Notes: generated by a model from the letters alone, not told the origin. A stretch of DNA of 64,000 nt from Candidatus Poribacteria bacterium (GCA_965232535.1 CBDDPW010000023.1:736798-800797); one strand, 5' to 3'; counted from the stretch's first letter, positions 1 to 64,000 are shown. Numbers and translations: made by a program.

Positions 1-395
1 TACCCCGCCGCGGCATCTGCGCCAATTTTCTTCGCAATCTCGTCATCCGTGAGTCCGCGATGCGATCCGCCGCCAACAACAAAGCGAATCTCGCTCTTGG
101 GAACCCCCGCTTGAATCAACTCCCGAAGGACGAAAGGGACAACCTCCGAAGCCGGTGTCGGTCTACTCAAATCATCGACAATAATGGCAGCGCTTCGTTT
201 CCTCTTGGCAAGTTCCGCAATTCGGGGCGTGCCAATCGGTTGGTCGAACGCTGCTTGGATCTCGGCCTCTGATAGCTTCGGCGCATCTCTGGGAGAAAGC
301 ATCTGGATCTCCCAGCCATCGGGAAAATTCAATCGCAGTTCTTCGTCACCGTACCAGGCGCGTGACGAAATTGTCGCATAGTTGTTTGACCTCAT
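1..395 (-). CDS. LarA-like protein (lactate racemase N-terminal domain / DUF2088 type), N-terminal part only; gene runs off the left edge
   Basis: Reverse frame is open from ATG (complement of 393-395) to position 1. My translation: MRSNNYATISSRAWYGDEELRLNFPDGWEIQMLSPRDAPKLSEAEIQAAFDQPIGTPRIAELAKRKRSAAIIVDDLSRPTPASEVVPFVLRELIQAGVPKSEIRFVVGGGSHRGLTDDEI. It resembles LarA N-termini (NPIG...L.ELA....v.Ii.sD.TRP.P). Absent from the ORF track because it has no stop inside the window. Confidence 0.6.
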   Translation of the reverse strand, partial: MRSNNYATISSRAWYGDEELRLNFPDGWEIQMLSPRDAPKLSEAEIQAAFDQPIGTPRIAELAKRKRSAAIIVDDLSRPTPASEVVPFVLRELIQAGVPKSEIRFVVGGGSHRGLTDDEIAKKIGADAAAG

Positions 396-601
396 ATACA
401 CCTCAGATCTGAAGCCAATATAAGGAGGTGATACACAAACGCGCGGGATAGTAGTGTAAAAAGACCGCCAAGCTGCTTTTTGAATAAACTTGATTCGTTT
501 CACTTTGCAATTCGCAAAGTGGACAATGTCCTAAGTAACGTTTAATAATTAATTGTACACTTTGACAAAGACCACGGCAACAATGTCCCCAGATGCTTCT
601 A

Positions 602-619
602 CTGGATTGACAAATCCAG
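602..619. repeat. Short hairpin motif ctggattGACAaatccag (7-bp stem, GACA loop; contains TTGACA), copy 1 of 2
   Basis: The 19-mer ctggattgacaaatccagc occurs identically at 602-620 and 57063-57081. Confidence 0.5.
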
Positions 620-977
620 CCAATCATTATCTTGCTATTTAGTTTTGGCTCTTTCCCTACAGAGTAGAATCAAGCGACTAAATAGGGAGAATGACTACAG
701 CCATAACGATGCAATTATTGATGTGGCGACCACCTAGCCATAGTCAATTCCTTGGTTGGCAACGTCTAAAAGTTGATAAGTAAGAGATTTTCTAGACTTC
801 AACATCACTTCACATTCCTTTTCTTTCTCTCCATTCCCTTATCCATACTAGATAATAGGGAAGCCATAGCCAACCTAAAAATACTGGTTCACCTAACAGA
901 GCAATTATCCACAAACCACCACGACCCCGCAACTCAATAAGACAACAACCAACAACGAACCCGAGAAGAGACACTAT

Positions 978-1050
978 TGCAATTACCCCCAAAAACTAGA
1001 CAGTAGATTAAGGTGGATTTCGGGCTGTCAAAACGGTCATGTTATGAGTC
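978..1050. repeat. Left terminal inverted repeat of the IS (73 nt)
   Basis: tgcaattacccccaaaaactagacagtagattaaggtggatttcgggctgtcaaaacggtcatgttatgagtc pairs with the complement of 2411-2483. Confidence 0.85.
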
Positions 1051-1098
1051 ATAATACGGCTCAACAACGCCAAGAATTTTGAAAGGAGTTTTCATAGC

Positions 1099-2208
1099 AT
1101 GGCTAGTAGAAAGCAGTATGATAACCGATTCAAAGCACAAGTGGCGATTGAGGCAATAAAGAATCAACGCACCACGGCTCAGATTGCCAGTGACTACGAA
1201 GTCCACCCGAATCAGGTCAGCCAGTGGAAAAGACAGATTCTGGATGAAGCGCCGCAACTGTTTGCAAAGGGACGCTCCCAAGCAACCTCCGACAATGACC
1301 GACTCATAGCTGAACTCTATCGTCAAATCGGTCAGTTGAAGGTAGAACTGGATTGGGTTCAAAAAAAACTCAACGGCTCGGTTGAACAGAAGCGGCAGCT
1401 TGTCGGCCGAGAGAGCGGTTCCCCATCGCTTTTGAGACAATGTGAACTGTTAGGGTTGCCACGCGCTTCATATTATTATCAACCCGCGGTAGAATCGCCG
1501 GAAAACCTGCTCTATATGCGTCTGTTAGATGAGCAGTACACCAGGAGGCCGTCCTTCGGCGTACCTAAATTAACGGAGTGGCTTCGTCGTCAAGGCTATG
1601 TCGTCAATCGTAAACGGGTAGCAAGGTTAATGCGGAAGATGGGATTAGTTGCCATCTATCCCAAGCCCAAGACCTCCGCTATGGGCAAACCTTCAAAGGT
1701 GTATCCCTATCTGTTGAAAGGATTAAGCATCACCAGACCGAACCACGTCTGGGCAACTGACATCACCTACATTCGCTTGAACGATGGCTTTGTCTATCTC
1801 GTAGCCATTATGGATTGGTCTTCCCGTTACGTGTTGTCGTGGGAACTATCAAATTCACTTGACGCATTCTTTTGTGTATCGGCTCTGGAACGAGCCCTTC
1901 GTCAATCAACTCCGTTGATATTCAACAACGACCAAGGAAGTCAGTTTACTTCCGAGGCGTTTACTGATAGACTCCAAGCATCTAACGTCGCCATCAGTTG
2001 GACCGGCAACGGCAGGTATTATGACAACATCTTCGTTGAACGGCTATGGCGCAGTGTCAAGTACGAGGAGGTTTATCCCAACGACTATGACTCAATGGAG
2101 ACAACTCATCGTCGGTTGAAAGATTATTTCAACTTTTACAACCGAGAGCGGTTCCATCAATCGCTCGATTACCGTATGCCTCACGAGGTGTATTTTCAAC
2201 AACATTAG
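1099..2208 (+). CDS. IS3-family transposase, single uninterrupted 369-aa OrfAB-type ORF (HTH + DDE integrase core)
   Basis: N-terminal HTH region RTTAQIASDYEVHPNQVSQWKRQ. DDE core HVWATDITY ... NNDQGSQFTS ... ERLWRSVKYEEVY. An A8 run at 1362-1369 lies at the usual OrfA/OrfB junction. Confidence 0.9.
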   Translation: MASRKQYDNRFKAQVAIEAIKNQRTTAQIASDYEVHPNQVSQWKRQILDEAPQLFAKGRSQATSDNDRLIAELYRQIGQLKVELDWVQKKLNGSVEQKRQLVGRESGSPSLLRQCELLGLPRASYYYQPAVESPENLLYMRLLDEQYTRRPSFGVPKLTEWLRRQGYVVNRKRVARLMRKMGLVAIYPKPKTSAMGKPSKVYPYLLKGLSITRPNHVWATDITYIRLNDGFVYLVAIMDWSSRYVLSWELSNSLDAFFCVSALERALRQSTPLIFNNDQGSQFTSEAFTDRLQASNVAISWTGNGRYYDNIFVERLWRSVKYEEVYPNDYDSMETTHRRLKDYFNFYNRERFHQSLDYRMPHEVYFQQH

Positions 2209-2410
2209 GTGTTAAAACGTAGCCGGATTGCGTAGCCTTTACACCTTAAATTCTATTCATAACTGTCTAAAGGATGGGGGTAAGTTATCTCCTTCGTAGG
2301 CGTAGGATAGAAATTATACCTTGTGCCAATGTTTGCCGTAAACAAAAAACTGGGTATCCCATTACCCCAAACGTAATGTACGTTTGCAAAAAAGTCTTGC
2401 AGCTTGGTAC

Positions 2411-2483
2411 GGCTCAAAACATGAACGTTTTGCCAGCCCGAAATCCACCTTAATCTACTGTCTAGTTTTTGGGGGTAATCGCA
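2411..2483. repeat. Right terminal inverted repeat of the IS (73 nt)
   Basis: Its reverse complement reads tgcgattacccccaaaaactagacagtagattaaggtggatttcgggctggcaaaacgttcatgttttgagcc. Confidence 0.85.
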
Positions 2484-2562
2484 GAGTAGATTATAACTTG
2501 ACACAAACATCACATGTTACTTACAATTCTATACTGATGCTATATGAGTAAATCTCCTATAT

Positions 2563-2574
2563 TCCATTAATGGA
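2563..2574. promoter_or_regulatory. Perfect 12-bp palindrome tccattaatgga 28 nt upstream of hicB; candidate TA operator
   Basis: Self-complementary 12-mer read directly from the sequence. The position fits autoregulatory operators of type II TA operons. Confidence 0.3.
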
Positions 2575-2602
2575 TTGAATACCCTATGGAGAGCAAGGAA
2601 AA

Positions 2603-2935
2603 ATGAAAATGGAAAGAGGTTTCACGTTCAGAATAACTCTGATCCTGAAGCACCAACCTGATGGGGTTTTTACAATATATTGTAAAGAACTCCCCGAACT
2701 GATAACCGATGGAGATTCGGTAGAGGAAGCGTTAGAGAATGCTAAAGATGCTTTCATAGCAACTCTTGAACTGTATTTTGATGATGATCGAAGGTTGCCT
2801 CGTGAGATTTTTGTGAAGGATACAGCAGATTCAAAACCCAAAATTAGTACCCTTACACCAACAGAGGGTGATTCGGATTGGTGCTTCCAGGCTACTTTGC
2901 CACCACCTCCAGAATTAGGTGCCTATGCAACTTAA
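2603..2935 (+). CDS. hicB: HicB-family antitoxin (UPF0150 fold)
   Basis: FTFRITLILKHQPDGVFTIYCKELPELITDGDSVEEALENAKDAFIATLELYFDD is a typical HicB N-terminal domain. Overlaps hicA by 17 nt. Confidence 0.75.
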   Translation: MKMERGFTFRITLILKHQPDGVFTIYCKELPELITDGDSVEEALENAKDAFIATLELYFDDDRRLPREIFVKDTADSKPKISTLTPTEGDSDWCFQATLPPPPELGAYAT

Positions 2936-3143
2936 CTATCAGATAGTTAAGAAAAAGTTGAAAAAACTTGGATGTGTAGAATCATCCAGGATTACCAGAG
3001 GATCTCACCGAAAATGGAGGAACCCTAAGACTAACAAAACTGGAATATTCCACGACAAAGGTGGTAGAGATATTTCGGAATATACACTCCGTGATGGGCT
3101 AAAGCAAATTGGAATTGATTGGAATACATTCAAAAATATATAG
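2919..3143 (+). CDS. hicA: HicA-family mRNA interferase toxin
   Basis: 74 aa. VKKKLKKLGCVESSRITRGSHRKWRNP...GRDISEYTLRDGLKQIGI matches the HicA pattern (L...G......GSH......P......K.l..gtl..ilkq.G). Confidence 0.75.
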   Translation: MPMQLNYQIVKKKLKKLGCVESSRITRGSHRKWRNPKTNKTGIFHDKGGRDISEYTLRDGLKQIGIDWNTFKNI

Positions 3144-3216
3144 CCCTCAATATCCCTTACTTTGGGGGTAAGTGTTGACGATACGAAAGAACCGCCACAC
3201 TCTTTCATTGTTGTGA

Positions 3217-3798
3217 TTAGTTAGACTGAGATTGGCGTCTCAAACTCTCTTCCTCAGCCAGAGCGACTAAATAGTAGTCTGCGACATCCACCAAGAAACC
3301 GAAAGAGCGTTCGGCTGCGCTCCGAAATCTGTTCCATGCTTCATGAAATTCGACAAAAGGGGAGCCCTCACCGTACGATTCTGTAAGTTGCAAGAGTTTC
3401 GGTCTGTCGCCCACCTTGTTCAATCTATACCATAGCCAAGTATCGTCCTCGTACTCACCGCCTTCCTTTTCCTTAATTGGAAAAACAAGTGCGTGAATCC
3501 AATTGTTTCTCTCGGCAACGTCAAAGACTTCATTTAGCGCTGTAAGTAAGTCTCTTTCTCTGATGCGTTTCAGGTATTCCATCAAAGTACCCCGTTTTCT
3601 ATTTGGACTAAGTTCGTTTATCTGGCGGAAGTTCTGGGTGCAGCTTACCCCTTGGTGAAGTCGTTTGGACCTGATATACCAGACTAGTGCCTCGATGTAA
3701 AATTCGAGGGCATTCCATTCAAGGATGAATCGTCCATACTCATATATGAACCGTTCTCGATCGTCTAGGTCATCTACAGCTTCTGAAATCGTATTCAT
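3217..3798 (-). CDS. Hypothetical protein with an RNxxxH motif (possible HEPN-type domain)
   Basis: ORF 3217-3819. I prefer the ATG at 3798, preceded by GGAGG 9 nt upstream. Motif AERNNWIHA fits the HEPN R-x4-6-H signature with N after R. No other family recognised. Confidence 0.55.
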   Translation of the reverse strand: MNTISEAVDDLDDRERFIYEYGRFILEWNALEFYIEALVWYIRSKRLHQGVSCTQNFRQINELSPNRKRGTLMEYLKRIRERDLLTALNEVFDVAERNNWIHALVFPIKEKEGGEYEDDTWLWYRLNKVGDRPKLLQLTESYGEGSPFVEFHEAWNRFRSAAERSFGFLVDVADYYLVALAEEESLRRQSQSN

Positions 3799-4049
3799 CT
3801 CACATGTCCTCCAATTCACTTAATACAGTTAATCCGACGGTCAAAGCAGTCAAATCGGAAAAACTAATCTTGCACGAAATCATGATGTACTCCAAGCGAA
3901 TTAGTGAAGATTATCCTCCAGGAAAGTCAAAATGGTGCGAAGTGCAACAGTTTTCTGATCGATAGGATGCTGTTACCAACTCTATCCGCAACCGACTACA
4001 AACACAAATCAAGGAGGAGCTTATGTGGCAAAATTGACGGATGGTCCTG

Positions 4050-4616
4050 TCATTCTAAAGGATCGGGTGCCAGTGGCGACTCCCATAATGGCTCCGGTTG
4101 GCCATGGCGATGGTTAACAAGGCGTGCTAGAACGAAAAGGAAATCCGAGAGACGATTCAGGTAGGGTAGAATCGCAGGGTTAATTGATTCCGCGTCCGCG
4201 AGACTCACAATCGAGCGCTCACCTCGGCGGCATACGGTTCGAGCGAGATGCAGCGTAGACCCGGCCACACTGCCTCCGGGAAGAATAAAATTTGTCAGCG
4301 GGGCGAGCTGGTGTTCAATTCTGTCGATGTCCTTCTCTAACGTTCTTACGAAATCCGGGGAAATTCGTAATTCATCCGACTTCGCATGAGTATCCAACGT
4401 CGCGAGATCGGCCCCGATATTGAAAAGTTCATTCTGAATCCGGTGAAGTAGATTATCTATCTCCGCATCACGAATCTGCGATCTTGCCGTTCCAATGCAG
4501 GCATTAAGTTCGTCAATCGTACCGATGGCATCAATACGCAACGAGTTTTTGGGGATGCGAGCACCCCCAAATAGACCGGTTCCTCCGGTGTCGCCCGTTT
4601 TGGTATAAATCTTCAT
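4050..4616 (-). CDS. PduO-type ATP:cob(I)alamin adenosyltransferase
   Basis: MKIYTKTGDTGGTGLFGGARIPKNSLRIDAIGTIDELNACIG is a canonical PduO/MMAB N-terminus. 188 aa. Confidence 0.9.
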   Translation of the reverse strand: MKIYTKTGDTGGTGLFGGARIPKNSLRIDAIGTIDELNACIGTARSQIRDAEIDNLLHRIQNELFNIGADLATLDTHAKSDELRISPDFVRTLEKDIDRIEHQLAPLTNFILPGGSVAGSTLHLARTVCRRGERSIVSLADAESINPAILPYLNRLSDFLFVLARLVNHRHGQPEPLWESPLAPDPLE

Positions 4617-4653
4617 AGACGTTGTTTGCCAACGCTAGTCATTGATCGGGTTA

Positions 4654-5406
4654 CTACTTGGCGGATTCGGCACGCTCTAGGAACTCAGCCGCGCCAGTCG
4701 AAAGCCAGCCGCCGATTGTGGTAAATAGGAATCGAACGCCAGCCTCTGCGTATTTTGCGACGTTGTCATTGTTTACCATTGCGCCGGCGATACGTCCTGC
4801 GGCTTGAATTCGTTGGTGGGCTTCATCAATAGTGCGTTGTACTTCGGGATGCCCCACACCGCCGAGGTACCCCATTGATGTCGCCAGATCGGAAGGCGCC
4901 ACGAAGAACACGTCAATCTGGTCAACAGTCAAGATTTCATCGAGATTTCTTATGGCAGCGATGTCTTCGATTAGCACGATTAACAACGTCTCGTCGTTCG
5001 CGTGCTCGTAAAAATTGGGCACCGAATAACTCTGTCGGCTGCCAAACATCCCTCGGTATCCGACGGGTGCGAACCTGCCGCCATCCGCCACATTCTGGGC
5101 TTCTTCCTTCGTATTCACGTGTGGGACAACGATGCCTTGAGCCCCGCGATCCAGCGTGCGGTAGATAATGCCTTGGTTGTTTTGGTTGATGCGAACAATT
5201 GATGTCATTTCCCAAATGTCGCACGCTCGGGTCAGATTGCCGAGCTCGGACGGATCCACTCCGCCATGTTCTCCCTCCAGCCAGAACCCGTCAAAACCGA
5301 GTGGACCGAATGCATCAATGTCGTCGGGGTGTGTGAGGCCGCCAGCCACATAGGCGGTTTCACCGGAAGCCAGTTTGCGTTTGACTCGATTTGGTCTTAT
5401 TTCCAT
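4654..5406 (-). CDS. HpcH/HpaI-family aldolase (2-keto-3-deoxy sugar acid aldolase type)
   Basis: VRINQNNQGIIYRTLDRGAQGIVVPHVNTKEEAQNVADGGRFAPVGYRG matches the HpcH/HpaI core. 250 aa. Confidence 0.8.
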   Translation of the reverse strand: MEIRPNRVKRKLASGETAYVAGGLTHPDDIDAFGPLGFDGFWLEGEHGGVDPSELGNLTRACDIWEMTSIVRINQNNQGIIYRTLDRGAQGIVVPHVNTKEEAQNVADGGRFAPVGYRGMFGSRQSYSVPNFYEHANDETLLIVLIEDIAAIRNLDEILTVDQIDVFFVAPSDLATSMGYLGGVGHPEVQRTIDEAHQRIQAAGRIAGAMVNNDNVAKYAEAGVRFLFTTIGGWLSTGAAEFLERAESAK

Positions 5407-5549
5407 TATCTATCCTCCAAGAATTTGGGCGTTGCCCGAATATTAAAATGTCAGTGTTTAAACGTTTCTCAGATTTCAGCACGACGATGGCAGGACTGCG
5501 GCGGCAGGTTCAGAGTTGGCCGCGTAGGGAATTCCTACGAGAAGAGATT

Positions 5550-6413
5550 CTAATCCAAAATACAGCCCTTAAGGAACTGCCCGCAACGATGAAACCCTTC
5601 TTGACGCCTCTCACCGTCAAAAACCGCGTCTTCATGCTCGATTATGACCGCATCCTCATATCCGCGTTCGTGCGCCATAGCGAACAAACGGTGCCAATCG
5701 AATTTGGCGAATCCGGGCAGTCGGTAGCGCCACCATCCGCTGCCGAAAACACCGCACCGCTTGAGGCGATCCGAAAAAATCTCCGTATCTTTAGCGTGAA
5801 GCACGTAAACCCGATCAAAGAACTCATCGAATGCGGCGAAGGGATCAATCCATTGCCAGAGGAGGTGAGAGGGGTCGAATTCCAGACCGATGTTCTTTGA
5901 CGGCACAGCGTCAAACATCAATCCCCAGGCTTCAGGTGTTACTGTCAAGTTTCCTCCCTCGGCGAAAGGGCCGGCGCCCGGCCAATTCTCAAAGGCAATC
6001 TTTACTCCGTAGTCTTCAGCGATCTTGGCGACACGAGAATAAACCTTCTTGTAGCGCGCGACATTTTCTTCAAGCCTGACGCTTGGGTCATAGCCCATCG
6101 GTCCCGCCCCCGTTATGACGGCGACCCCCATATCGTTGCAGGTCTCCATGAGTTGCTCTAGGAAACTCAGATGTTTGGAGAGTTCCCGTCCCGAGCTCTC
6201 AATCCGAGGAAAGTTCAAATATAGGAAAGACGCAATCGTCACCTCATTCTCGTCAAGTAGTTCTTGCGCTTTGCTTCGAGACGATTTCGCTTTAGCCGAA
6301 TTGCCTATCCACTCGTCCGGCGGGCCATTAATTTCCAAACATTCGAACGATTCGTCGTTGCCGGCAAATTCGACCATTTCTTCGGAATATGTTGTGAGAA
6401 ACCCTAATCTCAT
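5550..6413 (-). CDS. Sugar phosphate isomerase/epimerase (xylose isomerase-like TIM barrel)
   Basis: 287 aa. Motifs IAFENWPG, LHAKD and IIEHED are typical of the family. Confidence 0.75.
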   Translation of the reverse strand: MRLGFLTTYSEEMVEFAGNDESFECLEINGPPDEWIGNSAKAKSSRSKAQELLDENEVTIASFLYLNFPRIESSGRELSKHLSFLEQLMETCNDMGVAVITGAGPMGYDPSVRLEENVARYKKVYSRVAKIAEDYGVKIAFENWPGAGPFAEGGNLTVTPEAWGLMFDAVPSKNIGLEFDPSHLLWQWIDPFAAFDEFFDRVYVLHAKDTEIFSDRLKRCGVFGSGWWRYRLPGFAKFDWHRLFAMAHERGYEDAVIIEHEDAVFDGERRQEGFHRCGQFLKGCILD

Positions 6414-6730
6414 AGATCCTCCTCAACTCAAATCGGGAGACCATGACGTGGTTCATGGCCAACGTTGCGCCAATTTGTATGTGATGAACTTTGAATCGAT
6501 ATTGTCATATCCTGCTATCCGCATATTTGCGACAGTGTATCAGAATCAGGGTATTCGGGCAAGCGTTTTTTAACAATCGGGTGATTCGATAAAAGCCGGT
6601 AACAGAATACTACTTGGAGGAAGAATACACGGCTTGCGCAATTGAGTGATTCCACTGTTTTCATTGCGGAAACCGCCGGCTTTCGGCTATAATCAGTATC
6701 TCTGGTGCACGTAGTCTGTCACCATTAAAC

Positions 6731-7117
6731 GTGAAGCCTCCTCAATCCGCAACCGGTGAAATCGCACGCATGAATTTCTCTTTCATGGGCGGCAAAGGCC
6801 CTAAATCTCTTCGTTTTTTACGCCTCCTCTATCACTTGCCAAATTTCGTCAAGTTGGCTTGGCGCCTCTTTTGGGACAGCCGTATTCCCATCTACAAGAA
6901 AGCCGTTCTCGTCCTGTTCGAGATTTTTGCCGTGCTGTTTGCCATCCTTTACTTCATAAATCCACTTGACCTGGACTTCCTTCCGGTAATTGGCAAGACT
7001 GATGATATCATCATCGGATTGCTCGCAATTTCAGTACCGGGCGCGTGGTTGTTCATTAAACTGTCGCCGGAACACATCGTGCGCGAACACGTGGAACGCA
7101 TTTCCAGTGGTCAGTGA
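6731..7117 (+). CDS. DUF1232 (YkvA-like) membrane protein
   Basis: YFINPLDLDFLPVIGKTDDIIIG matches the DUF1232 signature (Y.i.P.DliPD.iP.iG..DD). GTG start is uncertain. Confidence 0.6.
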   Translation: MKPPQSATGEIARMNFSFMGGKGPKSLRFLRLLYHLPNFVKLAWRLFWDSRIPIYKKAVLVLFEIFAVLFAILYFINPLDLDFLPVIGKTDDIIIGLLAISVPGAWLFIKLSPEHIVREHVERISSGQ

Positions 7118-7425
7118 TGTGGGCGCGTAAACCAAACCCAACCTTCCGACAAATATCCAAAGTGCCAAAAATAAATCTCCCTCGACAGTCCGAATCGTCC
7201 ATCTTGGCAGAACCGCATCTAAATGATGCCAAAATGGCACCTTAGGCCAACTTCACCCCGACGAAAGCAGTTTCCATTATTGGAAAATAGGATTTCAGTA
7301 CGCCCGGTTACTGGATAGAAATGAACGATGAACAGGGGTGAACACTGCCTTCACAGTGTATGAGATGGTTGCCGTGGGTGAAAATTCTGGATGTTATTAC
7401 ATTCGTTCAGCGATGAAATCGATTT

Positions 7426-7441
7426 TGGCATGTAATTTGCT
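7426..7441 (+). promoter_or_regulatory. Sigma54-type (-24/-12) promoter upstream of hsp20
   Basis: TGGCATGTAATTTGCT versus consensus TGGCACG-N4-TTGCW: one mismatch, and GG and GC are 12 nt apart. It ends 68 nt before the hsp20 ATG. Inverted repeat acactg-N6-cagtgt at 7342-7359 is a possible activator site. Confidence 0.5.
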
Positions 7442-7508
7442 CTAACCAGATTGAACCGAAAATCGGTAATGAATTATCAACCTAACAACACTTAAGGAGG
7501 AACACAAA

Positions 7509-7961
7509 ATGACAAACCTAACCACATGGAAACCACTACAGGACATCTTTTCGACCCGCAGAGAAATTGATAGGATTTTCGACAACTTCTTCGGCAACCA
7601 TGGCGTTTCACGTTCGACGAGAGATAGCACATGGGTTCCACTGATTGATGTGGTGGATTCCGATGACCACGTTGAGTTCCGCGCGGAGGCCCCCGGATTA
7701 TCCGAGGACGATGTTCAAGTGTCTGTCACAGAAAACGTCCTGACGATTAAAGGTGAAAAAAAGAGTGAATCGGAAGATAAAAACGCTGGTTATCGCCTGG
7801 TTGAACGGAGTTACGGACAATTCCAGCGTTCGTTTAGCCTTCCCAAGAATCTCCGCACTGAAGATGTAGATGCCTCCTTCAAGAGAGGTGTTCTAACAAT
7901 CTCCGTGCCGAAATCAAGGAAAGAGGCAGCGAAGGAGATTCCGATTCGGACCGAATCGTAA
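7509..7961 (+). CDS. Small heat-shock protein, Hsp20/alpha-crystallin family
   Basis: Alpha-crystallin domain VPLIDVVDSDDHVEFRAEAPGLSEDDVQVSVTENVLTIKGEKK...RSFSLPKNLRTEDVDASFKRGVLTISVPK. AAGGAGG lies 8 nt upstream of the ATG. Confidence 0.92.
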   Translation: MTNLTTWKPLQDIFSTRREIDRIFDNFFGNHGVSRSTRDSTWVPLIDVVDSDDHVEFRAEAPGLSEDDVQVSVTENVLTIKGEKKSESEDKNAGYRLVERSYGQFQRSFSLPKNLRTEDVDASFKRGVLTISVPKSRKEAAKEIPIRTES

Positions 7962-7985
7962 ACACGGAATTCGTTCCGTCAATGA

Positions 7986-8018
7986 AGCGCTCTGTCTGGG
8001 AGGACAGAGCGCTTTTTT
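7986..8018 (+). terminator. Rho-independent terminator after hsp20
   Basis: 11-bp stem agcgctctgtc / gacagagcgct, 6-nt loop, then a T6 run. Confidence 0.8.
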
Positions 8019-8152
8019 ATGCCATAAATTCGGATTAACTAAAACAATCTGTGTTTCGCCGACGACTGTCGCGGCAATTCTACGGTTCTAAACTTTCATG
8101 AAACTTTCGTTTTTATGAAAGTGTGTCTTTGGGAAAAATTGGAGGTGTTACT

Positions 8153-9706
8153 ATGTCCCGACTCAAGTCAATCCGCTGGCTGCTTCTATTTGCGGCGATC
8201 GCGATGGTAGCCGTCAGCCTCACTGTCAACCAGTCCAACAATAGCTTTTCAACCCAAACTGCAACCGCTCAAACCGAAGAGAGCGATTTTGAATACTTGG
8301 AGCGTGCCAACCGCGCCTTCATCGAGTTAGTTAACCGCGCGAAACCAGCCGTGGTCCAAATCAGCACCAAAACGTTAGTCCCGTCTAGAACCTCCCGCCT
8401 CCCTGACAACTGGCACTACTGGTTTGAACCCTTTTTTGGCCCTCCGGGGAACCAGAGAGAACGGAATCGTGAAAATTCCCGACCTCAGGAAGAGCGAGCA
8501 GGGCTTGGTTCCGGAATTATCGTTAGCGAGGACGGATATATACTCACAAACAATCATGTCATTGAAGGCGCAGATGACATTACGGTCATTCTTCTGGGCG
8601 GCCGTGAGTTTGAAGCCGAGTTGATCGGAACAGACGCCGGCAATGAAGGAACAGATCTTGCCGTATTGAAGATTGACGGCGATGATTTGCCTGTGCTGAA
8701 CTTCGGTGATTCAGACGTGCTCGAAGTTGGGGAATGGGTTGTTGCCATTGGCACTCCGTTCGGGCTGTCACAGACCGTGACGCGTGGAATCGTGAGCGCG
8801 AAGGGTAGGTCCAATGCACTTGGCCCTAGCGTGATATTCGAGGACTTCATCCAGACAGATACGCCGATTAATCGGGGAAATAGCGGCGGTGCACTCATCA
8901 ATATTCGCGGCGAACTCGTTGGCATTAACACGGCAATTCTGACGGGCAATAGTTTTCAGCAGGGCAATATAGGCGTCGGATTCGCCATTCCCAGCAACCT
9001 CGCGCAACGAATAATGAGGCAACTAATCGATACCGGCAAGGTTGAGCGCGGCTGGTTGGGCGTGCGCCTGCAAAGACTCTCCTATGAACTCGCCGAAGAC
9101 TTTGGTTTGGATGAACCACGGGGTGCGTTGGTTTCAACAGTATACGAGGGAACTCCAGCGGAAAAAGCCGGAATCAAACGGGGAGATTTGATTCTTGAAT
9201 TAAACCAAACACCTATCCGCGATGGAGCTCATCTCGCTCATGTTGTCGCAGCTGCTGAAGTTGGCAAGGAAGTCGAAGTTAAAATCAACCGGAGAGGCAA
9301 AGAAGAATTGCTGAAGATAACTCTCGGAAAGCGTCCGCCACAGGAGGCCCTAAATTCTGGCGAGATGTCTCCAATGATGCCCGATGGCACAGATGGGAAG
9401 GCATTTGCCGGCATACACGTGCAGGAGTTAACGGATGAACTTGCCGAAAAGTATGGTCACGAAGGCGAAACAGGAGTCGTGATAATGCGCATCAAACAAG
9501 GAAGCCGAGCGGCAAGGCAGAGACAAATTCAAGTTGGCAGCCTCATTCAGGAAATAGATTTCAACGAAATTCATAATTTGGAAGACTTTTCCGAACACGT
9601 TAAATCGATTGAGGCGGGAGACAAAGTTACCCTGTACATCAGATACGCCAACGGAGGCGGAAGCTACGTGACGTTGCAAAACGGAGATGTACCGGAGGAT
9701 AAGTAA
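8153..9706 (+). CDS. htrA: HtrA/DegP (Do) family periplasmic serine protease with two PDZ domains
   Basis: Catalytic triad contexts TNNHVIEGA, GTDLAVLKI and GNSGGALIN, with two PDZ-like C-terminal segments. Start moved to the ATG at 8153 (GGAGG 8 nt upstream, then a signal-anchor sequence). Confidence 0.9.
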   Translation: MSRLKSIRWLLLFAAIAMVAVSLTVNQSNNSFSTQTATAQTEESDFEYLERANRAFIELVNRAKPAVVQISTKTLVPSRTSRLPDNWHYWFEPFFGPPGNQRERNRENSRPQEERAGLGSGIIVSEDGYILTNNHVIEGADDITVILLGGREFEAELIGTDAGNEGTDLAVLKIDGDDLPVLNFGDSDVLEVGEWVVAIGTPFGLSQTVTRGIVSAKGRSNALGPSVIFEDFIQTDTPINRGNSGGALINIRGELVGINTAILTGNSFQQGNIGVGFAIPSNLAQRIMRQLIDTGKVERGWLGVRLQRLSYELAEDFGLDEPRGALVSTVYEGTPAEKAGIKRGDLILELNQTPIRDGAHLAHVVAAAEVGKEVEVKINRRGKEELLKITLGKRPPQEALNSGEMSPMMPDGTDGKAFAGIHVQELTDELAEKYGHEGETGVVIMRIKQGSRAARQRQIQVGSLIQEIDFNEIHNLEDFSEHVKSIEAGDKVTLYIRYANGGGSYVTLQNGDVPEDK

Positions 9707-9740
9707 CTGTAAAGCCGCCGAGATCAGAGAATCTTTTTTG

Positions 9741-9783
9741 CTAGTTGTCGGTGAGATGAACCACACGGCTCACCGACAACTAG
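9741..9783. other. Strong hairpin (15-bp perfect stem, 13-nt loop) downstream of htrA, no following T-run
   Basis: ctagttgtcggtgag-atgaaccacacgg-ctcaccgacaactag. A T6 run precedes rather than follows it. Confidence 0.5.
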
Positions 9784-10088
9784 TGAATAACAAGCATAAT
9801 CAACCACCTATATCTGTATACTAACATTTTCAGTTCCGTCCCACAGAAAATACCCACCTAGCAAGTTCAAATCAGCCTTCCGCCGACAGTTTTCCTGTGT
9901 TTCTCCAGAAACTTTCAGCAACAAAACTTACCATCTAATTCTGTCCCGTTTTGTTTGCTCCCTCTACCCATCGTGAAAACCTCGACCAATTGTCGTCCAA
10001 ATATGGCATTCCACCGACATCCTGAGCACTGTCCGAAATCAGTCACGGGAATAGCAGGGGTAAGGGTAAGTCAACCGGACTTTTGACT

Positions 10089-10117
10089 TTGTCATCGGGT
10101 AAGGGGCGTGATATACT
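10089..10117 (+). promoter_or_regulatory. Candidate sigma70-type promoter for the EF-G gene
   Basis: TTGTCA-N17-TATACT, about 185 nt upstream of the proposed GTG start. Confidence 0.3.
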
Positions 10118-10305
10118 AAATTTTGGGCTGCCAGCACAAGCAACGGCTGCCGAAGACGGGACTGCCCAGAAAATCTGCAGTCCTTACCTACGCAGATTCG
10201 AATGGTTGCCCGAACCGCGCAGATGCCGAATGGATTATAATCCGATTTCATTCGGGCGCAATTGAAAAAGAACCGGAGAAAGATGCTACGGCTGGAGAAC
10301 AGATT

Positions 10306-12390
10306 GTGAATCGCAGACATCCAATAGAAAAGGTACGAAACATCGGAATCATGGCGCATATCGACGCCGGTAAGACAACCACGACCGAACGAATTCTGTT
10401 TTACACCGGCAAGAAACACAAAATTGGCGCAGTCGATGACGGTACCGCCGAGATGGATTGGATGATTCAGGAACAGGAACGAGGGGTCACGATTACTGCG
10501 GCTGCAACGACATGCTTCTGGCAAGATCATGCGATCCATCTCATTGATACTCCCGGTCATGTCGATTTCACCGTCGAGGTGGAGCGTTCGTTGCGCGTCC
10601 TTGATGGGGCAATTGCGCTCTTCTGTGCGGTAGGAGGAGTCGAGCCGCAGTCGGAAACTGTCTGGCATCAAGCGGACCGTTACCATATCCCTCGAATCGC
10701 ATTCGTGAATAAAATGGATCGAGTGGGAGCGAATTTTGCTCGTTCCGTAGAGATGATGCGTGAGCGCTTAGGGGCAAATCCACTCGTTATTCAACTGCCC
10801 ATAGGCGCCGAACACACCTTTGCGGGAATCATTGATCTTGTGCGAATGAACGCGATTCGCTGGCACGAGGACGACTTTGGCCAGACGTTCGATTTTGAAG
10901 ATATTCCCTCGGAACTGGTGGCTGAAGCGACGGAAATGCGTGAGATACTAATCGACGCCGTGGCTGCCGAGGATGACGAACTTCTGGAAAAGTACCTTGA
11001 TGGAGAAGTCATTTCGGAGGAAGAATTAACCCGCGGTATTCGGGTAGGGACGCTTAGCGGCGCGTTTGTGCCGGTATTGTGCGGCACCTCGTTGAAAAAC
11101 CAAGGAGTGCAACCCTTGATTGACGCTGTGGTCAACTACCTGCCATCACCCCTTGACGTACCGTCAATTAAAGGAATTATCCCGGCGAGTGGTTGCGAAG
11201 AGACGCGCGATCCGAGCGATGATTCGCCTTTCGCCGCTTTGGCATTCAAGATCGCGAGTGACGCAAATGTAGACAAGATAATCTATTGCCGTGTTTACTC
11301 GGGCACACTTGGTCGAGGCAGTCGTATTTATAATGTCGTGAACGCGAAAACAGAACGAATCACACGCATTTTGCAGATGCACGCCAATAAGCAGCAGGTC
11401 TGTGACGCGGCGTACGCCGGTGACATTGTTGCGCTGGTAGGGTTAAGAAGCACCAAGACGGGAGATACGCTAACATTCCCTGAACACCCCATTTTGTTGG
11501 AGTCGATAAGTTTTCCCGATCCGGTCATCTCCGTTGCGATCGAGCCAAAGAGCGAAAGTGACAAGGACAAACTTGAGGAAACATTGCAGATCTTGATGGA
11601 TGAGGATCCCACGTTTACTGTAACGATTGACTCAGACACGGGGCAACGTGTCATCTCGGGGATGGGCGAGTTACATCTGGAAATTTTGACCGATCGGATG
11701 ATTCGCGAGTTTGGTGTTAACGCCCGCGTGAGTAAGTTGCAGGTCGCTTACCGGGAAACCATCTCCCGCGAGGCTGAGGCTCAAGGAAAGTACATCCACA
11801 AGACAGATGAAGAGGGTATCTATGGAGATGTGATTGTCCGAATTAGTCCACTGCCGAGAGGAGAAGGGTTCCAGTTTACCGATGAGACCGATGAGACGCA
11901 GATTCCGCGTCAGTTCGTTTCTCGTGTTGAAAGTGCTTTGAAAGGGGCAATGAACATCGGCGCCTTGACGGGATTTCCAATGCAAGATGTTAAGGCGGCG
12001 CTAATCGGTGGCTCGTATCATGAAACGGATTCATCTGAAGTCGCGTTCGAAGCAGCCGCTGTCATCGCATTTGAGAATGCTGTGCGTGGGGCGGAGCCAG
12101 TGCTTTTGGAACCAATTATGAAAATGCAGGTCATCGTTCCGACTGAACATACCGGAAGAGTGATCGGCGACCTCAATGCACGTCGCGCACGCATTCACCA
12201 AACCGGCGCACAAGGGACTTCGGAGGTCATTGAAGCGGATGTTCCGTTGGCGGAGACGTTCCAATATACAACTGATCTCCGCTCCATGACTCAAGGTCGC
12301 GGTTCGTTTACAATGGAATTTTCCTACCACGACTTGGTGCCCGCCAGTCTTCGCAGTGCGATTCTGAATCAGCAACCCACGTTTGAGTAA
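10306..12390 (+). CDS. fusA: Translation elongation factor G (stand-alone copy, not in an rpsL-rpsG-fusA-tuf context)
   Basis: [36 protein letters not shown] and a domain IV tip [11 protein letters not shown]. The track ORF starts at 10123, but a GTG at 10306 (GGAGA 7 nt upstream) gives the canonical 10 residues before RNIGIMAH and 694 aa. Confidence 0.9.
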
Positions 12391-12475
12391 TGCGGGAAGG
12401 CGTTCTTGCATTACATCTTGGATTCGGCGATAAGTGTGGGCGTTTCAGACTGGGTTAAAGCAAGCATTCACCAAG

Positions 12476-13258
12476 CTAGACGACATTGGACAATCCGCCG
12501 TCGAGGTTTATCGCCGTGCCCGTTATGAAAGCCGCGCACTCCGAGGCGAGGAAGGCGACAAGAGCGCCAGCATCCGAGGGTTCGCCCAAGCGGCCAAGGG
12601 GATGCTCTTTAGCCCGATCCCTCCAATACTCCTCCAAGGTGCCGCGAGAGCCTTCCGCTTTCCAAGTGCGATCCCCTTGTGCGCTCTTGATAGAAGTCAG
12701 ACACACCGTGTTTACGAGGATATTATAAGGCAATAGTTCCTTGGATAGCGCCTTCGTCATGGCGATACCCGCCGCTCGGCTCACGGAGGTTGGATACGAA
12801 GCTGCACCGGGCTGTTTTCCCCCGGGGTGCGTGATGTTGATAATCCGTCCTCCGCCGATGAGTTTCATCTGAGGAATGACTAGACGTGCGCAACGCACGG
12901 CGCCCATAAGTTTCAGATCCAAATCGGCAAACCAGCCCTCGTCGGTCAACTCATCGAAAGCGCTTGTCGCAGACCTACCGGCGTTGTTGACCAAGATGTC
13001 AATGCGTCCGAAGCGCCCAATCACCGTGTTGACAAAGCTCGCCAGTGTTTCCGGTTTGGTAACGTCCGCGGAAACAGCGAGAAGTTCACCACTAGTCAGC
13101 CCTCGGAGTTCCTCCGCTGCCTGCTGCAAGACATTGTCGCGCCGCGCACAAATCGCGACGCTTGAGCCCTCCTCCAAGAACCTTAGCGCGATCCCCTTGC
13201 CAATTCCCTCGCTGCCGCCGGTAATTACGGCAACTTTTCCTCTCAATCCAAGATCCAT
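12476..13258 (-). CDS. Short-chain dehydrogenase/reductase (SDR) family oxidoreductase
   Basis: KVAVITGGSEGIGKGIA Rossmann motif and NNAG. Start placed at MDLGLRGK (13258) rather than the ORF start at 13309. Confidence 0.85.
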   Translation of the reverse strand: MDLGLRGKVAVITGGSEGIGKGIALRFLEEGSSVAICARRDNVLQQAAEELRGLTSGELLAVSADVTKPETLASFVNTVIGRFGRIDILVNNAGRSATSAFDELTDEGWFADLDLKLMGAVRCARLVIPQMKLIGGGRIINITHPGGKQPGAASYPTSVSRAAGIAMTKALSKELLPYNILVNTVCLTSIKSAQGDRTWKAEGSRGTLEEYWRDRAKEHPLGRLGEPSDAGALVAFLASECAAFITGTAINLDGGLSNVV

Positions 13259-13352
13259 TTCCGTTTTCCTTGAGCAAGTACGTATCCGTAGTTTGTCCAA
13301 AAAACACAACTCATAGTGTGGCTTTCTACAGGTCAGATGTCAAGCCATTCCC

Positions 13353-14303
13353 TCAGTATCCTCTAGTCTGGTCTACGATATTGGTCAAGGGTTCACCCGC
13401 GACAAAGCGCCTGAGATTTTCACAGAATAATCCATAGATGCGCCTCCAAGATTTTGGAGATGCGCCTGCATGGTGCGGAGTGATTATCACGTTGTCCATA
13501 TTCCAAAGCGGACTGTCCTGCGGCAACGGCTCGGGGTCGGTAACGTCAAGGCCGGCGCCGGCAATCTCCTTAGATTGTAGCGCCTCGACCAACGCTGCTT
13601 GATCAATAATCTGTCCCCGTCCGATGGAAACCAGAATGGCAGTGGATTTCATCGCATTAAATTCCGGTTCTCCTATCATACCCGTCGTTTCCGGCGTCAA
13701 GGGGCAGCAGATTGCGACGAAATCGGACTGACTAAGCATGTCGTGTAAACGATCTATTTGCCACAAAGACTCGACGTGATCCGGTTTTTCCGTTTGTGTT
13801 GGATCGACAGCCAAGATTCGCATGTCGAAGGCGTGTGCCCGTTTCGCTAACTGTAGACCGATACTTCCCAGCCCGATAATGCCGAGAGTGTCTCCGGAGA
13901 TTTCAAGGATGGACAGTTTTCTGAAATCTTCCCAGAATTTATTCGCTTGGTTTTTTATAGAGGTGTGAAGTGTTCGAGTGAACGCAAGTATGAGCGACAT
14001 AACGTGTTCTGATATGTTTATCGCAGTCGCACCGCGCGCGTTTGTCAATACGGCATCACTATTGAGCAATTCGGGGCTTATCACGCTTTCAACACCGACG
14101 CTGCTAAACTGGATCCAACGAAGATTCTTAGCCTTGTTAACCATCTCAGGTTTAAGCCCATACCCGAAAAAGGCTACCGCATCCTCAATCTCTCGAATCA
14201 TATCCTCATCTGTCATCACTGACGCAAAACATACATTTGGGGCAACCGAGTGGGCAAGTGCAATATCCTCGGTGCTTAAATTGTATGAGGTCACAATTTT
14301 CAT
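13353..14303 (-). CDS. D-isomer-specific 2-hydroxyacid dehydrogenase family protein
   Basis: GDTLGIIGLGSIGLQLAKRA, RGQIIDQAALVEAL...AGAGLDVTDPEPLP, ITPHHAG. Confidence 0.85.
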   Translation of the reverse strand: MKIVTSYNLSTEDIALAHSVAPNVCFASVMTDEDMIREIEDAVAFFGYGLKPEMVNKAKNLRWIQFSSVGVESVISPELLNSDAVLTNARGATAINISEHVMSLILAFTRTLHTSIKNQANKFWEDFRKLSILEISGDTLGIIGLGSIGLQLAKRAHAFDMRILAVDPTQTEKPDHVESLWQIDRLHDMLSQSDFVAICCPLTPETTGMIGEPEFNAMKSTAILVSIGRGQIIDQAALVEALQSKEIAGAGLDVTDPEPLPQDSPLWNMDNVIITPHHAGASPKSWRRIYGLFCENLRRFVAGEPLTNIVDQTRGY

Positions 14304-14442
14304 AGGTTGTCCTTTCTACGTGGGAGCCGTCGTATGTCGGTCCGAAACGGTAATGCCGTGATGTTCACGTAGCTCGACGTCATTCGACACTTCTTGCTGC
14401 TTGGTAGTGAACCCAGTTCAAACTATCATCCCAATCTGGAGA

Positions 14443-16047
14443 TTAGCCTATCTTGCCACGGCTTGGACCACGACGGCTCCTCTCAATCGCTTCAGGTATA
14501 GCATCCAACACATCGCCAGCGATTAGTCCGTGCATCCCGGTCGATTCAGCGCTGATGTCGCCAGCGAGACCATGTAGGTATACGCCGAGAACTGCCCCTT
14601 CCGATATAGACACGCCTTGTGCCGCCAGTCCTGCAATTAGACCTGTGAGAACGTCGCCCATACCGCCCGTTGCCATCCCCGGATTTCCCGTTGAATTAAT
14701 CCACACTTCACCTGTGTCAAGTGCGATTACCGTGGGGACCCCCTTCAGAATAATCGTTACCCCATGTTCTAGGGAGAATCTTTGAGCGACGCCTATGCGA
14801 TCTTGCTCTATGTCGGTAACACTCAATCCGGTAAGTCGAGCCATCTCTCCCGGGTGAGGGGTTAGGACGGTTAGCGGCGGCAGGGAAGCTAGCAGACTGT
14901 TTACGTTGGATCCGGATGGGTGGCGATCTATCTTACCTGATGCAAGCGCATTCAAGCCATCGGCGTCGATGACCGTGGGGCAGTTCATTTCGTGAACCAG
15001 ACTTTGAATTAGGTTTACGGTTTCAGGATGTTGCGACAGTCCTGGTCCAATGGCGAGCACAGAGGCGGTCCGTTCGATGAATTCAAGAATCTGTGGTTTG
15101 GCTGACAAAGCTAATGAGCCGTCGGTTGTCTCGGGTAACGGCGTGGTCATCACTTCGCTAAGTTTCGATTCCACTATGGGGTTTAGGCTTTTCGGTATGC
15201 CGAGCGTGACCAAACCTGCTCCGGTGCGCAATGCGGCTTGACTTGCCAGGACTGCCGCGCCGGTCATGCCTGTCGAGCCGGCGAGAACAAACACGCGTCC
15301 ATAGGTGCCTTTGTGGGAGTAATTCGGACGACACGGAATCCAGCCAGCGGCTTGGCAAGGCTGTGTGCGGTTCACGCATATTCCTTGTGATTCAACCACG
15401 CTCCGTGGAAAACCGATGTCTGCAATCTCCAGCGCACCGACTCGTTGTGCTCCCGGGTAGACAAGTGTACCTCGCTTTGGAAGTCCAAGTGTTATGGTGC
15501 GATCCGCGCAAATACACCCACCCTCTACCGCACCTGTATCCGCGTTCAACCCGGACGGAAGATCGATCGCCACTACTGGGCAGTTGGCTGAATTGAGACA
15601 ATCAATGACATCCTTAATATATCCTTCTACCCCACCGCGTAGCCCTGTTCCGAAAATAGCGTCAACAATTAGGTCGCAGGAGACAATCTCTGCGCTAAGT
15701 GTCTGCAACTCGGATTCCGAGGGGATTTCAACGATGGAAAGTCCCAGTCTCCGTACAACTTGCAGGTTTGTCAGCGCATCCCCGGTAAAGTGCTCAGATT
15801 TTGAAACAAGAATAATTTGAACTGAATATCCTGCGTGGGAAAGCTGCCTGGCGAGAGCCAGTCCGTCTCCGCCGTTGTTTCCTTTGCCAACGATGACACC
15901 AACATGCCGGCATTCAGGAAAGTTCCTTTGAATCGATCTAAAAACAGCCGTCGCAGCTGCCTCCATCAACACGATTCCCGGAACACCAATCTCCTCAATG
16001 GTCTGTTTATCTATTTGCCGCATTTCTTCCGCGGTTACGACTCTCAT
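14443..16047 (-). CDS. nnr: Bifunctional NAD(P)H-hydrate repair enzyme (epimerase + ADP-dependent dehydratase)
   Basis: 534 aa. YjeF_N-type N-terminus (GKGNNGGDGLALAR) fused to a carbohydrate-kinase-like C-terminus (GPGLS...GNPGMATGGMGDVLTG). Confidence 0.9.
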   Translation of the reverse strand: MRVVTAEEMRQIDKQTIEEIGVPGIVLMEAAATAVFRSIQRNFPECRHVGVIVGKGNNGGDGLALARQLSHAGYSVQIILVSKSEHFTGDALTNLQVVRRLGLSIVEIPSESELQTLSAEIVSCDLIVDAIFGTGLRGGVEGYIKDVIDCLNSANCPVVAIDLPSGLNADTGAVEGGCICADRTITLGLPKRGTLVYPGAQRVGALEIADIGFPRSVVESQGICVNRTQPCQAAGWIPCRPNYSHKGTYGRVFVLAGSTGMTGAAVLASQAALRTGAGLVTLGIPKSLNPIVESKLSEVMTTPLPETTDGSLALSAKPQILEFIERTASVLAIGPGLSQHPETVNLIQSLVHEMNCPTVIDADGLNALASGKIDRHPSGSNVNSLLASLPPLTVLTPHPGEMARLTGLSVTDIEQDRIGVAQRFSLEHGVTIILKGVPTVIALDTGEVWINSTGNPGMATGGMGDVLTGLIAGLAAQGVSISEGAVLGVYLHGLAGDISAESTGMHGLIAGDVLDAIPEAIERSRRGPSRGKIG

Positions 16048-16550
16048 CGTTTGTCCTCTATGATGGCATCACTTCTTGGCACTAGGGGCAATATATCTCT
16101 TGGTGAGGGAGTGGTGTGTTTGCGTGAAATCTTAACAATCAATTGCCGTTTTAAACTCACAATCGACGATTGGACTGTGATCTAGCCTTTCAGAGTTTAT
16201 TTTCAACTTGATTTTTTCTGTCGCGTTGAGTTACAGTGTAGCATCGCGCTGGTGTGATGTCAATGACGTAAGCGAGGCGATCGCCGCCATTCTCAACGGC
16301 TATGAATGTAGTGTTAAACTACTGCCAAGCTAAAATTTACCGAGAATCTCAACGACCTAATAGAAACTACTGGCACAGAATGCATTTGCCCTATCAAGCT
16401 TGCAGCCTGTCGCGATTGCCACTCATATCCTCAACGCGTATTCTCAACCAAAGAGGGGCATGTGCGTCTAAAAGCCAACAGCAGTTGTAACCGGAACTGT
16501 CTTTCCTTTGCCGTGAAACCGCGCGTCTCCAATCAGGCAGCACTCAGCGG

Positions 16551-19500
16551 ATGAAACTGAAATTATCGGGAAATCCATTTCTTATGATAAAGCATTGTAT
16601 ACGTGCCCGGATAGGCTTGAGCCTACCCGTCAAAAGACCGCAATTCTGGTTGCGTACACGAATACCTACATTACTTTTTCAATTGAATTGCCTCCTTTTT
16701 TTTGTGGCTGTATCTACTTCTACCTGGGGGCAATTCTTCGAATCTCCGCCGCGAATTATTGATGATGCCAATGAAGACACTGTGTTCAGCCCTAACGGGG
16801 ATGGGATACAAGACAATCTAATTATTAGTTTCGTCACGAATGGATTTACGGGCGATTACCGGATTATGATTGATGTGCACGGACCCGGTGCGGTTGGTCG
16901 ACCGGATGGAGTGTTCGACATTGATGATGACTGGGTGGTCTTAGGGGCAGTTGGCCCGGGCCCATCGGAGTTTTACCCTGAGAATAATCCGAAAATCGTA
17001 CATCAAGAATGGGACGGAATGGACCGTGCTCCAAGCCAAGACACTCCGCCCAGCGCACGCCCGGTCGGCCCCGGCAATTATGAGATTCGTGTTGAGACAG
17101 ATGCCTTCGAGGATGGCGCGATAGATATAATTAATCCTACTTATCAGTCATCCACACTGGTTGCCGTCGTGGACATCGATGCGCCGAAAATCTCAAGTAC
17201 AGTTTCCCATCTATTTTTCTCACCTAACAGTGACGCGATCAAAGATACCACCACAATCACCTACGCGCTGTCCGAGCATCTTTCCGATCTCAGCTTGGAA
17301 TTTGCCAATCTTGAAAATCAACCCGCGATAAAGCTGACTCAGATAACCCGTGGTCGACAATCGTTCACTTGGAGTGGACTCGATGGGCTTAGAACACCAC
17401 TTATTGATGGAGTGTATAACCTCCGTCTTCGTGGGGTTGACAATGGCGGCAATGTAACCACATTTGATGTCGGAGCAGTTCAGATTGACACGAAAGCTCC
17501 CACCTTTACTCAGATTACCCCGAGCCGGGACGCCTATTTGAAGGTGTCGATCACCGCCATTGAAGTGGAATTTAACTTGGCGGAACAGGACAGTCCCATC
17601 AACTTTGACTCGTCGGTCACCACTATTGGTTTGCAGAATGCGGGCGGAGAGACTGTCAGCGGCATAATACGAAGTGATGTTACTAACAACCGTCTAACGT
17701 TAGCATTGGACAACCCGCTGGACACAATATCGGAGAACGGTTCTTATACCGCTGTCATTCTTGTAGCAGATGAAGCCGGAAATCAAGCGGCAACCGAGAG
17801 TAGCTTCAACTTTGATACGGTACCGCCGACTCTGCAGCGGATTCGTTCGAATTACGGCAATTTTCCGCCAAACGGCTCCGTGAACACGAAAATTACGTTC
17901 GTGGAAGTGGATTTGGACGATAACATTGATGATGGATTAAATTTGGCAGCTTCGACGATCGCGCTGAATGGCCCAAATGGTGCAATATTTGGAAATCAGA
18001 CGTTTGGCGGCGATAGTACGTTGCGCTGGAATCTGGAAGCTCCCATAGCGGCTGACGGCTCGGAAGACGGCATTTACACCATTACGATAAGTGTAGCTGA
18101 CCGCGCCGGGAATACTGCGAATTTCGGTGAAATATCCTTTGTCTACGACACTCAAGCTCCCAGATTGGATTCGCTAACGCCAAATCTTGAAGACAGTTCG
18201 TTTCATCTGGGGGCAGGTACAATCTACCGTAGCCAACCGCTGTTACAAGTCGTTGCGGGCTTCGACGATGGTGCTGGAAGTGGAGTTGACTTTGCCTCGA
18301 GCCGCCTCGAGATCGTCAGATTGGACGAAACAGGATCTGGTAATATCTTTCTTACGGGGACCCGCCACGTGAATCCTACTGATGGCACGTTGGCTTTTCT
18401 GTTATCCCAACCGCTTGAAAACCAAGACGGAACTCAAGATGGCGCCTACACCATTCGCGTTAGTTCGGCAGATGTCGCTGGAAACACAAGCACAAGTCGA
18501 GTTGACCTCATTTATGACACTGAGCCACCAACAATCGTGTCAGTTGCACCGGAGCGAGATGCAACAGTTACGACACTATCTCAAGTGACCTTGGTCATGG
18601 ATGACAGCATGAGTGGCGTCGATTTTGCGAACACTATCTTGAAGCTGGTTCGAGACGACGTGGAAATCCGTGGGACTTCTAGTAACAACGGAAAGGATAC
18701 GGAAGTCTTAACATTGTCTAATCCCCTGGTAACCGATGGTTCGGATGATGGGGAATATAGGATTGAAATCACCACTGTAGATCGAGCCGGGAATGCGAGT
18801 GACCTAATTGAACGTCGATTTTACTTCGTTTCTCAACAGCCCGAGATTCGATTGAACGCGCCTGCTACAGGAGTGATTAATGAGTTCACTACAATTGATG
18901 CACAGTTTGTAAACTACATCGGCACCGGTATTGACTTTTCGCCCGAAAAATCTAGCGTGATTGTGACCCGTCCCGACGGCACAGTGCTTCCGTCGGCATC
19001 TGTGGAAGTAGACAACGTCAACAATCGGCTCATTTGGATGGCGAAGACGCCACTACCGCGCGACGGTTCTGCCGATGGCGAGTATACAGTCCGTGTAAAC
19101 TATGAAAACCTCGTCGGACAGAACTTCACTCAAGATTTTGCGTTGATATTTGACACACAGCTTCCAGGAGTCGTCCAAACTACGCCTGCCCCCGGAGCGC
19201 GCGTTTCACGATTGGGAGCGGTAACCGTAGAATTCACCGCCGACCTTAGCGGTGTGGATTTCGCTGCCGCTCAGGTGCGGTTACTTGATCCGAATGGAGT
19301 GCCTGTAGGAACAAACCGGTCGGACAATGGGGTAGATGCCGTTACACTTCGCATCCAAGATCTCCAAACTTCGACGATTGAAGGTGTCTATATTATCGAA
19401 GTTACCCCCGCCGACCGGGCCGGAAATGTCGCAGACAGTCCGTATCTGTCGAGCTTCACCTTCGCTCCCCGCGGGCCATCAATAACTCTTGAGCCAACCG

Positions 19501-22500
19501 ATAACGCCCCGACGAACCAGCTACGTCAGATTACGGCCACCCTCCAAGATTATGTCGGTCCCGGAATTGATTTTGACTCCGCTGAAACGTCGATATCTGT
19601 GAGGGACGCGCTCGGGTCAGTCGTTACAGCTCAGCCGATACAACCCAACGCTGCCGAACTGCAATTGACGTGGACAGTGTTATCACCCTTGCCTCGCGAC
19701 GGTTCCGCTGATGGAACTTATGAAGTCATGGCTCGATTCGTAGAGTCGCCGGATCTGGGAACGACTTCTCCCACGACTTTCGAACGAACCGCCACGTTGG
19801 TTTTTGACACTCAACCGGCGCACATTTTGAGCACAAACCCAACTCGAAATGCGCGGATAACACATTTTGAACATGCTACAATTGAGTTGGGGGATGATTT
19901 AAGTGGCGTGGATTTCAATAACACCTCGATACAGTTGGTGGATCCTTCCAACAACTCAATTCCAACGAATATCAAGAATGATGGAGAAAAGCGAATCACG
20001 CTTTCTTTTGACGCGTTTAAGACGGACGGTTCAGCCGATGGGGTGTATCGTCTCGAAATCACACCGGTAGACTTGGCAGGAAATGTTGGTGGACTCTCAG
20101 CCGTTGAGTTTGTCTATGCTACGCTCGCACCTGAAATCGAGATGTTGACGCCAGCCGACGAATCTGTCGTCAATCGCGTTCCGGAAATTCGTGCCCTCAT
20201 TCACGACCATTCCGGCGAAGGGATTGCCCTCAAAAAATCCATGATTAGCTTATCGGGTCCGGATGGCGATGATGTGCATGGCGTTCGTGGAGATGATGAA
20301 GAACGGACCCTAACGCTGAGGTTGGGATTACCAACGGATGGCTCGGCTGATGGCACGTACACGGTCAATCTGAATCTTGTTGATAACCTCGGCATTGAAG
20401 CTGCCTATACGCAACATTTTACATATGACAGCGTCCCGCCAAAGATTGTCACGGAATCACTCCCGCCCCGCGAAAACGTGATTGACGATCATCGGATAAT
20501 AGTAGAATTTGAGGTTACGGATGCGTCTCCGGGGCTAGAGGCAGGGTCTGGTGTGGATTTTGATGCGACATCGGTCCAGCTTCAAGACTCTAATGGCGAA
20601 CTTATCGCCGGTGAAATGAAAGATGATGGTGTAAGCGTGATAACTTTCACCTCTGCCGAGTTAGCGAGCGTCGGTGTCTATACTTTGACAATAGTGGTTG
20701 CCGATCGTGCCGGCAATCTCAGCGTCCCGCAACAATTTACTTACAGAGACGTGATTCTCCCGCCGCGCGTAGTGTCATTCTCGCCGCCGGCGAAATCAAG
20801 ACTGAATCGTTTGACAGAGATTTCTGCTGTGATAGAAGATCGATCAGGCAGGGGAATCGACTTCTCGTCCACAGGTTCGACCATTGAACTCCGTAGTCCC
20901 GATGGCGTGCAGGTTGGAGGAATTGTTACCGACAACGGTGTAGATACCTTGACGTTCCATTTGATTGATCCGCTTTTGACTGACGGCAGTGAAGATGGCG
21001 TTTACACGATTGTCGTTCAGCCGATGGACAGGCTTGGAGTCAGTGGGGAAGTCCGACAAGTCGCAATTACCTATGATACGCAGAGTCCACGTGTCCAATC
21101 GGTTTCGCACATAGACATGACGGAGAATGTATCCCGCGTCAAAGATTCGGTGAGGCGCATTGAGGTGGAACTTACTGAGGCAAATTCGGGGATCGATGTT
21201 GGAAATTCATATGTCAAGTTGTGGCGTCATACGGAGAGCGATCGAGTTCTTGTCCCGGGCACACTTGATTATGATGACGCATCGTTGTTGTGGTGGCAAC
21301 TGGACTCTCCGCTTGCACGGAGTGGGGAAGACGATGGAGAATATACGGTTGAGGTAGTGGCGTTTGATAATGCCGGTAATGTAGAAGAAAATGAATACAG
21401 ACTTCTCTATGATACACAACCGCCCGTGATTGGCTCCATGCAAGTCTACGTGGTAGCCGGAGATGCGTTAGAACTTGATACAGATCTTGCTCCGAGCAAT
21501 AATCGAATAATTATTGAATTTGAGGTGACTGATGAGTCACCGGCGCTAGGTGCTGAATCTGGCGTCGATTTTGATGCGACGACGATTCAGCTTCAAGATT
21601 TCAATGGCGAACTAATTGCTGGTGACAAGAAAGATGATGGCGAAAAAAAGATTACCTTCACTTCAGTCGAACTAACGAGTGTAGGTGCTTATACCGTGAC
21701 AATAACCGCTGCCGATTATGCTGGCAATGTCAATGTCGGCGTTCCGCAGCGATTTACCTACAGGGACGAAATTAAGCCGCCGCGTGTAGTGTCATTCTCA
21801 CCGCCGGCGAAATCAAGACTGAATCGTTTGACAGAGATTTCTGCTGTGATAGAAGATCGATCGGGCAGAGGAATCGATTTCTCGTCCACAGGTTCGACCA
21901 TTGAACTTCACAGTCCCGATGGCGTGCAGGTTGGAGGAATTGTTACCAACAATGGTGTAGATACCTTGACGTTCCATTTGATAGATTCGCTTTTAACTGA
22001 CGGCAGCGAAGATGGCGTTTACACGATTGTCGTTCAGCCGATGGACAGGCTTGGAGTCAGTGGGGAAGTCCGACAAGTCGCAATAACCTATGATACGCAG
22101 AGTCCACGTGTCCAATCGGTATCGCACATAGACATGACGGAGAATGTATCCCGCGTCAAAGATTCGGTGAGGCGCATTGAGGTGGAACTTACTGAGGAAA
22201 ATTCGGGGATCGACGTTGCAAGTTCACACGTTCAGTTGTGGCGTCATACGGAGAGCGACCGTGTTCTTGTCCCGGGCACACTTGCTTATGATGACGCATC
22301 GTTGTTGTGGTGGCAACTGGACTCTCCGCTTGCACGGAGTGGGGAAGACGATGGAGATTATACGGTTGCAGTAGTGGCGTTTGATAATGCCGGTAATGTA
22401 GAAGAAAATGAATACAGACTTCTTTATGATACACAAGCACCCGTAATTGGCTCCATTCAAGTCTACGTGGTTGCCGGAGATGCGCTAGAACTTGATACGG

Positions 22501-25500
22501 ATCTTGCTCCGAGCAATAATCGAATAATTATTGAATTTGAAGTAACTGATGAATCACCGGCACTCGGTGCTGAATCTGGCGTCGATTTTGATGCGACGAC
22601 GATTCAGCTTCAAGACTCCAATGGCGAACTAATCGCCGGTGACAAGAAAGATGATGGCGAAAAAAAGATTACCTTTACCTCTGTCGAGCTAACGAGTGTA
22701 GGTGTTTACACCGTGACAATAACCGCTGCCGATTATGCAGGCAATGTCAATGTCGGCGTTCCGCAGCGCTTTACCTACAGGGGCGAAATTAAGCCGCCGC
22801 GTGTAGTGTCATTCTCGCCGCCGGCGAAGTCAAGATTGAATAGTTTGACAGAGGTTACTGCTGTAATAGAAGATCAATCCGGGACGGGAATCGATTTCTC
22901 GCCCACGGGTTCTACCGTTGAACTCCGTAGTCCCGATGACATGGTGGTAGAGGGGATTATCGTTGATAATGGGGTAGATACCATGACGTTAAGGTTGCTT
23001 GACCCGCTATTGACTGACGGCAGCGATGATGGTGTTTATGTAATCACTGTTCAACCTGTTGACCAGCGCGGGATAAGTGGAGAAGTGCGGCAATTCTCGG
23101 TAACTTATGATACGCAGAAGCCGCGCGTCCAATCAGTTTCTCACATAGATCTGACGGCGAATGTATCGAACGTCAGAGATTCGGTAAGGCGCGTTGAAGT
23201 TGAACTTATTGAGACCGGCTCGGGAATAGACTTCGAGCGCTCGTATGTTCGGTTGTGGCGTCATACTGAAGATGAACGTGTCCTCGTCCCGGGCACACTT
23301 GACAGTGACGGGTCGTTACTATGGTTGCAACTGGAAAATGCACTCGCACGCAACGGCGTCGATGATGGCGCGTATTCGGTGGTGGTAAGCGCGGTTGATA
23401 ATGCCGATAATGTGGAAGAGAAAGAATTCGTGTTTCTCTATGACACGCAAGTTCCCGGAATTGATTCCGTTAAAGCCGCTGCGGCTGCCGGAAATACACT
23501 TGAGATTGGTACGGGAAGTGTCTCCACAGTCGTTGGGGTGCCCATTCATCAAATTCATTTAGCCTTTTCTGATGGTTCAGGCAGCGGAATAGATGTCTCT
23601 CAGACTACGGCCCAACTTATTCAACCCGATGGGACGGCGGTAGCTGCAACGCAACAAGATGATGGGATGGTAACCGTTTCCTTAAGATTTAAACCGCTCC
23701 GAGATGATGGGACGGACGACGGACGCTACTTTGTACGAGTGACACCGATAGATTTCTCGGGAAACACTTATACAAGTCCGTTAGAGTTTCAGTTCCTCTA
23801 TTCAACGCGGAAACCCGAGGTTGTTTCGACCACGCCAGCCGAACAAGAGTCTGTTAATTTCTTGGACTCGGTTAGTGTGGTACTCATCGACCATAGCGGC
23901 GAAGGAATCGACTTCGATCGTTCTACAGTTGGTTTGTACAATGCCGAAGGCATCTTGGTTGAAGGCCGCCAAAATGCCGATACGGGAAGTTCGGTGATAA
24001 CGTGGGACTTAGACCGTCCGATGTCGCGCGACGGCGTTGATGATGGAGAGTATTCCATACGGCTTGTAGCTTTCGATGGAGCGGGCAACGAACTTAGCTC
24101 GTCCGCGACAATCCTTTACGATTCCCAAATACCGCGGATTGTCTCGGTTTCTGCAGACACAATACCATCGACATCCATTCCCGCCAATGAGCTTGTCGTG
24201 CTTAATCGGTCATTTTCGCAGATGAGGATCGGGCTCTCTGATGAACATGCTGACGGAGAAAAGATTCCGACATCGGGGATCGACTTTGCCGGTACGATAG
24301 TTCAACTGGTTGGACCCGACAATGAACAGATTGGAGTCACTGTAAGTGATGACGGTGAGACACAGTTAATTGTAAACTTCACACCGCTAGTGAAACCTGG
24401 TGCCTACACGCTTGAAATTATACCGCGCGATCTTGCGGGAAATGCTTCTGGGCATCCAATTCAGTATAAGTTCAGTCTCAATTTGGCTAAACCGCGCGTA
24501 GATTCTGTGGCAATCGGCGGACGCAGGGCTCCCGTTGCCTTTGTAAATCAACTTGACAAGATTACCGCCAAACTGGTTGACCCGAATGGAGTTGGATTGG
24601 ACCTGACCACCGGAGGTTCGGGGCTGAGTGTGATAGGTCCTAATGGTGTGGTCGACGGTCTTCAAGAAGGCAATGGAGTTGATGAACTGGAGTGGACACC
24701 TCTGCACCTACCGGAAGATGGCACGGCTGACGGACGCTATACAGTGACCATTACGCCCGTAGACAACCTGGGCCTTTCCGGCGCGCCTGCAAGATATGAG
24801 TTTATATTGGATACGCAGCAGCCCGAGTTGGTTGGTGTTGACCCAATAGATCTTACACACGCAGTGTCTTACATTGGCGGGCAAATATTCCGGATTTCCG
24901 CCCAAGTTGGAGATGTCGGTCCCGCCGGTCTAGACATCTCGGCACAGTCAATTAAACTACAAGATTTTAATGGTGTCTTCATTCCGGCGGATTTGACGAC
25001 CGATGGCGATAGTCAAATTTTGTTAACGTTGGCTCAACCGTTAGCTACAAACGGCGGCGATGATGGAGAATACTCTATTGTGATCGACTTGAGCGATCGA
25101 GCTGGCAATGCGTTTAAGATTGAGCACACTTTTGTCTATGATACGCAAGCCCCAACTCTCGTGGATACTGATCCGGCAGGTGATCTGATTCGAGACGATC
25201 TCACTTCAATTGTCGCTCACCTTAGCGATAATGGAGGTAGTGGCATTGACTTCGCCGTTTCCCAGTTACTGCTTTTCGATCCAAACGGAAATCAGGTGAA
25301 CGGACAGTTGGGCAACGATGGGGTCGGACAACTTATTTTACTGCTTGATGAATTGGCGGAAGATGGCAGTTATCGTATTCGCGTGGTGGGTGTTGACAGG
25401 GCTGGCAATGGGACTGATGCACCATTCGAAAGAACTTTCCTCTTTTCCACGAACCTGCCCACTGTCGTGTCGACTGTGCCGGTAACGGCTCCTGCTGGTA

Positions 25501-27185
25501 GCGCTTTCACACGAACGCCGCCGGATCAGGTCGAAGTCGAATTTCAATCATCGCCGAATTTGTCCACGATTAAGCTAATCCACCCTAACGGTACAACGGT
25601 ACTTGGGCAGCAGATCCGAGATGGAAACCGCCTTATCTATCGTCTGTCGCGGGAATTGGCTTCCGATGGATCGGATGACGGTAGTTACACAATCTTGGTG
25701 ACGCCTGTCAATAGTGCCGGGCGAAGTGGTGAGCAGCAGCAGTATAACTTCGTGTATGACTCAGTTGTTCCGGAAGTTGAGGGGATTCTGCCGGTTGTCG
25801 AATCGCCGGGTGTTAACAATGCCTTGAATGAAATTTTGGTGCTAGTCACCGATGCAAGCCCCAGTTCGTCTATTGATTGGGATGAATTGGACGACTCATG
25901 GGTGACCTTCGAGAAGATTGGGGTCGAGAAGAAGATTCGCGGCAGACTCACAACCGATAGAGACCAACTAATCAGTTTTCACTTGGAATCGCCGTTGGCT
26001 TCTGATGGGAGTCAGGACGGGAAGTATCGCGTGATTGTCATGCCGCGGGATCGAGCGGGTAATGTCGCCATACCGACAGCCATTGAGTTTTTCCTCGACA
26101 CACGGCCGCCAACCATCCATACCGATTCCCTCTTGATTAATGACCGACCACTATTTGTTAGCACCAATCATCCGGATTATCCCTCGGCGGACGGGAGTGG
26201 CAGCGGGGTTGTAATTCAGGCAAGAATGTCCGACTTGGCGTCTGATGGAGAACCGGGGCTTGGTGTAGATCTTTCGCAGTCGTCGATTGTTGTGACTGCA
26301 CCCGATGACACGCCAGTGACCGGGAATCTGATACAGAACGGTACGGACACTATTGTGTTCAGGTCGGGTCCGCTGATTACAGAAGGTTTTTACCGAGTCG
26401 AAATCACGAGCGTCGGATTAGATGTGGATGGGCTTGGCTTTGCTCCTACCGGCTCCATCACGACTCAGTTCCTGCACGAAACGACGGAGCCCGTTGCGGA
26501 ATTAACCGATTTCGGTGGAAAAACCAGCTTGACAGATCAAGCATTGCCGCTGCGCGGTACGGCGACAGACCCGATTTCGATAGCGCAGGAAGGGATTGAT
26601 GACGGGCAAGGTGGACCTGTGTCGGCGTCGGGGATTGCGTTTGTAGAAATTGTTGGCACGGGGCCAGACGGTGAACCAATCGAACCGGTACTAGCCGTGG
26701 ATAGAAGCGGCGCCCAGTCAGAACCGTGGAGTAGCTGGTCACTTGATTTTCTGCCGGCGCGGTCCGGAGGATACAATCTTGATGTTCGTGTGACGGATCG
26801 AGCCGGCAACGTCGCTGTATACGATGGCGTAACTGTCAACCTATCCGTTTCTTTAACATACCGCGGAACCACATACAGTTGGCCCAGCCCGTTAAAACGC
26901 TCTACGGGAGATCGTGCCCATTTTTCCTTCGATGTCAATATACCCAGCGGTTCAAAAATCAACATGACCTTAAGCATCTATGATTTTGGCGGCGATCTTG
27001 TCTTTGAAGACACCTTCGCTAATATAAGTCCCGGTCGAGACAGCGACCAGCTTGTGACATGGAATCTAAAAAACCAAGCCGGTGCGGCGGTTGCCCGCGG
27101 GATTTATATTTTCCGTCTTGAAGCCGAGGATGTCGCTACCAAGAATCGGAGCAACGCGGTCGGAAAAATGCTCGTCATCGAGTGA
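16551..27185 (+). CDS. Giant (3,544 aa) secreted Ig-like-repeat surface protein with FlgD-Ig-like N-terminal modules and a T9SS-type C-terminal sorting domain
   Basis: Hydrophobic leader LLFQLNCLLFFVAVSTSTWG. FSPNGDGIQDN and FSPNSDAIKD motifs occur near the N-terminus. About 27 modules of roughly 100 aa are delimited by [YF]D[TS]xxP-type boundaries and carry DGS[AED]DG.Y...V...D.AGN. The last ~90 aa (YSWPSPL...INMTLSIYDFGGDLVFED...VTWNLKNQAGAAVARGIYIFRLEAED...GKMLVIE) fit the Por_Secre_tail / FlgD_ig pattern. The exact start is uncertain. Confidence 0.85.
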   Translation: MKLKLSGNPFLMIKHCIRARIGLSLPVKRPQFWLRTRIPTLLFQLNCLLFFVAVSTSTWGQFFESPPRIIDDANEDTVFSPNGDGIQDNLIISFVTNGFTGDYRIMIDVHGPGAVGRPDGVFDIDDDWVVLGAVGPGPSEFYPENNPKIVHQEWDGMDRAPSQDTPPSARPVGPGNYEIRVETDAFEDGAIDIINPTYQSSTLVAVVDIDAPKISSTVSHLFFSPNSDAIKDTTTITYALSEHLSDLSLEFANLENQPAIKLTQITRGRQSFTWSGLDGLRTPLIDGVYNLRLRGVDNGGNVTTFDVGAVQIDTKAPTFTQITPSRDAYLKVSITAIEVEFNLAEQDSPINFDSSVTTIGLQNAGGETVSGIIRSDVTNNRLTLALDNPLDTISENGSYTAVILVADEAGNQAATESSFNFDTVPPTLQRIRSNYGNFPPNGSVNTKITFVEVDLDDNIDDGLNLAASTIALNGPNGAIFGNQTFGGDSTLRWNLEAPIAADGSEDGIYTITISVADRAGNTANFGEISFVYDTQAPRLDSLTPNLEDSSFHLGAGTIYRSQPLLQVVAGFDDGAGSGVDFASSRLEIVRLDETGSGNIFLTGTRHVNPTDGTLAFLLSQPLENQDGTQDGAYTIRVSSADVAGNTSTSRVDLIYDTEPPTIVSVAPERDATVTTLSQVTLVMDDSMSGVDFANTILKLVRDDVEIRGTSSNNGKDTEVLTLSNPLVTDGSDDGEYRIEITTVDRAGNASDLIERRFYFVSQQPEIRLNAPATGVINEFTTIDAQFVNYIGTGIDFSPEKSSVIVTRPDGTVLPSASVEVDNVNNRLIWMAKTPLPRDGSADGEYTVRVNYENLVGQNFTQDFALIFDTQLPGVVQTTPAPGARVSRLGAVTVEFTADLSGVDFAAAQVRLLDPNGVPVGTNRSDNGVDAVTLRIQDLQTSTIEGVYIIEVTPADRAGNVADSPYLSSFTFAPRGPSITLEPTDNAPTNQLRQITATLQDYVGPGIDFDSAETSISVRDALGSVVTAQPIQPNAAELQLTWTVLSPLPRDGSADGTYEVMARFVESPDLGTTSPTTFERTATLVFDTQPAHILSTNPTRNARITHFEHATIELGDDLSGVDFNNTSIQLVDPSNNSIPTNIKNDGEKRITLSFDAFKTDGSADGVYRLEITPVDLAGNVGGLSAVEFVYATLAPEIEMLTPADESVVNRVPEIRALIHDHSGEGIALKKSMISLSGPDGDDVHGVRGDDEERTLTLRLGLPTDGSADGTYTVNLNLVDNLGIEAAYTQHFTYDSVPPKIVTESLPPRENVIDDHRIIVEFEVTDASPGLEAGSGVDFDATSVQLQDSNGELIAGEMKDDGVSVITFTSAELASVGVYTLTIVVADRAGNLSVPQQFTYRDVILPPRVVSFSPPAKSRLNRLTEISAVIEDRSGRGIDFSSTGSTIELRSPDGVQVGGIVTDNGVDTLTFHLIDPLLTDGSEDGVYTIVVQPMDRLGVSGEVRQVAITYDTQSPRVQSVSHIDMTENVSRVKDSVRRIEVELTEANSGIDVGNSYVKLWRHTESDRVLVPGTLDYDDASLLWWQLDSPLARSGEDDGEYTVEVVAFDNAGNVEENEYRLLYDTQPPVIGSMQVYVVAGDALELDTDLAPSNNRIIIEFEVTDESPALGAESGVDFDATTIQLQDFNGELIAGDKKDDGEKKITFTSVELTSVGAYTVTITAADYAGNVNVGVPQRFTYRDEIKPPRVVSFSPPAKSRLNRLTEISAVIEDRSGRGIDFSSTGSTIELHSPDGVQVGGIVTNNGVDTLTFHLIDSLLTDGSEDGVYTIVVQPMDRLGVSGEVRQVAITYDTQSPRVQSVSHIDMTENVSRVKDSVRRIEVELTEENSGIDVASSHVQLWRHTESDRVLVPGTLAYDDASLLWWQLDSPLARSGEDDGDYTVAVVAFDNAGNVEENEYRLLYDTQAPVIGSIQVYVVAGDALELDTDLAPSNNRIIIEFEVTDESPALGAESGVDFDATTIQLQDSNGELIAGDKKDDGEKKITFTSVELTSVGVYTVTITAADYAGNVNVGVPQRFTYRGEIKPPRVVSFSPPAKSRLNSLTEVTAVIEDQSGTGIDFSPTGSTVELRSPDDMVVEGIIVDNGVDTMTLRLLDPLLTDGSDDGVYVITVQPVDQRGISGEVRQFSVTYDTQKPRVQSVSHIDLTANVSNVRDSVRRVEVELIETGSGIDFERSYVRLWRHTEDERVLVPGTLDSDGSLLWLQLENALARNGVDDGAYSVVVSAVDNADNVEEKEFVFLYDTQVPGIDSVKAAAAAGNTLEIGTGSVSTVVGVPIHQIHLAFSDGSGSGIDVSQTTAQLIQPDGTAVAATQQDDGMVTVSLRFKPLRDDGTDDGRYFVRVTPIDFSGNTYTSPLEFQFLYSTRKPEVVSTTPAEQESVNFLDSVSVVLIDHSGEGIDFDRSTVGLYNAEGILVEGRQNADTGSSVITWDLDRPMSRDGVDDGEYSIRLVAFDGAGNELSSSATILYDSQIPRIVSVSADTIPSTSIPANELVVLNRSFSQMRIGLSDEHADGEKIPTSGIDFAGTIVQLVGPDNEQIGVTVSDDGETQLIVNFTPLVKPGAYTLEIIPRDLAGNASGHPIQYKFSLNLAKPRVDSVAIGGRRAPVAFVNQLDKITAKLVDPNGVGLDLTTGGSGLSVIGPNGVVDGLQEGNGVDELEWTPLHLPEDGTADGRYTVTITPVDNLGLSGAPARYEFILDTQQPELVGVDPIDLTHAVSYIGGQIFRISAQVGDVGPAGLDISAQSIKLQDFNGVFIPADLTTDGDSQILLTLAQPLATNGGDDGEYSIVIDLSDRAGNAFKIEHTFVYDTQAPTLVDTDPAGDLIRDDLTSIVAHLSDNGGSGIDFAVSQLLLFDPNGNQVNGQLGNDGVGQLILLLDELAEDGSYRIRVVGVDRAGNGTDAPFERTFLFSTNLPTVVSTVPVTAPAGSAFTRTPPDQVEVEFQSSPNLSTIKLIHPNGTTVLGQQIRDGNRLIYRLSRELASDGSDDGSYTILVTPVNSAGRSGEQQQYNFVYDSVVPEVEGILPVVESPGVNNALNEILVLVTDASPSSSIDWDELDDSWVTFEKIGVEKKIRGRLTTDRDQLISFHLESPLASDGSQDGKYRVIVMPRDRAGNVAIPTAIEFFLDTRPPTIHTDSLLINDRPLFVSTNHPDYPSADGSGSGVVIQARMSDLASDGEPGLGVDLSQSSIVVTAPDDTPVTGNLIQNGTDTIVFRSGPLITEGFYRVEITSVGLDVDGLGFAPTGSITTQFLHETTEPVAELTDFGGKTSLTDQALPLRGTATDPISIAQEGIDDGQGGPVSASGIAFVEIVGTGPDGEPIEPVLAVDRSGAQSEPWSSWSLDFLPARSGGYNLDVRVTDRAGNVAVYDGVTVNLSVSLTYRGTTYSWPSPLKRSTGDRAHFSFDVNIPSGSKINMTLSIYDFGGDLVFEDTFANISPGRDSDQLVTWNLKNQAGAAVARGIYIFRLEAEDVATKNRSNAVGKMLVIE
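20761..22794 (+). repeat. Two tandem in-frame copies of a 1,017-bp (339-aa, three-module) unit inside the giant gene
   Basis: gtagtgtcattctc recurs at 20769, 21786 and 22803 (period exactly 1,017). 20761-21777 versus 21778-22794 is roughly 95 percent identical by eye. Flanking units (about 20480-20760 and 22795-23460) are clearly more diverged. Confidence 0.9.
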
Positions 27186-27280
27186 TCAGCTTCTTAATGG
27201 CAATGAGCACACTTGGGATAGCAACGAGAGATACCTTGACAATATCTATGTCGTTTTACGCATGATACGAGGAGATTCTA

Positions 27281-28234
27281 GTGCAAAGAATCGTTTTAGT
27301 TGGTGCCCTCTGTTTAATCTGTTTTTCCGGTTGGGCTTCCAATATCCATGATGACGCCGGGACGACAGGTGCAGCCTTTCTCAAGATTGATGGAGGTAGC
27401 CGACCGGCAGGCATGGGAGGTGCATTCGTTGGGCTTGCGAATGACATAAATACGATATTCTCAAATCCTGCAGGCTTAACCACGGTTCAGGCGCACGAGC
27501 TAACGGCTATGCAGAATTTCGCATTCGCGGATATTAGTAACCAGTCGATTGGGTATGCGCAACGCGACGGCAACCTCGTTTGGGGCGCAAGTTTTCTAGG
27601 GGCTTTTACCGAAATAGAACGCCGGATCGGCCCAAGCGACAATCCGGACAGCACGGTGAACGTCGGTGGATTCGCAGCAGGTCTCTCCCTTGCTTATCCT
27701 TTATCCCGGAAGATTTCGGTTGGCGCGACTGCGAAGGCAATTTCGCAGCAACTAGATCTCCAAAATTCATTTGGCGGAGCAATTGACATAGGTGCTGTTT
27801 GGCGCGCATTGGGTAACCGCTTGGGGTTTGGGATTACCGCGCAGAACCTAGGTATGCTCGATGAAAGTGAAACTCTGCCGAGAAGCATACGCGCAGGGTT
27901 TGCCTACCATGTTCATACGCCTTCAATCCAAACTGAAGACCTACCGCCTAAGAATCTCTTCTCAATCGTTGCCGATATTGATGTGCCGATGATTGCAGCC
28001 TATCCTACTCTTCACATCGGAGCCGAAAATTGGTTTTACGATCTGATTGCCGCTCGAATCGGTTATAGCATCGGCAAGGGTGAAAACCCTAACAACGGAG
28101 TCACGGTTGGAATTGGAATTCGTCGAAAGGGCGAAGATTCCCTCAAAAGTATCCGATTTCAGTTTGATTACGCTCTCGTACCCGACGCAGATGTCGGAAA
28201 CGCCCACCGGCTCGCGTTTATCACGCGGTTCTAA
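27281..28234 (+). CDS. PorV/PorQ-family outer-membrane beta-barrel protein
   Basis: Signal peptide, then DDAGTTGAAFLKIDGGSRPAGMGGAFVGLANDINTIFSNPAGLT, the hallmark N-terminal segment of the PorV/PorQ (UPF0164-like) family. C-terminal aromatic residue (ITRF). AGGAG lies 6 nt before the GTG. Confidence 0.7.
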   Translation: MQRIVLVGALCLICFSGWASNIHDDAGTTGAAFLKIDGGSRPAGMGGAFVGLANDINTIFSNPAGLTTVQAHELTAMQNFAFADISNQSIGYAQRDGNLVWGASFLGAFTEIERRIGPSDNPDSTVNVGGFAAGLSLAYPLSRKISVGATAKAISQQLDLQNSFGGAIDIGAVWRALGNRLGFGITAQNLGMLDESETLPRSIRAGFAYHVHTPSIQTEDLPPKNLFSIVADIDVPMIAAYPTLHIGAENWFYDLIAARIGYSIGKGENPNNGVTVGIGIRRKGEDSLKSIRFQFDYALVPDADVGNAHRLAFITRF

Positions 28235-28671
28235 CAGTATTTCCTTCGATAATCATCTCCGCCCACCACAGACTCCTTCCCGTGTCACAGTCAACTTGTC
28301 TATTATAGACAATCCCATTCCTTTTTAGATATGTGTCGGTAGGTGCGATCAAGGGACCGCAATGTATGGATAATTCTTCGTTTCACTACAAGGAGTGCGT
28401 GCCTGCAGTTGTAAACGTTGCATTTTTGATACTTGCGTTGCATATCATGCCACAATTGTCTCTCTTGACTGACTTCCAATTCACTCTTTTTGACCTAATT
28501 CTATATGGTGAGAAAATTGCAATGGGTTGCGCTTGACTCTATGAATTGTTGTAGTAAACTCGACGAACCCTCTTAACCCGATTGGATTCAAATGCCTTAA
28601 AACATATGGTGATACGCTTGGCATCAATTCGAAAGAAAAATGGTCCAATGTGCCAAAGATTTGGTAGGAAC

Positions 28672-30975
28672 ATGAGTGTCCTAATGCTCTTGTTGATATC
28701 AATTTTGCCAGCGCTCCTTATTGCCGAGGGGACCGGCCGAATTAACGGGTACTTGTATGACAAGGTCACCGGAGAACCGTTGCCCTATGCCAATGTAATG
28801 TTGCAAAACACTCAGTTTACCGCAACAACCGATGTGCGTGGATATTATGTATTGAGCGGCATACCGCCGGGTAAATACAAGCTAATCGTTTCAGCGACAC
28901 GATTTGAGCGGGCCGAAAAGGAAATAGAAGTTCAACCCGGCGGCGAAATGAGATTGGACGTTGAGGTCGCGCCGGTAGCTATCCAACTCGATGAAGTGGA
29001 GGTGACTGGCGAAAAAACGCGATTCAAAGAGGAAGTGGAAATCAGCCGTACGAATATCAGTTCCCAAGAGATCGTCAATACCCCATCATTTGTTGAAGCC
29101 GATGTATTTCGGACAATACAGCAACTCCCAAGCGTTTCTTCACAAAGTGACTTTAGCTCTGCGCTGGTCGTGCGTGGTGGCAGCCCCGATGAAAACCTGA
29201 TATTGGTTGATGGCGCGGAGATTTATAATCCATATCATCTTGTCGGGCTATTCTCGACGTTTAACGCCGATACCATCGCGGATGCGAAATTCCTCGCTGG
29301 CGGTTATCCCGCAGAATACCCGGGCAGACTTTCATCTATTTTGGACATTACATCAAGAGAGGGAAAGCAAGTCAAAGGAAAGGGAGAAATCTCGCTGCTC
29401 AGCAGCAAGATGATGCTGGAGGGACCGTTCTATAAAGGCGCTTGGATTATATCCGGTAGAAGGACCTATTTTGATCTCATCGCCGACCGGTTCAATCAAG
29501 CGAGGGGAGAAGATCAGGATTGGAAATACTATTTCTGGGACGGCCAAATCAAGATTTTTAGCGATCTGAATTCCGAAAACAGGTTGACGTTTTCGACCTT
29601 CGACGGACGCGATGTCTTGAAGTTCTTCCTTGATGAGGAGAGTTCTGATGAAAAGACAGATTTTAGCTGGGATTGGGGAAATAACGCCCCCAGTCTAAAG
29701 TGGCGGTTTGTACCGAACGCAACGTTCTTCTCTGAATTTGTACTGACACACTCGAATTTTGATTTCGACTTAAGTCTTATAAACACGGAGATTGACAGTG
29801 ATGGAAACGAGGACGAAACCATCGCCAGCGCCATCAATCAAATTCGGGATTTTTCAGTCTCGGAAAAGTTAACATGGTATCTCTCTCCTAAGCACACCCT
29901 CAAAATGGGAGCGGCGATTAAGAATCTAAGCATGAAATTTGACTTTCATGTGGATAACGTCAATTTCTTTGACATCAAGCAAAGCCCTTACGTTCTCAGC
30001 GCTTTTGTTCAAGATAGATGGAAAGTCAATGACCTGCTCTCGTTTCAACTGGGATTGCGGGGTTCCAAATATGAGTTACATGATAAAATCTATCTTGATC
30101 CGCGACTCGGATTCAAATACTTAATGTCGGAAGATTGGGCATTCAAGGGGAGTTGGGGTAGGTTCAATCAATTCCATTTCACCGTCAATGACGAAGATCA
30201 GGTGTTGCAGATTGTCGATTTCTGGTTGCCGGTACCTGAAGAATTCGATGCCATACGGAATCAGCACTTCATTCTAGGAATAGAGAGATGGTTCAATCCG
30301 GGGTTTACCGGTTCTATTGAAACCTATTATAAACCTTACGGCAACGTCCTCACAAACAATCCGGATAACGATCCGGGCATTGAGTTTGACGAATTTATTG
30401 CCGGCACGGGACGTGTTTGGGGGTTGGAACTTTTTCTGAAGAAAACCACCGGTAAAGTTTCAGGCTGGTTTGGCTATTCATACTCTAATGTTGAAAGAAA
30501 ATTTGATTTCAACGGCGATGGGATGGTCGAAGAAACTGAAAATCAAGCATCCGAGATTTATGCGCCCAAATACTCAAGACCACATTCGCTCAACCTGGTC
30601 GCCAGTTATCAGGCGAGCAAGAGGAATCGGATTTCGTTGTCCTGGACCATGTCAAGCGGTCAACCGTACACACCGGTCGTGGGCAAAGTCTATCATGAGG
30701 ACGGCGCGCTGGATGATCCCTACGCGCGAGTCATTAGTATTCAGGGTAGGCGGAATTCCTCCCGTTATCCCGCCTATGTTCGAGGAGATATCGCATGGAT
30801 TAGAGACATCTCACCCTTTGGAGTAAACGGGAGATTTAAGCTTCAGGTCATCAATTTTACGAATCATTATAACTATCTGGTCTATCTTTGGAATCATGAT
30901 AGGTCACCTTCGGAAGTCCGAGCAATCAGCATGTTCCCGATCATCCCGTCTTTTGGATTAGAGTTTGAGTTCTAG
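28672..30975 (+). CDS. TonB-dependent-receptor-like outer-membrane protein with an N-terminal carboxypeptidase-regulatory-like domain and a plug domain
   Basis: GRINGYLYDKVTGEPLPYANVMLQNT...TDVRGYYVLSGIPPGKYKLIVS (CarboxypepD_reg-like). VFRTIQQLPSVSSQSDFSSALVVRGGSPDENLILVDGAEIYNPYHL (plug). Terminal ...SFGLEFEF. Start moved to the ATG at 28672 (signal peptide MSVLMLLLISILPALLIAEG). Confidence 0.8.
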   Translation: MSVLMLLLISILPALLIAEGTGRINGYLYDKVTGEPLPYANVMLQNTQFTATTDVRGYYVLSGIPPGKYKLIVSATRFERAEKEIEVQPGGEMRLDVEVAPVAIQLDEVEVTGEKTRFKEEVEISRTNISSQEIVNTPSFVEADVFRTIQQLPSVSSQSDFSSALVVRGGSPDENLILVDGAEIYNPYHLVGLFSTFNADTIADAKFLAGGYPAEYPGRLSSILDITSREGKQVKGKGEISLLSSKMMLEGPFYKGAWIISGRRTYFDLIADRFNQARGEDQDWKYYFWDGQIKIFSDLNSENRLTFSTFDGRDVLKFFLDEESSDEKTDFSWDWGNNAPSLKWRFVPNATFFSEFVLTHSNFDFDLSLINTEIDSDGNEDETIASAINQIRDFSVSEKLTWYLSPKHTLKMGAAIKNLSMKFDFHVDNVNFFDIKQSPYVLSAFVQDRWKVNDLLSFQLGLRGSKYELHDKIYLDPRLGFKYLMSEDWAFKGSWGRFNQFHFTVNDEDQVLQIVDFWLPVPEEFDAIRNQHFILGIERWFNPGFTGSIETYYKPYGNVLTNNPDNDPGIEFDEFIAGTGRVWGLELFLKKTTGKVSGWFGYSYSNVERKFDFNGDGMVEETENQASEIYAPKYSRPHSLNLVASYQASKRNRISLSWTMSSGQPYTPVVGKVYHEDGALDDPYARVISIQGRRNSSRYPAYVRGDIAWIRDISPFGVNGRFKLQVINFTNHYNYLVYLWNHDRSPSEVRAISMFPIIPSFGLEFEF

Positions 30976-30985
30976 GAGCAAAACC

Positions 30986-31981
30986 GTGCAAATGATTAAA
31001 ATCCTGCTAATTGTGCTTTTGTCCACGATTTGTCTCTCATGTGAACGAGAACTGGAAGTTGCCGATTTCAAAGATGACTTCGGAAATTACCAACCGGAAT
31101 TAAAAGTTACGGGGCGGCTTCGGCAGGATAATCCGGCAGATTCCATCATTCGGATAATAAGAACCGAGGCGATTACGGATTCTGATGTATTCGACGGAAT
31201 CGATAATGACGGAGATGGGCGAATCGATGAACACGATGAAACCCTTCCGCTTATCCAGGATACGACGGCTATCGTCACAGTGACAAATTTGAACTCCGGT
31301 GTAGAATACGAATTTCAGTATGTTGAGCTAGCTGATAGGATTGTCATTTGGTATCACGAGGGACCCAACGGCGAGCAAACCAGAAATGAAATCCCCGATG
31401 GAGGCTACAAACCAAAGTCAAACCGTTTTCAGGTAGAACTATACGCACCATATCGAATAGAAGTCTATTCCAAAGCGTTCGATAAAACGGTTACCGGCGT
31501 AACAACGGTTTATCCTCCGGTTGAATTCATCGATATTGACACACTCTCGACCTTTGATGACGACCACATGACACTAAAGACCAATGATGAAAAGACAATC
31601 TATTGGAAATCGGATTTGAATGTAACTTCGTACTTCGTGACGGTTGAAATATCGGAGCGCAAACGTGAGGATACACCAGAATCTGGATTCGTCCCTTCTA
31701 CTTCATCTTCATCATCTAGGGATAACGATCTGACGGAAAAGCACGGTGTTTCGATTGGAAAAGAAAACTTCTTTGTGAGCCGGGAATCAAATGCTGGCAA
31801 AGTCCTGAGAATTACGGTTGAAGCGCTCAGTCCGGAATATGGAAGTTATGTCTTTTCATCATTGCCATTGAATGATGCGCGAAGATCCAATCTTCGAGAT
31901 CAGGACGGGAAACCCGTGATGGGCGCTTTTGGGGCAAGCGCGGCGAGAAGCATATTTGTGTCGATAGAAGAATCAAGGTGA
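30986..31981 (+). CDS. Putative lipoprotein, possibly DUF4249-like, with an acidic DNDGDGRIDEHDE (Ca-binding-like) motif
   Basis: VQMIKILLIVLLSTICLSC signal/lipobox-like leader. AGGAG lies 7 nt before the GTG at 30986. Position right after a CarboxypepD_reg-type TonB receptor is typical for DUF4249. The family assignment is from memory only. Confidence 0.45.
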   Translation: MQMIKILLIVLLSTICLSCERELEVADFKDDFGNYQPELKVTGRLRQDNPADSIIRIIRTEAITDSDVFDGIDNDGDGRIDEHDETLPLIQDTTAIVTVTNLNSGVEYEFQYVELADRIVIWYHEGPNGEQTRNEIPDGGYKPKSNRFQVELYAPYRIEVYSKAFDKTVTGVTTVYPPVEFIDIDTLSTFDDDHMTLKTNDEKTIYWKSDLNVTSYFVTVEISERKREDTPESGFVPSTSSSSSRDNDLTEKHGVSIGKENFFVSRESNAGKVLRITVEALSPEYGSYVFSSLPLNDARRSNLRDQDGKPVMGAFGASAARSIFVSIEESR

Positions 31982-32281
31982 AACCGACCGTTCCTGCATG
32001 GGAAGTAGCTTTACAATCCGATAACCAACAATTCAATCTCCATCGTCCACACGACGTGGAGTTACATTTAAACCAAAAATCATTTGTACACTGCGGCAAG
32101 TTCGGTTTCCTTACTGAACCCGCATTTATCCATTCTCGTAGGTGCGATTTGAAAGGGATCGCTATCGTGCGGGATTTGCTATCGCACTCGTTATTCACTA
32201 GTTTGATCCTTATCCAGTCGCTTGATGGCACCTAACCGAAATATGTGCAAATGTGAATTCAATTGACTATAGGAGGAAAAA

Positions 32282-32962
32282 ATGCGATTAACAAGATGTC
32301 ATAGCTGTGTGGTGCTTTTAATGCTATCTGCAGTGGTTTGGACCGGGTGTGCCGCGAAAATCGTAGATGATTCACAGCTCCAGTATCTCGCCCCGGAATT
32401 TACGGTTGGCTCGATCTTCGATCACGGTTTGGGCTTACTGCCCGTGGTTGCAGGGCAAGGACAGGAAGGACTGCGCAGGCCGTTGGCAGCAAAACTTGAA
32501 GCCCATCTTACCGCTCAATTGCCGGAGGGAAGATTCTATGGGGCAATTCAGATGCTCGATCTGATTAACGAAGCGAACTTGACTGAAGCCTATGCACAGA
32601 TGATTGGTGACTATGAGCAAGCCGCGATCCTCAATAAGAGAACGCTCCACGAAATTGGTAAAGCGACAGGAATTAGATACCTCCTGCACGTGAAACTCTT
32701 GGATCAATCTCGTACAGAACGACTTGCAAAGGCTCTTCTATCGGACGATATCGTCAGTTTGGAGGGCAAAAACGTCACCATCTTCGGACAGGTTTGGGAT
32801 TGCGGCTTGGGCGACGTTGTTTGGGAAGGTACGGGCGAAGTTGCCGCAGAGGCTGAAGTTGAATTCCAATATGTAAAGCATGACATTGACTACCTCGTCA
32901 ATGTGGCGGCTCAATCTTTCTTGAACCACCTTCCGGGCGTTCAAATTCCGCGCGTCAATTAA
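32282..32962 (+). CDS. Hypothetical lipoprotein
   Basis: Leader MRLTRCHSCVVLLMLSAVVWTGC (lipobox WTGC). AGGAGG Shine-Dalgarno sequence. No family recognised. Confidence 0.6.
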   Translation: MRLTRCHSCVVLLMLSAVVWTGCAAKIVDDSQLQYLAPEFTVGSIFDHGLGLLPVVAGQGQEGLRRPLAAKLEAHLTAQLPEGRFYGAIQMLDLINEANLTEAYAQMIGDYEQAAILNKRTLHEIGKATGIRYLLHVKLLDQSRTERLAKALLSDDIVSLEGKNVTIFGQVWDCGLGDVVWEGTGEVAAEAEVEFQYVKHDIDYLVNVAAQSFLNHLPGVQIPRVN

Positions 32963-32996
32963 GCATGACTTAACTATCTGAAGGAGGCATGTACCC

Positions 32997-33671
32997 ATGA
33001 GAATCACAAGCACTACCAATCAATCTTTTAATACGGCTTGGACGTTAAGCATCGGAATCTATTTAACCGTGTTGTGTTTTATATTCTTCGGTTGCGGCGG
33101 GTCAACCCGGAACGATCCATATCGTATTCCTGAACTTAAGCCGACAGGTTCCGGCAAAACTACGGTTCCCCAAAAATCCGTTAAGCAACCGTCATCATTA
33201 CCGCCGAGTGCTGAGATTAATCGAGGTCAGTTGCGTCCTTTGGTTGAAACCTTCAAATCACAACAGCCGCAGAATTTCAATGCACTTAACGCTACCACGG
33301 TTGGTAGACCATACAGTTTGACGATTGTTTCCAACTGCGACTTGGATGTTTTGAAGGGATTCATCGCGAAACGCTGGGCACCAATTGTGTCTTTGCGTAC
33401 TAGCGGTCGCTCACGACTTTGGGCTATGGTCGGATACAGTCCGGCCGGTGAGGTTATACTGGAGAACCCGGTGGACAATCGAAGGAGAACCTTGTCGGAA
33501 GAGGAATTCAAAACTCAATGGGAATTGACATCGGATAGCAGATACGCCCTAATAACACCGGGCAGATTAGACCAAGCGAAAGTCCAGATGGCGTTAAATC
33601 GCTATCTTCCTCAATCCAAAGCGAGTCAAGTTAGAGTCACTCGGTCGTTGCAGGGGCGCGCTCGTAACTGA
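32997..33671 (+). CDS. Hypothetical lipoprotein
   Basis: Leader ...IGIYLTVLCFIFFGCGG (lipobox FFGC), then a Pro/Ser-rich linker and a ~120-aa globular C-terminus. No family recognised. Confidence 0.55.
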   Translation: MRITSTTNQSFNTAWTLSIGIYLTVLCFIFFGCGGSTRNDPYRIPELKPTGSGKTTVPQKSVKQPSSLPPSAEINRGQLRPLVETFKSQQPQNFNALNATTVGRPYSLTIVSNCDLDVLKGFIAKRWAPIVSLRTSGRSRLWAMVGYSPAGEVILENPVDNRRRTLSEEEFKTQWELTSDSRYALITPGRLDQAKVQMALNRYLPQSKASQVRVTRSLQGRARN

Positions 33672-33783
33672 CTGTGGTGGTTCTTGACCCCGAATCCTGC
33701 TAGGAATGATGTGAAGTCCATCATGAATCAATCCGTAGAGATTCTATGCGAGTCTGTAGTCCTATAGGAAGGAGGTTGTGCGG

Positions 33784-36700
33784 ATGACGAGAAATGCCGC
33801 CCTAGGCACTACGTATGTGTTAATGTTAAGCCTCTGCTCTATTTGGGGCGAATCTTGGGCAGGCGAGGAGGAACTTTCGGAGATTCTCGTTGGACAAGAT
33901 TTGCGCTACGTAGAGGTTGGCGGTAATTATCTGTGGTTTGCAACCAGCAACGGTGTTAGTCGATACAATACCGACACCAAGTCATGGGATGCCTTCACCA
34001 TCAAAGATGGGCTAATCAGTAACGAGGTAAACTGCATTGCCATCGAGTGGAAGGAAGGGGTTTTTCGTAAGACTCCAACCCAGCGTGTCTGGTTCGGCAC
34101 TGACTCCGGTCTGTCGGTATACGACATGAGTAATAACAAATGGCAGAGTTATACCGTCAAAGATGGTTTGATTGCGAACAAAATCGAGTGCATCTCTGCG
34201 CGCCGTGATTGGATCTGGGTAGGTACTGAACAAGGCGCAAGCGCCTATCAACGCAAGAAGAACCGCTGGCAGTCCCATTCGACATTTTCAGGCATCGCGT
34301 CTCCTTCGGTAACAGCCATCTATCACGATTCCGCCTATGTTTGGATTGGCACCAATAACGGTTTAGCTAGGTACAATTATAAGTACAAACAGTGGGAACA
34401 CTTCACTCGGGAAAGTAGCTCGTGGATTGGCACGAGGGGCGGCAATCGCGGTGTGCGCCGTTCTCCACTGCCAAGCGACCAAATTAACGACATCCGAGGC
34501 AGCGGGGAAATCGTTTATATTGCCACGGGTAACGGGTTTTTGAGAGTTACAAACAAGAAATTCCGGAGTGGAGTCGATCTTGCCCGAGCCGACAAAGCGT
34601 ATTCGAAATTAAAACTCCCTCAGAAATACAACGCCGATCTGCGGACGCGAAGCCGACGACTGTCACGCGGCGCTAATGCTGCACAGCTACGCGCAGCCGA
34701 AGCAGAATATAGTAGAGCGCAGAAATCATTCTCTCGCGCCGAGGCGGAGGCCTGGGCTGCCCTCGGTTGGCAAATTTACCAGCCATCGACGGTCGTCCAA
34801 GACAGGGAAAAACGGGGGCGGATATCGGATCGGATTCTCGCACTGCAAATTTCCGCGGGTCAGGTATGGATGGCAACCAACACAGGGCTCTTAAAGTTCG
34901 ATACAAAGATGCAGAGTTGGGATTGGCATCATCAAGAGATGGGGCTGGTGTCCGATCGGATTAATTCTCTGGGAATAACGGGAAACACAATCTGGATTGC
35001 CACCGATCATGGACTTTCAAGATTTGGAACACTCTCGGGCAACTGGATAAACTACGTGGCTGAGCGTGCACTTCCGTCTGCCGACGTATTGGCGATTGGT
35101 GAAGATACCGAAGGTGTTTGGCTTGCAACTCCCAAGGCGATAAGTCTATTTAATCCAAGCACGGAACGTTGGAAAACCTACACAAACGAAGAAGGTTTGG
35201 GTGGAGGAAGGGTCGCGTGCCTAGATGTTGTTGGAAATTTTGTCTGGGTTGGGACCGACCAAGGTATTTCACGCTTTAACAAATCCGATCAGACATGGGT
35301 GTACTTCCGAGCAGCGAAGAGCGGGTTGGTGGCCGATGAGATTACTACGACCTTAGTCGATGGAAAACAGATTTGGATCGGCACTCACGTCGGACTCAAC
35401 AGATATGATAATACTACAGGAGAATGGACCGCCTTTTCTACACGTTTAGGGCTGGCGGGCAATCGAATTACCGACCTCGCCGCTGATCCAAGCTATGTGT
35501 GGGTTGGCACCGAAGCAGGGCTGTCCCGGTACAACAAATCGGATGGTAGTTGGCACACTATTCCCGAATTGGGAACGGTTCCGATTCTTGCAACTGTCCA
35601 AAATGATAGAACGCTTGCAGTTTCGACAGAGCATGGAATTTATCTCCGTGATGACGAATTGGGTTGGCGTCAGCTTCAAATTAAACCGGAGCATCCCAGT
35701 GATACCATAGTTCTTGACGGGAAACTTCTCTGGTTGGGCGGATGGCGGCACATAGTGCGGCATGATCTGCAATCCGGTCAAACCCGCAAGTTCACCGAAG
35801 ATGACGCTCAAGGGCTTTCTCGTGCGCGAGTAAATGACATCAAAAACTCACTTCGTTATATTTGGGTCGCAACAGATGGAGGGATATACAAGTATAACAA
35901 GGAAGATGGGACGTGGTGGAGTTATGCACCAAGTCGGGAACGAGGCACCACGGAAGTGCTGGCTAATCGAAACATTTTGGCGATTGCTGTGAGTGATGAA
36001 TTTCTCTTTTTTGGCACTCCAAATGGGATTAGCAGGTACGACAAAGTAGCGGATTCATGGCTGAATTATTCCGTGAATGACGGCTTAATCCATCGCTATG
36101 TTTCTAGCTTAGCTTGGGACGGAGAATTTCTGTGGGCGGGGACGCATGGCGGGCTAAGCAAATACAGTTTGGGCAGCGATCTGTGGACTAACTTCACACG
36201 TACCGAGGGGCTGTGTGACAATCGCATAAATGCTATTGTCGCAGACGAAAATGTGATGTGGATTGCTACGCTAGCAGGTGTTTCACGCTTTGACACACAT
36301 GCTGGGACTTGGCAGACATTTACTACCGAAGATGGACTTCCGCACAACGTTGTCTGGACGGTGGCAATCGATGGTGATAAGGTCTGGTTTGGCACAAACG
36401 ATGGCGCGGCAAGGTACGACCCTACAGAAGACAAGTGGCAAATTTACACGACGGTTGACGGTTTGATTAACAACCTCGTCAATTCTATCAATATTGACGG
36501 CAAGTATACCTTCCTCACGGGCCCTTCCGGGGTAACGATTTACGACACAGAGATTGGTTCCCTATCCCCATATTCACGCAAAGACGGTTTAGTCGCCAGC
36601 GAAGCCAAGAGTATAGGATCCAAGGAGAAGTATCACTGGATTGGCACCATCGACGGTATCACGCTCTACAACCAGATAACCGATCTCTCTCGGGATTTTA

Positions 36701-38091
36701 CGGTGGCAGAGGGATTGCCTTCCGACAACATCCGGGTTGTTGCTGTCGATGAAGATGAAATCTGGTTCGGCACGGACGCCGGGCTCGCTCGTCATCATTG
36801 GAAGAATGGCGTCTGGACGGTCTATTCGGAGGCGCCCGCGGAGGTTGCCTCCACTCCCTTGGATTTAATGAGTAACAACGTGAAATCAGTGGTTTCTGAT
36901 GGTGATGGTTTGTGGGTTGGAACCCGAGTTGGATTGGCGCGTTATGACAAAATCTTGCATACTTGGCATGTCGCCGATTTGAGCTATGATCCGCTCAGAA
37001 ACACGGAGATTACTCAGATAGTTGAACTTGAAAGAACCCTTAAAAGAACCGTCGATAACACGGCCGAGGCTGTCGAGGAGGCACTGCGAGCAACATCGCC
37101 CACGACAGAACAAAAGGTTTACGTTGAATACGATCCTGTTGTGGCGCAAGAGAAAGCGGTCCAATTCCTCCATGAAGCGATAATTCGGAAGACCCCCATG
37201 CCGAACGATCCAATCTTCCCGTCACCATTCTTGGACCTCAAAATTGCCTTACCTTCGCACCCTGTAGTTCGTGTCATCGAACCAGTTTTCAGTACTCTCT
37301 GGATTGGCACAGAGGCGGGAGTCATCGTTTATGATAAGGCGCATGAGGAGGCGATAGCGACGCATCCCTTGCTTCCGTGGGTGCGGGACATCAAATTTCA
37401 TCAGGGCAGGATTTGGGTGTTGTGCGATGACATGATTGCCGTTTATGATTTTAAGGCAGATTCATGGACACTCATATCCGGACGGCAAGTAATAGAGCAA
37501 ACACGTGCTGGGACTTCCATAGGCTACACTGAAAAAATTGAAGAATCTTCCGATGACTGGGGAATTGTCGATTGTACAGCCATGACGTTTATGGATGACC
37601 AAGTCTGGATCGGACGTGAAAACGGCTTAAGGATTCTTAAAGCAGACTTCCCACGATTCGAGTCGGAATCCGAAATCGACATCCCGGAATACCTTCGGGA
37701 GGCAGAAATCACCGCGCTCGATTCCGATGGACTCAACACGTGGATCGGGACCAGGCATGGACTGTATCGATACCATCTAAAAACGGGCGCGTGGACGCCC
37801 TACACGGTTCTAAACGGTATCGCCGGTAATGAGATTAGTACCATTTCTGCAGGTGAAAAGCATGTTTGGGTTGGCACGGCAGGTGAAGGGCTTAGTTGGT
37901 ACGACAAATCATTACGGGAATGGGTGAGTTTTAGGCTTGAAGACGGTGTAGCGGACAACAACATCCGCAGCATTGCGCTGGATGGGAAATACATTTGGAT
38001 TGGTACGTTCTCGGCGGGAGTTTGCCGTTATGACTTGACGACTGAACTCTGGACGACCTACCAGACAGCAGATCAGATCGCGCGAAGATAG
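33784..38091 (+). CDS. Secreted 1,435-aa protein built almost entirely of two-component-regulator-propeller (Reg_prop) beta-propeller repeats; no output domain
   Basis: Dozens of repeats of the form W[IV]GT..G[LI]SR[YF][ND]......W..[YF]T..DGL. Signal peptide LMLSLCSIWGESWA. ATG at 33784 lies 8 nt after AGGAGG. No Y_Y_Y, HisKA, HATPase or receiver-like sequence seen. Confidence 0.8.
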   Translation: MTRNAALGTTYVLMLSLCSIWGESWAGEEELSEILVGQDLRYVEVGGNYLWFATSNGVSRYNTDTKSWDAFTIKDGLISNEVNCIAIEWKEGVFRKTPTQRVWFGTDSGLSVYDMSNNKWQSYTVKDGLIANKIECISARRDWIWVGTEQGASAYQRKKNRWQSHSTFSGIASPSVTAIYHDSAYVWIGTNNGLARYNYKYKQWEHFTRESSSWIGTRGGNRGVRRSPLPSDQINDIRGSGEIVYIATGNGFLRVTNKKFRSGVDLARADKAYSKLKLPQKYNADLRTRSRRLSRGANAAQLRAAEAEYSRAQKSFSRAEAEAWAALGWQIYQPSTVVQDREKRGRISDRILALQISAGQVWMATNTGLLKFDTKMQSWDWHHQEMGLVSDRINSLGITGNTIWIATDHGLSRFGTLSGNWINYVAERALPSADVLAIGEDTEGVWLATPKAISLFNPSTERWKTYTNEEGLGGGRVACLDVVGNFVWVGTDQGISRFNKSDQTWVYFRAAKSGLVADEITTTLVDGKQIWIGTHVGLNRYDNTTGEWTAFSTRLGLAGNRITDLAADPSYVWVGTEAGLSRYNKSDGSWHTIPELGTVPILATVQNDRTLAVSTEHGIYLRDDELGWRQLQIKPEHPSDTIVLDGKLLWLGGWRHIVRHDLQSGQTRKFTEDDAQGLSRARVNDIKNSLRYIWVATDGGIYKYNKEDGTWWSYAPSRERGTTEVLANRNILAIAVSDEFLFFGTPNGISRYDKVADSWLNYSVNDGLIHRYVSSLAWDGEFLWAGTHGGLSKYSLGSDLWTNFTRTEGLCDNRINAIVADENVMWIATLAGVSRFDTHAGTWQTFTTEDGLPHNVVWTVAIDGDKVWFGTNDGAARYDPTEDKWQIYTTVDGLINNLVNSINIDGKYTFLTGPSGVTIYDTEIGSLSPYSRKDGLVASEAKSIGSKEKYHWIGTIDGITLYNQITDLSRDFTVAEGLPSDNIRVVAVDEDEIWFGTDAGLARHHWKNGVWTVYSEAPAEVASTPLDLMSNNVKSVVSDGDGLWVGTRVGLARYDKILHTWHVADLSYDPLRNTEITQIVELERTLKRTVDNTAEAVEEALRATSPTTEQKVYVEYDPVVAQEKAVQFLHEAIIRKTPMPNDPIFPSPFLDLKIALPSHPVVRVIEPVFSTLWIGTEAGVIVYDKAHEEAIATHPLLPWVRDIKFHQGRIWVLCDDMIAVYDFKADSWTLISGRQVIEQTRAGTSIGYTEKIEESSDDWGIVDCTAMTFMDDQVWIGRENGLRILKADFPRFESESEIDIPEYLREAEITALDSDGLNTWIGTRHGLYRYHLKTGAWTPYTVLNGIAGNEISTISAGEKHVWVGTAGEGLSWYDKSLREWVSFRLEDGVADNNIRSIALDGKYIWIGTFSAGVCRYDLTTELWTTYQTADQIARR

Positions 38092-38167
38092 ACCACTCGT
38101 GCGTATCCAAATGTTGACCAGAATGAAGCCGGCGAGTAAAAGTTCGTGAAAGGCGCACAAGAGCAGG

Positions 38168-39418
38168 TTGGGATGGCGGAAGATGAGACGTGGGGATACA
38201 ACGCATTCTCGATCGGCCGAACGTAAACAAGCGCCCGATATTTTGGTGACATCTCCTTCCCATTCAAACGCTCTCTTGAGCCAGCGGTCACGCAGCTTCC
38301 AAATCACCCTCACCTCATGGCTGCTGTCTCTGTTGTGTAACGTCTTGATTCTTTATCTTTTGACAATTCTCCCGCAACGCCACCCGGAGATTTCCGATGA
38401 TGCGCTACAGGTCGACATGATCAACGTCCCGACTGAACGGTCTCCCAAAGCGCGTGTTTCCCCACGTTCGAGATTGGCACGCTCCAGCCAGCCCATCAAA
38501 ATGACTCCACCACAGCAGCGCTCCACTCCGTCACCTGCCGTACCTCTCGTCACGTACGCACGTCCTAATGAACGAGTACTACACAAACCTAACCTATCAT
38601 CCCCCGACGAGACAATGCCGGTAGAGGACAATAAAATTAGCGTTGATTTGAACGCTCGCTTAACCGATGCCATTCCAAACGCATCTGTGCGTCCCAACGT
38701 ATCATCTGGACGAAAGAAAAGTCTCCCTGTTGACACTCCGGCTCGAAACGGGGGTTGGCTGGAGAAGCTTCGGGGAGAAATCGGAGCTCCGCCGCAGGCT
38801 CAGGTGAGCGGATCTGGCAGAGAAATACAAGGTCATTATAACGTTGCTACCGTGCAGCACGAGGATGCTGCCGATACTGTCCGAACCGAATTATTAAGCC
38901 GACTAGTTGATGCGATGAATCGCTGGACGAAAGTGCACACTAAACTTCTCCCGGGGGACACGCCATTAGCGGACCCGGAAATTCAGCGTATTCCACTAGT
39001 GTACATAACAGCGACAAGTGCATTCGCCTTTTCCGAACAGGAGCGTGCAAATCTGAAATCATACCTTCAAAATGGCGGGACACTCTTTTTTTCCGACCTC
39101 TCACAGGACTGGGGAAATAATGGCGCAATTGCAAATTCCATCCGCTTCGAACTATGGAAAATTTTGGATCTAAGGGCAGACCTACGTCCCGTCGAATCGG
39201 GCGAACCAATCTGCAGTAGTTTCTTTGAATTCAAGAAGGGACCGCCGCTGGTAGATAAGAAACGGGGACGATTCTATGTACTGCGACTGAATGGACGGAT
39301 TGCCGTGTTCTACGATGCGGCAGGGTTAGGCTTGAAATGGATGGAAAATGACGCCGACGAAAAGTGGATGCGGTGGGGAGTGAACCTGATTGTGCATACC
39401 CTTGCCTCTTGGAGATAA
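38168..39418 (+). CDS. Membrane-anchored protein with a Pro-rich spacer and a C-terminal DUF4159-like domain
   Basis: TM segment ITLTSWLLSLLCNVLILYLLTIL. P/S/R-rich region of ~120 aa. C-terminus IPLVYITATSAFAFSEQERANLKSYLQNGGTLFFSD...GRIAVFYDAAGLGLKW...RWGVNLIVHTLA resembles DUF4159. Start is uncertain. Confidence 0.6.
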   Translation: MGWRKMRRGDTTHSRSAERKQAPDILVTSPSHSNALLSQRSRSFQITLTSWLLSLLCNVLILYLLTILPQRHPEISDDALQVDMINVPTERSPKARVSPRSRLARSSQPIKMTPPQQRSTPSPAVPLVTYARPNERVLHKPNLSSPDETMPVEDNKISVDLNARLTDAIPNASVRPNVSSGRKKSLPVDTPARNGGWLEKLRGEIGAPPQAQVSGSGREIQGHYNVATVQHEDAADTVRTELLSRLVDAMNRWTKVHTKLLPGDTPLADPEIQRIPLVYITATSAFAFSEQERANLKSYLQNGGTLFFSDLSQDWGNNGAIANSIRFELWKILDLRADLRPVESGEPICSSFFEFKKGPPLVDKKRGRFYVLRLNGRIAVFYDAAGLGLKWMENDADEKWMRWGVNLIVHTLASWR

Positions 39419-39461
39419 CCACGTCAAATTCATAATCTTGACCTGATTCGGCAGGTCGAAA

Positions 39462-40208
39462 TTAGGAGAGCGCCATCTGGTGGGCTTTCGTGAAGCAGCG
39501 GCGTCGAACAATATGGACGACGATTGCAGTGCCGATTGCCGTGGACGCCACCAACATTAGCATTACAAGGATTTGATACTTAATGGCAGTCAGCGGTTGA
39601 GTACCCGACAAAATCTGACCTGTCATCATGCCCGGCAGCGAAACTAACCCAACTGTCATCAGCGCGTTGATAGAAGGTATCATCCCGGCTTTGATGACTG
39701 CCCGAAGAATGTCACCCGTCGCCTCCTGATACGTCGCGCCCAGACACAAAGCCAATTCGATAGTATCAGACTCTTTACGCAGGTCAGAGAAAAGTCTGTC
39801 CAAAGCGATTGATATGGCGTTCATGGAGTTGCCGATTATCATTCCGCCGAGCGGAATGAAATACTGTGGAGTATACCACGGCTTGACTTGTAGAATTGCC
39901 CCGGTGACGACAAAGGCGACGATCATGTAACTGACGACCATCGATACAAAAGTTGGTGCAAAAAGACGGACTTCTTTTTCTTTTGCCCGTCCGCTGATTG
40001 TCTGCGCCGCCCAGAAAATCATCCAAGTATAACAAAGAATCACGAGATACGGATTCTTGATGTCGAAGATGAACTTGAGGATGTATCCAACCAAAAATAG
40101 TTGGGCAAACGTCCGCACGGTTCCCCAGGCAAGGTCTTTCTCCAACCTCAATTTGAAAAGGAGAGATCCGACGCCGGCAACGACGACAAACACCAAGCAG
40201 AATACCAA
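39462..40208 (-). CDS. fetB: FetB/YbbM-family (UPF0014) ABC-type iron-export permease
   Basis: Collinear with E. coli FetB as I remember it (LVGYILKFIF, GLVSLPGMMTGQILSG, AIKYQILVM). TTG start. Confidence 0.8.
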   Translation of the reverse strand: MVFCLVFVVVAGVGSLLFKLRLEKDLAWGTVRTFAQLFLVGYILKFIFDIKNPYLVILCYTWMIFWAAQTISGRAKEKEVRLFAPTFVSMVVSYMIVAFVVTGAILQVKPWYTPQYFIPLGGMIIGNSMNAISIALDRLFSDLRKESDTIELALCLGATYQEATGDILRAVIKAGMIPSINALMTVGLVSLPGMMTGQILSGTQPLTAIKYQILVMLMLVASTAIGTAIVVHIVRRRCFTKAHQMALS

Positions 40209-40225
40209 CTGGAGCGGAGTAATCT

Positions 40226-40900
40226 CTATGATATGGATGCGGATACCTCTTCTAGCCTGTCAGGTTGGAGGAGAAATCTTCGTGAATTTGCCCGGCTGAG
40301 CGTAAAATCAAGATGAGTTACTAATACAATGCTTATTCCATGCTCGACGTTCAGTCGCTCCAAGGAATCTTCAACAATCTCCTTTGACTGTTGGTCAAGC
40401 GCCGATGTTGGTTCATCGCACAGAAGGATTTTAGGGCTGACGAGCAACGTGCGAATCAAGGCAATTCGCTGTTTTTGACCCACGGACAGTTTCATTGCGT
40501 CATCACTCAATTTAACGCCTTCAAGTAGAAACGTCTCCATCCACATCTGTTATTCATCCAAGCTGGGCAACTTCTGTGCACCGGTCGAGTGGAATTGGAA
40601 TGGGAAATTAAAATTGTCCTCCACCGAGCCGGGAATCATTATAGGAGTTTGTTGAACATAGCCGATGTTACGTCTCAATGAAGTGACTTCATATGTCGCA
40701 ATCAGCTGGTCATCAATCAGAATCTCCCCCGATGTAGCTTCTTGCAACCGATTCATCAGGCGCAATAAACTGGACTTGCCGACTCCTGACGCTCCCTGAA
40801 CGAGGATGAATTCCCCTGACTCCAGGGCGAGATTTATACCCTGAAACAGAAGTGGTTTCTTATCGTGTTGCAAAGACACGTTTCTCAATTCGATTCGCAT
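40226..40900 (-). pseudogene. fetA: FetA/YbbL-family ABC ATPase interrupted by one in-frame TAA (two ORFs in the same frame)
   Basis: ORFs 40550-40900 (Walker A GASGVGKSS) and 40226-40546 (signature LSVGQKQR, Walker B ILLCDEPTSALD) are in one frame. The reverse strand reads ...CCC AGC TTG GAT GAA TAA CAG ATG TGG.... The combined length of 225 codons equals my recollection of E. coli FetA. Confidence 0.75.
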
Positions 40901-40993
40901 ATCGAGTTAAGGGACTGTCCTGCTGTGAAGTGTAGAAAACGTCCTGGAATCGCCTTGCGTTTTCTCGTACCTCGATTCACAATCCGCACACAA

Positions 40994-42010
40994 TTAAAAA
41001 CCTCGTCCGCTTGCTTCAATGAAAGGTTGCAATTCGTCAACCAACTGTAAGAATGTGTCTGGGTTGAGCGACTGTGCGCCATCCGAAAGCGCTTTATCGG
41101 GATTCGGATGCATTTCGATCATTAGCGCATCCGCTCCCGCTGCGACTGCCGCTTTTGCCATGGGTGGAACAAATTCCGAATCTCCGGTCCCGTGGCTCGG
41201 ATCCGCGACGATAGGCAAGTGACTCATTTTCTTGATTACGGGAATTGCATTCAGGTCGAATGTGTTGCGGGTTGCTGTTTCAAACGTGCGAATGCCCCGC
41301 TCGCACAGTAGCACATTGTAGTTACCCCCGGAGAGAACGTATTCGGCTGAAAGCAAGAGTTCGTCCACTTTGGACATCATGCCGCGCTTAATCATGACCG
41401 GCTTCTTTGTTTTTCGCAGGCGTGACAGGAGCCCGTAGTTCTGCATATTCCGAGCTCCAATCTGAATGATGTCGGTATATTTCTCCACAAGCTGCAAATC
41501 GTAACTATCTAGCAGTTCGGTGATTATCAACAACCCGGTCTTGTCTCGTGCTTCGGCGAGGTATTCCAGTCCTTCCTCACCAAGTCCCTGAAAACTATAC
41601 GGAGACGTGCGCGGTTTGAAAGCGCCGCCCCGCAGAATCTGCGCACCGGACTCCTTCACGGTTTCGGCTGCTTCCAGGATTTGCTCGCGGCTTTCGACCG
41701 AGCATGGTCCCGCCATCAAGATTAACCGATCGCCGCCAATCTCAAGATTGCCGATACGAATAACACTTCGCTCCGACCTATATTCCCTGCCCGACAACTT
41801 ATACGGTTCAAGAATTGGCACAACTTTATCAACCGCGTGCATTGACTCCAGCTGCTGAAGTTCATACTTGCCGCGCTCATCCCCGATTGCCGCAATGACT
41901 GTGCGTTCCGTTCCCTGAATGGGGTGAGGGGTGTACCCAAGCTCCTCAATTCTGGCAATGACGGCATCAATGTATCTCTGCTCCGCCTCTGCGCTCATAA
42001 CGATGACCAC
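40994..42010 (-). CDS. 3-deoxy-7-phosphoheptulonate (DAHP) synthase, type I-beta, with an N-terminal ferredoxin-like regulatory domain
   Basis: 338 aa. Collinear with the Thermotoga-type DAHPS as I remember it ([56 protein letters not shown]). Confidence 0.88.
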
Positions 42011-42840
42011 TAGTCCTATCTCCTGTGTGTTTTAAGTGTAGGTTGTGGATGGTTCATTCAATAGAGCTGAAATCCCTGTGTCCTGGGTTTCCAACGTTGA
42101 GATTAGCGCACTCCGCTTCAATCGCAGTAAAATTATTGAGTTTTCAAACAGGACCTTGGTAAATACTACACAATCGAGTGATTTTAATCAACAATCCCTG
42201 TTACCAACTTTACGATTTTTTGCCGTTTCGCGATTCATCAACTTTTAATGGTCGTCAATTCGAAGATGAAATCCCCAGCAGCATAGATCCAATCGATTAA
42301 ATACACCTGCGAAGGAAGAAGTATCGGCGGCCATAGTATTTACAACTCAGAATGTGGCATTTCTTTAGGAACCAATCGACCGAACAGTGAGGGATTAACT
42401 GAGTGGACAACGAAGGCGATGGTTAATCCCGAGAGTAAATCCTGTATGATAGAGTTCCTTCTCCCCGGCGCGACTTCCAGTTGTGAGTGAAACTCGCTTC
42501 AACAGTGGTCTTGCCGCAACTCTATCCAGTCTCCAATTTTTCCTTTTGCGCACTACCGACTATCCCGTTTTCTCCAAACCGTAATATGGGTGAATCTGCC
42601 CTGAATTCCTATAGTGTTAAAGAATAACACATGTGTCCACGGATTTACAAGAACGGGCAGGCTCGTGTGCAGGCAGGGGAAACGCATCTGATTCAACGGA
42701 TAAGGGTTTTCATAGAGCGCGTGTTTTGGGTAGGAGGAGTTCCCACCAATTCCCGATTCCCAACACAAAAGGTTGTCCGACTGCCCTAGCTATCGGCTTG
42801 ACAACCTCGGGCATTCCCAGTTATCTAGTCGCGTATAGTC

Positions 42841-43077
42841 GCGTAGGTTGGGTTGAACGGATAATCACGAGTCCGTGTCAGTACCAGAAGAAAATCCGCT
42901 TTACAACAACACTGTCTTGCGGGTAGCGTGAGTGAAACCCAACACCCACGAATCTTGAACTGCGTCACCGTTGGGTTTCACTATGCTTTGTGGGTAGTGA
43001 GCGCGATTAAACGTCAGGACTAGGTGCATCGTAGGGCGTTTCTTGGGAGGTGACGTTCAACCCAACTCAACCTACGG
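42841..43077. repeat. About 237-bp element bounded by inverted repeats (gtaggttgggttgaacg / cgttcaacccaa[ctcaa]cctac) with a nested inner inverted repeat; MITE-like or structured RNA
   Basis: Outer arms at 42843-42859 and 43054-43075. Inner arms agtgaaacccaac (42931-42943) and gttgggtttcact (42970-42982). Read directly from the sequence. Confidence 0.5.
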
Positions 43078-43267
43078 ATTACTGCTGAAAAAATCAGGTG
43101 CGTTTCCCCTAACATGGTGTGCGAACTTGGACACACTTCAAAGTCGGTGTATCCGGAGTATAATTCTCCTTTCGGGTGTTAAATCAAGGCAGGTAACTCT
43201 GTAGAATTATCCACACCTGAGCGCATTGTGTACAATTCCCTGGACTCGGCACATCCATTCTTTTAAC

Positions 43268-43296
43268 TTGACTTTCGGGACTGATTTTGCTACAAT
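43268..43296 (+). promoter_or_regulatory. Near-consensus sigma70-type promoter, about 390 nt upstream of citrate synthase
   Basis: TTGACT-N17-TACAAT (spacer counted as 17). Confidence 0.45.
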
Positions 43297-43687
43297 AGAA
43301 TTGAGTTAACGCCGAATTCAAAGTACGTAAATGCACTGTCGCGACAGAATTGAATTTATTTTATAGAGCCTGCCGGAATACGGTCCATCCAAAGGTAGCC
43401 CATGCCTTCCCTGATTTCCTCGCAAAGTCGGTGCGTTACGAGCATTCGGGACGCCCAAATCTAGAACATGCACTTTGTTTGTCGCCAATGTAAAATCCAT
43501 GGTAAAAGGATTGTTATGTTGGATTAGAAATAGCCGGGCGAGATCACCGCAGAGGACAATTCCGGTCAAACTTGCCGTGCCACGTTTTCGGAACCATCTC
43601 CGGCAATTTACCAAGTTTGCTGGGAAACCGCGCACTTATGAATAAGGAATTGTTTTCACGCGCCGTGTCGGCCGTAGGAGGGGTTGC

Positions 43688-44836
43688 ATGCCACATGAAT
43701 TTGTACCCGGTCTTGAAGGGGTACCGATCGCTGAATCCGCAATCAGTTTTGTCGATGGGCTAAAGGGAGTCCTGGAATACCGGGGCATCCGCATAGAAAA
43801 TCTTGCCGAACACAGCACGTATGAGGAAACTGCTCATCTGTTGCTCAAAGGCGATTTGCCGGATCAAGCAGCGCTTGGCAGTCTAATCCATGAGTTGGCT
43901 AACCACCGAAGGCTCGAATCCCAAATCATTGATCTACTTAAATGCTTGCCCGAATACGGACATCCCATGGATGCCCTGCAAGCCGCAATTGCAGCCTTGG
44001 GCATGTTTCATCCTGCGAGGGATGTCACCAAGGACGCGGAAAACCACCTTTCTTGTATTCGCTTGATTGCCAAGCTTCCTTCCATCGTTAGCGCATTTGA
44101 GAGGTTCCGAAACGGTGCTGAAATTCTTTCCCCTCGAGACGACCTTGGACATGCCGCCAATTTCTTGTACACGCTTACGGGGGTAGAGCCTGATCATGTA
44201 AGCGTAAAAGCACTTGACGTGTGTCTAATATTGCATGCCGACCATACGATGAATGCCTCAACGTTTAGCGGGCGTGTCACAGGATCGACGTTGGCGGATC
44301 CGTACACGGTAGTCAGTTCGGCGGTCGGCACGCTGTCAGGACCATTACACGGCGGTGCGAACGAGCAGGTGCTTGATATGCTCCATGAGATTGGATCGGT
44401 TCAAAACGCGGAATCCTACATTGAGAACAAGATGGCGAACAAAGACCGAATCATGGGCTTTGGGCACCGTGTGTATAAGACGAAAGACCCGCGCGCAATT
44501 ATCCTGAGACGCCTGGCAGACGAAATGACTGAGGAGCATGGCTCAACCGAGCTGTACGAGATTGCTTTGAGGGTCGATGAAATCGTCACCGAAAGGTTGG
44601 GTGAGAAGGGAATATTTGCAAATGTTGATTTTTACTCGGGTATCGTGTACGATGCTCTGGGGATCCGGCCCGACGCTTTTACTCCAATCTTTGCCATGGG
44701 GCGAGTCGCTGGATGGCTTGCACACTGGTTGGAACAGCTAATCGACAATCGAATCTTTCGACCGACCCAAATATACGCAGGGAAACACGACATTCCATAC
44801 CGTCCGGCGGAGCAGCGCGGCGGAAAATCAAGCTAG
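43688..44836 (+). CDS. gltA: Citrate synthase (small, ~380-aa type)
   Basis: GLEGVPIAESAISFVDG, HADHTMNAST, GPLHGGANE and GFGHRVYKTKDPRA. AGGAGG Shine-Dalgarno sequence. Confidence 0.92.
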   Translation: MPHEFVPGLEGVPIAESAISFVDGLKGVLEYRGIRIENLAEHSTYEETAHLLLKGDLPDQAALGSLIHELANHRRLESQIIDLLKCLPEYGHPMDALQAAIAALGMFHPARDVTKDAENHLSCIRLIAKLPSIVSAFERFRNGAEILSPRDDLGHAANFLYTLTGVEPDHVSVKALDVCLILHADHTMNASTFSGRVTGSTLADPYTVVSSAVGTLSGPLHGGANEQVLDMLHEIGSVQNAESYIENKMANKDRIMGFGHRVYKTKDPRAIILRRLADEMTEEHGSTELYEIALRVDEIVTERLGEKGIFANVDFYSGIVYDALGIRPDAFTPIFAMGRVAGWLAHWLEQLIDNRIFRPTQIYAGKHDIPYRPAEQRGGKSS

Positions 44837-44850
44837 AATGAGGAACAATA

Positions 44851-46101
44851 GTGATAGAATTTGACAAACTTCAAGTGCCTGCTGAAGGCGAAACTATCGG
44901 TAAAGTAAACGGACGGTTAGAGGTGCCGAGTCAGCCGATAATTCCGGTCATTGAAGGCGATGGTATCGGTCGTGATATCATGAAAGCCACGCGCCGGGTG
45001 ATCGACGCCGCAATTGAATCAGCATATGGAAACGAAAAACGTATCGTGTGGTTTGATGTTTATGCCGGCGAAAAAGCACATGCCGAATATGGCGAATGGC
45101 TGCCGCAAGACACCTTCAATGCTATCAAGCATTTTCGTGTTGCCCTGAAGGGCCCATTGACAACGCCGGTGGGTGGCGGATTTCGAAGCTTAAACGTAAC
45201 ACTGCGCCAGGTATTGGACCTGTATGCCTGTGTTCGTCCGGTGCGCTATTTTCAAGGTGTGCCAGCTCCTGTGACTCACCCCGAAAACATGAACGTCGTG
45301 ATTTTCCGTGAGAATACCGAAGATGTGTACGCTGGCATCGAGTGGGCGAAAGGAACACCCGAAGCAAAAAAGGTGATTGACTTTCTTCACGCCGATATGG
45401 GCGTGGCGGTACGTGAAGATTCCGGGATCGGCATTAAACCCATTAGTGTATTCGGTACAAGCCGTCTTGCGCGGATGGCGATTCAGTACGCTATCGACCA
45501 CAACCGTTCTAGCGTCACCTTTGTCCACAAAGGCAATATCATGAAATTCACCGAGGGTGCCTTCCGCGATTGGGGTTATCAGGTTGCGGAGAATGAGTTC
45601 ATTGATGCGACAATTACTGAAGACAATCTCTACGACAATCATGGTGGGAAAGCCCCGGATGGCAAAATTGTCGTCAAGGATCGAATTGCCGACAGCATGT
45701 TACAGCAAATTTTGACACGAACCGCCGAATATGATGTGATTGCTACGCCAAACCTGAATGGCGACTATCTCTCCGATGCTTGCGCGGCGCAGGTTGGCGG
45801 CATCGGGATGGCGCCAGGCGGGAATATCGGAGATGAGACGGCACTCTTTGAGGCAACTCACGGCACCGCCCCCAAGTATACCGATAAAGATGTCGTCAAT
45901 CCGAGTTCGTTGATTCTCTCCGCCGTAATGATGCTTGAACATCTCGGTTGGCAAGAGGCGGCAGACTTGGTCATCCATGGGCTTGAACACACAATTCTAC
46001 AAAAGCGTGTGACTTATGACCTTGAACGGCTGATGGACGGCGCGACGAAGGTGCGCACGTCTGAGTTTGGTACTGCAATCATCGAAAATTTCACGGCTTG
46101 A
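44851..46101 (+). CDS. icd: NADP-dependent isocitrate dehydrogenase
   Basis: 416 aa. [42 protein letters not shown] and GTAPKY. Confidence 0.92.
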
Positions 46102-46144
46102 TTAGATTCTGGATCTGCTGAACTCTTTCTGAATGGAGGAACGC

Positions 46145-47071
46145 GTGGGTAGAAAGAAAATTAGCGTAATTGGGGCGGGAAACGTCGGCGCGACAGCTGC
46201 ATTCCTAATTGCTCAAAAGCAACTTGGCGATGTTGTTATGGTAGATATTATCGACGGCGTTCCGCAGGGAAAAGCCCTCGATATGGGACAAACAGCTCCA
46301 ATTGAGGCATTTGACTCGAACATCACGGGAGCAGTTGATTTTGACGCTACTTCCGGGTCGGATCTGGTGATTATCACGTCGGGCTCTCCTCGAAAACCGG
46401 GTATGACGCGCGAAGACCTATTGCAAACGAACGCCAACATTGTCGGGAGCGTCACGGAAAATGTGGTGAATCGCTCGCCGGACTGCGTCATCGTGATGCT
46501 GACGAACCCTCTCGACATTATGACCTACCATGCGTGGAAGGTTTCGGGATTTCCCGCCCACCGCGTCGTCGGACAAGCAGGTGTCCTTGACTCGGCGCGA
46601 TTCCGTTATTTTATTTCGCTCGAATTGGGAGTATCCGTCGAGGACATTCACGCCCTTGTTCTTGGGGGACACGGCGATACCATGGTACCACTTCCTCGCT
46701 ATACGACGGTTAACGGTGTTCCAATTACGCAGCTTATTCCTGCTAACCGAATTGACGAGATGGCGCAACGGACTCGTGATGGCGGCGCCGAAGTCGTCGA
46801 TTTGCTGAAAACGAGTGGTTATTACGCTGCAGGTGCGTCGCTCGCCGAAATGACGGAAGCCGTTATCCTCGATAAGAAACGTCTACTCCCTTGCTCGGCG
46901 TATCTTACGGGGCAATACGGTATCGACGACCTGTATATTGGCGTTCCGATAAAGCTTGGAGGCGGCGGCGTTGAACAGGTAATCGAAATCGACCTGACGG
47001 ATGACGAGCTTCAAGCGTTACAAACGTCTGCCAATACGTATCGTGAGGGCATTGCCTTACTCGGAAAGTAA
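46145..47071 (+). CDS. mdh: Malate dehydrogenase (LDH-like MDH family)
   Basis: KKISVIGAGNVGATAAF, GSPRKPGMTREDLL and GGHGDTMVPL. I prefer the GTG at 46145 (GGAGGA just upstream) to the track ATG at 46133. Confidence 0.9.
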   Translation: MGRKKISVIGAGNVGATAAFLIAQKQLGDVVMVDIIDGVPQGKALDMGQTAPIEAFDSNITGAVDFDATSGSDLVIITSGSPRKPGMTREDLLQTNANIVGSVTENVVNRSPDCVIVMLTNPLDIMTYHAWKVSGFPAHRVVGQAGVLDSARFRYFISLELGVSVEDIHALVLGGHGDTMVPLPRYTTVNGVPITQLIPANRIDEMAQRTRDGGAEVVDLLKTSGYYAAGASLAEMTEAVILDKKRLLPCSAYLTGQYGIDDLYIGVPIKLGGGGVEQVIEIDLTDDELQALQTSANTYREGIALLGK

Positions 47072-47167
47072 ATGTTCGGCTGTAAGAGATTGTAGTTTAG
47101 AACTGCGCACACTATCGTAAATGGAATTCGGGCAGTAGTGTCAAGTCACGGAGGTTGGAGAGCAAGA

Positions 47168-47929
47168 ATGGCGGAACTCGCCGATATAGAAAATGAATTC
47201 ATTCGCGACGAGATTGAAGAGTTTATTGAGCGACCTGATGAAATAGCACGGACGATTGAGACGTTTACCAATGCTGCTCCCGAGATGCAGACAATCGCCG
47301 CCGCGCTTATTGACGGAGACAATGATGCGGTGGACGAATTGACCAAAGAAGCCTTGGCTTCCGGGACTGAAGCGCTCGAGATTATGGACGACGGACTCAT
47401 CTCCGGCATGGGCGTTGTTGGAATTAAATTTCGAGAAAACTTCATCTTTGTGCCGGAGGTACTTGCCTGTGCACGCGCAATGAAGGCAGGTATGGCATAC
47501 ATTGAGCCGATACTGTCAGCTTCCGGGGTAGAGCCCATCGGAACGGTGATCATGGGGACCGTGAAGGGCGATCTGCACGATATCGGCAAGAATCTTTGCA
47601 TCATGATGTTACGCGGCGCCGGATTCGTTGTCCATGACTTAGGTGTGGATACTTCGGACGATGAGTTCATTGAGGCTGTTGAGGAGCACGATGCGAAGGT
47701 ATTGGGAATGTCTGCTCTATTGACGACCACTATGCCGAACATGGGAAAAACAATCGACGCTTTCATTGACGAGGATCTTCGCGAGGACGTTAAAATTATG
47801 GTGGGTGGAGCGCCGGTGACGCAGGAGTTTGCCGATGATATGGGCGCCGACGGGTACGGGAAGGATGCCCTTGCCTGTGTCGCATTGGCAAAGAAGTTCG
47901 CCGAAGATGAGGATGAGGAAGAGTTCTAA
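47168..47929 (+). CDS. Corrinoid (B12-binding) protein of a methyltransferase system
   Basis: DxHxxG motif in GDLHDIGKNLCIMMLRGAGFVVHDLGVD, a B12-binding cap helix region upstream, and an acidic C-terminus. Start at MAELADIE (GGAG upstream). Confidence 0.85.
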   Translation: MAELADIENEFIRDEIEEFIERPDEIARTIETFTNAAPEMQTIAAALIDGDNDAVDELTKEALASGTEALEIMDDGLISGMGVVGIKFRENFIFVPEVLACARAMKAGMAYIEPILSASGVEPIGTVIMGTVKGDLHDIGKNLCIMMLRGAGFVVHDLGVDTSDDEFIEAVEEHDAKVLGMSALLTTTMPNMGKTIDAFIDEDLREDVKIMVGGAPVTQEFADDMGADGYGKDALACVALAKKFAEDEDEEEF

Positions 47930-47947
47930 AATTCGTGACAACTCAGA

Positions 47948-49849
47948 ATGCAGAAAATCAAAAAAGAAGAATACCAGAAACGACTCGACAGCATCACCCA
48001 ACTGTTTGAGGACATAGTATTGCATGCGGATGAGCAATCCACGTATCGATGTCCTTACAAGAATCGTTTTGATCAATGTACGGCAAAATTCGGATGTCGC
48101 AATCAACGCAAGCCACCGGCTAAAGGTGATTTACTTCTCTGTGGTGGGGATGACCGCATAGATTATCGAACTGCTTGGGAATCGGAATCGGTAGATGGCG
48201 CTCTTCTTGAGGACATTGAGTACGGAATGGGTACAATAGAACATGATGGAAAAGCCCGGAAATTGTCTGCCGGGAAAACCATCTTCGATTATGCTGATGA
48301 ACTTGCTGTCCAAGTCCCAACTTCCTGTTTTCGGACCGGACAATGCCATGAGTGTATTGTTGAGGTTAAATCGGGCATGGAGGCGTTACGCCCTCGAAAT
48401 GAGGTAGAGTCGTTTCTACGAGAAGACCATCGTCTCGCTTGTCAGGCGGTCGTTCAGGATCCTGACGTTGATATTGTATTCTCTCCATTGAGGCGCACTC
48501 CCAAGATTCTCACCCTGACACATGAAAAACCGACAGAGCTTGATCCGTTAGTCGTCCGCCGGGGCGATAGTGTTTATTATAACGGTGAGTACATTGACAA
48601 GTATCGGGGCCACCTCTACGGTTTGGCGATCGATCTCGGCACGACCACGATCGTCATCGATTTGGTTGATTTGGAGACCGGAAAGAGCGTTTGCGTCAGT
48701 TCGCTTGAGAACCCGCAGCGGTTTGGCGGGAGCGATGTGATGCATCGAATCTCGTACGATGCAGAATTTGGCGGGGAGTTACGCAAGGCGGTCATCAACG
48801 CGCTAAATCACGAGATTGTGGAGATGGGGGAGCGCCTCGGTTTTGTTCGTCAGGAAATCTATGAGATTGTCTTGGTGGGCAATTCAACCATGCGCGACAT
48901 CTTCTTCAAGCTTGATGTGCAGAGTATCGGTCAAAAACCTTATAAGTCCACAATCGAACACGATTATCTGGAAGGTAAGCGCGAGACGACTTCGCTCCTT
49001 GAGAAAACAAGGCGTTTGGGGATTCGCGCAAATCCAAAAGCAGTTGTTTACGGTTTGCCCCTAATTGCAAGCCATGTTGGTGCGGATGTTGCCGCAGATC
49101 TGGTGGCAATTGATATCACCTCGAAAGACGAGATAGTAATGCTCGTGGACGTTGGCACCAACACCGAAGTGGTTGTGGGGCACGCAGGCCGGTTGGTGGC
49201 AGCTTCCTGCCCGGCAGGTCCCGCTTTTGAGGGTGGCGGGATTGAATACGGCATGCCTGGATACGATGGCGCCATTGAATCAATTCATTTGAACAACGGT
49301 CAGACTGAATACCAGACTATAGGCGATATCGATCCTCAAGGCATCTGCGGGTCCGGCTTAATTGATTTGCTTGCAGAGCTCCGTAACCACGAATTGATGA
49401 CGCCCATGGGCGTTTTCACGGAAAAGAAACAGCGCAAGATAGCAATAATTCCCGAACATGGAATCACTTTCTCACGTGATGATGCCAGCAATCTTGCCCA
49501 AGCGAAAGCCGCAAATTATTGCGGTCAATTCATCGTAATGCGAGAATTCGGTGTTAATCCGGCGGATGTGAAGAACCTATATTTGGCTGGCGGGTTTGCC
49601 AACTATGTTGATCCGCGCAATGCAATCGACATCGGTTTCTTGGCGCCTGTTGCCGGCGAGCGTATTGTCAAGATTGGCAACGCGGCGGTACAAGGGGCGA
49701 GGGAGGTGTTGCTGTCGCGCGGGAAACGTGAATCAATCGAGGAGTTGGTCAAAAAGATTGAACACGTCGAATTGGAAACGACGCCGGATTTCTTCGAAGT
49801 TTTCGTCGAGGGGTGCCAGTTCAAACCGATGCCAGCCGAATTTGTGTGA
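47948..49849 (+). CDS. Corrinoid reductive activase (RACo / ASKHA-ATPase, DUF4445 type) with a 2Fe-2S ferredoxin-like domain
   Basis: Cys pattern SCFRTGQCHECIVEV...LACQA (C-x5-C-x2-C...C). ASKHA segment YGLAIDLGTTTIVIDL and ...VDVGTNTEVV. 633 aa, with an ~90-aa Cys-containing N-terminal extension if the annotated start is right. Confidence 0.75.
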   Translation: MQKIKKEEYQKRLDSITQLFEDIVLHADEQSTYRCPYKNRFDQCTAKFGCRNQRKPPAKGDLLLCGGDDRIDYRTAWESESVDGALLEDIEYGMGTIEHDGKARKLSAGKTIFDYADELAVQVPTSCFRTGQCHECIVEVKSGMEALRPRNEVESFLREDHRLACQAVVQDPDVDIVFSPLRRTPKILTLTHEKPTELDPLVVRRGDSVYYNGEYIDKYRGHLYGLAIDLGTTTIVIDLVDLETGKSVCVSSLENPQRFGGSDVMHRISYDAEFGGELRKAVINALNHEIVEMGERLGFVRQEIYEIVLVGNSTMRDIFFKLDVQSIGQKPYKSTIEHDYLEGKRETTSLLEKTRRLGIRANPKAVVYGLPLIASHVGADVAADLVAIDITSKDEIVMLVDVGTNTEVVVGHAGRLVAASCPAGPAFEGGGIEYGMPGYDGAIESIHLNNGQTEYQTIGDIDPQGICGSGLIDLLAELRNHELMTPMGVFTEKKQRKIAIIPEHGITFSRDDASNLAQAKAANYCGQFIVMREFGVNPADVKNLYLAGGFANYVDPRNAIDIGFLAPVAGERIVKIGNAAVQGAREVLLSRGKRESIEELVKKIEHVELETTPDFFEVFVEGCQFKPMPAEFV

Positions 49850-49871
49850 GTGTCGTACGGGGTCATAACGG

Positions 49872-51473
49872 ATGAATACCGCCTACGCTCAGTCCGGTCA
49901 ACAGGCAGGTGCATGGCAAAAGCGTCCACTGCGCCAATTGCTTGAAGGAACAGATACGTTTGTTACCTGCATTGAGTTGGTGACCTCGCGCGGTGTAATC
50001 ACCGAGCGCAATGGCAGACGCGTACTCGATTTGGCTAGGAAACTCACCGAACACCCGCGCATACACGCCCTAAGCATTACCGACAATCCTGGCGGAAATG
50101 CCATGCTCAGTGCCGACACGCTAGGAACGGATCTCATCTCGCGAGGTCAGGAAGTCGTCATCCACCTTTCTTGCAAAGACTGGAATCGCAATGCTCTCCA
50201 GAGTCGTGGATGGCAGCTCGCCAGCGAAGGTTTCAACAATGTGCTCGCTTTGTCGGGTGACTATCCCAACGATGGCTACCAAGGTCAAGCGAGCCCGGTT
50301 TTTGACACCGATTCGGTCGGTCTGCTCAGAATGTTCTCGGATATGAACGACGGGATGAGCATTGCGGCAGGGAAAAAAGAGGAAATACTAAAACGCACCA
50401 ACTTCTATCTCGGCGCTGTAGTTAACAACCACAAACGCCATGAACGCGAGGTGATGCCCCAGTATTTTAAGCTTGCTAAAAAGGTGGAGAACGGCGCGAC
50501 GTTTATCATCAATCAAATTGGCTACGACTCCCGTAAGCAGGATGAACTGTTAAAATATATGTCCATGCACGGCATCAATGTGCCAGTGCTTGGAAACGTC
50601 TATGTGTTGAGTCGAGCGGCGGCGCGGTACTTTAACGCAGGGAAAATTCCGGGGGTCACCGTAACCGACGACTTGCTGCGGCTGGTTGAAAAGCAAGCAA
50701 AATCGCGTGACAAGGGTAAATCCTTTTTCTTGAACTTTGCGGCGAAACAGTGTGCGGTTGCGAAGGGATTGGGCTATCGCGGAGTCTATCTCGGGGGGCA
50801 TCTGCGGTACAAGGATTATGAGAAAATTCTGCAGATAACCGATGAATTTGGCGCCGATGACTGGAAGGAGTTCGTGAAGGAAATCTGTTTCGGTTACGCC
50901 GACGAATTCTACTTCTTCGAACCGGCGCCGGATACGGGTCTCAGTTCAACCGAAGTAAACCGAAGCTACCTCTTTTCAAAACGGCCCGACGCCTTACAAG
51001 CGACAAGGCGAGATCTGTCATTGGGCTACAAGGTAAACAGGAGTTTGCACGGAGCAGCATTTGAAGAAGGAACGCTAGGCTTCAAGGCCGGACAGAAACT
51101 TTTTCGGGCGGTTGACAATGCCGGCGTTCCCGTGCAAAAAGCCGTGCATGGAGCCGAACACGCCATTAAAGCAGTAATGTTCGATTGCCGTGATTGTGGC
51201 GACTGTTCGTTGCCGGAAATCGCTTTTCTCTGCCCTGAATCTCAATGCGTGAAGAACCAGCGCAATGGCCCCTGCGGCGGCACACGCCAAGGAAAATGTG
51301 AAATTGGCGAAAAGGATTGCATTTGGGGACGAGCCTACGAGAGGCTCAAAGCATACGGTGAAGAGGAAAGCATGATGGACGGCCCGACAATCTTCAAGAA
51401 CGGCATGTTGAAAGGTACAAGCGCGTGGGCAAACACGTTTTTGGGTCGAGATCATCACGCGCGCAAGAAATGA
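49872..51473 (+). CDS. metF: Methylenetetrahydrofolate reductase fused to a MetV-like Cys-rich C-terminal domain
   Basis: MetF-like barrel (HALSITDNPGGNAMLSADTLG..., LALSGDYP) plus C-terminal CRDCGDCSLPEIAFLCPESQCVKNQRNGPCGG (MTHFR_C-type zinc-ribbon pattern). Confidence 0.75.
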   Translation: MNTAYAQSGQQAGAWQKRPLRQLLEGTDTFVTCIELVTSRGVITERNGRRVLDLARKLTEHPRIHALSITDNPGGNAMLSADTLGTDLISRGQEVVIHLSCKDWNRNALQSRGWQLASEGFNNVLALSGDYPNDGYQGQASPVFDTDSVGLLRMFSDMNDGMSIAAGKKEEILKRTNFYLGAVVNNHKRHEREVMPQYFKLAKKVENGATFIINQIGYDSRKQDELLKYMSMHGINVPVLGNVYVLSRAAARYFNAGKIPGVTVTDDLLRLVEKQAKSRDKGKSFFLNFAAKQCAVAKGLGYRGVYLGGHLRYKDYEKILQITDEFGADDWKEFVKEICFGYADEFYFFEPAPDTGLSSTEVNRSYLFSKRPDALQATRRDLSLGYKVNRSLHGAAFEEGTLGFKAGQKLFRAVDNAGVPVQKAVHGAEHAIKAVMFDCRDCGDCSLPEIAFLCPESQCVKNQRNGPCGGTRQGKCEIGEKDCIWGRAYERLKAYGEEESMMDGPTIFKNGMLKGTSAWANTFLGRDHHARKK

Positions 51474-51555
51474 GATGACGGTTCATTGCGCGCTCACACA
51501 AGTTGGTCCTAATGCAAACCTAATGTCTATCGTAACGATCCATATCTAATTCATC

Positions 51556-52590
51556 ATGAAGCTAAACGGCAGAGAATTCATTATCATCGGTGAAAATGTT
51601 CATACCACCCGCGTGGTGCTGCGAAAGGGCAAGCTGGTCACCAACAACCCTGACGGTGTTGAATCCGTTCGTTATCTTGACGCCGGAAAAAAGCGGCGCT
51701 ATTTGACCATTCCCGAGGATGTAAAAAAGACCCAAGATTATGAAGAGGGGCGGGTCAAACACGTAAAGATTGCGGTTCAAGCCGCGATGAACGGCAAAGG
51801 TGCTGAAGCATCTGAAGGACTGAACTACGTACACCGATTGGTTCAACGCCAAGTTGACGCCGGCGCAGATTTCATAGACTTGAATGTTGATGAAGTTTCT
51901 CTGCGTCCTCTGGAACAGAAAGAGGCGATGCAGTGGCTGGTGCGAACCGTGGAAGAGATGTGTCCCATCCCTCTTTCCGTGGATTCATCTAACGTCGAAA
52001 CGATTCAGGCGGGGTTGGAATCTGGCGACGGGAGAGCTGGCAGAATGTTGCTGAACTCTGCGTCTTTGGAACGACTTGAGGCGCTGGATCTCGCGAAACT
52101 GAATGACTCGCAGGTGATTGTGACGGCAGCGGGGGAATCCGGCATGCCGCAAGATGATGCTGAACGAATCGCCAACGCTTCTCAAATGGTGGACGCCGCC
52201 TTAGATAGAGGCATCTCGATTGAAGACATATTCATTGATGTTCTCATATTTCCAATCTCGGTTGACAGTGCGTTCGGTGTCCATGCCTTTGACACAATTC
52301 ACCAACTCCGCGCAAAGTATGGTCCCGATATTCACATTACCGGCGGCTTTAGTAATGTATCCTTCGGCTTACCGTGTCGCCGCATCGTCAATGATGCTTT
52401 TATGTGCTTGGCGATTGACGCCGGTGCGGACAGCGGAATCATCGATCCGATCACGAGCCGACCGTCCAAGGTATTCTCCGTTGATAGGGGATCGCGAGCG
52501 TATCAGCTCGCTGAAGATATGCTGCTTGGGCGCGATCGATTTTGCAAAAAATTCTTGCGGGCTTACCGCAAAGGGGAATTGGAAGTCTAG
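51556..52590 (+). CDS. Pterin-binding methyltransferase (methyl-THF:corrinoid methyltransferase, MeTr/MtgA-like)
   Basis: IIIGENVHTTR, VDAGADFIDLNVD, PLSVDSS and FSNVSFGLP fit the dihydropteroate-synthase-like pterin-binding fold of corrinoid methyltransferases. Confidence 0.7.
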   Translation: MKLNGREFIIIGENVHTTRVVLRKGKLVTNNPDGVESVRYLDAGKKRRYLTIPEDVKKTQDYEEGRVKHVKIAVQAAMNGKGAEASEGLNYVHRLVQRQVDAGADFIDLNVDEVSLRPLEQKEAMQWLVRTVEEMCPIPLSVDSSNVETIQAGLESGDGRAGRMLLNSASLERLEALDLAKLNDSQVIVTAAGESGMPQDDAERIANASQMVDAALDRGISIEDIFIDVLIFPISVDSAFGVHAFDTIHQLRAKYGPDIHITGGFSNVSFGLPCRRIVNDAFMCLAIDAGADSGIIDPITSRPSKVFSVDRGSRAYQLAEDMLLGRDRFCKKFLRAYRKGELEV

Positions 52591-52596
52591 CTGGAG

Positions 52597-52875
52597 ATGG
52601 CGACATACCAGATACTTTACTGGAAGCATATTCCGGCTCAAGTCAGAGCCTTTGATGGGAAAAAACCGATTTCGCTGCCCATGCCCGATCGATTTCAGAC
52701 GGACATTGATCGAACCGCTATGAAGGAGGGCTTGACCGGAACCGACGAGTATCTCGACCAATGGCAGTGGACGGAAAAACGCCAGCGACAGGGTGATGCC
52801 CGCGACGTTCTGCTGGAACTCGTGAAGGAACTGCAAGCGGAATACGACAACAATGCTCTCAAAGACGGACCGTGA
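52597..52875 (+). CDS. Small conserved protein (92 aa), probably the 'virulence factor'-named Pfam domain that co-occurs with pterin-binding and B12-binding modules
   Basis: MATYQILYWKHIPAQVRAFDG... GGAG Shine-Dalgarno sequence. Starts 6 nt after the upstream stop. The family assignment is from memory only. Confidence 0.5.
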   Translation: MATYQILYWKHIPAQVRAFDGKKPISLPMPDRFQTDIDRTAMKEGLTGTDEYLDQWQWTEKRQRQGDARDVLLELVKELQAEYDNNALKDGP

Positions 52876-52947
52876 ACGATAATGCGGAGCTAACAGTCTA
52901 CAGACATGTCCCAGCCGCTCAGAATCCAATTCAGCGAGCAAGCGACG

Positions 52948-53209
52948 CTCGACTTTGTACATTTGTAGTTCGTAGGGTGGGCACTCCCCACCATTTCTTA
53001 TAAGATGCGCACTGCGCACCAGCCTTTGAGAGCGCCAGCGGCGCGAAAGGTGTGTAGCAAAACCAAGCCATCCTACACCAAAGCCCCAGCGTGGGATCAA
53101 CTGAGCGGATAGATCAAGCGAGCGAATAGCGAGTGCGATAGAAATCTTAAAGGTTGGAGGTTTATAGAAATCGGGGGCGACTTCTCCCGATGTATCGGAT
53201 TGAGTGAAA
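52948..53209. repeat. Mosaic intergenic repeat, copy 1 (262 bp)
   Basis: Direct repeat of 53256-53510: about 12 substitutions plus one 7-nt indel by hand alignment. A central ~110 nt is identical. Confidence 0.9.
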
Positions 53210-53255
53210 CACGAATTCTAGTCTGCAGGCAATACTTTTTCACAGGTCAACCAAA

Positions 53256-53510
53256 CTCGACTTTGTACGGTCGTAGGGTGGGCACTGCCCACCATTTCTT
53301 TTGAGATGCGCACTGCGCACCAGCCTTTGAGAGCGCCAGCGGCGCGAAAGGTGTGTAGCAAAACCAAGCCATCCTACACCAAAGCCCCAGCGTGGGATCA
53401 ACTGAGCGGATAGATCGAGCGAGCGAATAGCGAGTGCGATAGAGATCCTAAAGGTTGAAAGTTTTTAGAAATCGCCGGCGACTTCTCCCGATGTATCGGA
53501 TTGGGTGAAA
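53256..53510. repeat. Mosaic intergenic repeat, copy 2 (255 bp)
   Basis: See copy 1. Contains palindromes ggtgggcaCtgcccacc and gcgcaCtgcgc, hairpin gcgccAGCggcgc, cccaGCGtggg and cgccggcg. Confidence 0.9.
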
Positions 53511-53557
53511 GTTGCAATGACTATAAGAATTGATATAAATCAGGGAAACTGCCGATT

Positions 53558-54625
53558 ATGGATACTACGATTCAATCCATTCTGGAGAGAGCGTTAGCCG
53601 GTGAACGCTTAGACTTTGACGATGGTCTAACCCTCTTCAAAAGCACCGACCTAATCTCAATTGGAAGCGTGGCTGACGTTATTCGTCAACGCAAACACCC
53701 GGACGGCGTAATCACCTATGTAGTGGATCGAAACATAAACTACACAAATTGGTGTTACGTGGATTGCGATTTCTGCGCCTTCTATCGGCATAAGAATGAC
53801 CCTGATGCTTATGTCATGGAACGAGAGGAGTTGGGGCAGAAGATTCAAGAGACAATCGATTTGGGTGGTGTGCTTATCCTCATGCAAGGTGGCTTGCATC
53901 CCAAACTGAAACTAGATTGGTACGAAGACCTTCTTCGCTGGATTAAAGAAAACTATGAGATTCACATCCACGGGTTCTCCCCCCCGGAACTTGATTGGTT
54001 CGCAAAAATCAACCGAATCAGCCTTAAGGAAACATTGACGCGGCTACGGGATGCGGGGCTAGATTCGATACCTGGCGGAGGCGCAGAAATTCTTACCGAT
54101 CACGCTCGAGATGAAATCAGTCCCAAGAAGTGCACAGCGGATGAATGGCTGGAAGTCATGCGGCAAGGGCATTATGTAGGCTTGAAGTCAAGTGCGACGA
54201 TGATGTACGGGCATGTCGAAAGTTACGGCGAACGCGTGGAACACCTCATTAGCCTGCGTGAGTTACAAGACGAGACCGGTGGATTCACTGCGTTCATCTG
54301 CTGGTCGCTGCAACCCAACAACACGCGAATGGACTATATTCCCCCGGCTGGCAGTTTCGAGTATCTCAAAACTTTGGCGGTATCCCGACTCATGCTCGAC
54401 AACTTTGATAATTTTCAGTCTTCATGGGTGACCCAAGGACCTAAAATCGGTCAATTGTCGCTTAAGTTTGGCGCGAACGACATGGGAGGAACGATGATCG
54501 AAGAGAATGTAGTGAGTAAGGCGGGAACTGTCTACTGCATGCCCATTGAGGAGATTGAACGGACAATCACCGAGTTGGGATTGATGCCGAAGCGGCGAAA
54601 TTTCTTTTATGAATTGCTTAATTGA
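53558..54625 (+). CDS. Radical SAM enzyme of the futalosine menaquinone pathway (MqnC/MqnE family)
   Basis: NINYTNWCYVDCDFCAFYR (CxxxCxxC), GLDSIPGGGAEIL and ATMMYGHVES...LRELQDETGGFTAFI. I cannot separate MqnC from MqnE by eye. Confidence 0.8.
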   Translation: MDTTIQSILERALAGERLDFDDGLTLFKSTDLISIGSVADVIRQRKHPDGVITYVVDRNINYTNWCYVDCDFCAFYRHKNDPDAYVMEREELGQKIQETIDLGGVLILMQGGLHPKLKLDWYEDLLRWIKENYEIHIHGFSPPELDWFAKINRISLKETLTRLRDAGLDSIPGGGAEILTDHARDEISPKKCTADEWLEVMRQGHYVGLKSSATMMYGHVESYGERVEHLISLRELQDETGGFTAFICWSLQPNNTRMDYIPPAGSFEYLKTLAVSRLMLDNFDNFQSSWVTQGPKIGQLSLKFGANDMGGTMIEENVVSKAGTVYCMPIEEIERTITELGLMPKRRNFFYELLN

Positions 54626-54684
54626 GGTTTACAGGACAATATTGGAATCTGAGTTTTACATAATAAATTGTATCTGGAGGATTT

Positions 54685-55581
54685 ATGACGCAAAGTGTCG
54701 TTACAGAAACAAACCTGACCAGCGTGCCGCTCTTTAACAAAGGAAAAGTGCGGGATCTCTACGATCTTGATGACAAACTTCTGATGATTTCAACGGATCG
54801 GATTTCGGCGTTTGATTACGTCCTTCCGGATGGCATCCCGTGTAAAGGCAATGTTCTCACCGCATTGTCAGAGTTTTGGTTCGATTACACGAATTCAATC
54901 GTGGACAACCACCTTATAACTACAGATGTCGGAGCGTATCCTGACGAATTGAAACCGCATGCTGACGTGATTGAGGGAAGATCGATGTTGGTGCGCAAAG
55001 CTGATAGAATTGACATCGAATGTGTGGTGCGGGGTTACATCACCGGATCAGCGTGGTCGGAATACAAGGTAGATGGCACGGTTTGCGGCGAAAAATTGCC
55101 GGAAGGCTTGCGTGAATCCGATCGTCTGCCTCAGCTAATCTTTACGCCTGCCACGAAGGCAGAGCAGGGGGAGCATGACGAGAATATCTCGATTGCGCGG
55201 ATGGAGGAGTTAATCGGAAAAGACTTGTCAGAGCGAATAATTGAGGTCAGTTTCGCACTTTTCGAATCCGCGAGCCAACACGCGGAGAAGGTTGGGATTA
55301 TCCTTTGCGATACGAAGTTTGAGTTTGGACTGCTTGATGACAACTTGATTCTTATCGACGAGGTGTTTACACCCGACTCCTCCCGATTCTGGCCCAAGGA
55401 CGAATACGAACCGGGCAAGTCTCAAAGTAGTTTTGACAAACAGTTTGTGCGAGATTACCTCTCGGAAGTCGGTTGGAACAAACAGCCGCCTGCTCCCCAC
55501 TTGCCTGAGCACGTGATTCATAGGACTAGCGAGAAATACTTAGAGGCTTACCGATTGATTGTTGGGCAGGAATTGACGTAG
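54685..55581 (+). CDS. purC: Phosphoribosylaminoimidazole-succinocarboxamide (SAICAR) synthase
   Basis: GKVRDLYDLDDKLLMISTDRISAFDYVLP, FTPATKA and LCDTKFEFG. GGAGG Shine-Dalgarno sequence. Confidence 0.92.
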   Translation: MTQSVVTETNLTSVPLFNKGKVRDLYDLDDKLLMISTDRISAFDYVLPDGIPCKGNVLTALSEFWFDYTNSIVDNHLITTDVGAYPDELKPHADVIEGRSMLVRKADRIDIECVVRGYITGSAWSEYKVDGTVCGEKLPEGLRESDRLPQLIFTPATKAEQGEHDENISIARMEELIGKDLSERIIEVSFALFESASQHAEKVGIILCDTKFEFGLLDDNLILIDEVFTPDSSRFWPKDEYEPGKSQSSFDKQFVRDYLSEVGWNKQPPAPHLPEHVIHRTSEKYLEAYRLIVGQELT

Positions 55582-55605
55582 ATCCTGTTTGAAAAGTGCA
55601 GTTTG

Positions 55606-55733
55606 GGTGCGCACCGCGCACCAGCCTCTACTAGCCCTGGAGGGGATCAAAAGAGCGGATAGCGAGTGCGATAGAGATCTTGAAGGTGTGCAAAAATGTC
55701 GAAACCTCGTACACCTAAGCCCCAGCGGGGCGA
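55606..55733. repeat. Partial, rearranged third copy of the mosaic repeat
   Basis: Shares gcgcaccagcct, gatcaa..gagcggatagcgagtgcgatagagatct.gaaggt and acacc.aagccccagcg.gg with 52948-53510, but in a different module order. Starts with the 10-nt palindrome ggtgcgcacc. Confidence 0.7.
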
Positions 55734-55881
55734 CAGGTATATGGCAGGAAATCACGAAAGACGTGTCTTCAAATGACGAAAATGGCTTGACTACGGACTT
55801 TTCAAACAAGCTCTTAAGACAGCAAGGTGAGAGGACGACTGGGTTGCGCGGGATTAAGCAGTGTGATTTGCGTATCGGGAA

Positions 55882-56346
55882 TTACTCAACAAGAAACAGA
55901 TGACTACGCTCAAATAATTCGTCAATGTCAATTTCAACAATCCATTCGCCTTTCGGGAATCCGTTGGGTGGGCGTTCTATATAGAACCACGTAACCTGTT
56001 CGCCGGTCGATGAAGAGAACGTCTCTCGCTCCTCTCGGAAGGGCGGATCGTCCAATGCCCTGTCTGGAGAGAACCACAGAACATCAACAGAATGACGGCC
56101 CTCGACATTTGTCCAATAAATCCATAAAAAAATCCTATCACTCGTGTCGGAAAAGAAGACATCCGTGATACCATCTGGACGATCATCAATCACCGAAATT
56201 GCCAAAGCCGAGTCTAGGATTGCAGGTTCACCTCTAAATACATCGCTAGATCCGCTCCCGCCGGAACCTGTTTCATCACACCCACTGAAAATCATGGTGC
56301 CCCAAAGCAGGACGAGACCGATCGTCCAAACAACCGCCTTGTTCAT
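55882..56346 (-). CDS. Hypothetical lipoprotein
   Basis: MNKAVVWTIGLVLLWGTMIFSGC lipobox. AGGAG lies 7 nt upstream of the ATG at 56346. Confidence 0.6.
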   Translation of the reverse strand: MNKAVVWTIGLVLLWGTMIFSGCDETGSGGSGSSDVFRGEPAILDSALAISVIDDRPDGITDVFFSDTSDRIFLWIYWTNVEGRHSVDVLWFSPDRALDDPPFREERETFSSSTGEQVTWFYIERPPNGFPKGEWIVEIDIDELFERSHLFLVE

Positions 56347-56525
56347 TGTGTTTCTCCTCAAGTTTCTAGCGTAGTATAGTATTAATCATACCTAACCTGT
56401 CATCGCCTGTCAACCGAAAAAAGCAACTAACGGCCCCAAGACTATATTACGACGGTAGTCCTGGAGCCGAGTTCATCTTCCTCACCACCTGGTTATATTA
56501 CCGGCACAAGAAAGGATCTCTTAGT

Positions 56526-56984
56526 TTGGAAAATGCCGAAACTCAGCACAGATGTGCAGGTGGAATTGTCGTACGCCTGAACAAAGATTGCGTCGAATTC
56601 CTATTGTTAAAACAGATACGGAGGAACGGCGAAGTCCAATGGGTCATGCCTAAGGGACACATTGATAAAGGCGAAGCCTCCGAGGGTGCGGCGATTCGCG
56701 AAGTGAGGGAAGAAGCCGGCGTTGAGGAACTTCGGCTCATAGCGTTTCTAGGCAAACAGCAGTTTCAGTATCGTGAGAAGCATGGGAATCAACACGAGAA
56801 AGTAGTGAGCTGGTATCTGATGGAAACACGCTATGAATCCCGTCTTTCTCTCAATATTGAGGAAGGTTTTGTCGAAGCGAAGTGGCTTCCATACGAGGAA
56901 GCGCGGAAACAGTGTTCTCACGAGGACTTTCGACCGTGGGTCGATAGAGCGGCAGAGATTTTAGGTGTTAGGGACAACACGTAA
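56526..56984 (+). CDS. NUDIX hydrolase
   Basis: Nudix box GHIDKGEASEGAAIREVREEAGV. TTG start is uncertain. Confidence 0.8.
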   Translation: MENAETQHRCAGGIVVRLNKDCVEFLLLKQIRRNGEVQWVMPKGHIDKGEASEGAAIREVREEAGVEELRLIAFLGKQQFQYREKHGNQHEKVVSWYLMETRYESRLSLNIEEGFVEAKWLPYEEARKQCSHEDFRPWVDRAAEILGVRDNT

Positions 56985-57062
56985 TCTGACGCTCTCTGGA
57001 TTTCGGTTTAAGCAAGTTTCAACAATAAACTTATGTTTTGTTCTAGGTCCAAACCGCTCCGG

Positions 57063-57080
57063 CTGGATTGACAAATCCAG
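57063..57080. repeat. Hairpin motif ctggattGACAaatccag, copy 2 of 2
   Basis: Identical to 602-619. Lies about 240 nt upstream of the oxidoreductase gene. Confidence 0.5.
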
Positions 57081-57177
57081 CAGATTCTAATCTATAAAGA
57101 GTCTCTATGTCCGTAGAAATCAATAGCTTTATTCTTCTGTTCCGAAGGAATGACTTAAGGGTCGAGTGGTGGGAGAT

Positions 57178-57209
57178 CTTCCGCCCTTCCACTCTTCCAT
57201 CCTTCCAAT
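57178..57209. repeat. Four tandem octamers CTTCCNNN (cttccgcc cttccact cttccatc cttccaat), plus a fifth cttcc at 57216 and an inverted ggaag at 57231
   Basis: cttcc starts at 57178, 57186, 57194 and 57202 (period 8), counted directly. Lies 110-140 nt upstream of the 57317 start. Confidence 0.6.
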
Positions 57210-57316
57210 CCTAGTCTTCCTAGTCGATGCGGAAGATGAACTTTTATATTGGAACTTGCTTACCGTAGTTGGTGGATACCAATAGTTTCGCAGAACGTGG
57301 GAAGCGTCACAATAAA

Positions 57317-58825
57317 ATGAAACAGTATGATTTAACAATCATTGGCGGTGGGAGTGCCGGACTTGTGTTGGCGGTTGCAAGCGCCAAATTGGGAAAACCT
57401 ACCGCTCTCGTTGAGAAACATCGCCTGGGTGGGGATTGCTTGTGGACCGGCTGCGTACCGTCGAAAGCGATTCTCAAAGCGGCAAAGGTTGCCAACTATG
57501 TGAGGGAAGCAGGGAAATACGGAATCAAAGTGAGCGGCGCCCAGGTAGATTTCGAACGTGTGATGGCACATATTACGTCCGCACAGGAGACCATCGAAAA
57601 GGAGCATGACAATCCGGAGCGGTTCCGTGATATGGGAATAGATGTCATCTTTGGCAATGGTCGTTTTGATTCTCCGCAATCATTTATTGTAGAAGATCGG
57701 GAAGAATCGCAAACAAGAGGGCTCGGGAGTAAGAAGTTTGTAATCTCGACGGGATCGCGTCCCGCCATTCCAGCGATCCCCGGACTTGAAACTGGCGGTT
57801 ATCTTCACAGCGAAAATATCTGGAGTTTGAAAAAACTCCCCTCGAAACTTCTGGTGGTAGGCGCGGGCCCCATTGGAGTCGAGTTGGGACAGGCATTTCA
57901 TCGTCTCGGAACAGAAGTCATTATTGTTCAACAACGCGATCGGATCTTGCCGAAGGAGGAACCCGAAGTCTCTGAAAGAATGTTGACCTACCTCAGAGAG
58001 GAAGGCATCACGATTCTTCCGGGTGCACGACTGGATAAAGTCACTAATCATGACCGAAGCCCACTCTACGGCGACCGTCAAAATGAACCACGCTTGGGAC
58101 ACTTTTCGGTCAACCTTGATATCGCTGGCGAGTCGTGCAGTCTGGATGTGGATCAGATTCTGGTTGCCGCCGGACGTCAACCCAATACCGAGGGCCTGGG
58201 ACTACAGGAGATAGGCGTCGAGGTAGCGCCTACCGGGATTTGCGTAAATAAAAGACTGCAAACAACGGTGAAAAATATTTTCGCTGCCGGTGATGTGATT
58301 GGACATTACCTCTTCACCCATGCCGCGGCGTTTCAAGCAGCGCAAATTGTTCGCAACATTTTCTTTCCCGGCTCTAGCGCAATAGACTACTCTGCCGTGC
58401 CTTGGACCACGTTCTGTGATCCGGAAGTTGCTCGGTGTGGAATGACGGAAGCGGAAGCACGAGACAAACATGGGGAGGTGGACGTTTTCGCCGTTGAGTT
58501 ACGCGATGTCGATCGTGCTGTCGCGGATGGAGAAACCAAGGGTTTTATCAAAGTCGTAGTAACGAAATGGACCGGCAAAATTCTTGGTGTCCATCTCGTA
58601 TGTCCGGCGGCCGGAGAGATCATTCACGAATTTGTCCTCGCTATGAAGGAAGGTATCCCGTTGCGAAAGTTGGGCAGCATGATCCATGTCTATCCGACGT
58701 TCTCAAGCATCGTTTGGCGAGTCGCAGGCAAATGGCTGGCGGAAGGCAAGTTGATTCACACACTGCGGGGAATCCTAAGTACAACGGGAGAAGATGAGAA
58801 TAAACAGACGCATAAGTTGCGATAA
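57317..58825 (+). CDS. Class I pyridine nucleotide-disulfide oxidoreductase (Lpd / MerA / glutathione reductase family)
   Basis: YDLTIIGGGSAGL, redox-active GGDCLWTGCVPSK, a second Rossmann LLVVGAGPIGVELG, and dimerisation motif HVYPTFSS. Start moved to MKQYDL (57317). Confidence 0.85.
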   Translation: MKQYDLTIIGGGSAGLVLAVASAKLGKPTALVEKHRLGGDCLWTGCVPSKAILKAAKVANYVREAGKYGIKVSGAQVDFERVMAHITSAQETIEKEHDNPERFRDMGIDVIFGNGRFDSPQSFIVEDREESQTRGLGSKKFVISTGSRPAIPAIPGLETGGYLHSENIWSLKKLPSKLLVVGAGPIGVELGQAFHRLGTEVIIVQQRDRILPKEEPEVSERMLTYLREEGITILPGARLDKVTNHDRSPLYGDRQNEPRLGHFSVNLDIAGESCSLDVDQILVAAGRQPNTEGLGLQEIGVEVAPTGICVNKRLQTTVKNIFAAGDVIGHYLFTHAAAFQAAQIVRNIFFPGSSAIDYSAVPWTTFCDPEVARCGMTEAEARDKHGEVDVFAVELRDVDRAVADGETKGFIKVVVTKWTGKILGVHLVCPAAGEIIHEFVLAMKEGIPLRKLGSMIHVYPTFSSIVWRVAGKWLAEGKLIHTLRGILSTTGEDENKQTHKLR

Positions 58826-59120
58826 GCGTAATCCTCAAAGTTGATTTCAACGACTCTTTGGCGGAATAATCTTGACGTTGTGATATACTCCTAGCATTTT
58901 TTGATTGACGAGACATTGATTGTGTGTTACGCTAAGAGTAAAGTGGTGATTGACTTTGCAAAGTACCGTACAGCAAAGGTGCAATCTTGGTCACTTGCCG
59001 GGCGATATTACACTTTTTGTGGTATGAACTAGCGGTTTGTGCTAAAATGAAGGTATAAACAGATAGAGCGTCAGGACGTTTATCAAGATATATTTTAACC
59101 TTATCTTTTAGGAGGGAACC

Positions 59121-59984
59121 ATGAGAAACATGATTGTGGTTGTTGGTGTTTTCATTTTTGGGGCGATTTTGAGCGGTTGCGGTAAGCTCAGTACCGAAGA
59201 GTTCGAGGGCTGGAAAAGCGATTACGTTGCGGCAAATGACAAAGCGTTCGCCGACCTGGATGGTAGAGCTTCCAAGTTGGAGAGTGGGCTGGAACAGCAG
59301 AAGTCGGACTTGAGCCAAGCTATTGAGGATGCACGGGATGACGCTATAGCTGCGTCTCAGCTCGGAGATGCTGACACCATCAAGAGATCCGAAGAATTCG
59401 CGGCAAGCGGGGACGCCAAGGTTCGGGATGAACTGGTGCAAGCAGTGAATGCTGCTGGCGAAAGCGCCCAGAGCTATGCGAAATCCGAGGACGATAAGCT
59501 GCGCAAAAGCATCAGCAGTTTGGAGGCACAGGCAAATTCAACCGCGCAAAGCGTCACCAATCTGAAAAATGACCTGATGGCGGCAAAGAAGGAATTGGAA
59601 GACGCGATGGCCGTCAAGGCTATGAGCGCGGCGACAGTCCAATTTGCCAGTGGAAAAACCAGCTTGAGTTCGGAAGCTAAGGCTATGCTTGACAAAGCGG
59701 TGGCTTCAATAAATGCTCATCCGCATGCCGTGGTTGTTGTTTCCGGTCATGCCGACGGTACGCCAGTGCTGAGCGGAAAATATCGTAGTAACTGGGATCT
59801 CTCCCAGGCACGCGCTAACGCCGTGGCAAACTATCTCAAGGAGAAAGTAACGAACGACATCAAAACCATCGCCCGGGGTCACACCATGCCGGTTGCGAAT
59901 GTGAATACAAAAGACGGACGCGCCGCAAACCGGCGTGCAGACGTGGTTGTCTATCCTCCCGGCACTATGCCTGCTGGAATGTAA
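59121..59984 (+). CDS. OmpA-family lipoprotein (coiled-coil N-terminal half, OmpA_C-like peptidoglycan-binding C-terminus)
   Basis: Lipobox ILSGC. C-terminus VQFASGKTSLSSEAKAMLD...SGHADGTPV...NWDLSQARANAVANYL...NRRADVVV. Confidence 0.85.
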   Translation: MRNMIVVVGVFIFGAILSGCGKLSTEEFEGWKSDYVAANDKAFADLDGRASKLESGLEQQKSDLSQAIEDARDDAIAASQLGDADTIKRSEEFAASGDAKVRDELVQAVNAAGESAQSYAKSEDDKLRKSISSLEAQANSTAQSVTNLKNDLMAAKKELEDAMAVKAMSAATVQFASGKTSLSSEAKAMLDKAVASINAHPHAVVVVSGHADGTPVLSGKYRSNWDLSQARANAVANYLKEKVTNDIKTIARGHTMPVANVNTKDGRAANRRADVVVYPPGTMPAGM

Positions 59985-60006
59985 AACTTGATTCACCGCG
60001 GTATGG

Positions 60007-60048
60007 GGGAAATTGGGAAGTGTTGTTCTTCCTAATTTCCCTTTTTTT
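60007..60048 (+). terminator. Rho-independent terminator after the OmpA-family gene
   Basis: 14-bp stem gggaaattgggaag / cttcctaatttccc (one G-U pair), 7-nt loop, then a T7 run. Confidence 0.8.
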
Positions 60049-60444
60049 ATAAACTTGTTGGAATTTCTGGCTGAAGCGTTGAAGTGACGATACGGCACCA
60101 ATTAGGGGGAATTTGGTTTCTAACGGAGCCATGCCGCCGATAAATCATCGACTTTCTAACACTTCAATTTCCCCATCGCGAGTGTCTCATTTCTGCTTCA
60201 ACTTGATTCATATGTTGTGGATTTGATACTGTGGTGAGACTATCATGCGAATTCGAGCGTGTTGTCATAGTTCGGAACTTTTCCTCTCATTCGGCGTATT
60301 ATCTACAGGTGAGAATAGGTTTCGCGTTGTGTTGGATTCAACGTAAATTCGAGGAGAGATCACGAGTTTCGTAGTGGTAAATTGCCTGTATTTGTACTGT
60401 AAAATCGCTGGTCGCGAAATCACTCAAACTGCAAGGAGGGCAAA

Positions 60445-61149
60445 ATGATGAGGTTTAAATCTCATTTCGGTATTCTTCTGATGATTTGCCTGATCGCCGG
60501 GTTGACTGCCTCTAGCAACGCTGAAATTGAGAACCTGAAATTTGAACTGTTCGGTGTTGTCAATAGTGATGATGAAAGACAGATTAGACGACGGTTGGAA
60601 CCGTGGGCGGAACCCGATGGCGTGACCTTCCACACACCTATTGATAAAAATGGGCGGGAGCGGTTATTTAGCACCCTAATCAAGGTAAAACCGAGAACGG
60701 ATGACAAATTCTCTGAATCGCATACTCTTGATACTTACCAAATACTTCAGCAGCTGAAAGATCAACGTTTTCGAGGTCGCCAAGCGGGGAGTCAACCGTG
60801 GATAGTTAAGTCTGAGGCAAAAATAAAAGGAGAACTCTTCGCACATCCCGGATGGGCGCGTAGTTACATCCGTAATGTTCCGTTTTGGAGGCATTGGCGA
60901 GCTCAAACATCGGTAATCAATCATGCAATGTTGGCGGGAACTTGGGAACAGAAAGTAGTTTTTAGCCACAATGACCTGTTCGATCAGCTTCGGCACGACG
61001 CCTCCAAGACAGATAAAGAGGTTGAAGTGGAGGGTGTAGTCGCAGGATTTGATGGTCCATATCCGGTAGTGTCTATTCGTAGCTATCGGTTTGACAAAAA
61101 AGCCAAAGCAAAACAGGAAAAGGGTACAGAAGAGTCCTCGCAGAAGTAA
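60445..61149 (+). CDS. Hypothetical secreted protein
   Basis: Signal peptide MMRFKSHFGILLMICLIAGLTASSNA. AAGGAGG Shine-Dalgarno sequence. Lys-rich tail. No family recognised. Confidence 0.6.
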   Translation: MMRFKSHFGILLMICLIAGLTASSNAEIENLKFELFGVVNSDDERQIRRRLEPWAEPDGVTFHTPIDKNGRERLFSTLIKVKPRTDDKFSESHTLDTYQILQQLKDQRFRGRQAGSQPWIVKSEAKIKGELFAHPGWARSYIRNVPFWRHWRAQTSVINHAMLAGTWEQKVVFSHNDLFDQLRHDASKTDKEVEVEGVVAGFDGPYPVVSIRSYRFDKKAKAKQEKGTEESSQK

Positions 61150-61250
61150 ATATTCCCCGATGAATGTTCAGAGCCAACACCTAATGAGGGGAGCGTCGAT
61201 AGACTTTTTCTTACTCCTACTCCATTGAGCAATCGTCGCCCAACGCAGAA

Positions 61251-61286
61251 CGAGCCCCAATTGACGAATTGGGGCTCGTTTTTTTT
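61251..61286 (+). terminator. Rho-independent terminator between convergent genes
   Basis: 12-bp stem cgagccccaatt / aattggggctcg, loop gacg, then a T8 run. Confidence 0.85.
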
Positions 61287-61308
61287 GGATTGAATCTAGA
61301 TATTCGAT

Positions 61309-61779
61309 TTAGTTCAGGCGATCTAGTTCGTCTAGAACCGCCGTTACAGCTAGTGTGTTATCCGGCGGCGCATCTTCGACATGCGAAAATGCCACCTTCC
61401 CATTTTTGTCAATGACAATCACGCCGCGGTTTGTGATGCCTACCTCCTCAAGCGCCATTCCAAATTCCTTTGATACTTCAAGGTTCATGTCTGCCAATAG
61501 CGGAAAATCCACGCCGCCCAAGTGTTCACTCCAAGCCTTGTGAGCGAATGCCGAATCACGGTTGATGGCAATAATCTCAGCGTTTTTTGCTCGAATTTCG
61601 TGGGCCTTCTCGTTGAAATCTGGAATTTGAACTGAGCAAACTGGGGAGAAATCCAGAGGATAGAAAACGACGACCAAATTCTTGCCTTCGAAATCCTTCA
61701 AGGACACCTCGGTGTCTTCTTGACCAAGAGATCCGGCGAGTGTAAAATCCGGAGCATCACTTCCGACTTCCAATGCCAT
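61309..61779 (-). CDS. Peroxiredoxin (AhpC/TSA-Bcp/AhpE-like)
   Basis: KNLVVVFYPLDFSPVCSVQIP with the peroxidatic Cys context, and AINRDSAFAHKAW. 156 aa. Confidence 0.85.
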   Translation of the reverse strand: MALEVGSDAPDFTLAGSLGQEDTEVSLKDFEGKNLVVVFYPLDFSPVCSVQIPDFNEKAHEIRAKNAEIIAINRDSAFAHKAWSEHLGGVDFPLLADMNLEVSKEFGMALEEVGITNRGVIVIDKNGKVAFSHVEDAPPDNTLAVTAVLDELDRLN

Positions 61780-62078
61780 TTATAACGACCTCCTTATATA
61801 GTGGTGCAGGGATTGTGAGTATTTATTACGCCTTTAATCCGTTCCTGATAGGGCAAATTCTATCATAAGGCAATGCGGGTGTCAACGGAATCTCTAATTT
61901 CCTGTGTCCTAAACCTCTCGGTTGAGAATTGAATCCTTCACCCGGTACCTTATAGGCGTTAAAAGAGTAATCTTGAGAGCATGCCATTATCCCTGTCGGA
62001 ATAATTCTTTCAGCAAGTAACACTCATTCATCAATCTATGGCAGGTTTTGAAAAAGCGTTCCTTCTTAGAATGGTTTT

Positions 62079-62277
62079 CACTCCAGCGGAGTGCTATGTC
62101 AATAGAATCCCAGTGTTGTTCAATCTCCGTGCTCCAGCGGAGCGCAATGTGTAGCACATCATCAAGTGATACTCATTTTTCGTATTGTCGCTAGCCTTGA
62201 AACAGTGTTACTTGAGAGGTATCACATATAAACAGAATCGCAAATATGCTTTGTTACCTGCTCCCGCTCCAGCGGAG
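62079..62277. repeat. Three hairpins sharing the core ctccAGCggag (cactccAGCggagtg 62079-62093; gtgctccAGCggagcgc 62129-62145; ctccAGCggag 62267-62277)
   Basis: Read directly from the sequence. The same NNNCC-AGC-GGNNN architecture occurs at 53032-53044, 53333-53345 and 55719-55731. Confidence 0.7.
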
Positions 62278-62525
62278 ATCAGACGAGTGGGTTGCTACGC
62301 ACTCCCGCAGATCGGAATCAAGTGATTGGTTAAGGAAAGCGCGACATCTCTTCTGATCCTACCGCCTTGTAGGATCAGTCGCGAACTTAGACAGTGCACA
62401 CGAACTCGACTTTATTCGTCGCTAGCAATGATCAAGATAAATCAAAACTGCTAGAACGCTGGCGATCCCATATAGAGATTCGTGATAGGCGGTGGGGTGC
62501 TTGGCTCATCAGCTGAAACGCACTC

Positions 62526-62554
62526 TTGACACCGTCTAGCTTCCATGTTAAAAT
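62526..62554 (+). promoter_or_regulatory. Near-consensus sigma70-type promoter upstream of the ThDP-enzyme gene
   Basis: TTGACA-N17-TAAAAT (spacer counted as 17). Implies a leader of about 225 nt. Confidence 0.45.
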
Positions 62555-62787
62555 TTCGGAGTTTGTAAAAACCGTTTTCTTCGTTGTAACTCGGTTTCGA
62601 ATCTTGCCAAAAACTACCTCGCGGTTTTCATCGAAAGGTAGTCAAAGCAAATGTTGACGAGTAACCGAACCACCTATCGCTGGTTCCCGAAATCAACATA
62701 AAAATTATCAGCTTGTCCATTGGTTATTAAATTGAGAGTCCCCGGACCAATTGTGTGTGTCATGTCATCGCGGTTTTGGAGATTGTA

Positions 62788-64000
62788 ATGCGAGCAAACG
62801 AGGTAGTTGCGAAAATACTGAAGCTTGAAGGAGTCGAGTATCTTTTCTGTTTTCCTGCAAACGACCTAATTGAGGCGTGTGCAAAAGTTGACATCCGTCC
62901 AATCATGACGAGGACGGAACGCACGTTAATCAACATGGCACACGGCTATAGTCTTGTGTCCAATGGTAAGCGCCTTGGGGTTGGATGTGTGCAAGGCGGA
63001 CCCGGAAGCGAGAATGCGTTCGCAGGCGTTGCCCACGCTTTCGCGGATTCCGCACCCGTTCTCATGCTGCCGGGCGGAATTTCCCAATCGGAACGGAGCA
63101 TTCCCCCGGGATTTGAGTCAATTAGGCACTATGGAGGAGTTACAAAGTGGGTGGCGGAAGTCAACATGGCGGAACGTATCCCGAATATGATGCATCGGGC
63201 ATTTCACCTGCTCCGATCAGGACAACCTGGCCCGGTGATGCTTGAAATTCCGAGTAATGTCATGAGCGATGATGTAGACGACGATTTCGAGTATAAGCCG
63301 CCGAAACCAGCCAAACCCGCAGCAAATCCGGACGATGTTAGTGCCGCAGTAAAAGCGCTGCTGGCGTCCGAGAATCCTCTGCTTCATGTAGGGCAAGGTG
63401 TGCTTTACGCAGAAGCAACCGACGAACTCGTTGAATTCGCGGAGTTGCTTCAACTTCCTGTCATGACTACGATGGCCGGAAAGAGCGCATTTCCGGAAAA
63501 TCATCCGCTATCAATCGGTGCAAGCGGATATAAAGGCCTGAAACGCGTCGCGACGTTCCTTGACAGAGCTGACCTCGTTTTCGGGCTTGGATCCGGATTC
63601 TCAACGCAGGTCATGTGTACCAACATTCCACCGGGCAAGATCCTTGTTCAGAACTCTATTAGCGAAACTGACATCAGCAAGGAATACTTAATCGATTATC
63701 CGATCCTTGGAGACGCGAAACTGGTGTTGCGTCAACTAATTGACGAAGTCAAAAGGCAAGGCGGCGGGGGAGTAAGTAACCCGGAACTCGTTCAAGAAAT
63801 CAAGGCTGTCAAGGACAAATGGCTTGATGAGTGGATGCCGAAACTGTCCTCGGACGAGGTGCCGATCAATCCTTATCGAGTGATTTGGGATTTGATGAAC
63901 ACGGTCGATCGCACAAAGACGATGGTCACTCACGACTCCGGGAATCCACGCGATCAGATGATGCCGTTTTACCAATCAATTATTCCACACGGTTACATCG
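62788..64000 (+). CDS. Thiamine-diphosphate-dependent enzyme (acetolactate synthase / sulfoacetaldehyde acetyltransferase-like family), C-terminus beyond the window
   Basis: My translation: MRANEVVAKILKLEGVEYLFCFPANDLIEACAKVDIRPIMTRTERTLINMAHGYSLVSNGKRLGVGCVQGGPGSENAFAGVAHAFADSAPVLMLPGG... then ...GPVMLEIPSNV...LLHVGQGVLYAEATDELVEFAELLQLPVMTTMAGKSAFPENHPLSIG. GGAG lies 6 nt before the ATG. Not in the ORF track because there is no stop in the window. Confidence 0.8.
   Translation, partial: MRANEVVAKILKLEGVEYLFCFPANDLIEACAKVDIRPIMTRTERTLINMAHGYSLVSNGKRLGVGCVQGGPGSENAFAGVAHAFADSAPVLMLPGGISQSERSIPPGFESIRHYGGVTKWVAEVNMAERIPNMMHRAFHLLRSGQPGPVMLEIPSNVMSDDVDDDFEYKPPKPAKPAANPDDVSAAVKALLASENPLLHVGQGVLYAEATDELVEFAELLQLPVMTTMAGKSAFPENHPLSIGASGYKGLKRVATFLDRADLVFGLGSGFSTQVMCTNIPPGKILVQNSISETDISKEYLIDYPILGDAKLVLRQLIDEVKRQGGGGVSNPELVQEIKAVKDKWLDEWMPKLSSDEVPINPYRVIWDLMNTVDRTKTMVTHDSGNPRDQMMPFYQSIIPHGYI

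Follow-up and report, generated by a model that had tools for sequence, protein, structure and literature searches.

A 23-kb run of co-directional envelope genes in a Poribacteria-type genome (sponge-symbiont type) consists of four independent modules that lie side by side only in one sub-lineage, and is not one system. The sole attachment-like unit of this block is a giant Ig-repeat adhesin together with a PorV/PorQ-family outer-membrane barrel. The explanation that we favor, and consider probable, is that these four envelope modules came to lie together in a lineage-specific manner, and that the PorQ-like barrel holds or shuttles the adhesin, a type IX-style cargo. The evidence comes from domain assignments of each product, and from a synteny comparison of about 40 related loci in which 10-kb flanks were read.

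Composition of the envelope block

Eight plus-strand ORFs of at least 200 aa occupy positions 16551-39418 of the window, by which we mean the whole 64-kb stretch of DNA that was analyzed. An initial annotation had spoken of nine consecutive genes, although its own list held eight. Two short intergenic ORFs (28333-28536 and 31978-32235) show weak or patchy conservation and were left out of the gene count. The features of the block are the following.

16551..27185, + strand: giant Ig-repeat surface protein, 3544 aa (module 1, proposed cargo)
26844..27182, + strand: putative sorting-type domain formed by the final ~113 aa of the giant protein; Ig-like beta-sandwich of the FlgD_ig / T9SS CTD type
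27281..28234, + strand: PorV/PorQ-family outer-membrane barrel, 317 aa (module 1, proposed anchor or shuttle; NF033709)
28304..28347, - strand: incomplete copy, in inverted orientation, of a palindromic element dispersed through intergenic regions; borders the TBDR cassette on the left (blastn)
28672..30975, + strand: TonB-dependent receptor (TBDR) with N-terminal CarboxypepD_reg domain (variable cassette, gene 1)
30986..31981, + strand: 338/331-aa lipoprotein with acidic Ca-binding-like motif (variable cassette, gene 2)
32070..32272, + strand: further copy of that dispersed, MITE/REP-like palindromic element; borders the TBDR cassette on the right
32282..32962, + strand: 226-aa outer-membrane-type lipoprotein, predicted PelC/LpoB/CsgG-like fold (AF2 and Foldseek)
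32997..33671, + strand: 224-aa lipoprotein, no family match
33778..38091, + strand: Reg_prop multi-propeller secreted protein, 1437 aa, without C-terminal sorting domain (module 2, gene 1)
38168..39418, + strand: membrane-anchored DUF4159 protein (module 2, gene 2)

All eight translations, read directly, begin with a hydrophobic signal or carry a lipobox-like cysteine or a transmembrane anchor, and the earlier statement that every gene bears an export signal is therefore correct, as is the statement that most gaps are under 120 nt (five of the seven intergenic gaps). The adhesin and barrel genes are separated by 95 nt, the barrel and TBDR genes by 437 nt (347 nt from a TTG start), the TBDR and 338-aa lipoprotein genes by about +10/-11 nt, and the 338-aa and 226-aa lipoprotein genes by 300 nt; the remaining gaps, ending at the DUF4159 gene, are 34, 106, and 76 nt. 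Scans for promoters and terminators gave nothing above background. The envelope block is flanked by housekeeping genes that run in the opposite direction. Profile searches sustained the family assignments made initially for the PorV/PorQ-type barrel, the TonB-dependent receptor, the Reg_prop and DUF4159 proteins, and the Ig repeats with their putative FlgD_ig/T9SS-type end.

Gene order in related genomes

The proposal that the locus forms one dedicated system agrees with its gene order among close relatives and fails beyond them, where the block splits into separate pairs. The full order is present only in L001/L013, L011, L012, and L022, and the same order minus the TBDR and 338-aa lipoprotein genes is present in L014-L017. 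Conservation of the order is confined to Reg_prop identities of at least 77%; at Reg_prop identities of 64% or less and barrel identities of 65% or less the order is lost. Modules 1 and 2 have remained adjacent across eight genomes of the window's sub-lineage, with Reg_prop identities of 77-92%, where, contrary to the explanation that we favor, a local functional link may exist.

The adhesin/barrel pair occurs in every Poribacteria locus examined, down to a barrel identity of 60%, which is consistent with the cargo and the barrel forming a dedicated unit. Adhesin orthologs of 2237-3885 aa with a barrel gene downstream are found in L001-L004, L011-L017, L022, and L088-L090; in L002-L004, L088, and L089/L090 the pair stands alone and is followed by unrelated genes, and the pairing persists while both flanks change. 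Similarly, the Reg_prop and DUF4159 genes stand alone in L008, L019-L021, L035, and L009/L024, and in ten metagenome contigs a Reg_prop gene precedes a DUF4159 gene while module 1 genes are missing. Reg_prop orthologs at 35-92% identity have the DUF4159 gene next downstream (L008, L009, L011-L017, L019-L022, L035, L093, L095, L096, L100-L102, L104, L105, L113, and L121). On the complete chromosome OZ240244.1 (7.03 Mb), an adhesin/barrel pair (L002) and a Reg_prop ortholog (L023) lie 1.4 Mb apart.

The TBDR and 338-aa lipoprotein genes comprise a lower-GC cassette, probably an insertable uptake unit, edged by remnants of a dispersed element. The receptor, which matches CarbopepD_reg_2 (65 bits), Plug (35 bits), and TonB_dep_Rec_b-barrel (56 bits) in Pfam, is present in L001/L013, L011, L012, and L022 and missing from L014-L017, and the presence or absence of the 338-aa lipoprotein coincides exactly with it. 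The GC content of the two genes is 0.461 and 0.446, respectively, that of neighboring genes being about 0.50. The left-edge element (28304-28347, minus strand) aligns by blastn to L029:19463-19506, and the same element occurs in L011 and L012; the right-edge element (32070-32272) is 81-87% identical to L029:19378-19507 and L015:9822-9951. The 338-aa lipoprotein has a lipobox-like ...ICLSC, read from the translation, and no Pfam family. The DUF4249 assignment that had been put forward for checking was not borne out, with no PF14054 match at E <= 5 and 75 bits for the positive control (L078:4890-5498).

The 226-aa and 224-aa lipoproteins are probably lineage-specific additions. For the former, 42 homologs were found, and homologs at 68% and 46% identity lie in neighborhoods unrelated to this block. 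Its AF2 model (pLDDT 81.5) retrieved PelC (5t0z; E 1.6e-7, TM normalized to the target 0.64-0.71) in Foldseek, followed by FlgT, LpoB, and CsgG, and the LpoB sequence model scored 16 bits vs a cutoff of 110. The 224-aa lipoprotein matched nothing in Pfam, in NCBIfam, or among PDB sequences and was detected only in close relatives (L001, L011-L017, and L022).

Domain content of the conserved pairs and sorting parts elsewhere in the phylum

The giant protein carries an N-terminal Sec signal peptide, read from the translation (hydrophobic leader ...LLFFVAVSTSTWG/QFF, ending ...STSTWG/QFF), and repeats that match Big_13 (255 bits), Big_5 (133 bits), Big_3_2, and others in Pfam. Its tail matches the C-terminal region of the PorU model NF033707 (positions 963-1094; E 5e-11), and a profile of six orthologous adhesin tails matches the C-terminal domain of Porphyromonas gingivalis PorU (6za2, residues 1061-1154; E 2.4e-5). 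FlgD_ig gives 29.4 bits with the full-length protein and 24.5 bits with the isolated tail (Pfam cutoff 27), and CHU_C (type B) reaches 21.4 bits on the giant protein, under its cutoff of 27. Por_Secre_tail gives 34 bits summed over the protein with its best stretch internal, and no TIGR04183 match to the tail was reported. Among distant orthologs the tail is 55-66% identical, the whole proteins 32-38%, and the accompanying barrels 60-65%.

The barrel belongs to the PorV/PorQ family, scoring 117.2 bits on NF033709 (PorV_fam) vs a cutoff of 90 over residues 28-315 of 317. It falls under the cutoff of each equivalog model (66 vs 220 for PorQ, NF033711; 31 vs 250 for PorV, NF033710; 35.5 vs 325 for PorV2), the best among these being PorQ, and is in this sense more PorQ-like than PorV-like. 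Its sequence profile retrieved Flavobacterium johnsoniae PorV from the PDB (6h3i_F; E 1.4e-10) and no FadL, and no match to PorP/SprF (TIGR03519) was reported. The AF2 model predicts 14 strands at low confidence (mean pLDDT 51.7), and Foldseek on this low-confidence model placed FadL and then PorV at the top (TM 0.42-0.45). In Pfam the best match is UPF0164, a family defined on Treponema, with a weak match to Toluene_X/FadL. PorV-like barrels are also known from bacteria that do not have type IX secretion. The best 120 barrel homologs are 60-89% identical, and those with a source name all come from Poribacteria.

The Reg_prop protein scores 75.9 bits on Reg_prop and 67 bits on PorZ_N_b_propeller in Pfam, and 21 distinct blade motifs were counted. 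As initially described, it has no C-terminal sorting domain, the chain ending straight after the last blade; Reg_prop-type repeats alone were found in Pfam, with no Y_Y_Y, transmembrane, kinase, or receiver domain after the propellers. In the PDB it comes nearest to the sensor domains of Bacteroides hybrid two-component systems (4a2l, 3v9f, 3va6, and 3ott); PorZ is not among its PDB matches, and NF052228 gave no match. Its partner belongs to DUF4159 (PF13709; 82.2 bits vs a gathering score of 25.9, residues 226-412), has the PDB relative 4i66, and consists of a short cytoplasmic N-terminal tail, one transmembrane helix, a Pro/Ser-rich linker, and the C-terminal DUF4159 domain, a layout repeated in subfamily members P0285-P0297. 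In the literature searched, DUF4159 is mentioned only in the Pfam database paper, and neither the Reg_prop nor the DUF4159 family has an experimentally known role. In a Gemmatimonadaceae locus (L064), a Reg_prop protein with a weak PorZ match and a weak FlgD-type match at its C-terminus is followed by a PorV/PorQ-family barrel.

The absence of PorU remarked on in the initial annotation holds inside the window and does not extend to the phylum, where a PorU-like C25 peptidase is encoded at another conserved locus. No C25 peptidase was found in the window, in which, the adhesin and Reg_prop genes aside, no ORF reaches 800 aa and the longer ORFs fall into other families; SprA/Sov, PorK, PorL, PorM, and PorN were likewise not found within these 64 kb. 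In other Poribacteria genomes, a PorU-like C25 peptidase whose tail matches TIGR04183 adjoins a PorV2-like barrel. This second locus, present in many Poribacteria, contains three Reg_prop paralogs, a 652-aa putative barrel, a secreted DUF4159 protein, the PorV2-like barrel, and the PorU-like peptidase; all six parts occur in L010, L026, L027, L031-L033, L036, L037, and L045, and further loci are partial. Another CTD-bearing protein is encoded in L023. Since a PorU-like peptidase and a PorV-like barrel exist elsewhere in the phylum, the absence of PorU from the window does not define a PorU-less system. Since Reg_prop and DUF4159 also occur together at the second locus, their association appears twice, independently; the membrane-anchored DUF4159 protein of the window type and the secreted, 249-aa protein of the second locus are about 16-26% identical. 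Reviews restrict type IX secretion to the Fibrobacteres-Chlorobi-Bacteroidetes (FCB) group (PMC11205867, PMC12398890), in which NCBI taxonomy does not place the Poribacteria, and the literature searched holds no mention of type IX-type sorting parts in Poribacteria or of their link to DUF4159 and Reg_prop.

Proposed roles, alternatives, and known systems

We propose that the adhesin is exported by Sec, that its conserved C-terminal Ig-like domain may act as a type IX-style sorting signal, and that the neighboring barrel would bind this domain and carry or hold the adhesin at the outer membrane. The translocon and a PorU-like sortase would be encoded elsewhere in the genome, a type IX route of export being assumed. 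Precedents for such barrel/cargo anchoring are PorQ-PorZ, PorV-PorU, and SprF (PorP-like)-SprB (PMC9143113, PMC11285876, PMC5562754). Module 2 would be a periplasmic pair composed of a Reg_prop protein with probably four propellers and a DUF4159 protein anchored in the inner membrane, with its Pro-rich linker extending into the periplasm; the two probably form a glycan- or envelope-binding complex.

That all eight genes encode one dedicated, divergent attachment or surface-assembly system without PorU, in which the Reg_prop protein acts as PorZ and the TonB-type barrel and lipoproteins are extra subunits, would agree with their common direction and mostly short gaps, with the retention of the whole order in four other genomes and of the cassette-less order in another four, and with the score of the Reg_prop protein on the PorZ propeller model; the second poribacterial locus, moreover, puts Reg_prop paralogs and DUF4159 beside PorU-like and PorV-like genes. 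We consider this distinctly improbable, given that the order is lost at the lower Reg_prop and barrel identities, that a Reg_prop ortholog lies far from the adhesin/barrel pair on one chromosome, that some close relatives do without the TBDR and 338-aa lipoprotein, that the 226-aa lipoprotein occurs in unrelated contexts, and that the Reg_prop protein has no sorting domain and is nearest to Bacteroides sensor domains, not PorZ. Because Reg_prop and DUF4159 genes lie beside PorU/PorV-like genes elsewhere, module 2 may nevertheless belong to the same machinery as module 1. Both modules would then serve a phylum-specific type IX attachment machinery, with Reg_prop and DUF4159 as accessory parts alongside PorU/PorV/PorQ-like proteins and with clustering that is meaningful but not obligatory. 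The recurrence of the second locus in many Poribacteria and the twofold, independent Reg_prop/DUF4159 association argue for this arrangement, and the double-propeller PorZ of P. gingivalis is part of an attachment complex (PMC11285876). This arrangement seems unlikely to us, however: the link consists of adjacency only, the two DUF4159 types are only about 16-26% identical, the window-type pair has no type IX-like neighbor in most genomes, and neither family has a role established by experiment.

It is also conceivable, but very improbable, that the barrel is a FadL/UPF0164-type small-molecule channel and the giant protein an ordinary surface protein exported otherwise, their adjacency being a conserved accident. 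The Pfam matches, the first place of FadL in the fold search, and the missed PorQ and PorV equivalog cutoffs are consistent with a channel. The barrel nevertheless passes the NCBIfam PorV/PorQ cutoff and retrieves PorV and no FadL in the PDB profile search, and the adhesin/barrel pairing is stable while both flanks change. Furthermore, the adhesin is best conserved in its tail, a homolog of the PorU C-terminal domain, and a PorU-like peptidase and other tail-bearing proteins are present in the phylum. Against the reading that we prefer, a type IX-style cargo beside its PorQ-like barrel, stand the score of the isolated tail just below the FlgD_ig cutoff and the lack of a reported TIGR04183 match to it, the missed equivalog cutoffs and low-confidence model of the barrel, and the occurrence of PorV-like barrels in bacteria that do not have type IX secretion.

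Like CarboxypepD_reg TBDR and DUF4249 pairs of Bacteroidota, the cassette has the same receptor architecture and a lipoprotein gene that abuts the 3' end of the receptor gene, and in L078 the gene for a Bacteroidia receptor homolog at 31% identity has a DUF4249 gene downstream of it; unlike these pairs, the 338-aa lipoprotein is not a DUF4249 protein and the pair is a dispensable cassette. The 226-aa lipoprotein shares, in a confident model, the fold of PelC, LpoB, and CsgG, but it is not a member of their sequence families and no Pel, curli, or PBP genes lie nearby. The Reg_prop protein has the same beta-propeller repeats as Bacteroides hybrid two-component sensors, yet it lacks their Y_Y_Y, transmembrane, kinase, and regulator parts, has about twice as many propellers, and is partnered by a DUF4159 membrane protein. 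It differs from PorZ in its approximately four propellers, in the absence of a sorting tail, and in being unlinked to the barrel in other lineages.

Module 1 resembles the P. gingivalis attachment complex (PorU-PorV and PorZ-PorQ), in that the gene for a protein with a C-terminal Ig-like domain adjoins that for a PorV/PorQ-family barrel of predicted 14-strand type, the adhesin tail shares homology with the C-terminal domain of PorU, and the barrel scores best on PorQ among the equivalogs; the adjacency of a PorU-like peptidase and a PorV-like barrel elsewhere in Poribacteria recalls that of porU and porV in Bacteroidota. It differs from this complex in that the PorQ-like barrel is paired with an Ig-repeat adhesin of 3544 aa and not with the double-propeller PorZ, no sortase is encoded in the locus, and the host phylum lies outside the FCB group by NCBI taxonomy. 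Unlike the type B cargo systems SprB-SprF and PG1035-PorP, module 1 has a barrel of the PorV/PorQ and not the PorP/SprF family and a tail that appears to be of the FlgD_ig / type A kind, but it shares with them a very large repetitive adhesin encoded directly upstream of its own barrel and, by analogy, a proposed anchoring that may be independent of PorU (PMC9143113).

Gene content of the block and its surroundings

The block at 16551-39418 contains eight open reading frames of at least 200 amino acids, all on the plus strand, rather than the nine genes counted in the initial annotation, and it is bounded on each side by a housekeeping gene on the opposite strand.

14443-16047, minus strand: NAD(P)H-hydrate repair enzyme, housekeeping flank
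16551-27185, plus strand: giant Ig-repeat adhesin (module 1)
27281-28234, plus strand: PorV/PorQ-family barrel (module 1)
28672-30975, plus strand: TonB-dependent receptor (cassette)
30986-31981, plus strand: 338-aa lipoprotein (cassette)
32282-32962, plus strand: 226-aa lipoprotein
32997-33671, plus strand: 224-aa lipoprotein
33778-38091, plus strand: Reg_prop protein (module 2)
38168-39418, plus strand: membrane-anchored DUF4159 protein (module 2)
39462-40208, minus strand: FetB-type permease, housekeeping flank

The remainder of the 64-kb window carries genes of central metabolism, and no secretion genes were found in it outside the block. Nearly all of the domains originally called from the sequence were confirmed by profile searches, the exception being the DUF4249 domain suggested for the 338-aa lipoprotein, which gave no match at E <= 5. 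Promoter and terminator scans over 26500-40300 yielded counts not above those of shuffled controls and carry no information on operon structure. Among the barrel's best-scoring 120 homologs listed (60-89% identity), every name-bearing entry came from Candidatus Poribacteria, and full-length relatives of the Reg_prop protein were found in Poribacteria MAGs and complete chromosomes. The NCBI taxonomy treats Poribacteria as a candidate phylum and does not place it within the Fibrobacteres-Chlorobi-Bacteroidetes (FCB) group.

Elsewhere in the window, an IS3-family transposase gene (HTH_Tnp_1, HTH_21 and rve domains) lies near the left end at 1099-2208, and a corrinoid-dependent methyl-transfer cluster at 47138-52590 comprises a B12-binding protein, a RACo-type reductive activase, an MTHFR-like protein and a pterin-binding protein. 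Beside fetB, a FetA-type ABC ATPase gene (40226-40900, minus strand) is broken by an in-frame TAA, where each of the six relatives carrying a close FetA ortholog has a lysine codon; the interrupted gene is either a pseudogene or the result of a sequencing error.

Gene order across relatives

Loci were fetched around homologs of the barrel, the 226-aa lipoprotein, the Reg_prop protein and the DUF4159 domain, and all eight window proteins were placed on them by tblastn.

Arrangement of the window genes at related loci (L handles denote fetched loci; identities are to the window protein)
Complete window order: L001/L013, L011, L012 and L022 (four genomes); Reg_prop 81-92% identity
Window order minus the cassette (TonB-dependent receptor, 338-aa lipoprotein): L014-L017 (four genomes); Reg_prop 77-83%
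Reg_prop then DUF4159, the upstream flank (up to 10 kb) lacking any adhesin, barrel or lipoprotein gene: L008, L019-L021, L035 and L009/L024; Reg_prop 39-59%
Reg_prop then DUF4159, without module 1 genes: ten metagenome contigs (L093, L095, L096, L100-L102, L104, L105, L113, L121); DUF4159 29-44%
Adhesin/barrel pair, then unrelated genes (uracil-DNA glycosylase, NadA, others): L002-L004, L088 and L089/L090; barrel 60-65%

On the 7.03-Mb chromosome OZ240244.1 (loci L002 and L023), the adhesin/barrel pair lies at ~4.29 Mb and the Reg_prop ortholog at ~2.82 Mb, 1.4 Mb apart. At 68% and 46% identity, relatives of the 226-aa lipoprotein occur among MoxR/ABC/VWA/DUF58 or other unrelated genes. These split arrangements, the 1.4-Mb separation and the unrelated contexts of the 226-aa lipoprotein indicate that the 23-kb block is a juxtaposition specific to one sub-lineage. 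Comparative gene order thus divides the block into modules, and its eight genes are not one system, their shared direction and common targeting to the envelope notwithstanding. Conservation of gene order in relatives, on which the initial annotation had staked its proposal, is limited to that sub-lineage, and elsewhere the modules are separate. The dedicated attachment system it proposed therefore does not extend to all eight genes, but the adhesin/barrel pair does look like such a module.

The receptor (CarboxypepD_reg, Plug and barrel domains by profile search) and the abutting 338-aa lipoprotein are jointly present or jointly absent among close relatives, and the GC content of this cassette is 0.446-0.461, against ~0.50 in neighbouring genes. 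Its layout resembles the known receptor/DUF4249 pair, and a true DUF4249 gene does come after the receptor's homolog in a member of the Bacteroidia, although the 338-aa lipoprotein itself, when tested, is not a member of that family. Remnants of a dispersed palindromic intergenic element flank the cassette on both sides in opposite orientations. The element is MITE/REP-like, ~190 nt long, with termini AAAAAGCCCGTC...GACGGGCTTTTT and a pair of inner hairpins; further copies occur across Poribacteria genomes, often at module boundaries and also at unrelated loci. Its copies (window 32070-32272 and 28304-28347; L029:19352-19527; L015:9813-9951; L011:3943-4001; L012:3632-3689; L043:315-451) were detected only by blastn against related loci, a repeat search across the cassette not having recovered them. 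In L022, from the nearest species-representative genome identified (Reg_prop 92% identity), barrel and receptor are separated by a gap (L022:2049-4892) holding an extra ~2.4 kb absent from the window, a further sign that this boundary is an insertion site.

The three small proteins of the block have lipobox-like leaders and no family match. A confident model of the 226-aa lipoprotein (pLDDT 81.5) has a PelC/FlgT/LpoB/CsgG-type fold, the predicted structure being that of periplasm-facing outer-membrane lipoproteins. The 224-aa lipoprotein had no match in family-profile or PDB sequence searches and, by tblastn of the fetched loci, is found in close relatives only.

The adhesin/barrel pair

The adhesin (3544 aa) contains Big_13, Big_5 and other Ig-like repeats and a C-terminal FlgD_ig-type domain, and its gene yielded no tandem DNA repeats. 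The 317-aa barrel belongs to the PorV/PorQ family (NF033709, 117 bits against a cutoff of 90), a label that public annotation pipelines already give to such barrels; PorQ is its best-scoring named equivalog, yet the score falls under the PorQ cutoff. The barrel profile matches Flavobacterium johnsoniae PorV (6h3i_F, E 1.4e-10), and FadL and PorV are the best fold matches of its AF2 model, whose 14 strands are predicted at a confidence too low to settle the fold. Neither the window barrel nor the protein P0158 has an exact-sequence match on record.

The pair is present at every barrel-anchored locus. Adhesin orthologs range from 2237 to 3885 aa, with overall identity down to 32-38%, while the tail of ~113 residues stays 55-66% identical and the barrel alongside it 60-65%. 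The tail shows a pattern typical of sorting domains (WPxPL... hFSFDVN... LSIYDxxGDLV... WNLKNxxGxxVARGIYIFRLEA... VGKxLVIE). Searched against solved structures, its profile gave one match at E <0.1, the C-terminal domain of Porphyromonas gingivalis PorU (6za2, residues 1061-1154, E 2.4e-5); the isolated tail scores 24.5 bits against FlgD_ig, just below the Pfam cutoff of 27. PorV and PorQ hold their partners, PorU and PorZ respectively, through the C-terminal domains of these proteins, and the poribacterial barrel is best read as likewise dedicated to carrying or anchoring the tail of the adhesin. PorP-like barrels anchor adjacent type B cargo, as SprF does with SprB (PMC9143113). What distinguishes tails that are cleaved from those that are kept is not known (PMC11285876), and the adhesin tail may be of either kind.

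Cleavage of the adhesin's signal peptide at the predicted site (...STSTWG/QFF; window 16551-16730) would leave an N-terminal Gln, which recalls, in this single case, the 'Q-rule' described for Bacteroidetes (PMC5837995). An FGE-sulfatase gene near the pair in L089/L090 was considered as PorK and set aside, the neighbouring genes being unlike a porKLMN set. By chance, a similar arrangement was found in a Gemmatimonadaceae MAG (L064:10741-15634). There, an 852-aa Reg_prop protein that matches PorZ weakly and has a weak C-terminal FlgD-type hit directly precedes a PorV/PorQ-family barrel, to which a C-terminal region giving weak TPR-type hits is fused; another tail-bearing protein lies downstream.

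Poribacteria are abundant, uncultured sponge symbionts, whose means of surface building and adhesion are, to our knowledge, not known. The phylum-wide pair offers a concrete candidate for both the main adhesin of their surface and the device that anchors it.

Module 2, locus 2 and the type IX system

The Reg_prop protein (1437 aa) has a signal peptide, two non-propeller inserts and 21 distinct blade motifs; their number and typical spacing of ~42 residues suggest about four propellers. Among solved structures, it is nearest in sequence to the periplasmic sensor domains found in Bacteroides hybrid two-component systems, whose kinase and regulator parts it lacks. PorZ was not among its PDB sequence matches, and it was rejected as a PorZ ortholog on this nearness to the Bacteroides sensors and its want of a sorting tail. 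Its DUF4159 partner consists of a TM helix, a Pro-rich linker and the DUF4159 domain. The window-type DUF4159 subfamily is small (~17 clusters at 50% identity), and the members examined share one layout, in which a TM helix and then a long low-complexity linker precede the DUF4159 domain at the C-terminus; a PDB sequence search with DUF4159 returned only an uncharacterised structural-genomics entry. The Reg_prop/DUF4159 pair is kept at DUF4159 identities of ~30-90% and lost with more distant DUF4159 proteins, and two Reg_prop orthologs (L018 and L023) have no DUF4159 partner. Module 2 probably makes up an inner-membrane-tethered complex in the periplasm, which would bind a glycan or another envelope component.

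Reg_prop paralogs at ~25% identity led to a second, strongly conserved poribacterial locus (locus 2), all parts of which are seen in L010 (5944-24035), L026, L027, L031-L033, L036, L037 and L045; L030, L041, L046 and others extend only part-way through it.

Three tandem Reg_prop genes, ~1350 aa each
652-aa protein with signal peptide and C-terminal Phe, hence a putative outer-membrane barrel; 82-99% identity between genomes, no family match
Secreted 249-aa DUF4159 protein (177 bits), on the strand opposite to the Reg_prop genes
PorV2-like barrel (PorV_fam, 112 bits against a cutoff of 90)
2085-aa PorU-like protein (Propeptide_C25 and Peptidase_C25); the C-terminal ~225 residues match PorU and the tail passes TIGR04183

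The reported absence of PorU thus describes the window and not the phylum, which has a PorU-like C25 peptidase at locus 2.

Reg_prop and DUF4159 proteins recur beside PorU/PorV-like genes, and this adjacency, and adjacency only, is the main evidence for placing module 2 in the same machinery. We consider rather unlikely, taken as a whole, the wider reading that Poribacteria have a type IX-style surface sorting of their own, in which a PorQ-like barrel would be dedicated to one giant adhesin, and multi-propeller Reg_prop proteins, together with membrane-anchored or secreted DUF4159 proteins, would be accessory components working with PorU/PorV-like proteins. Were it so, the adjacency of modules 1 and 2 in the window would be a real functional link, and these proteins would be previously unrecognised type IX-style accessory components.

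Our literature searches found no paper linking Poribacteria with type IX secretion, nothing on DUF4159 beyond the Pfam database paper and nothing relevant on PorV2. In reviews, the type IX system is confined to Bacteroidota or the FCB group (PMC11205867, PMC12398890). The present data point to tail-bearing cargo and to PorU-, PorV- and PorQ-like proteins in a phylum for which the literature searched lists no type IX system, with two uncharacterised partner families, DUF4159 and the ~1400-aa Reg_prop proteins, recurring beside the type IX-like proteins.
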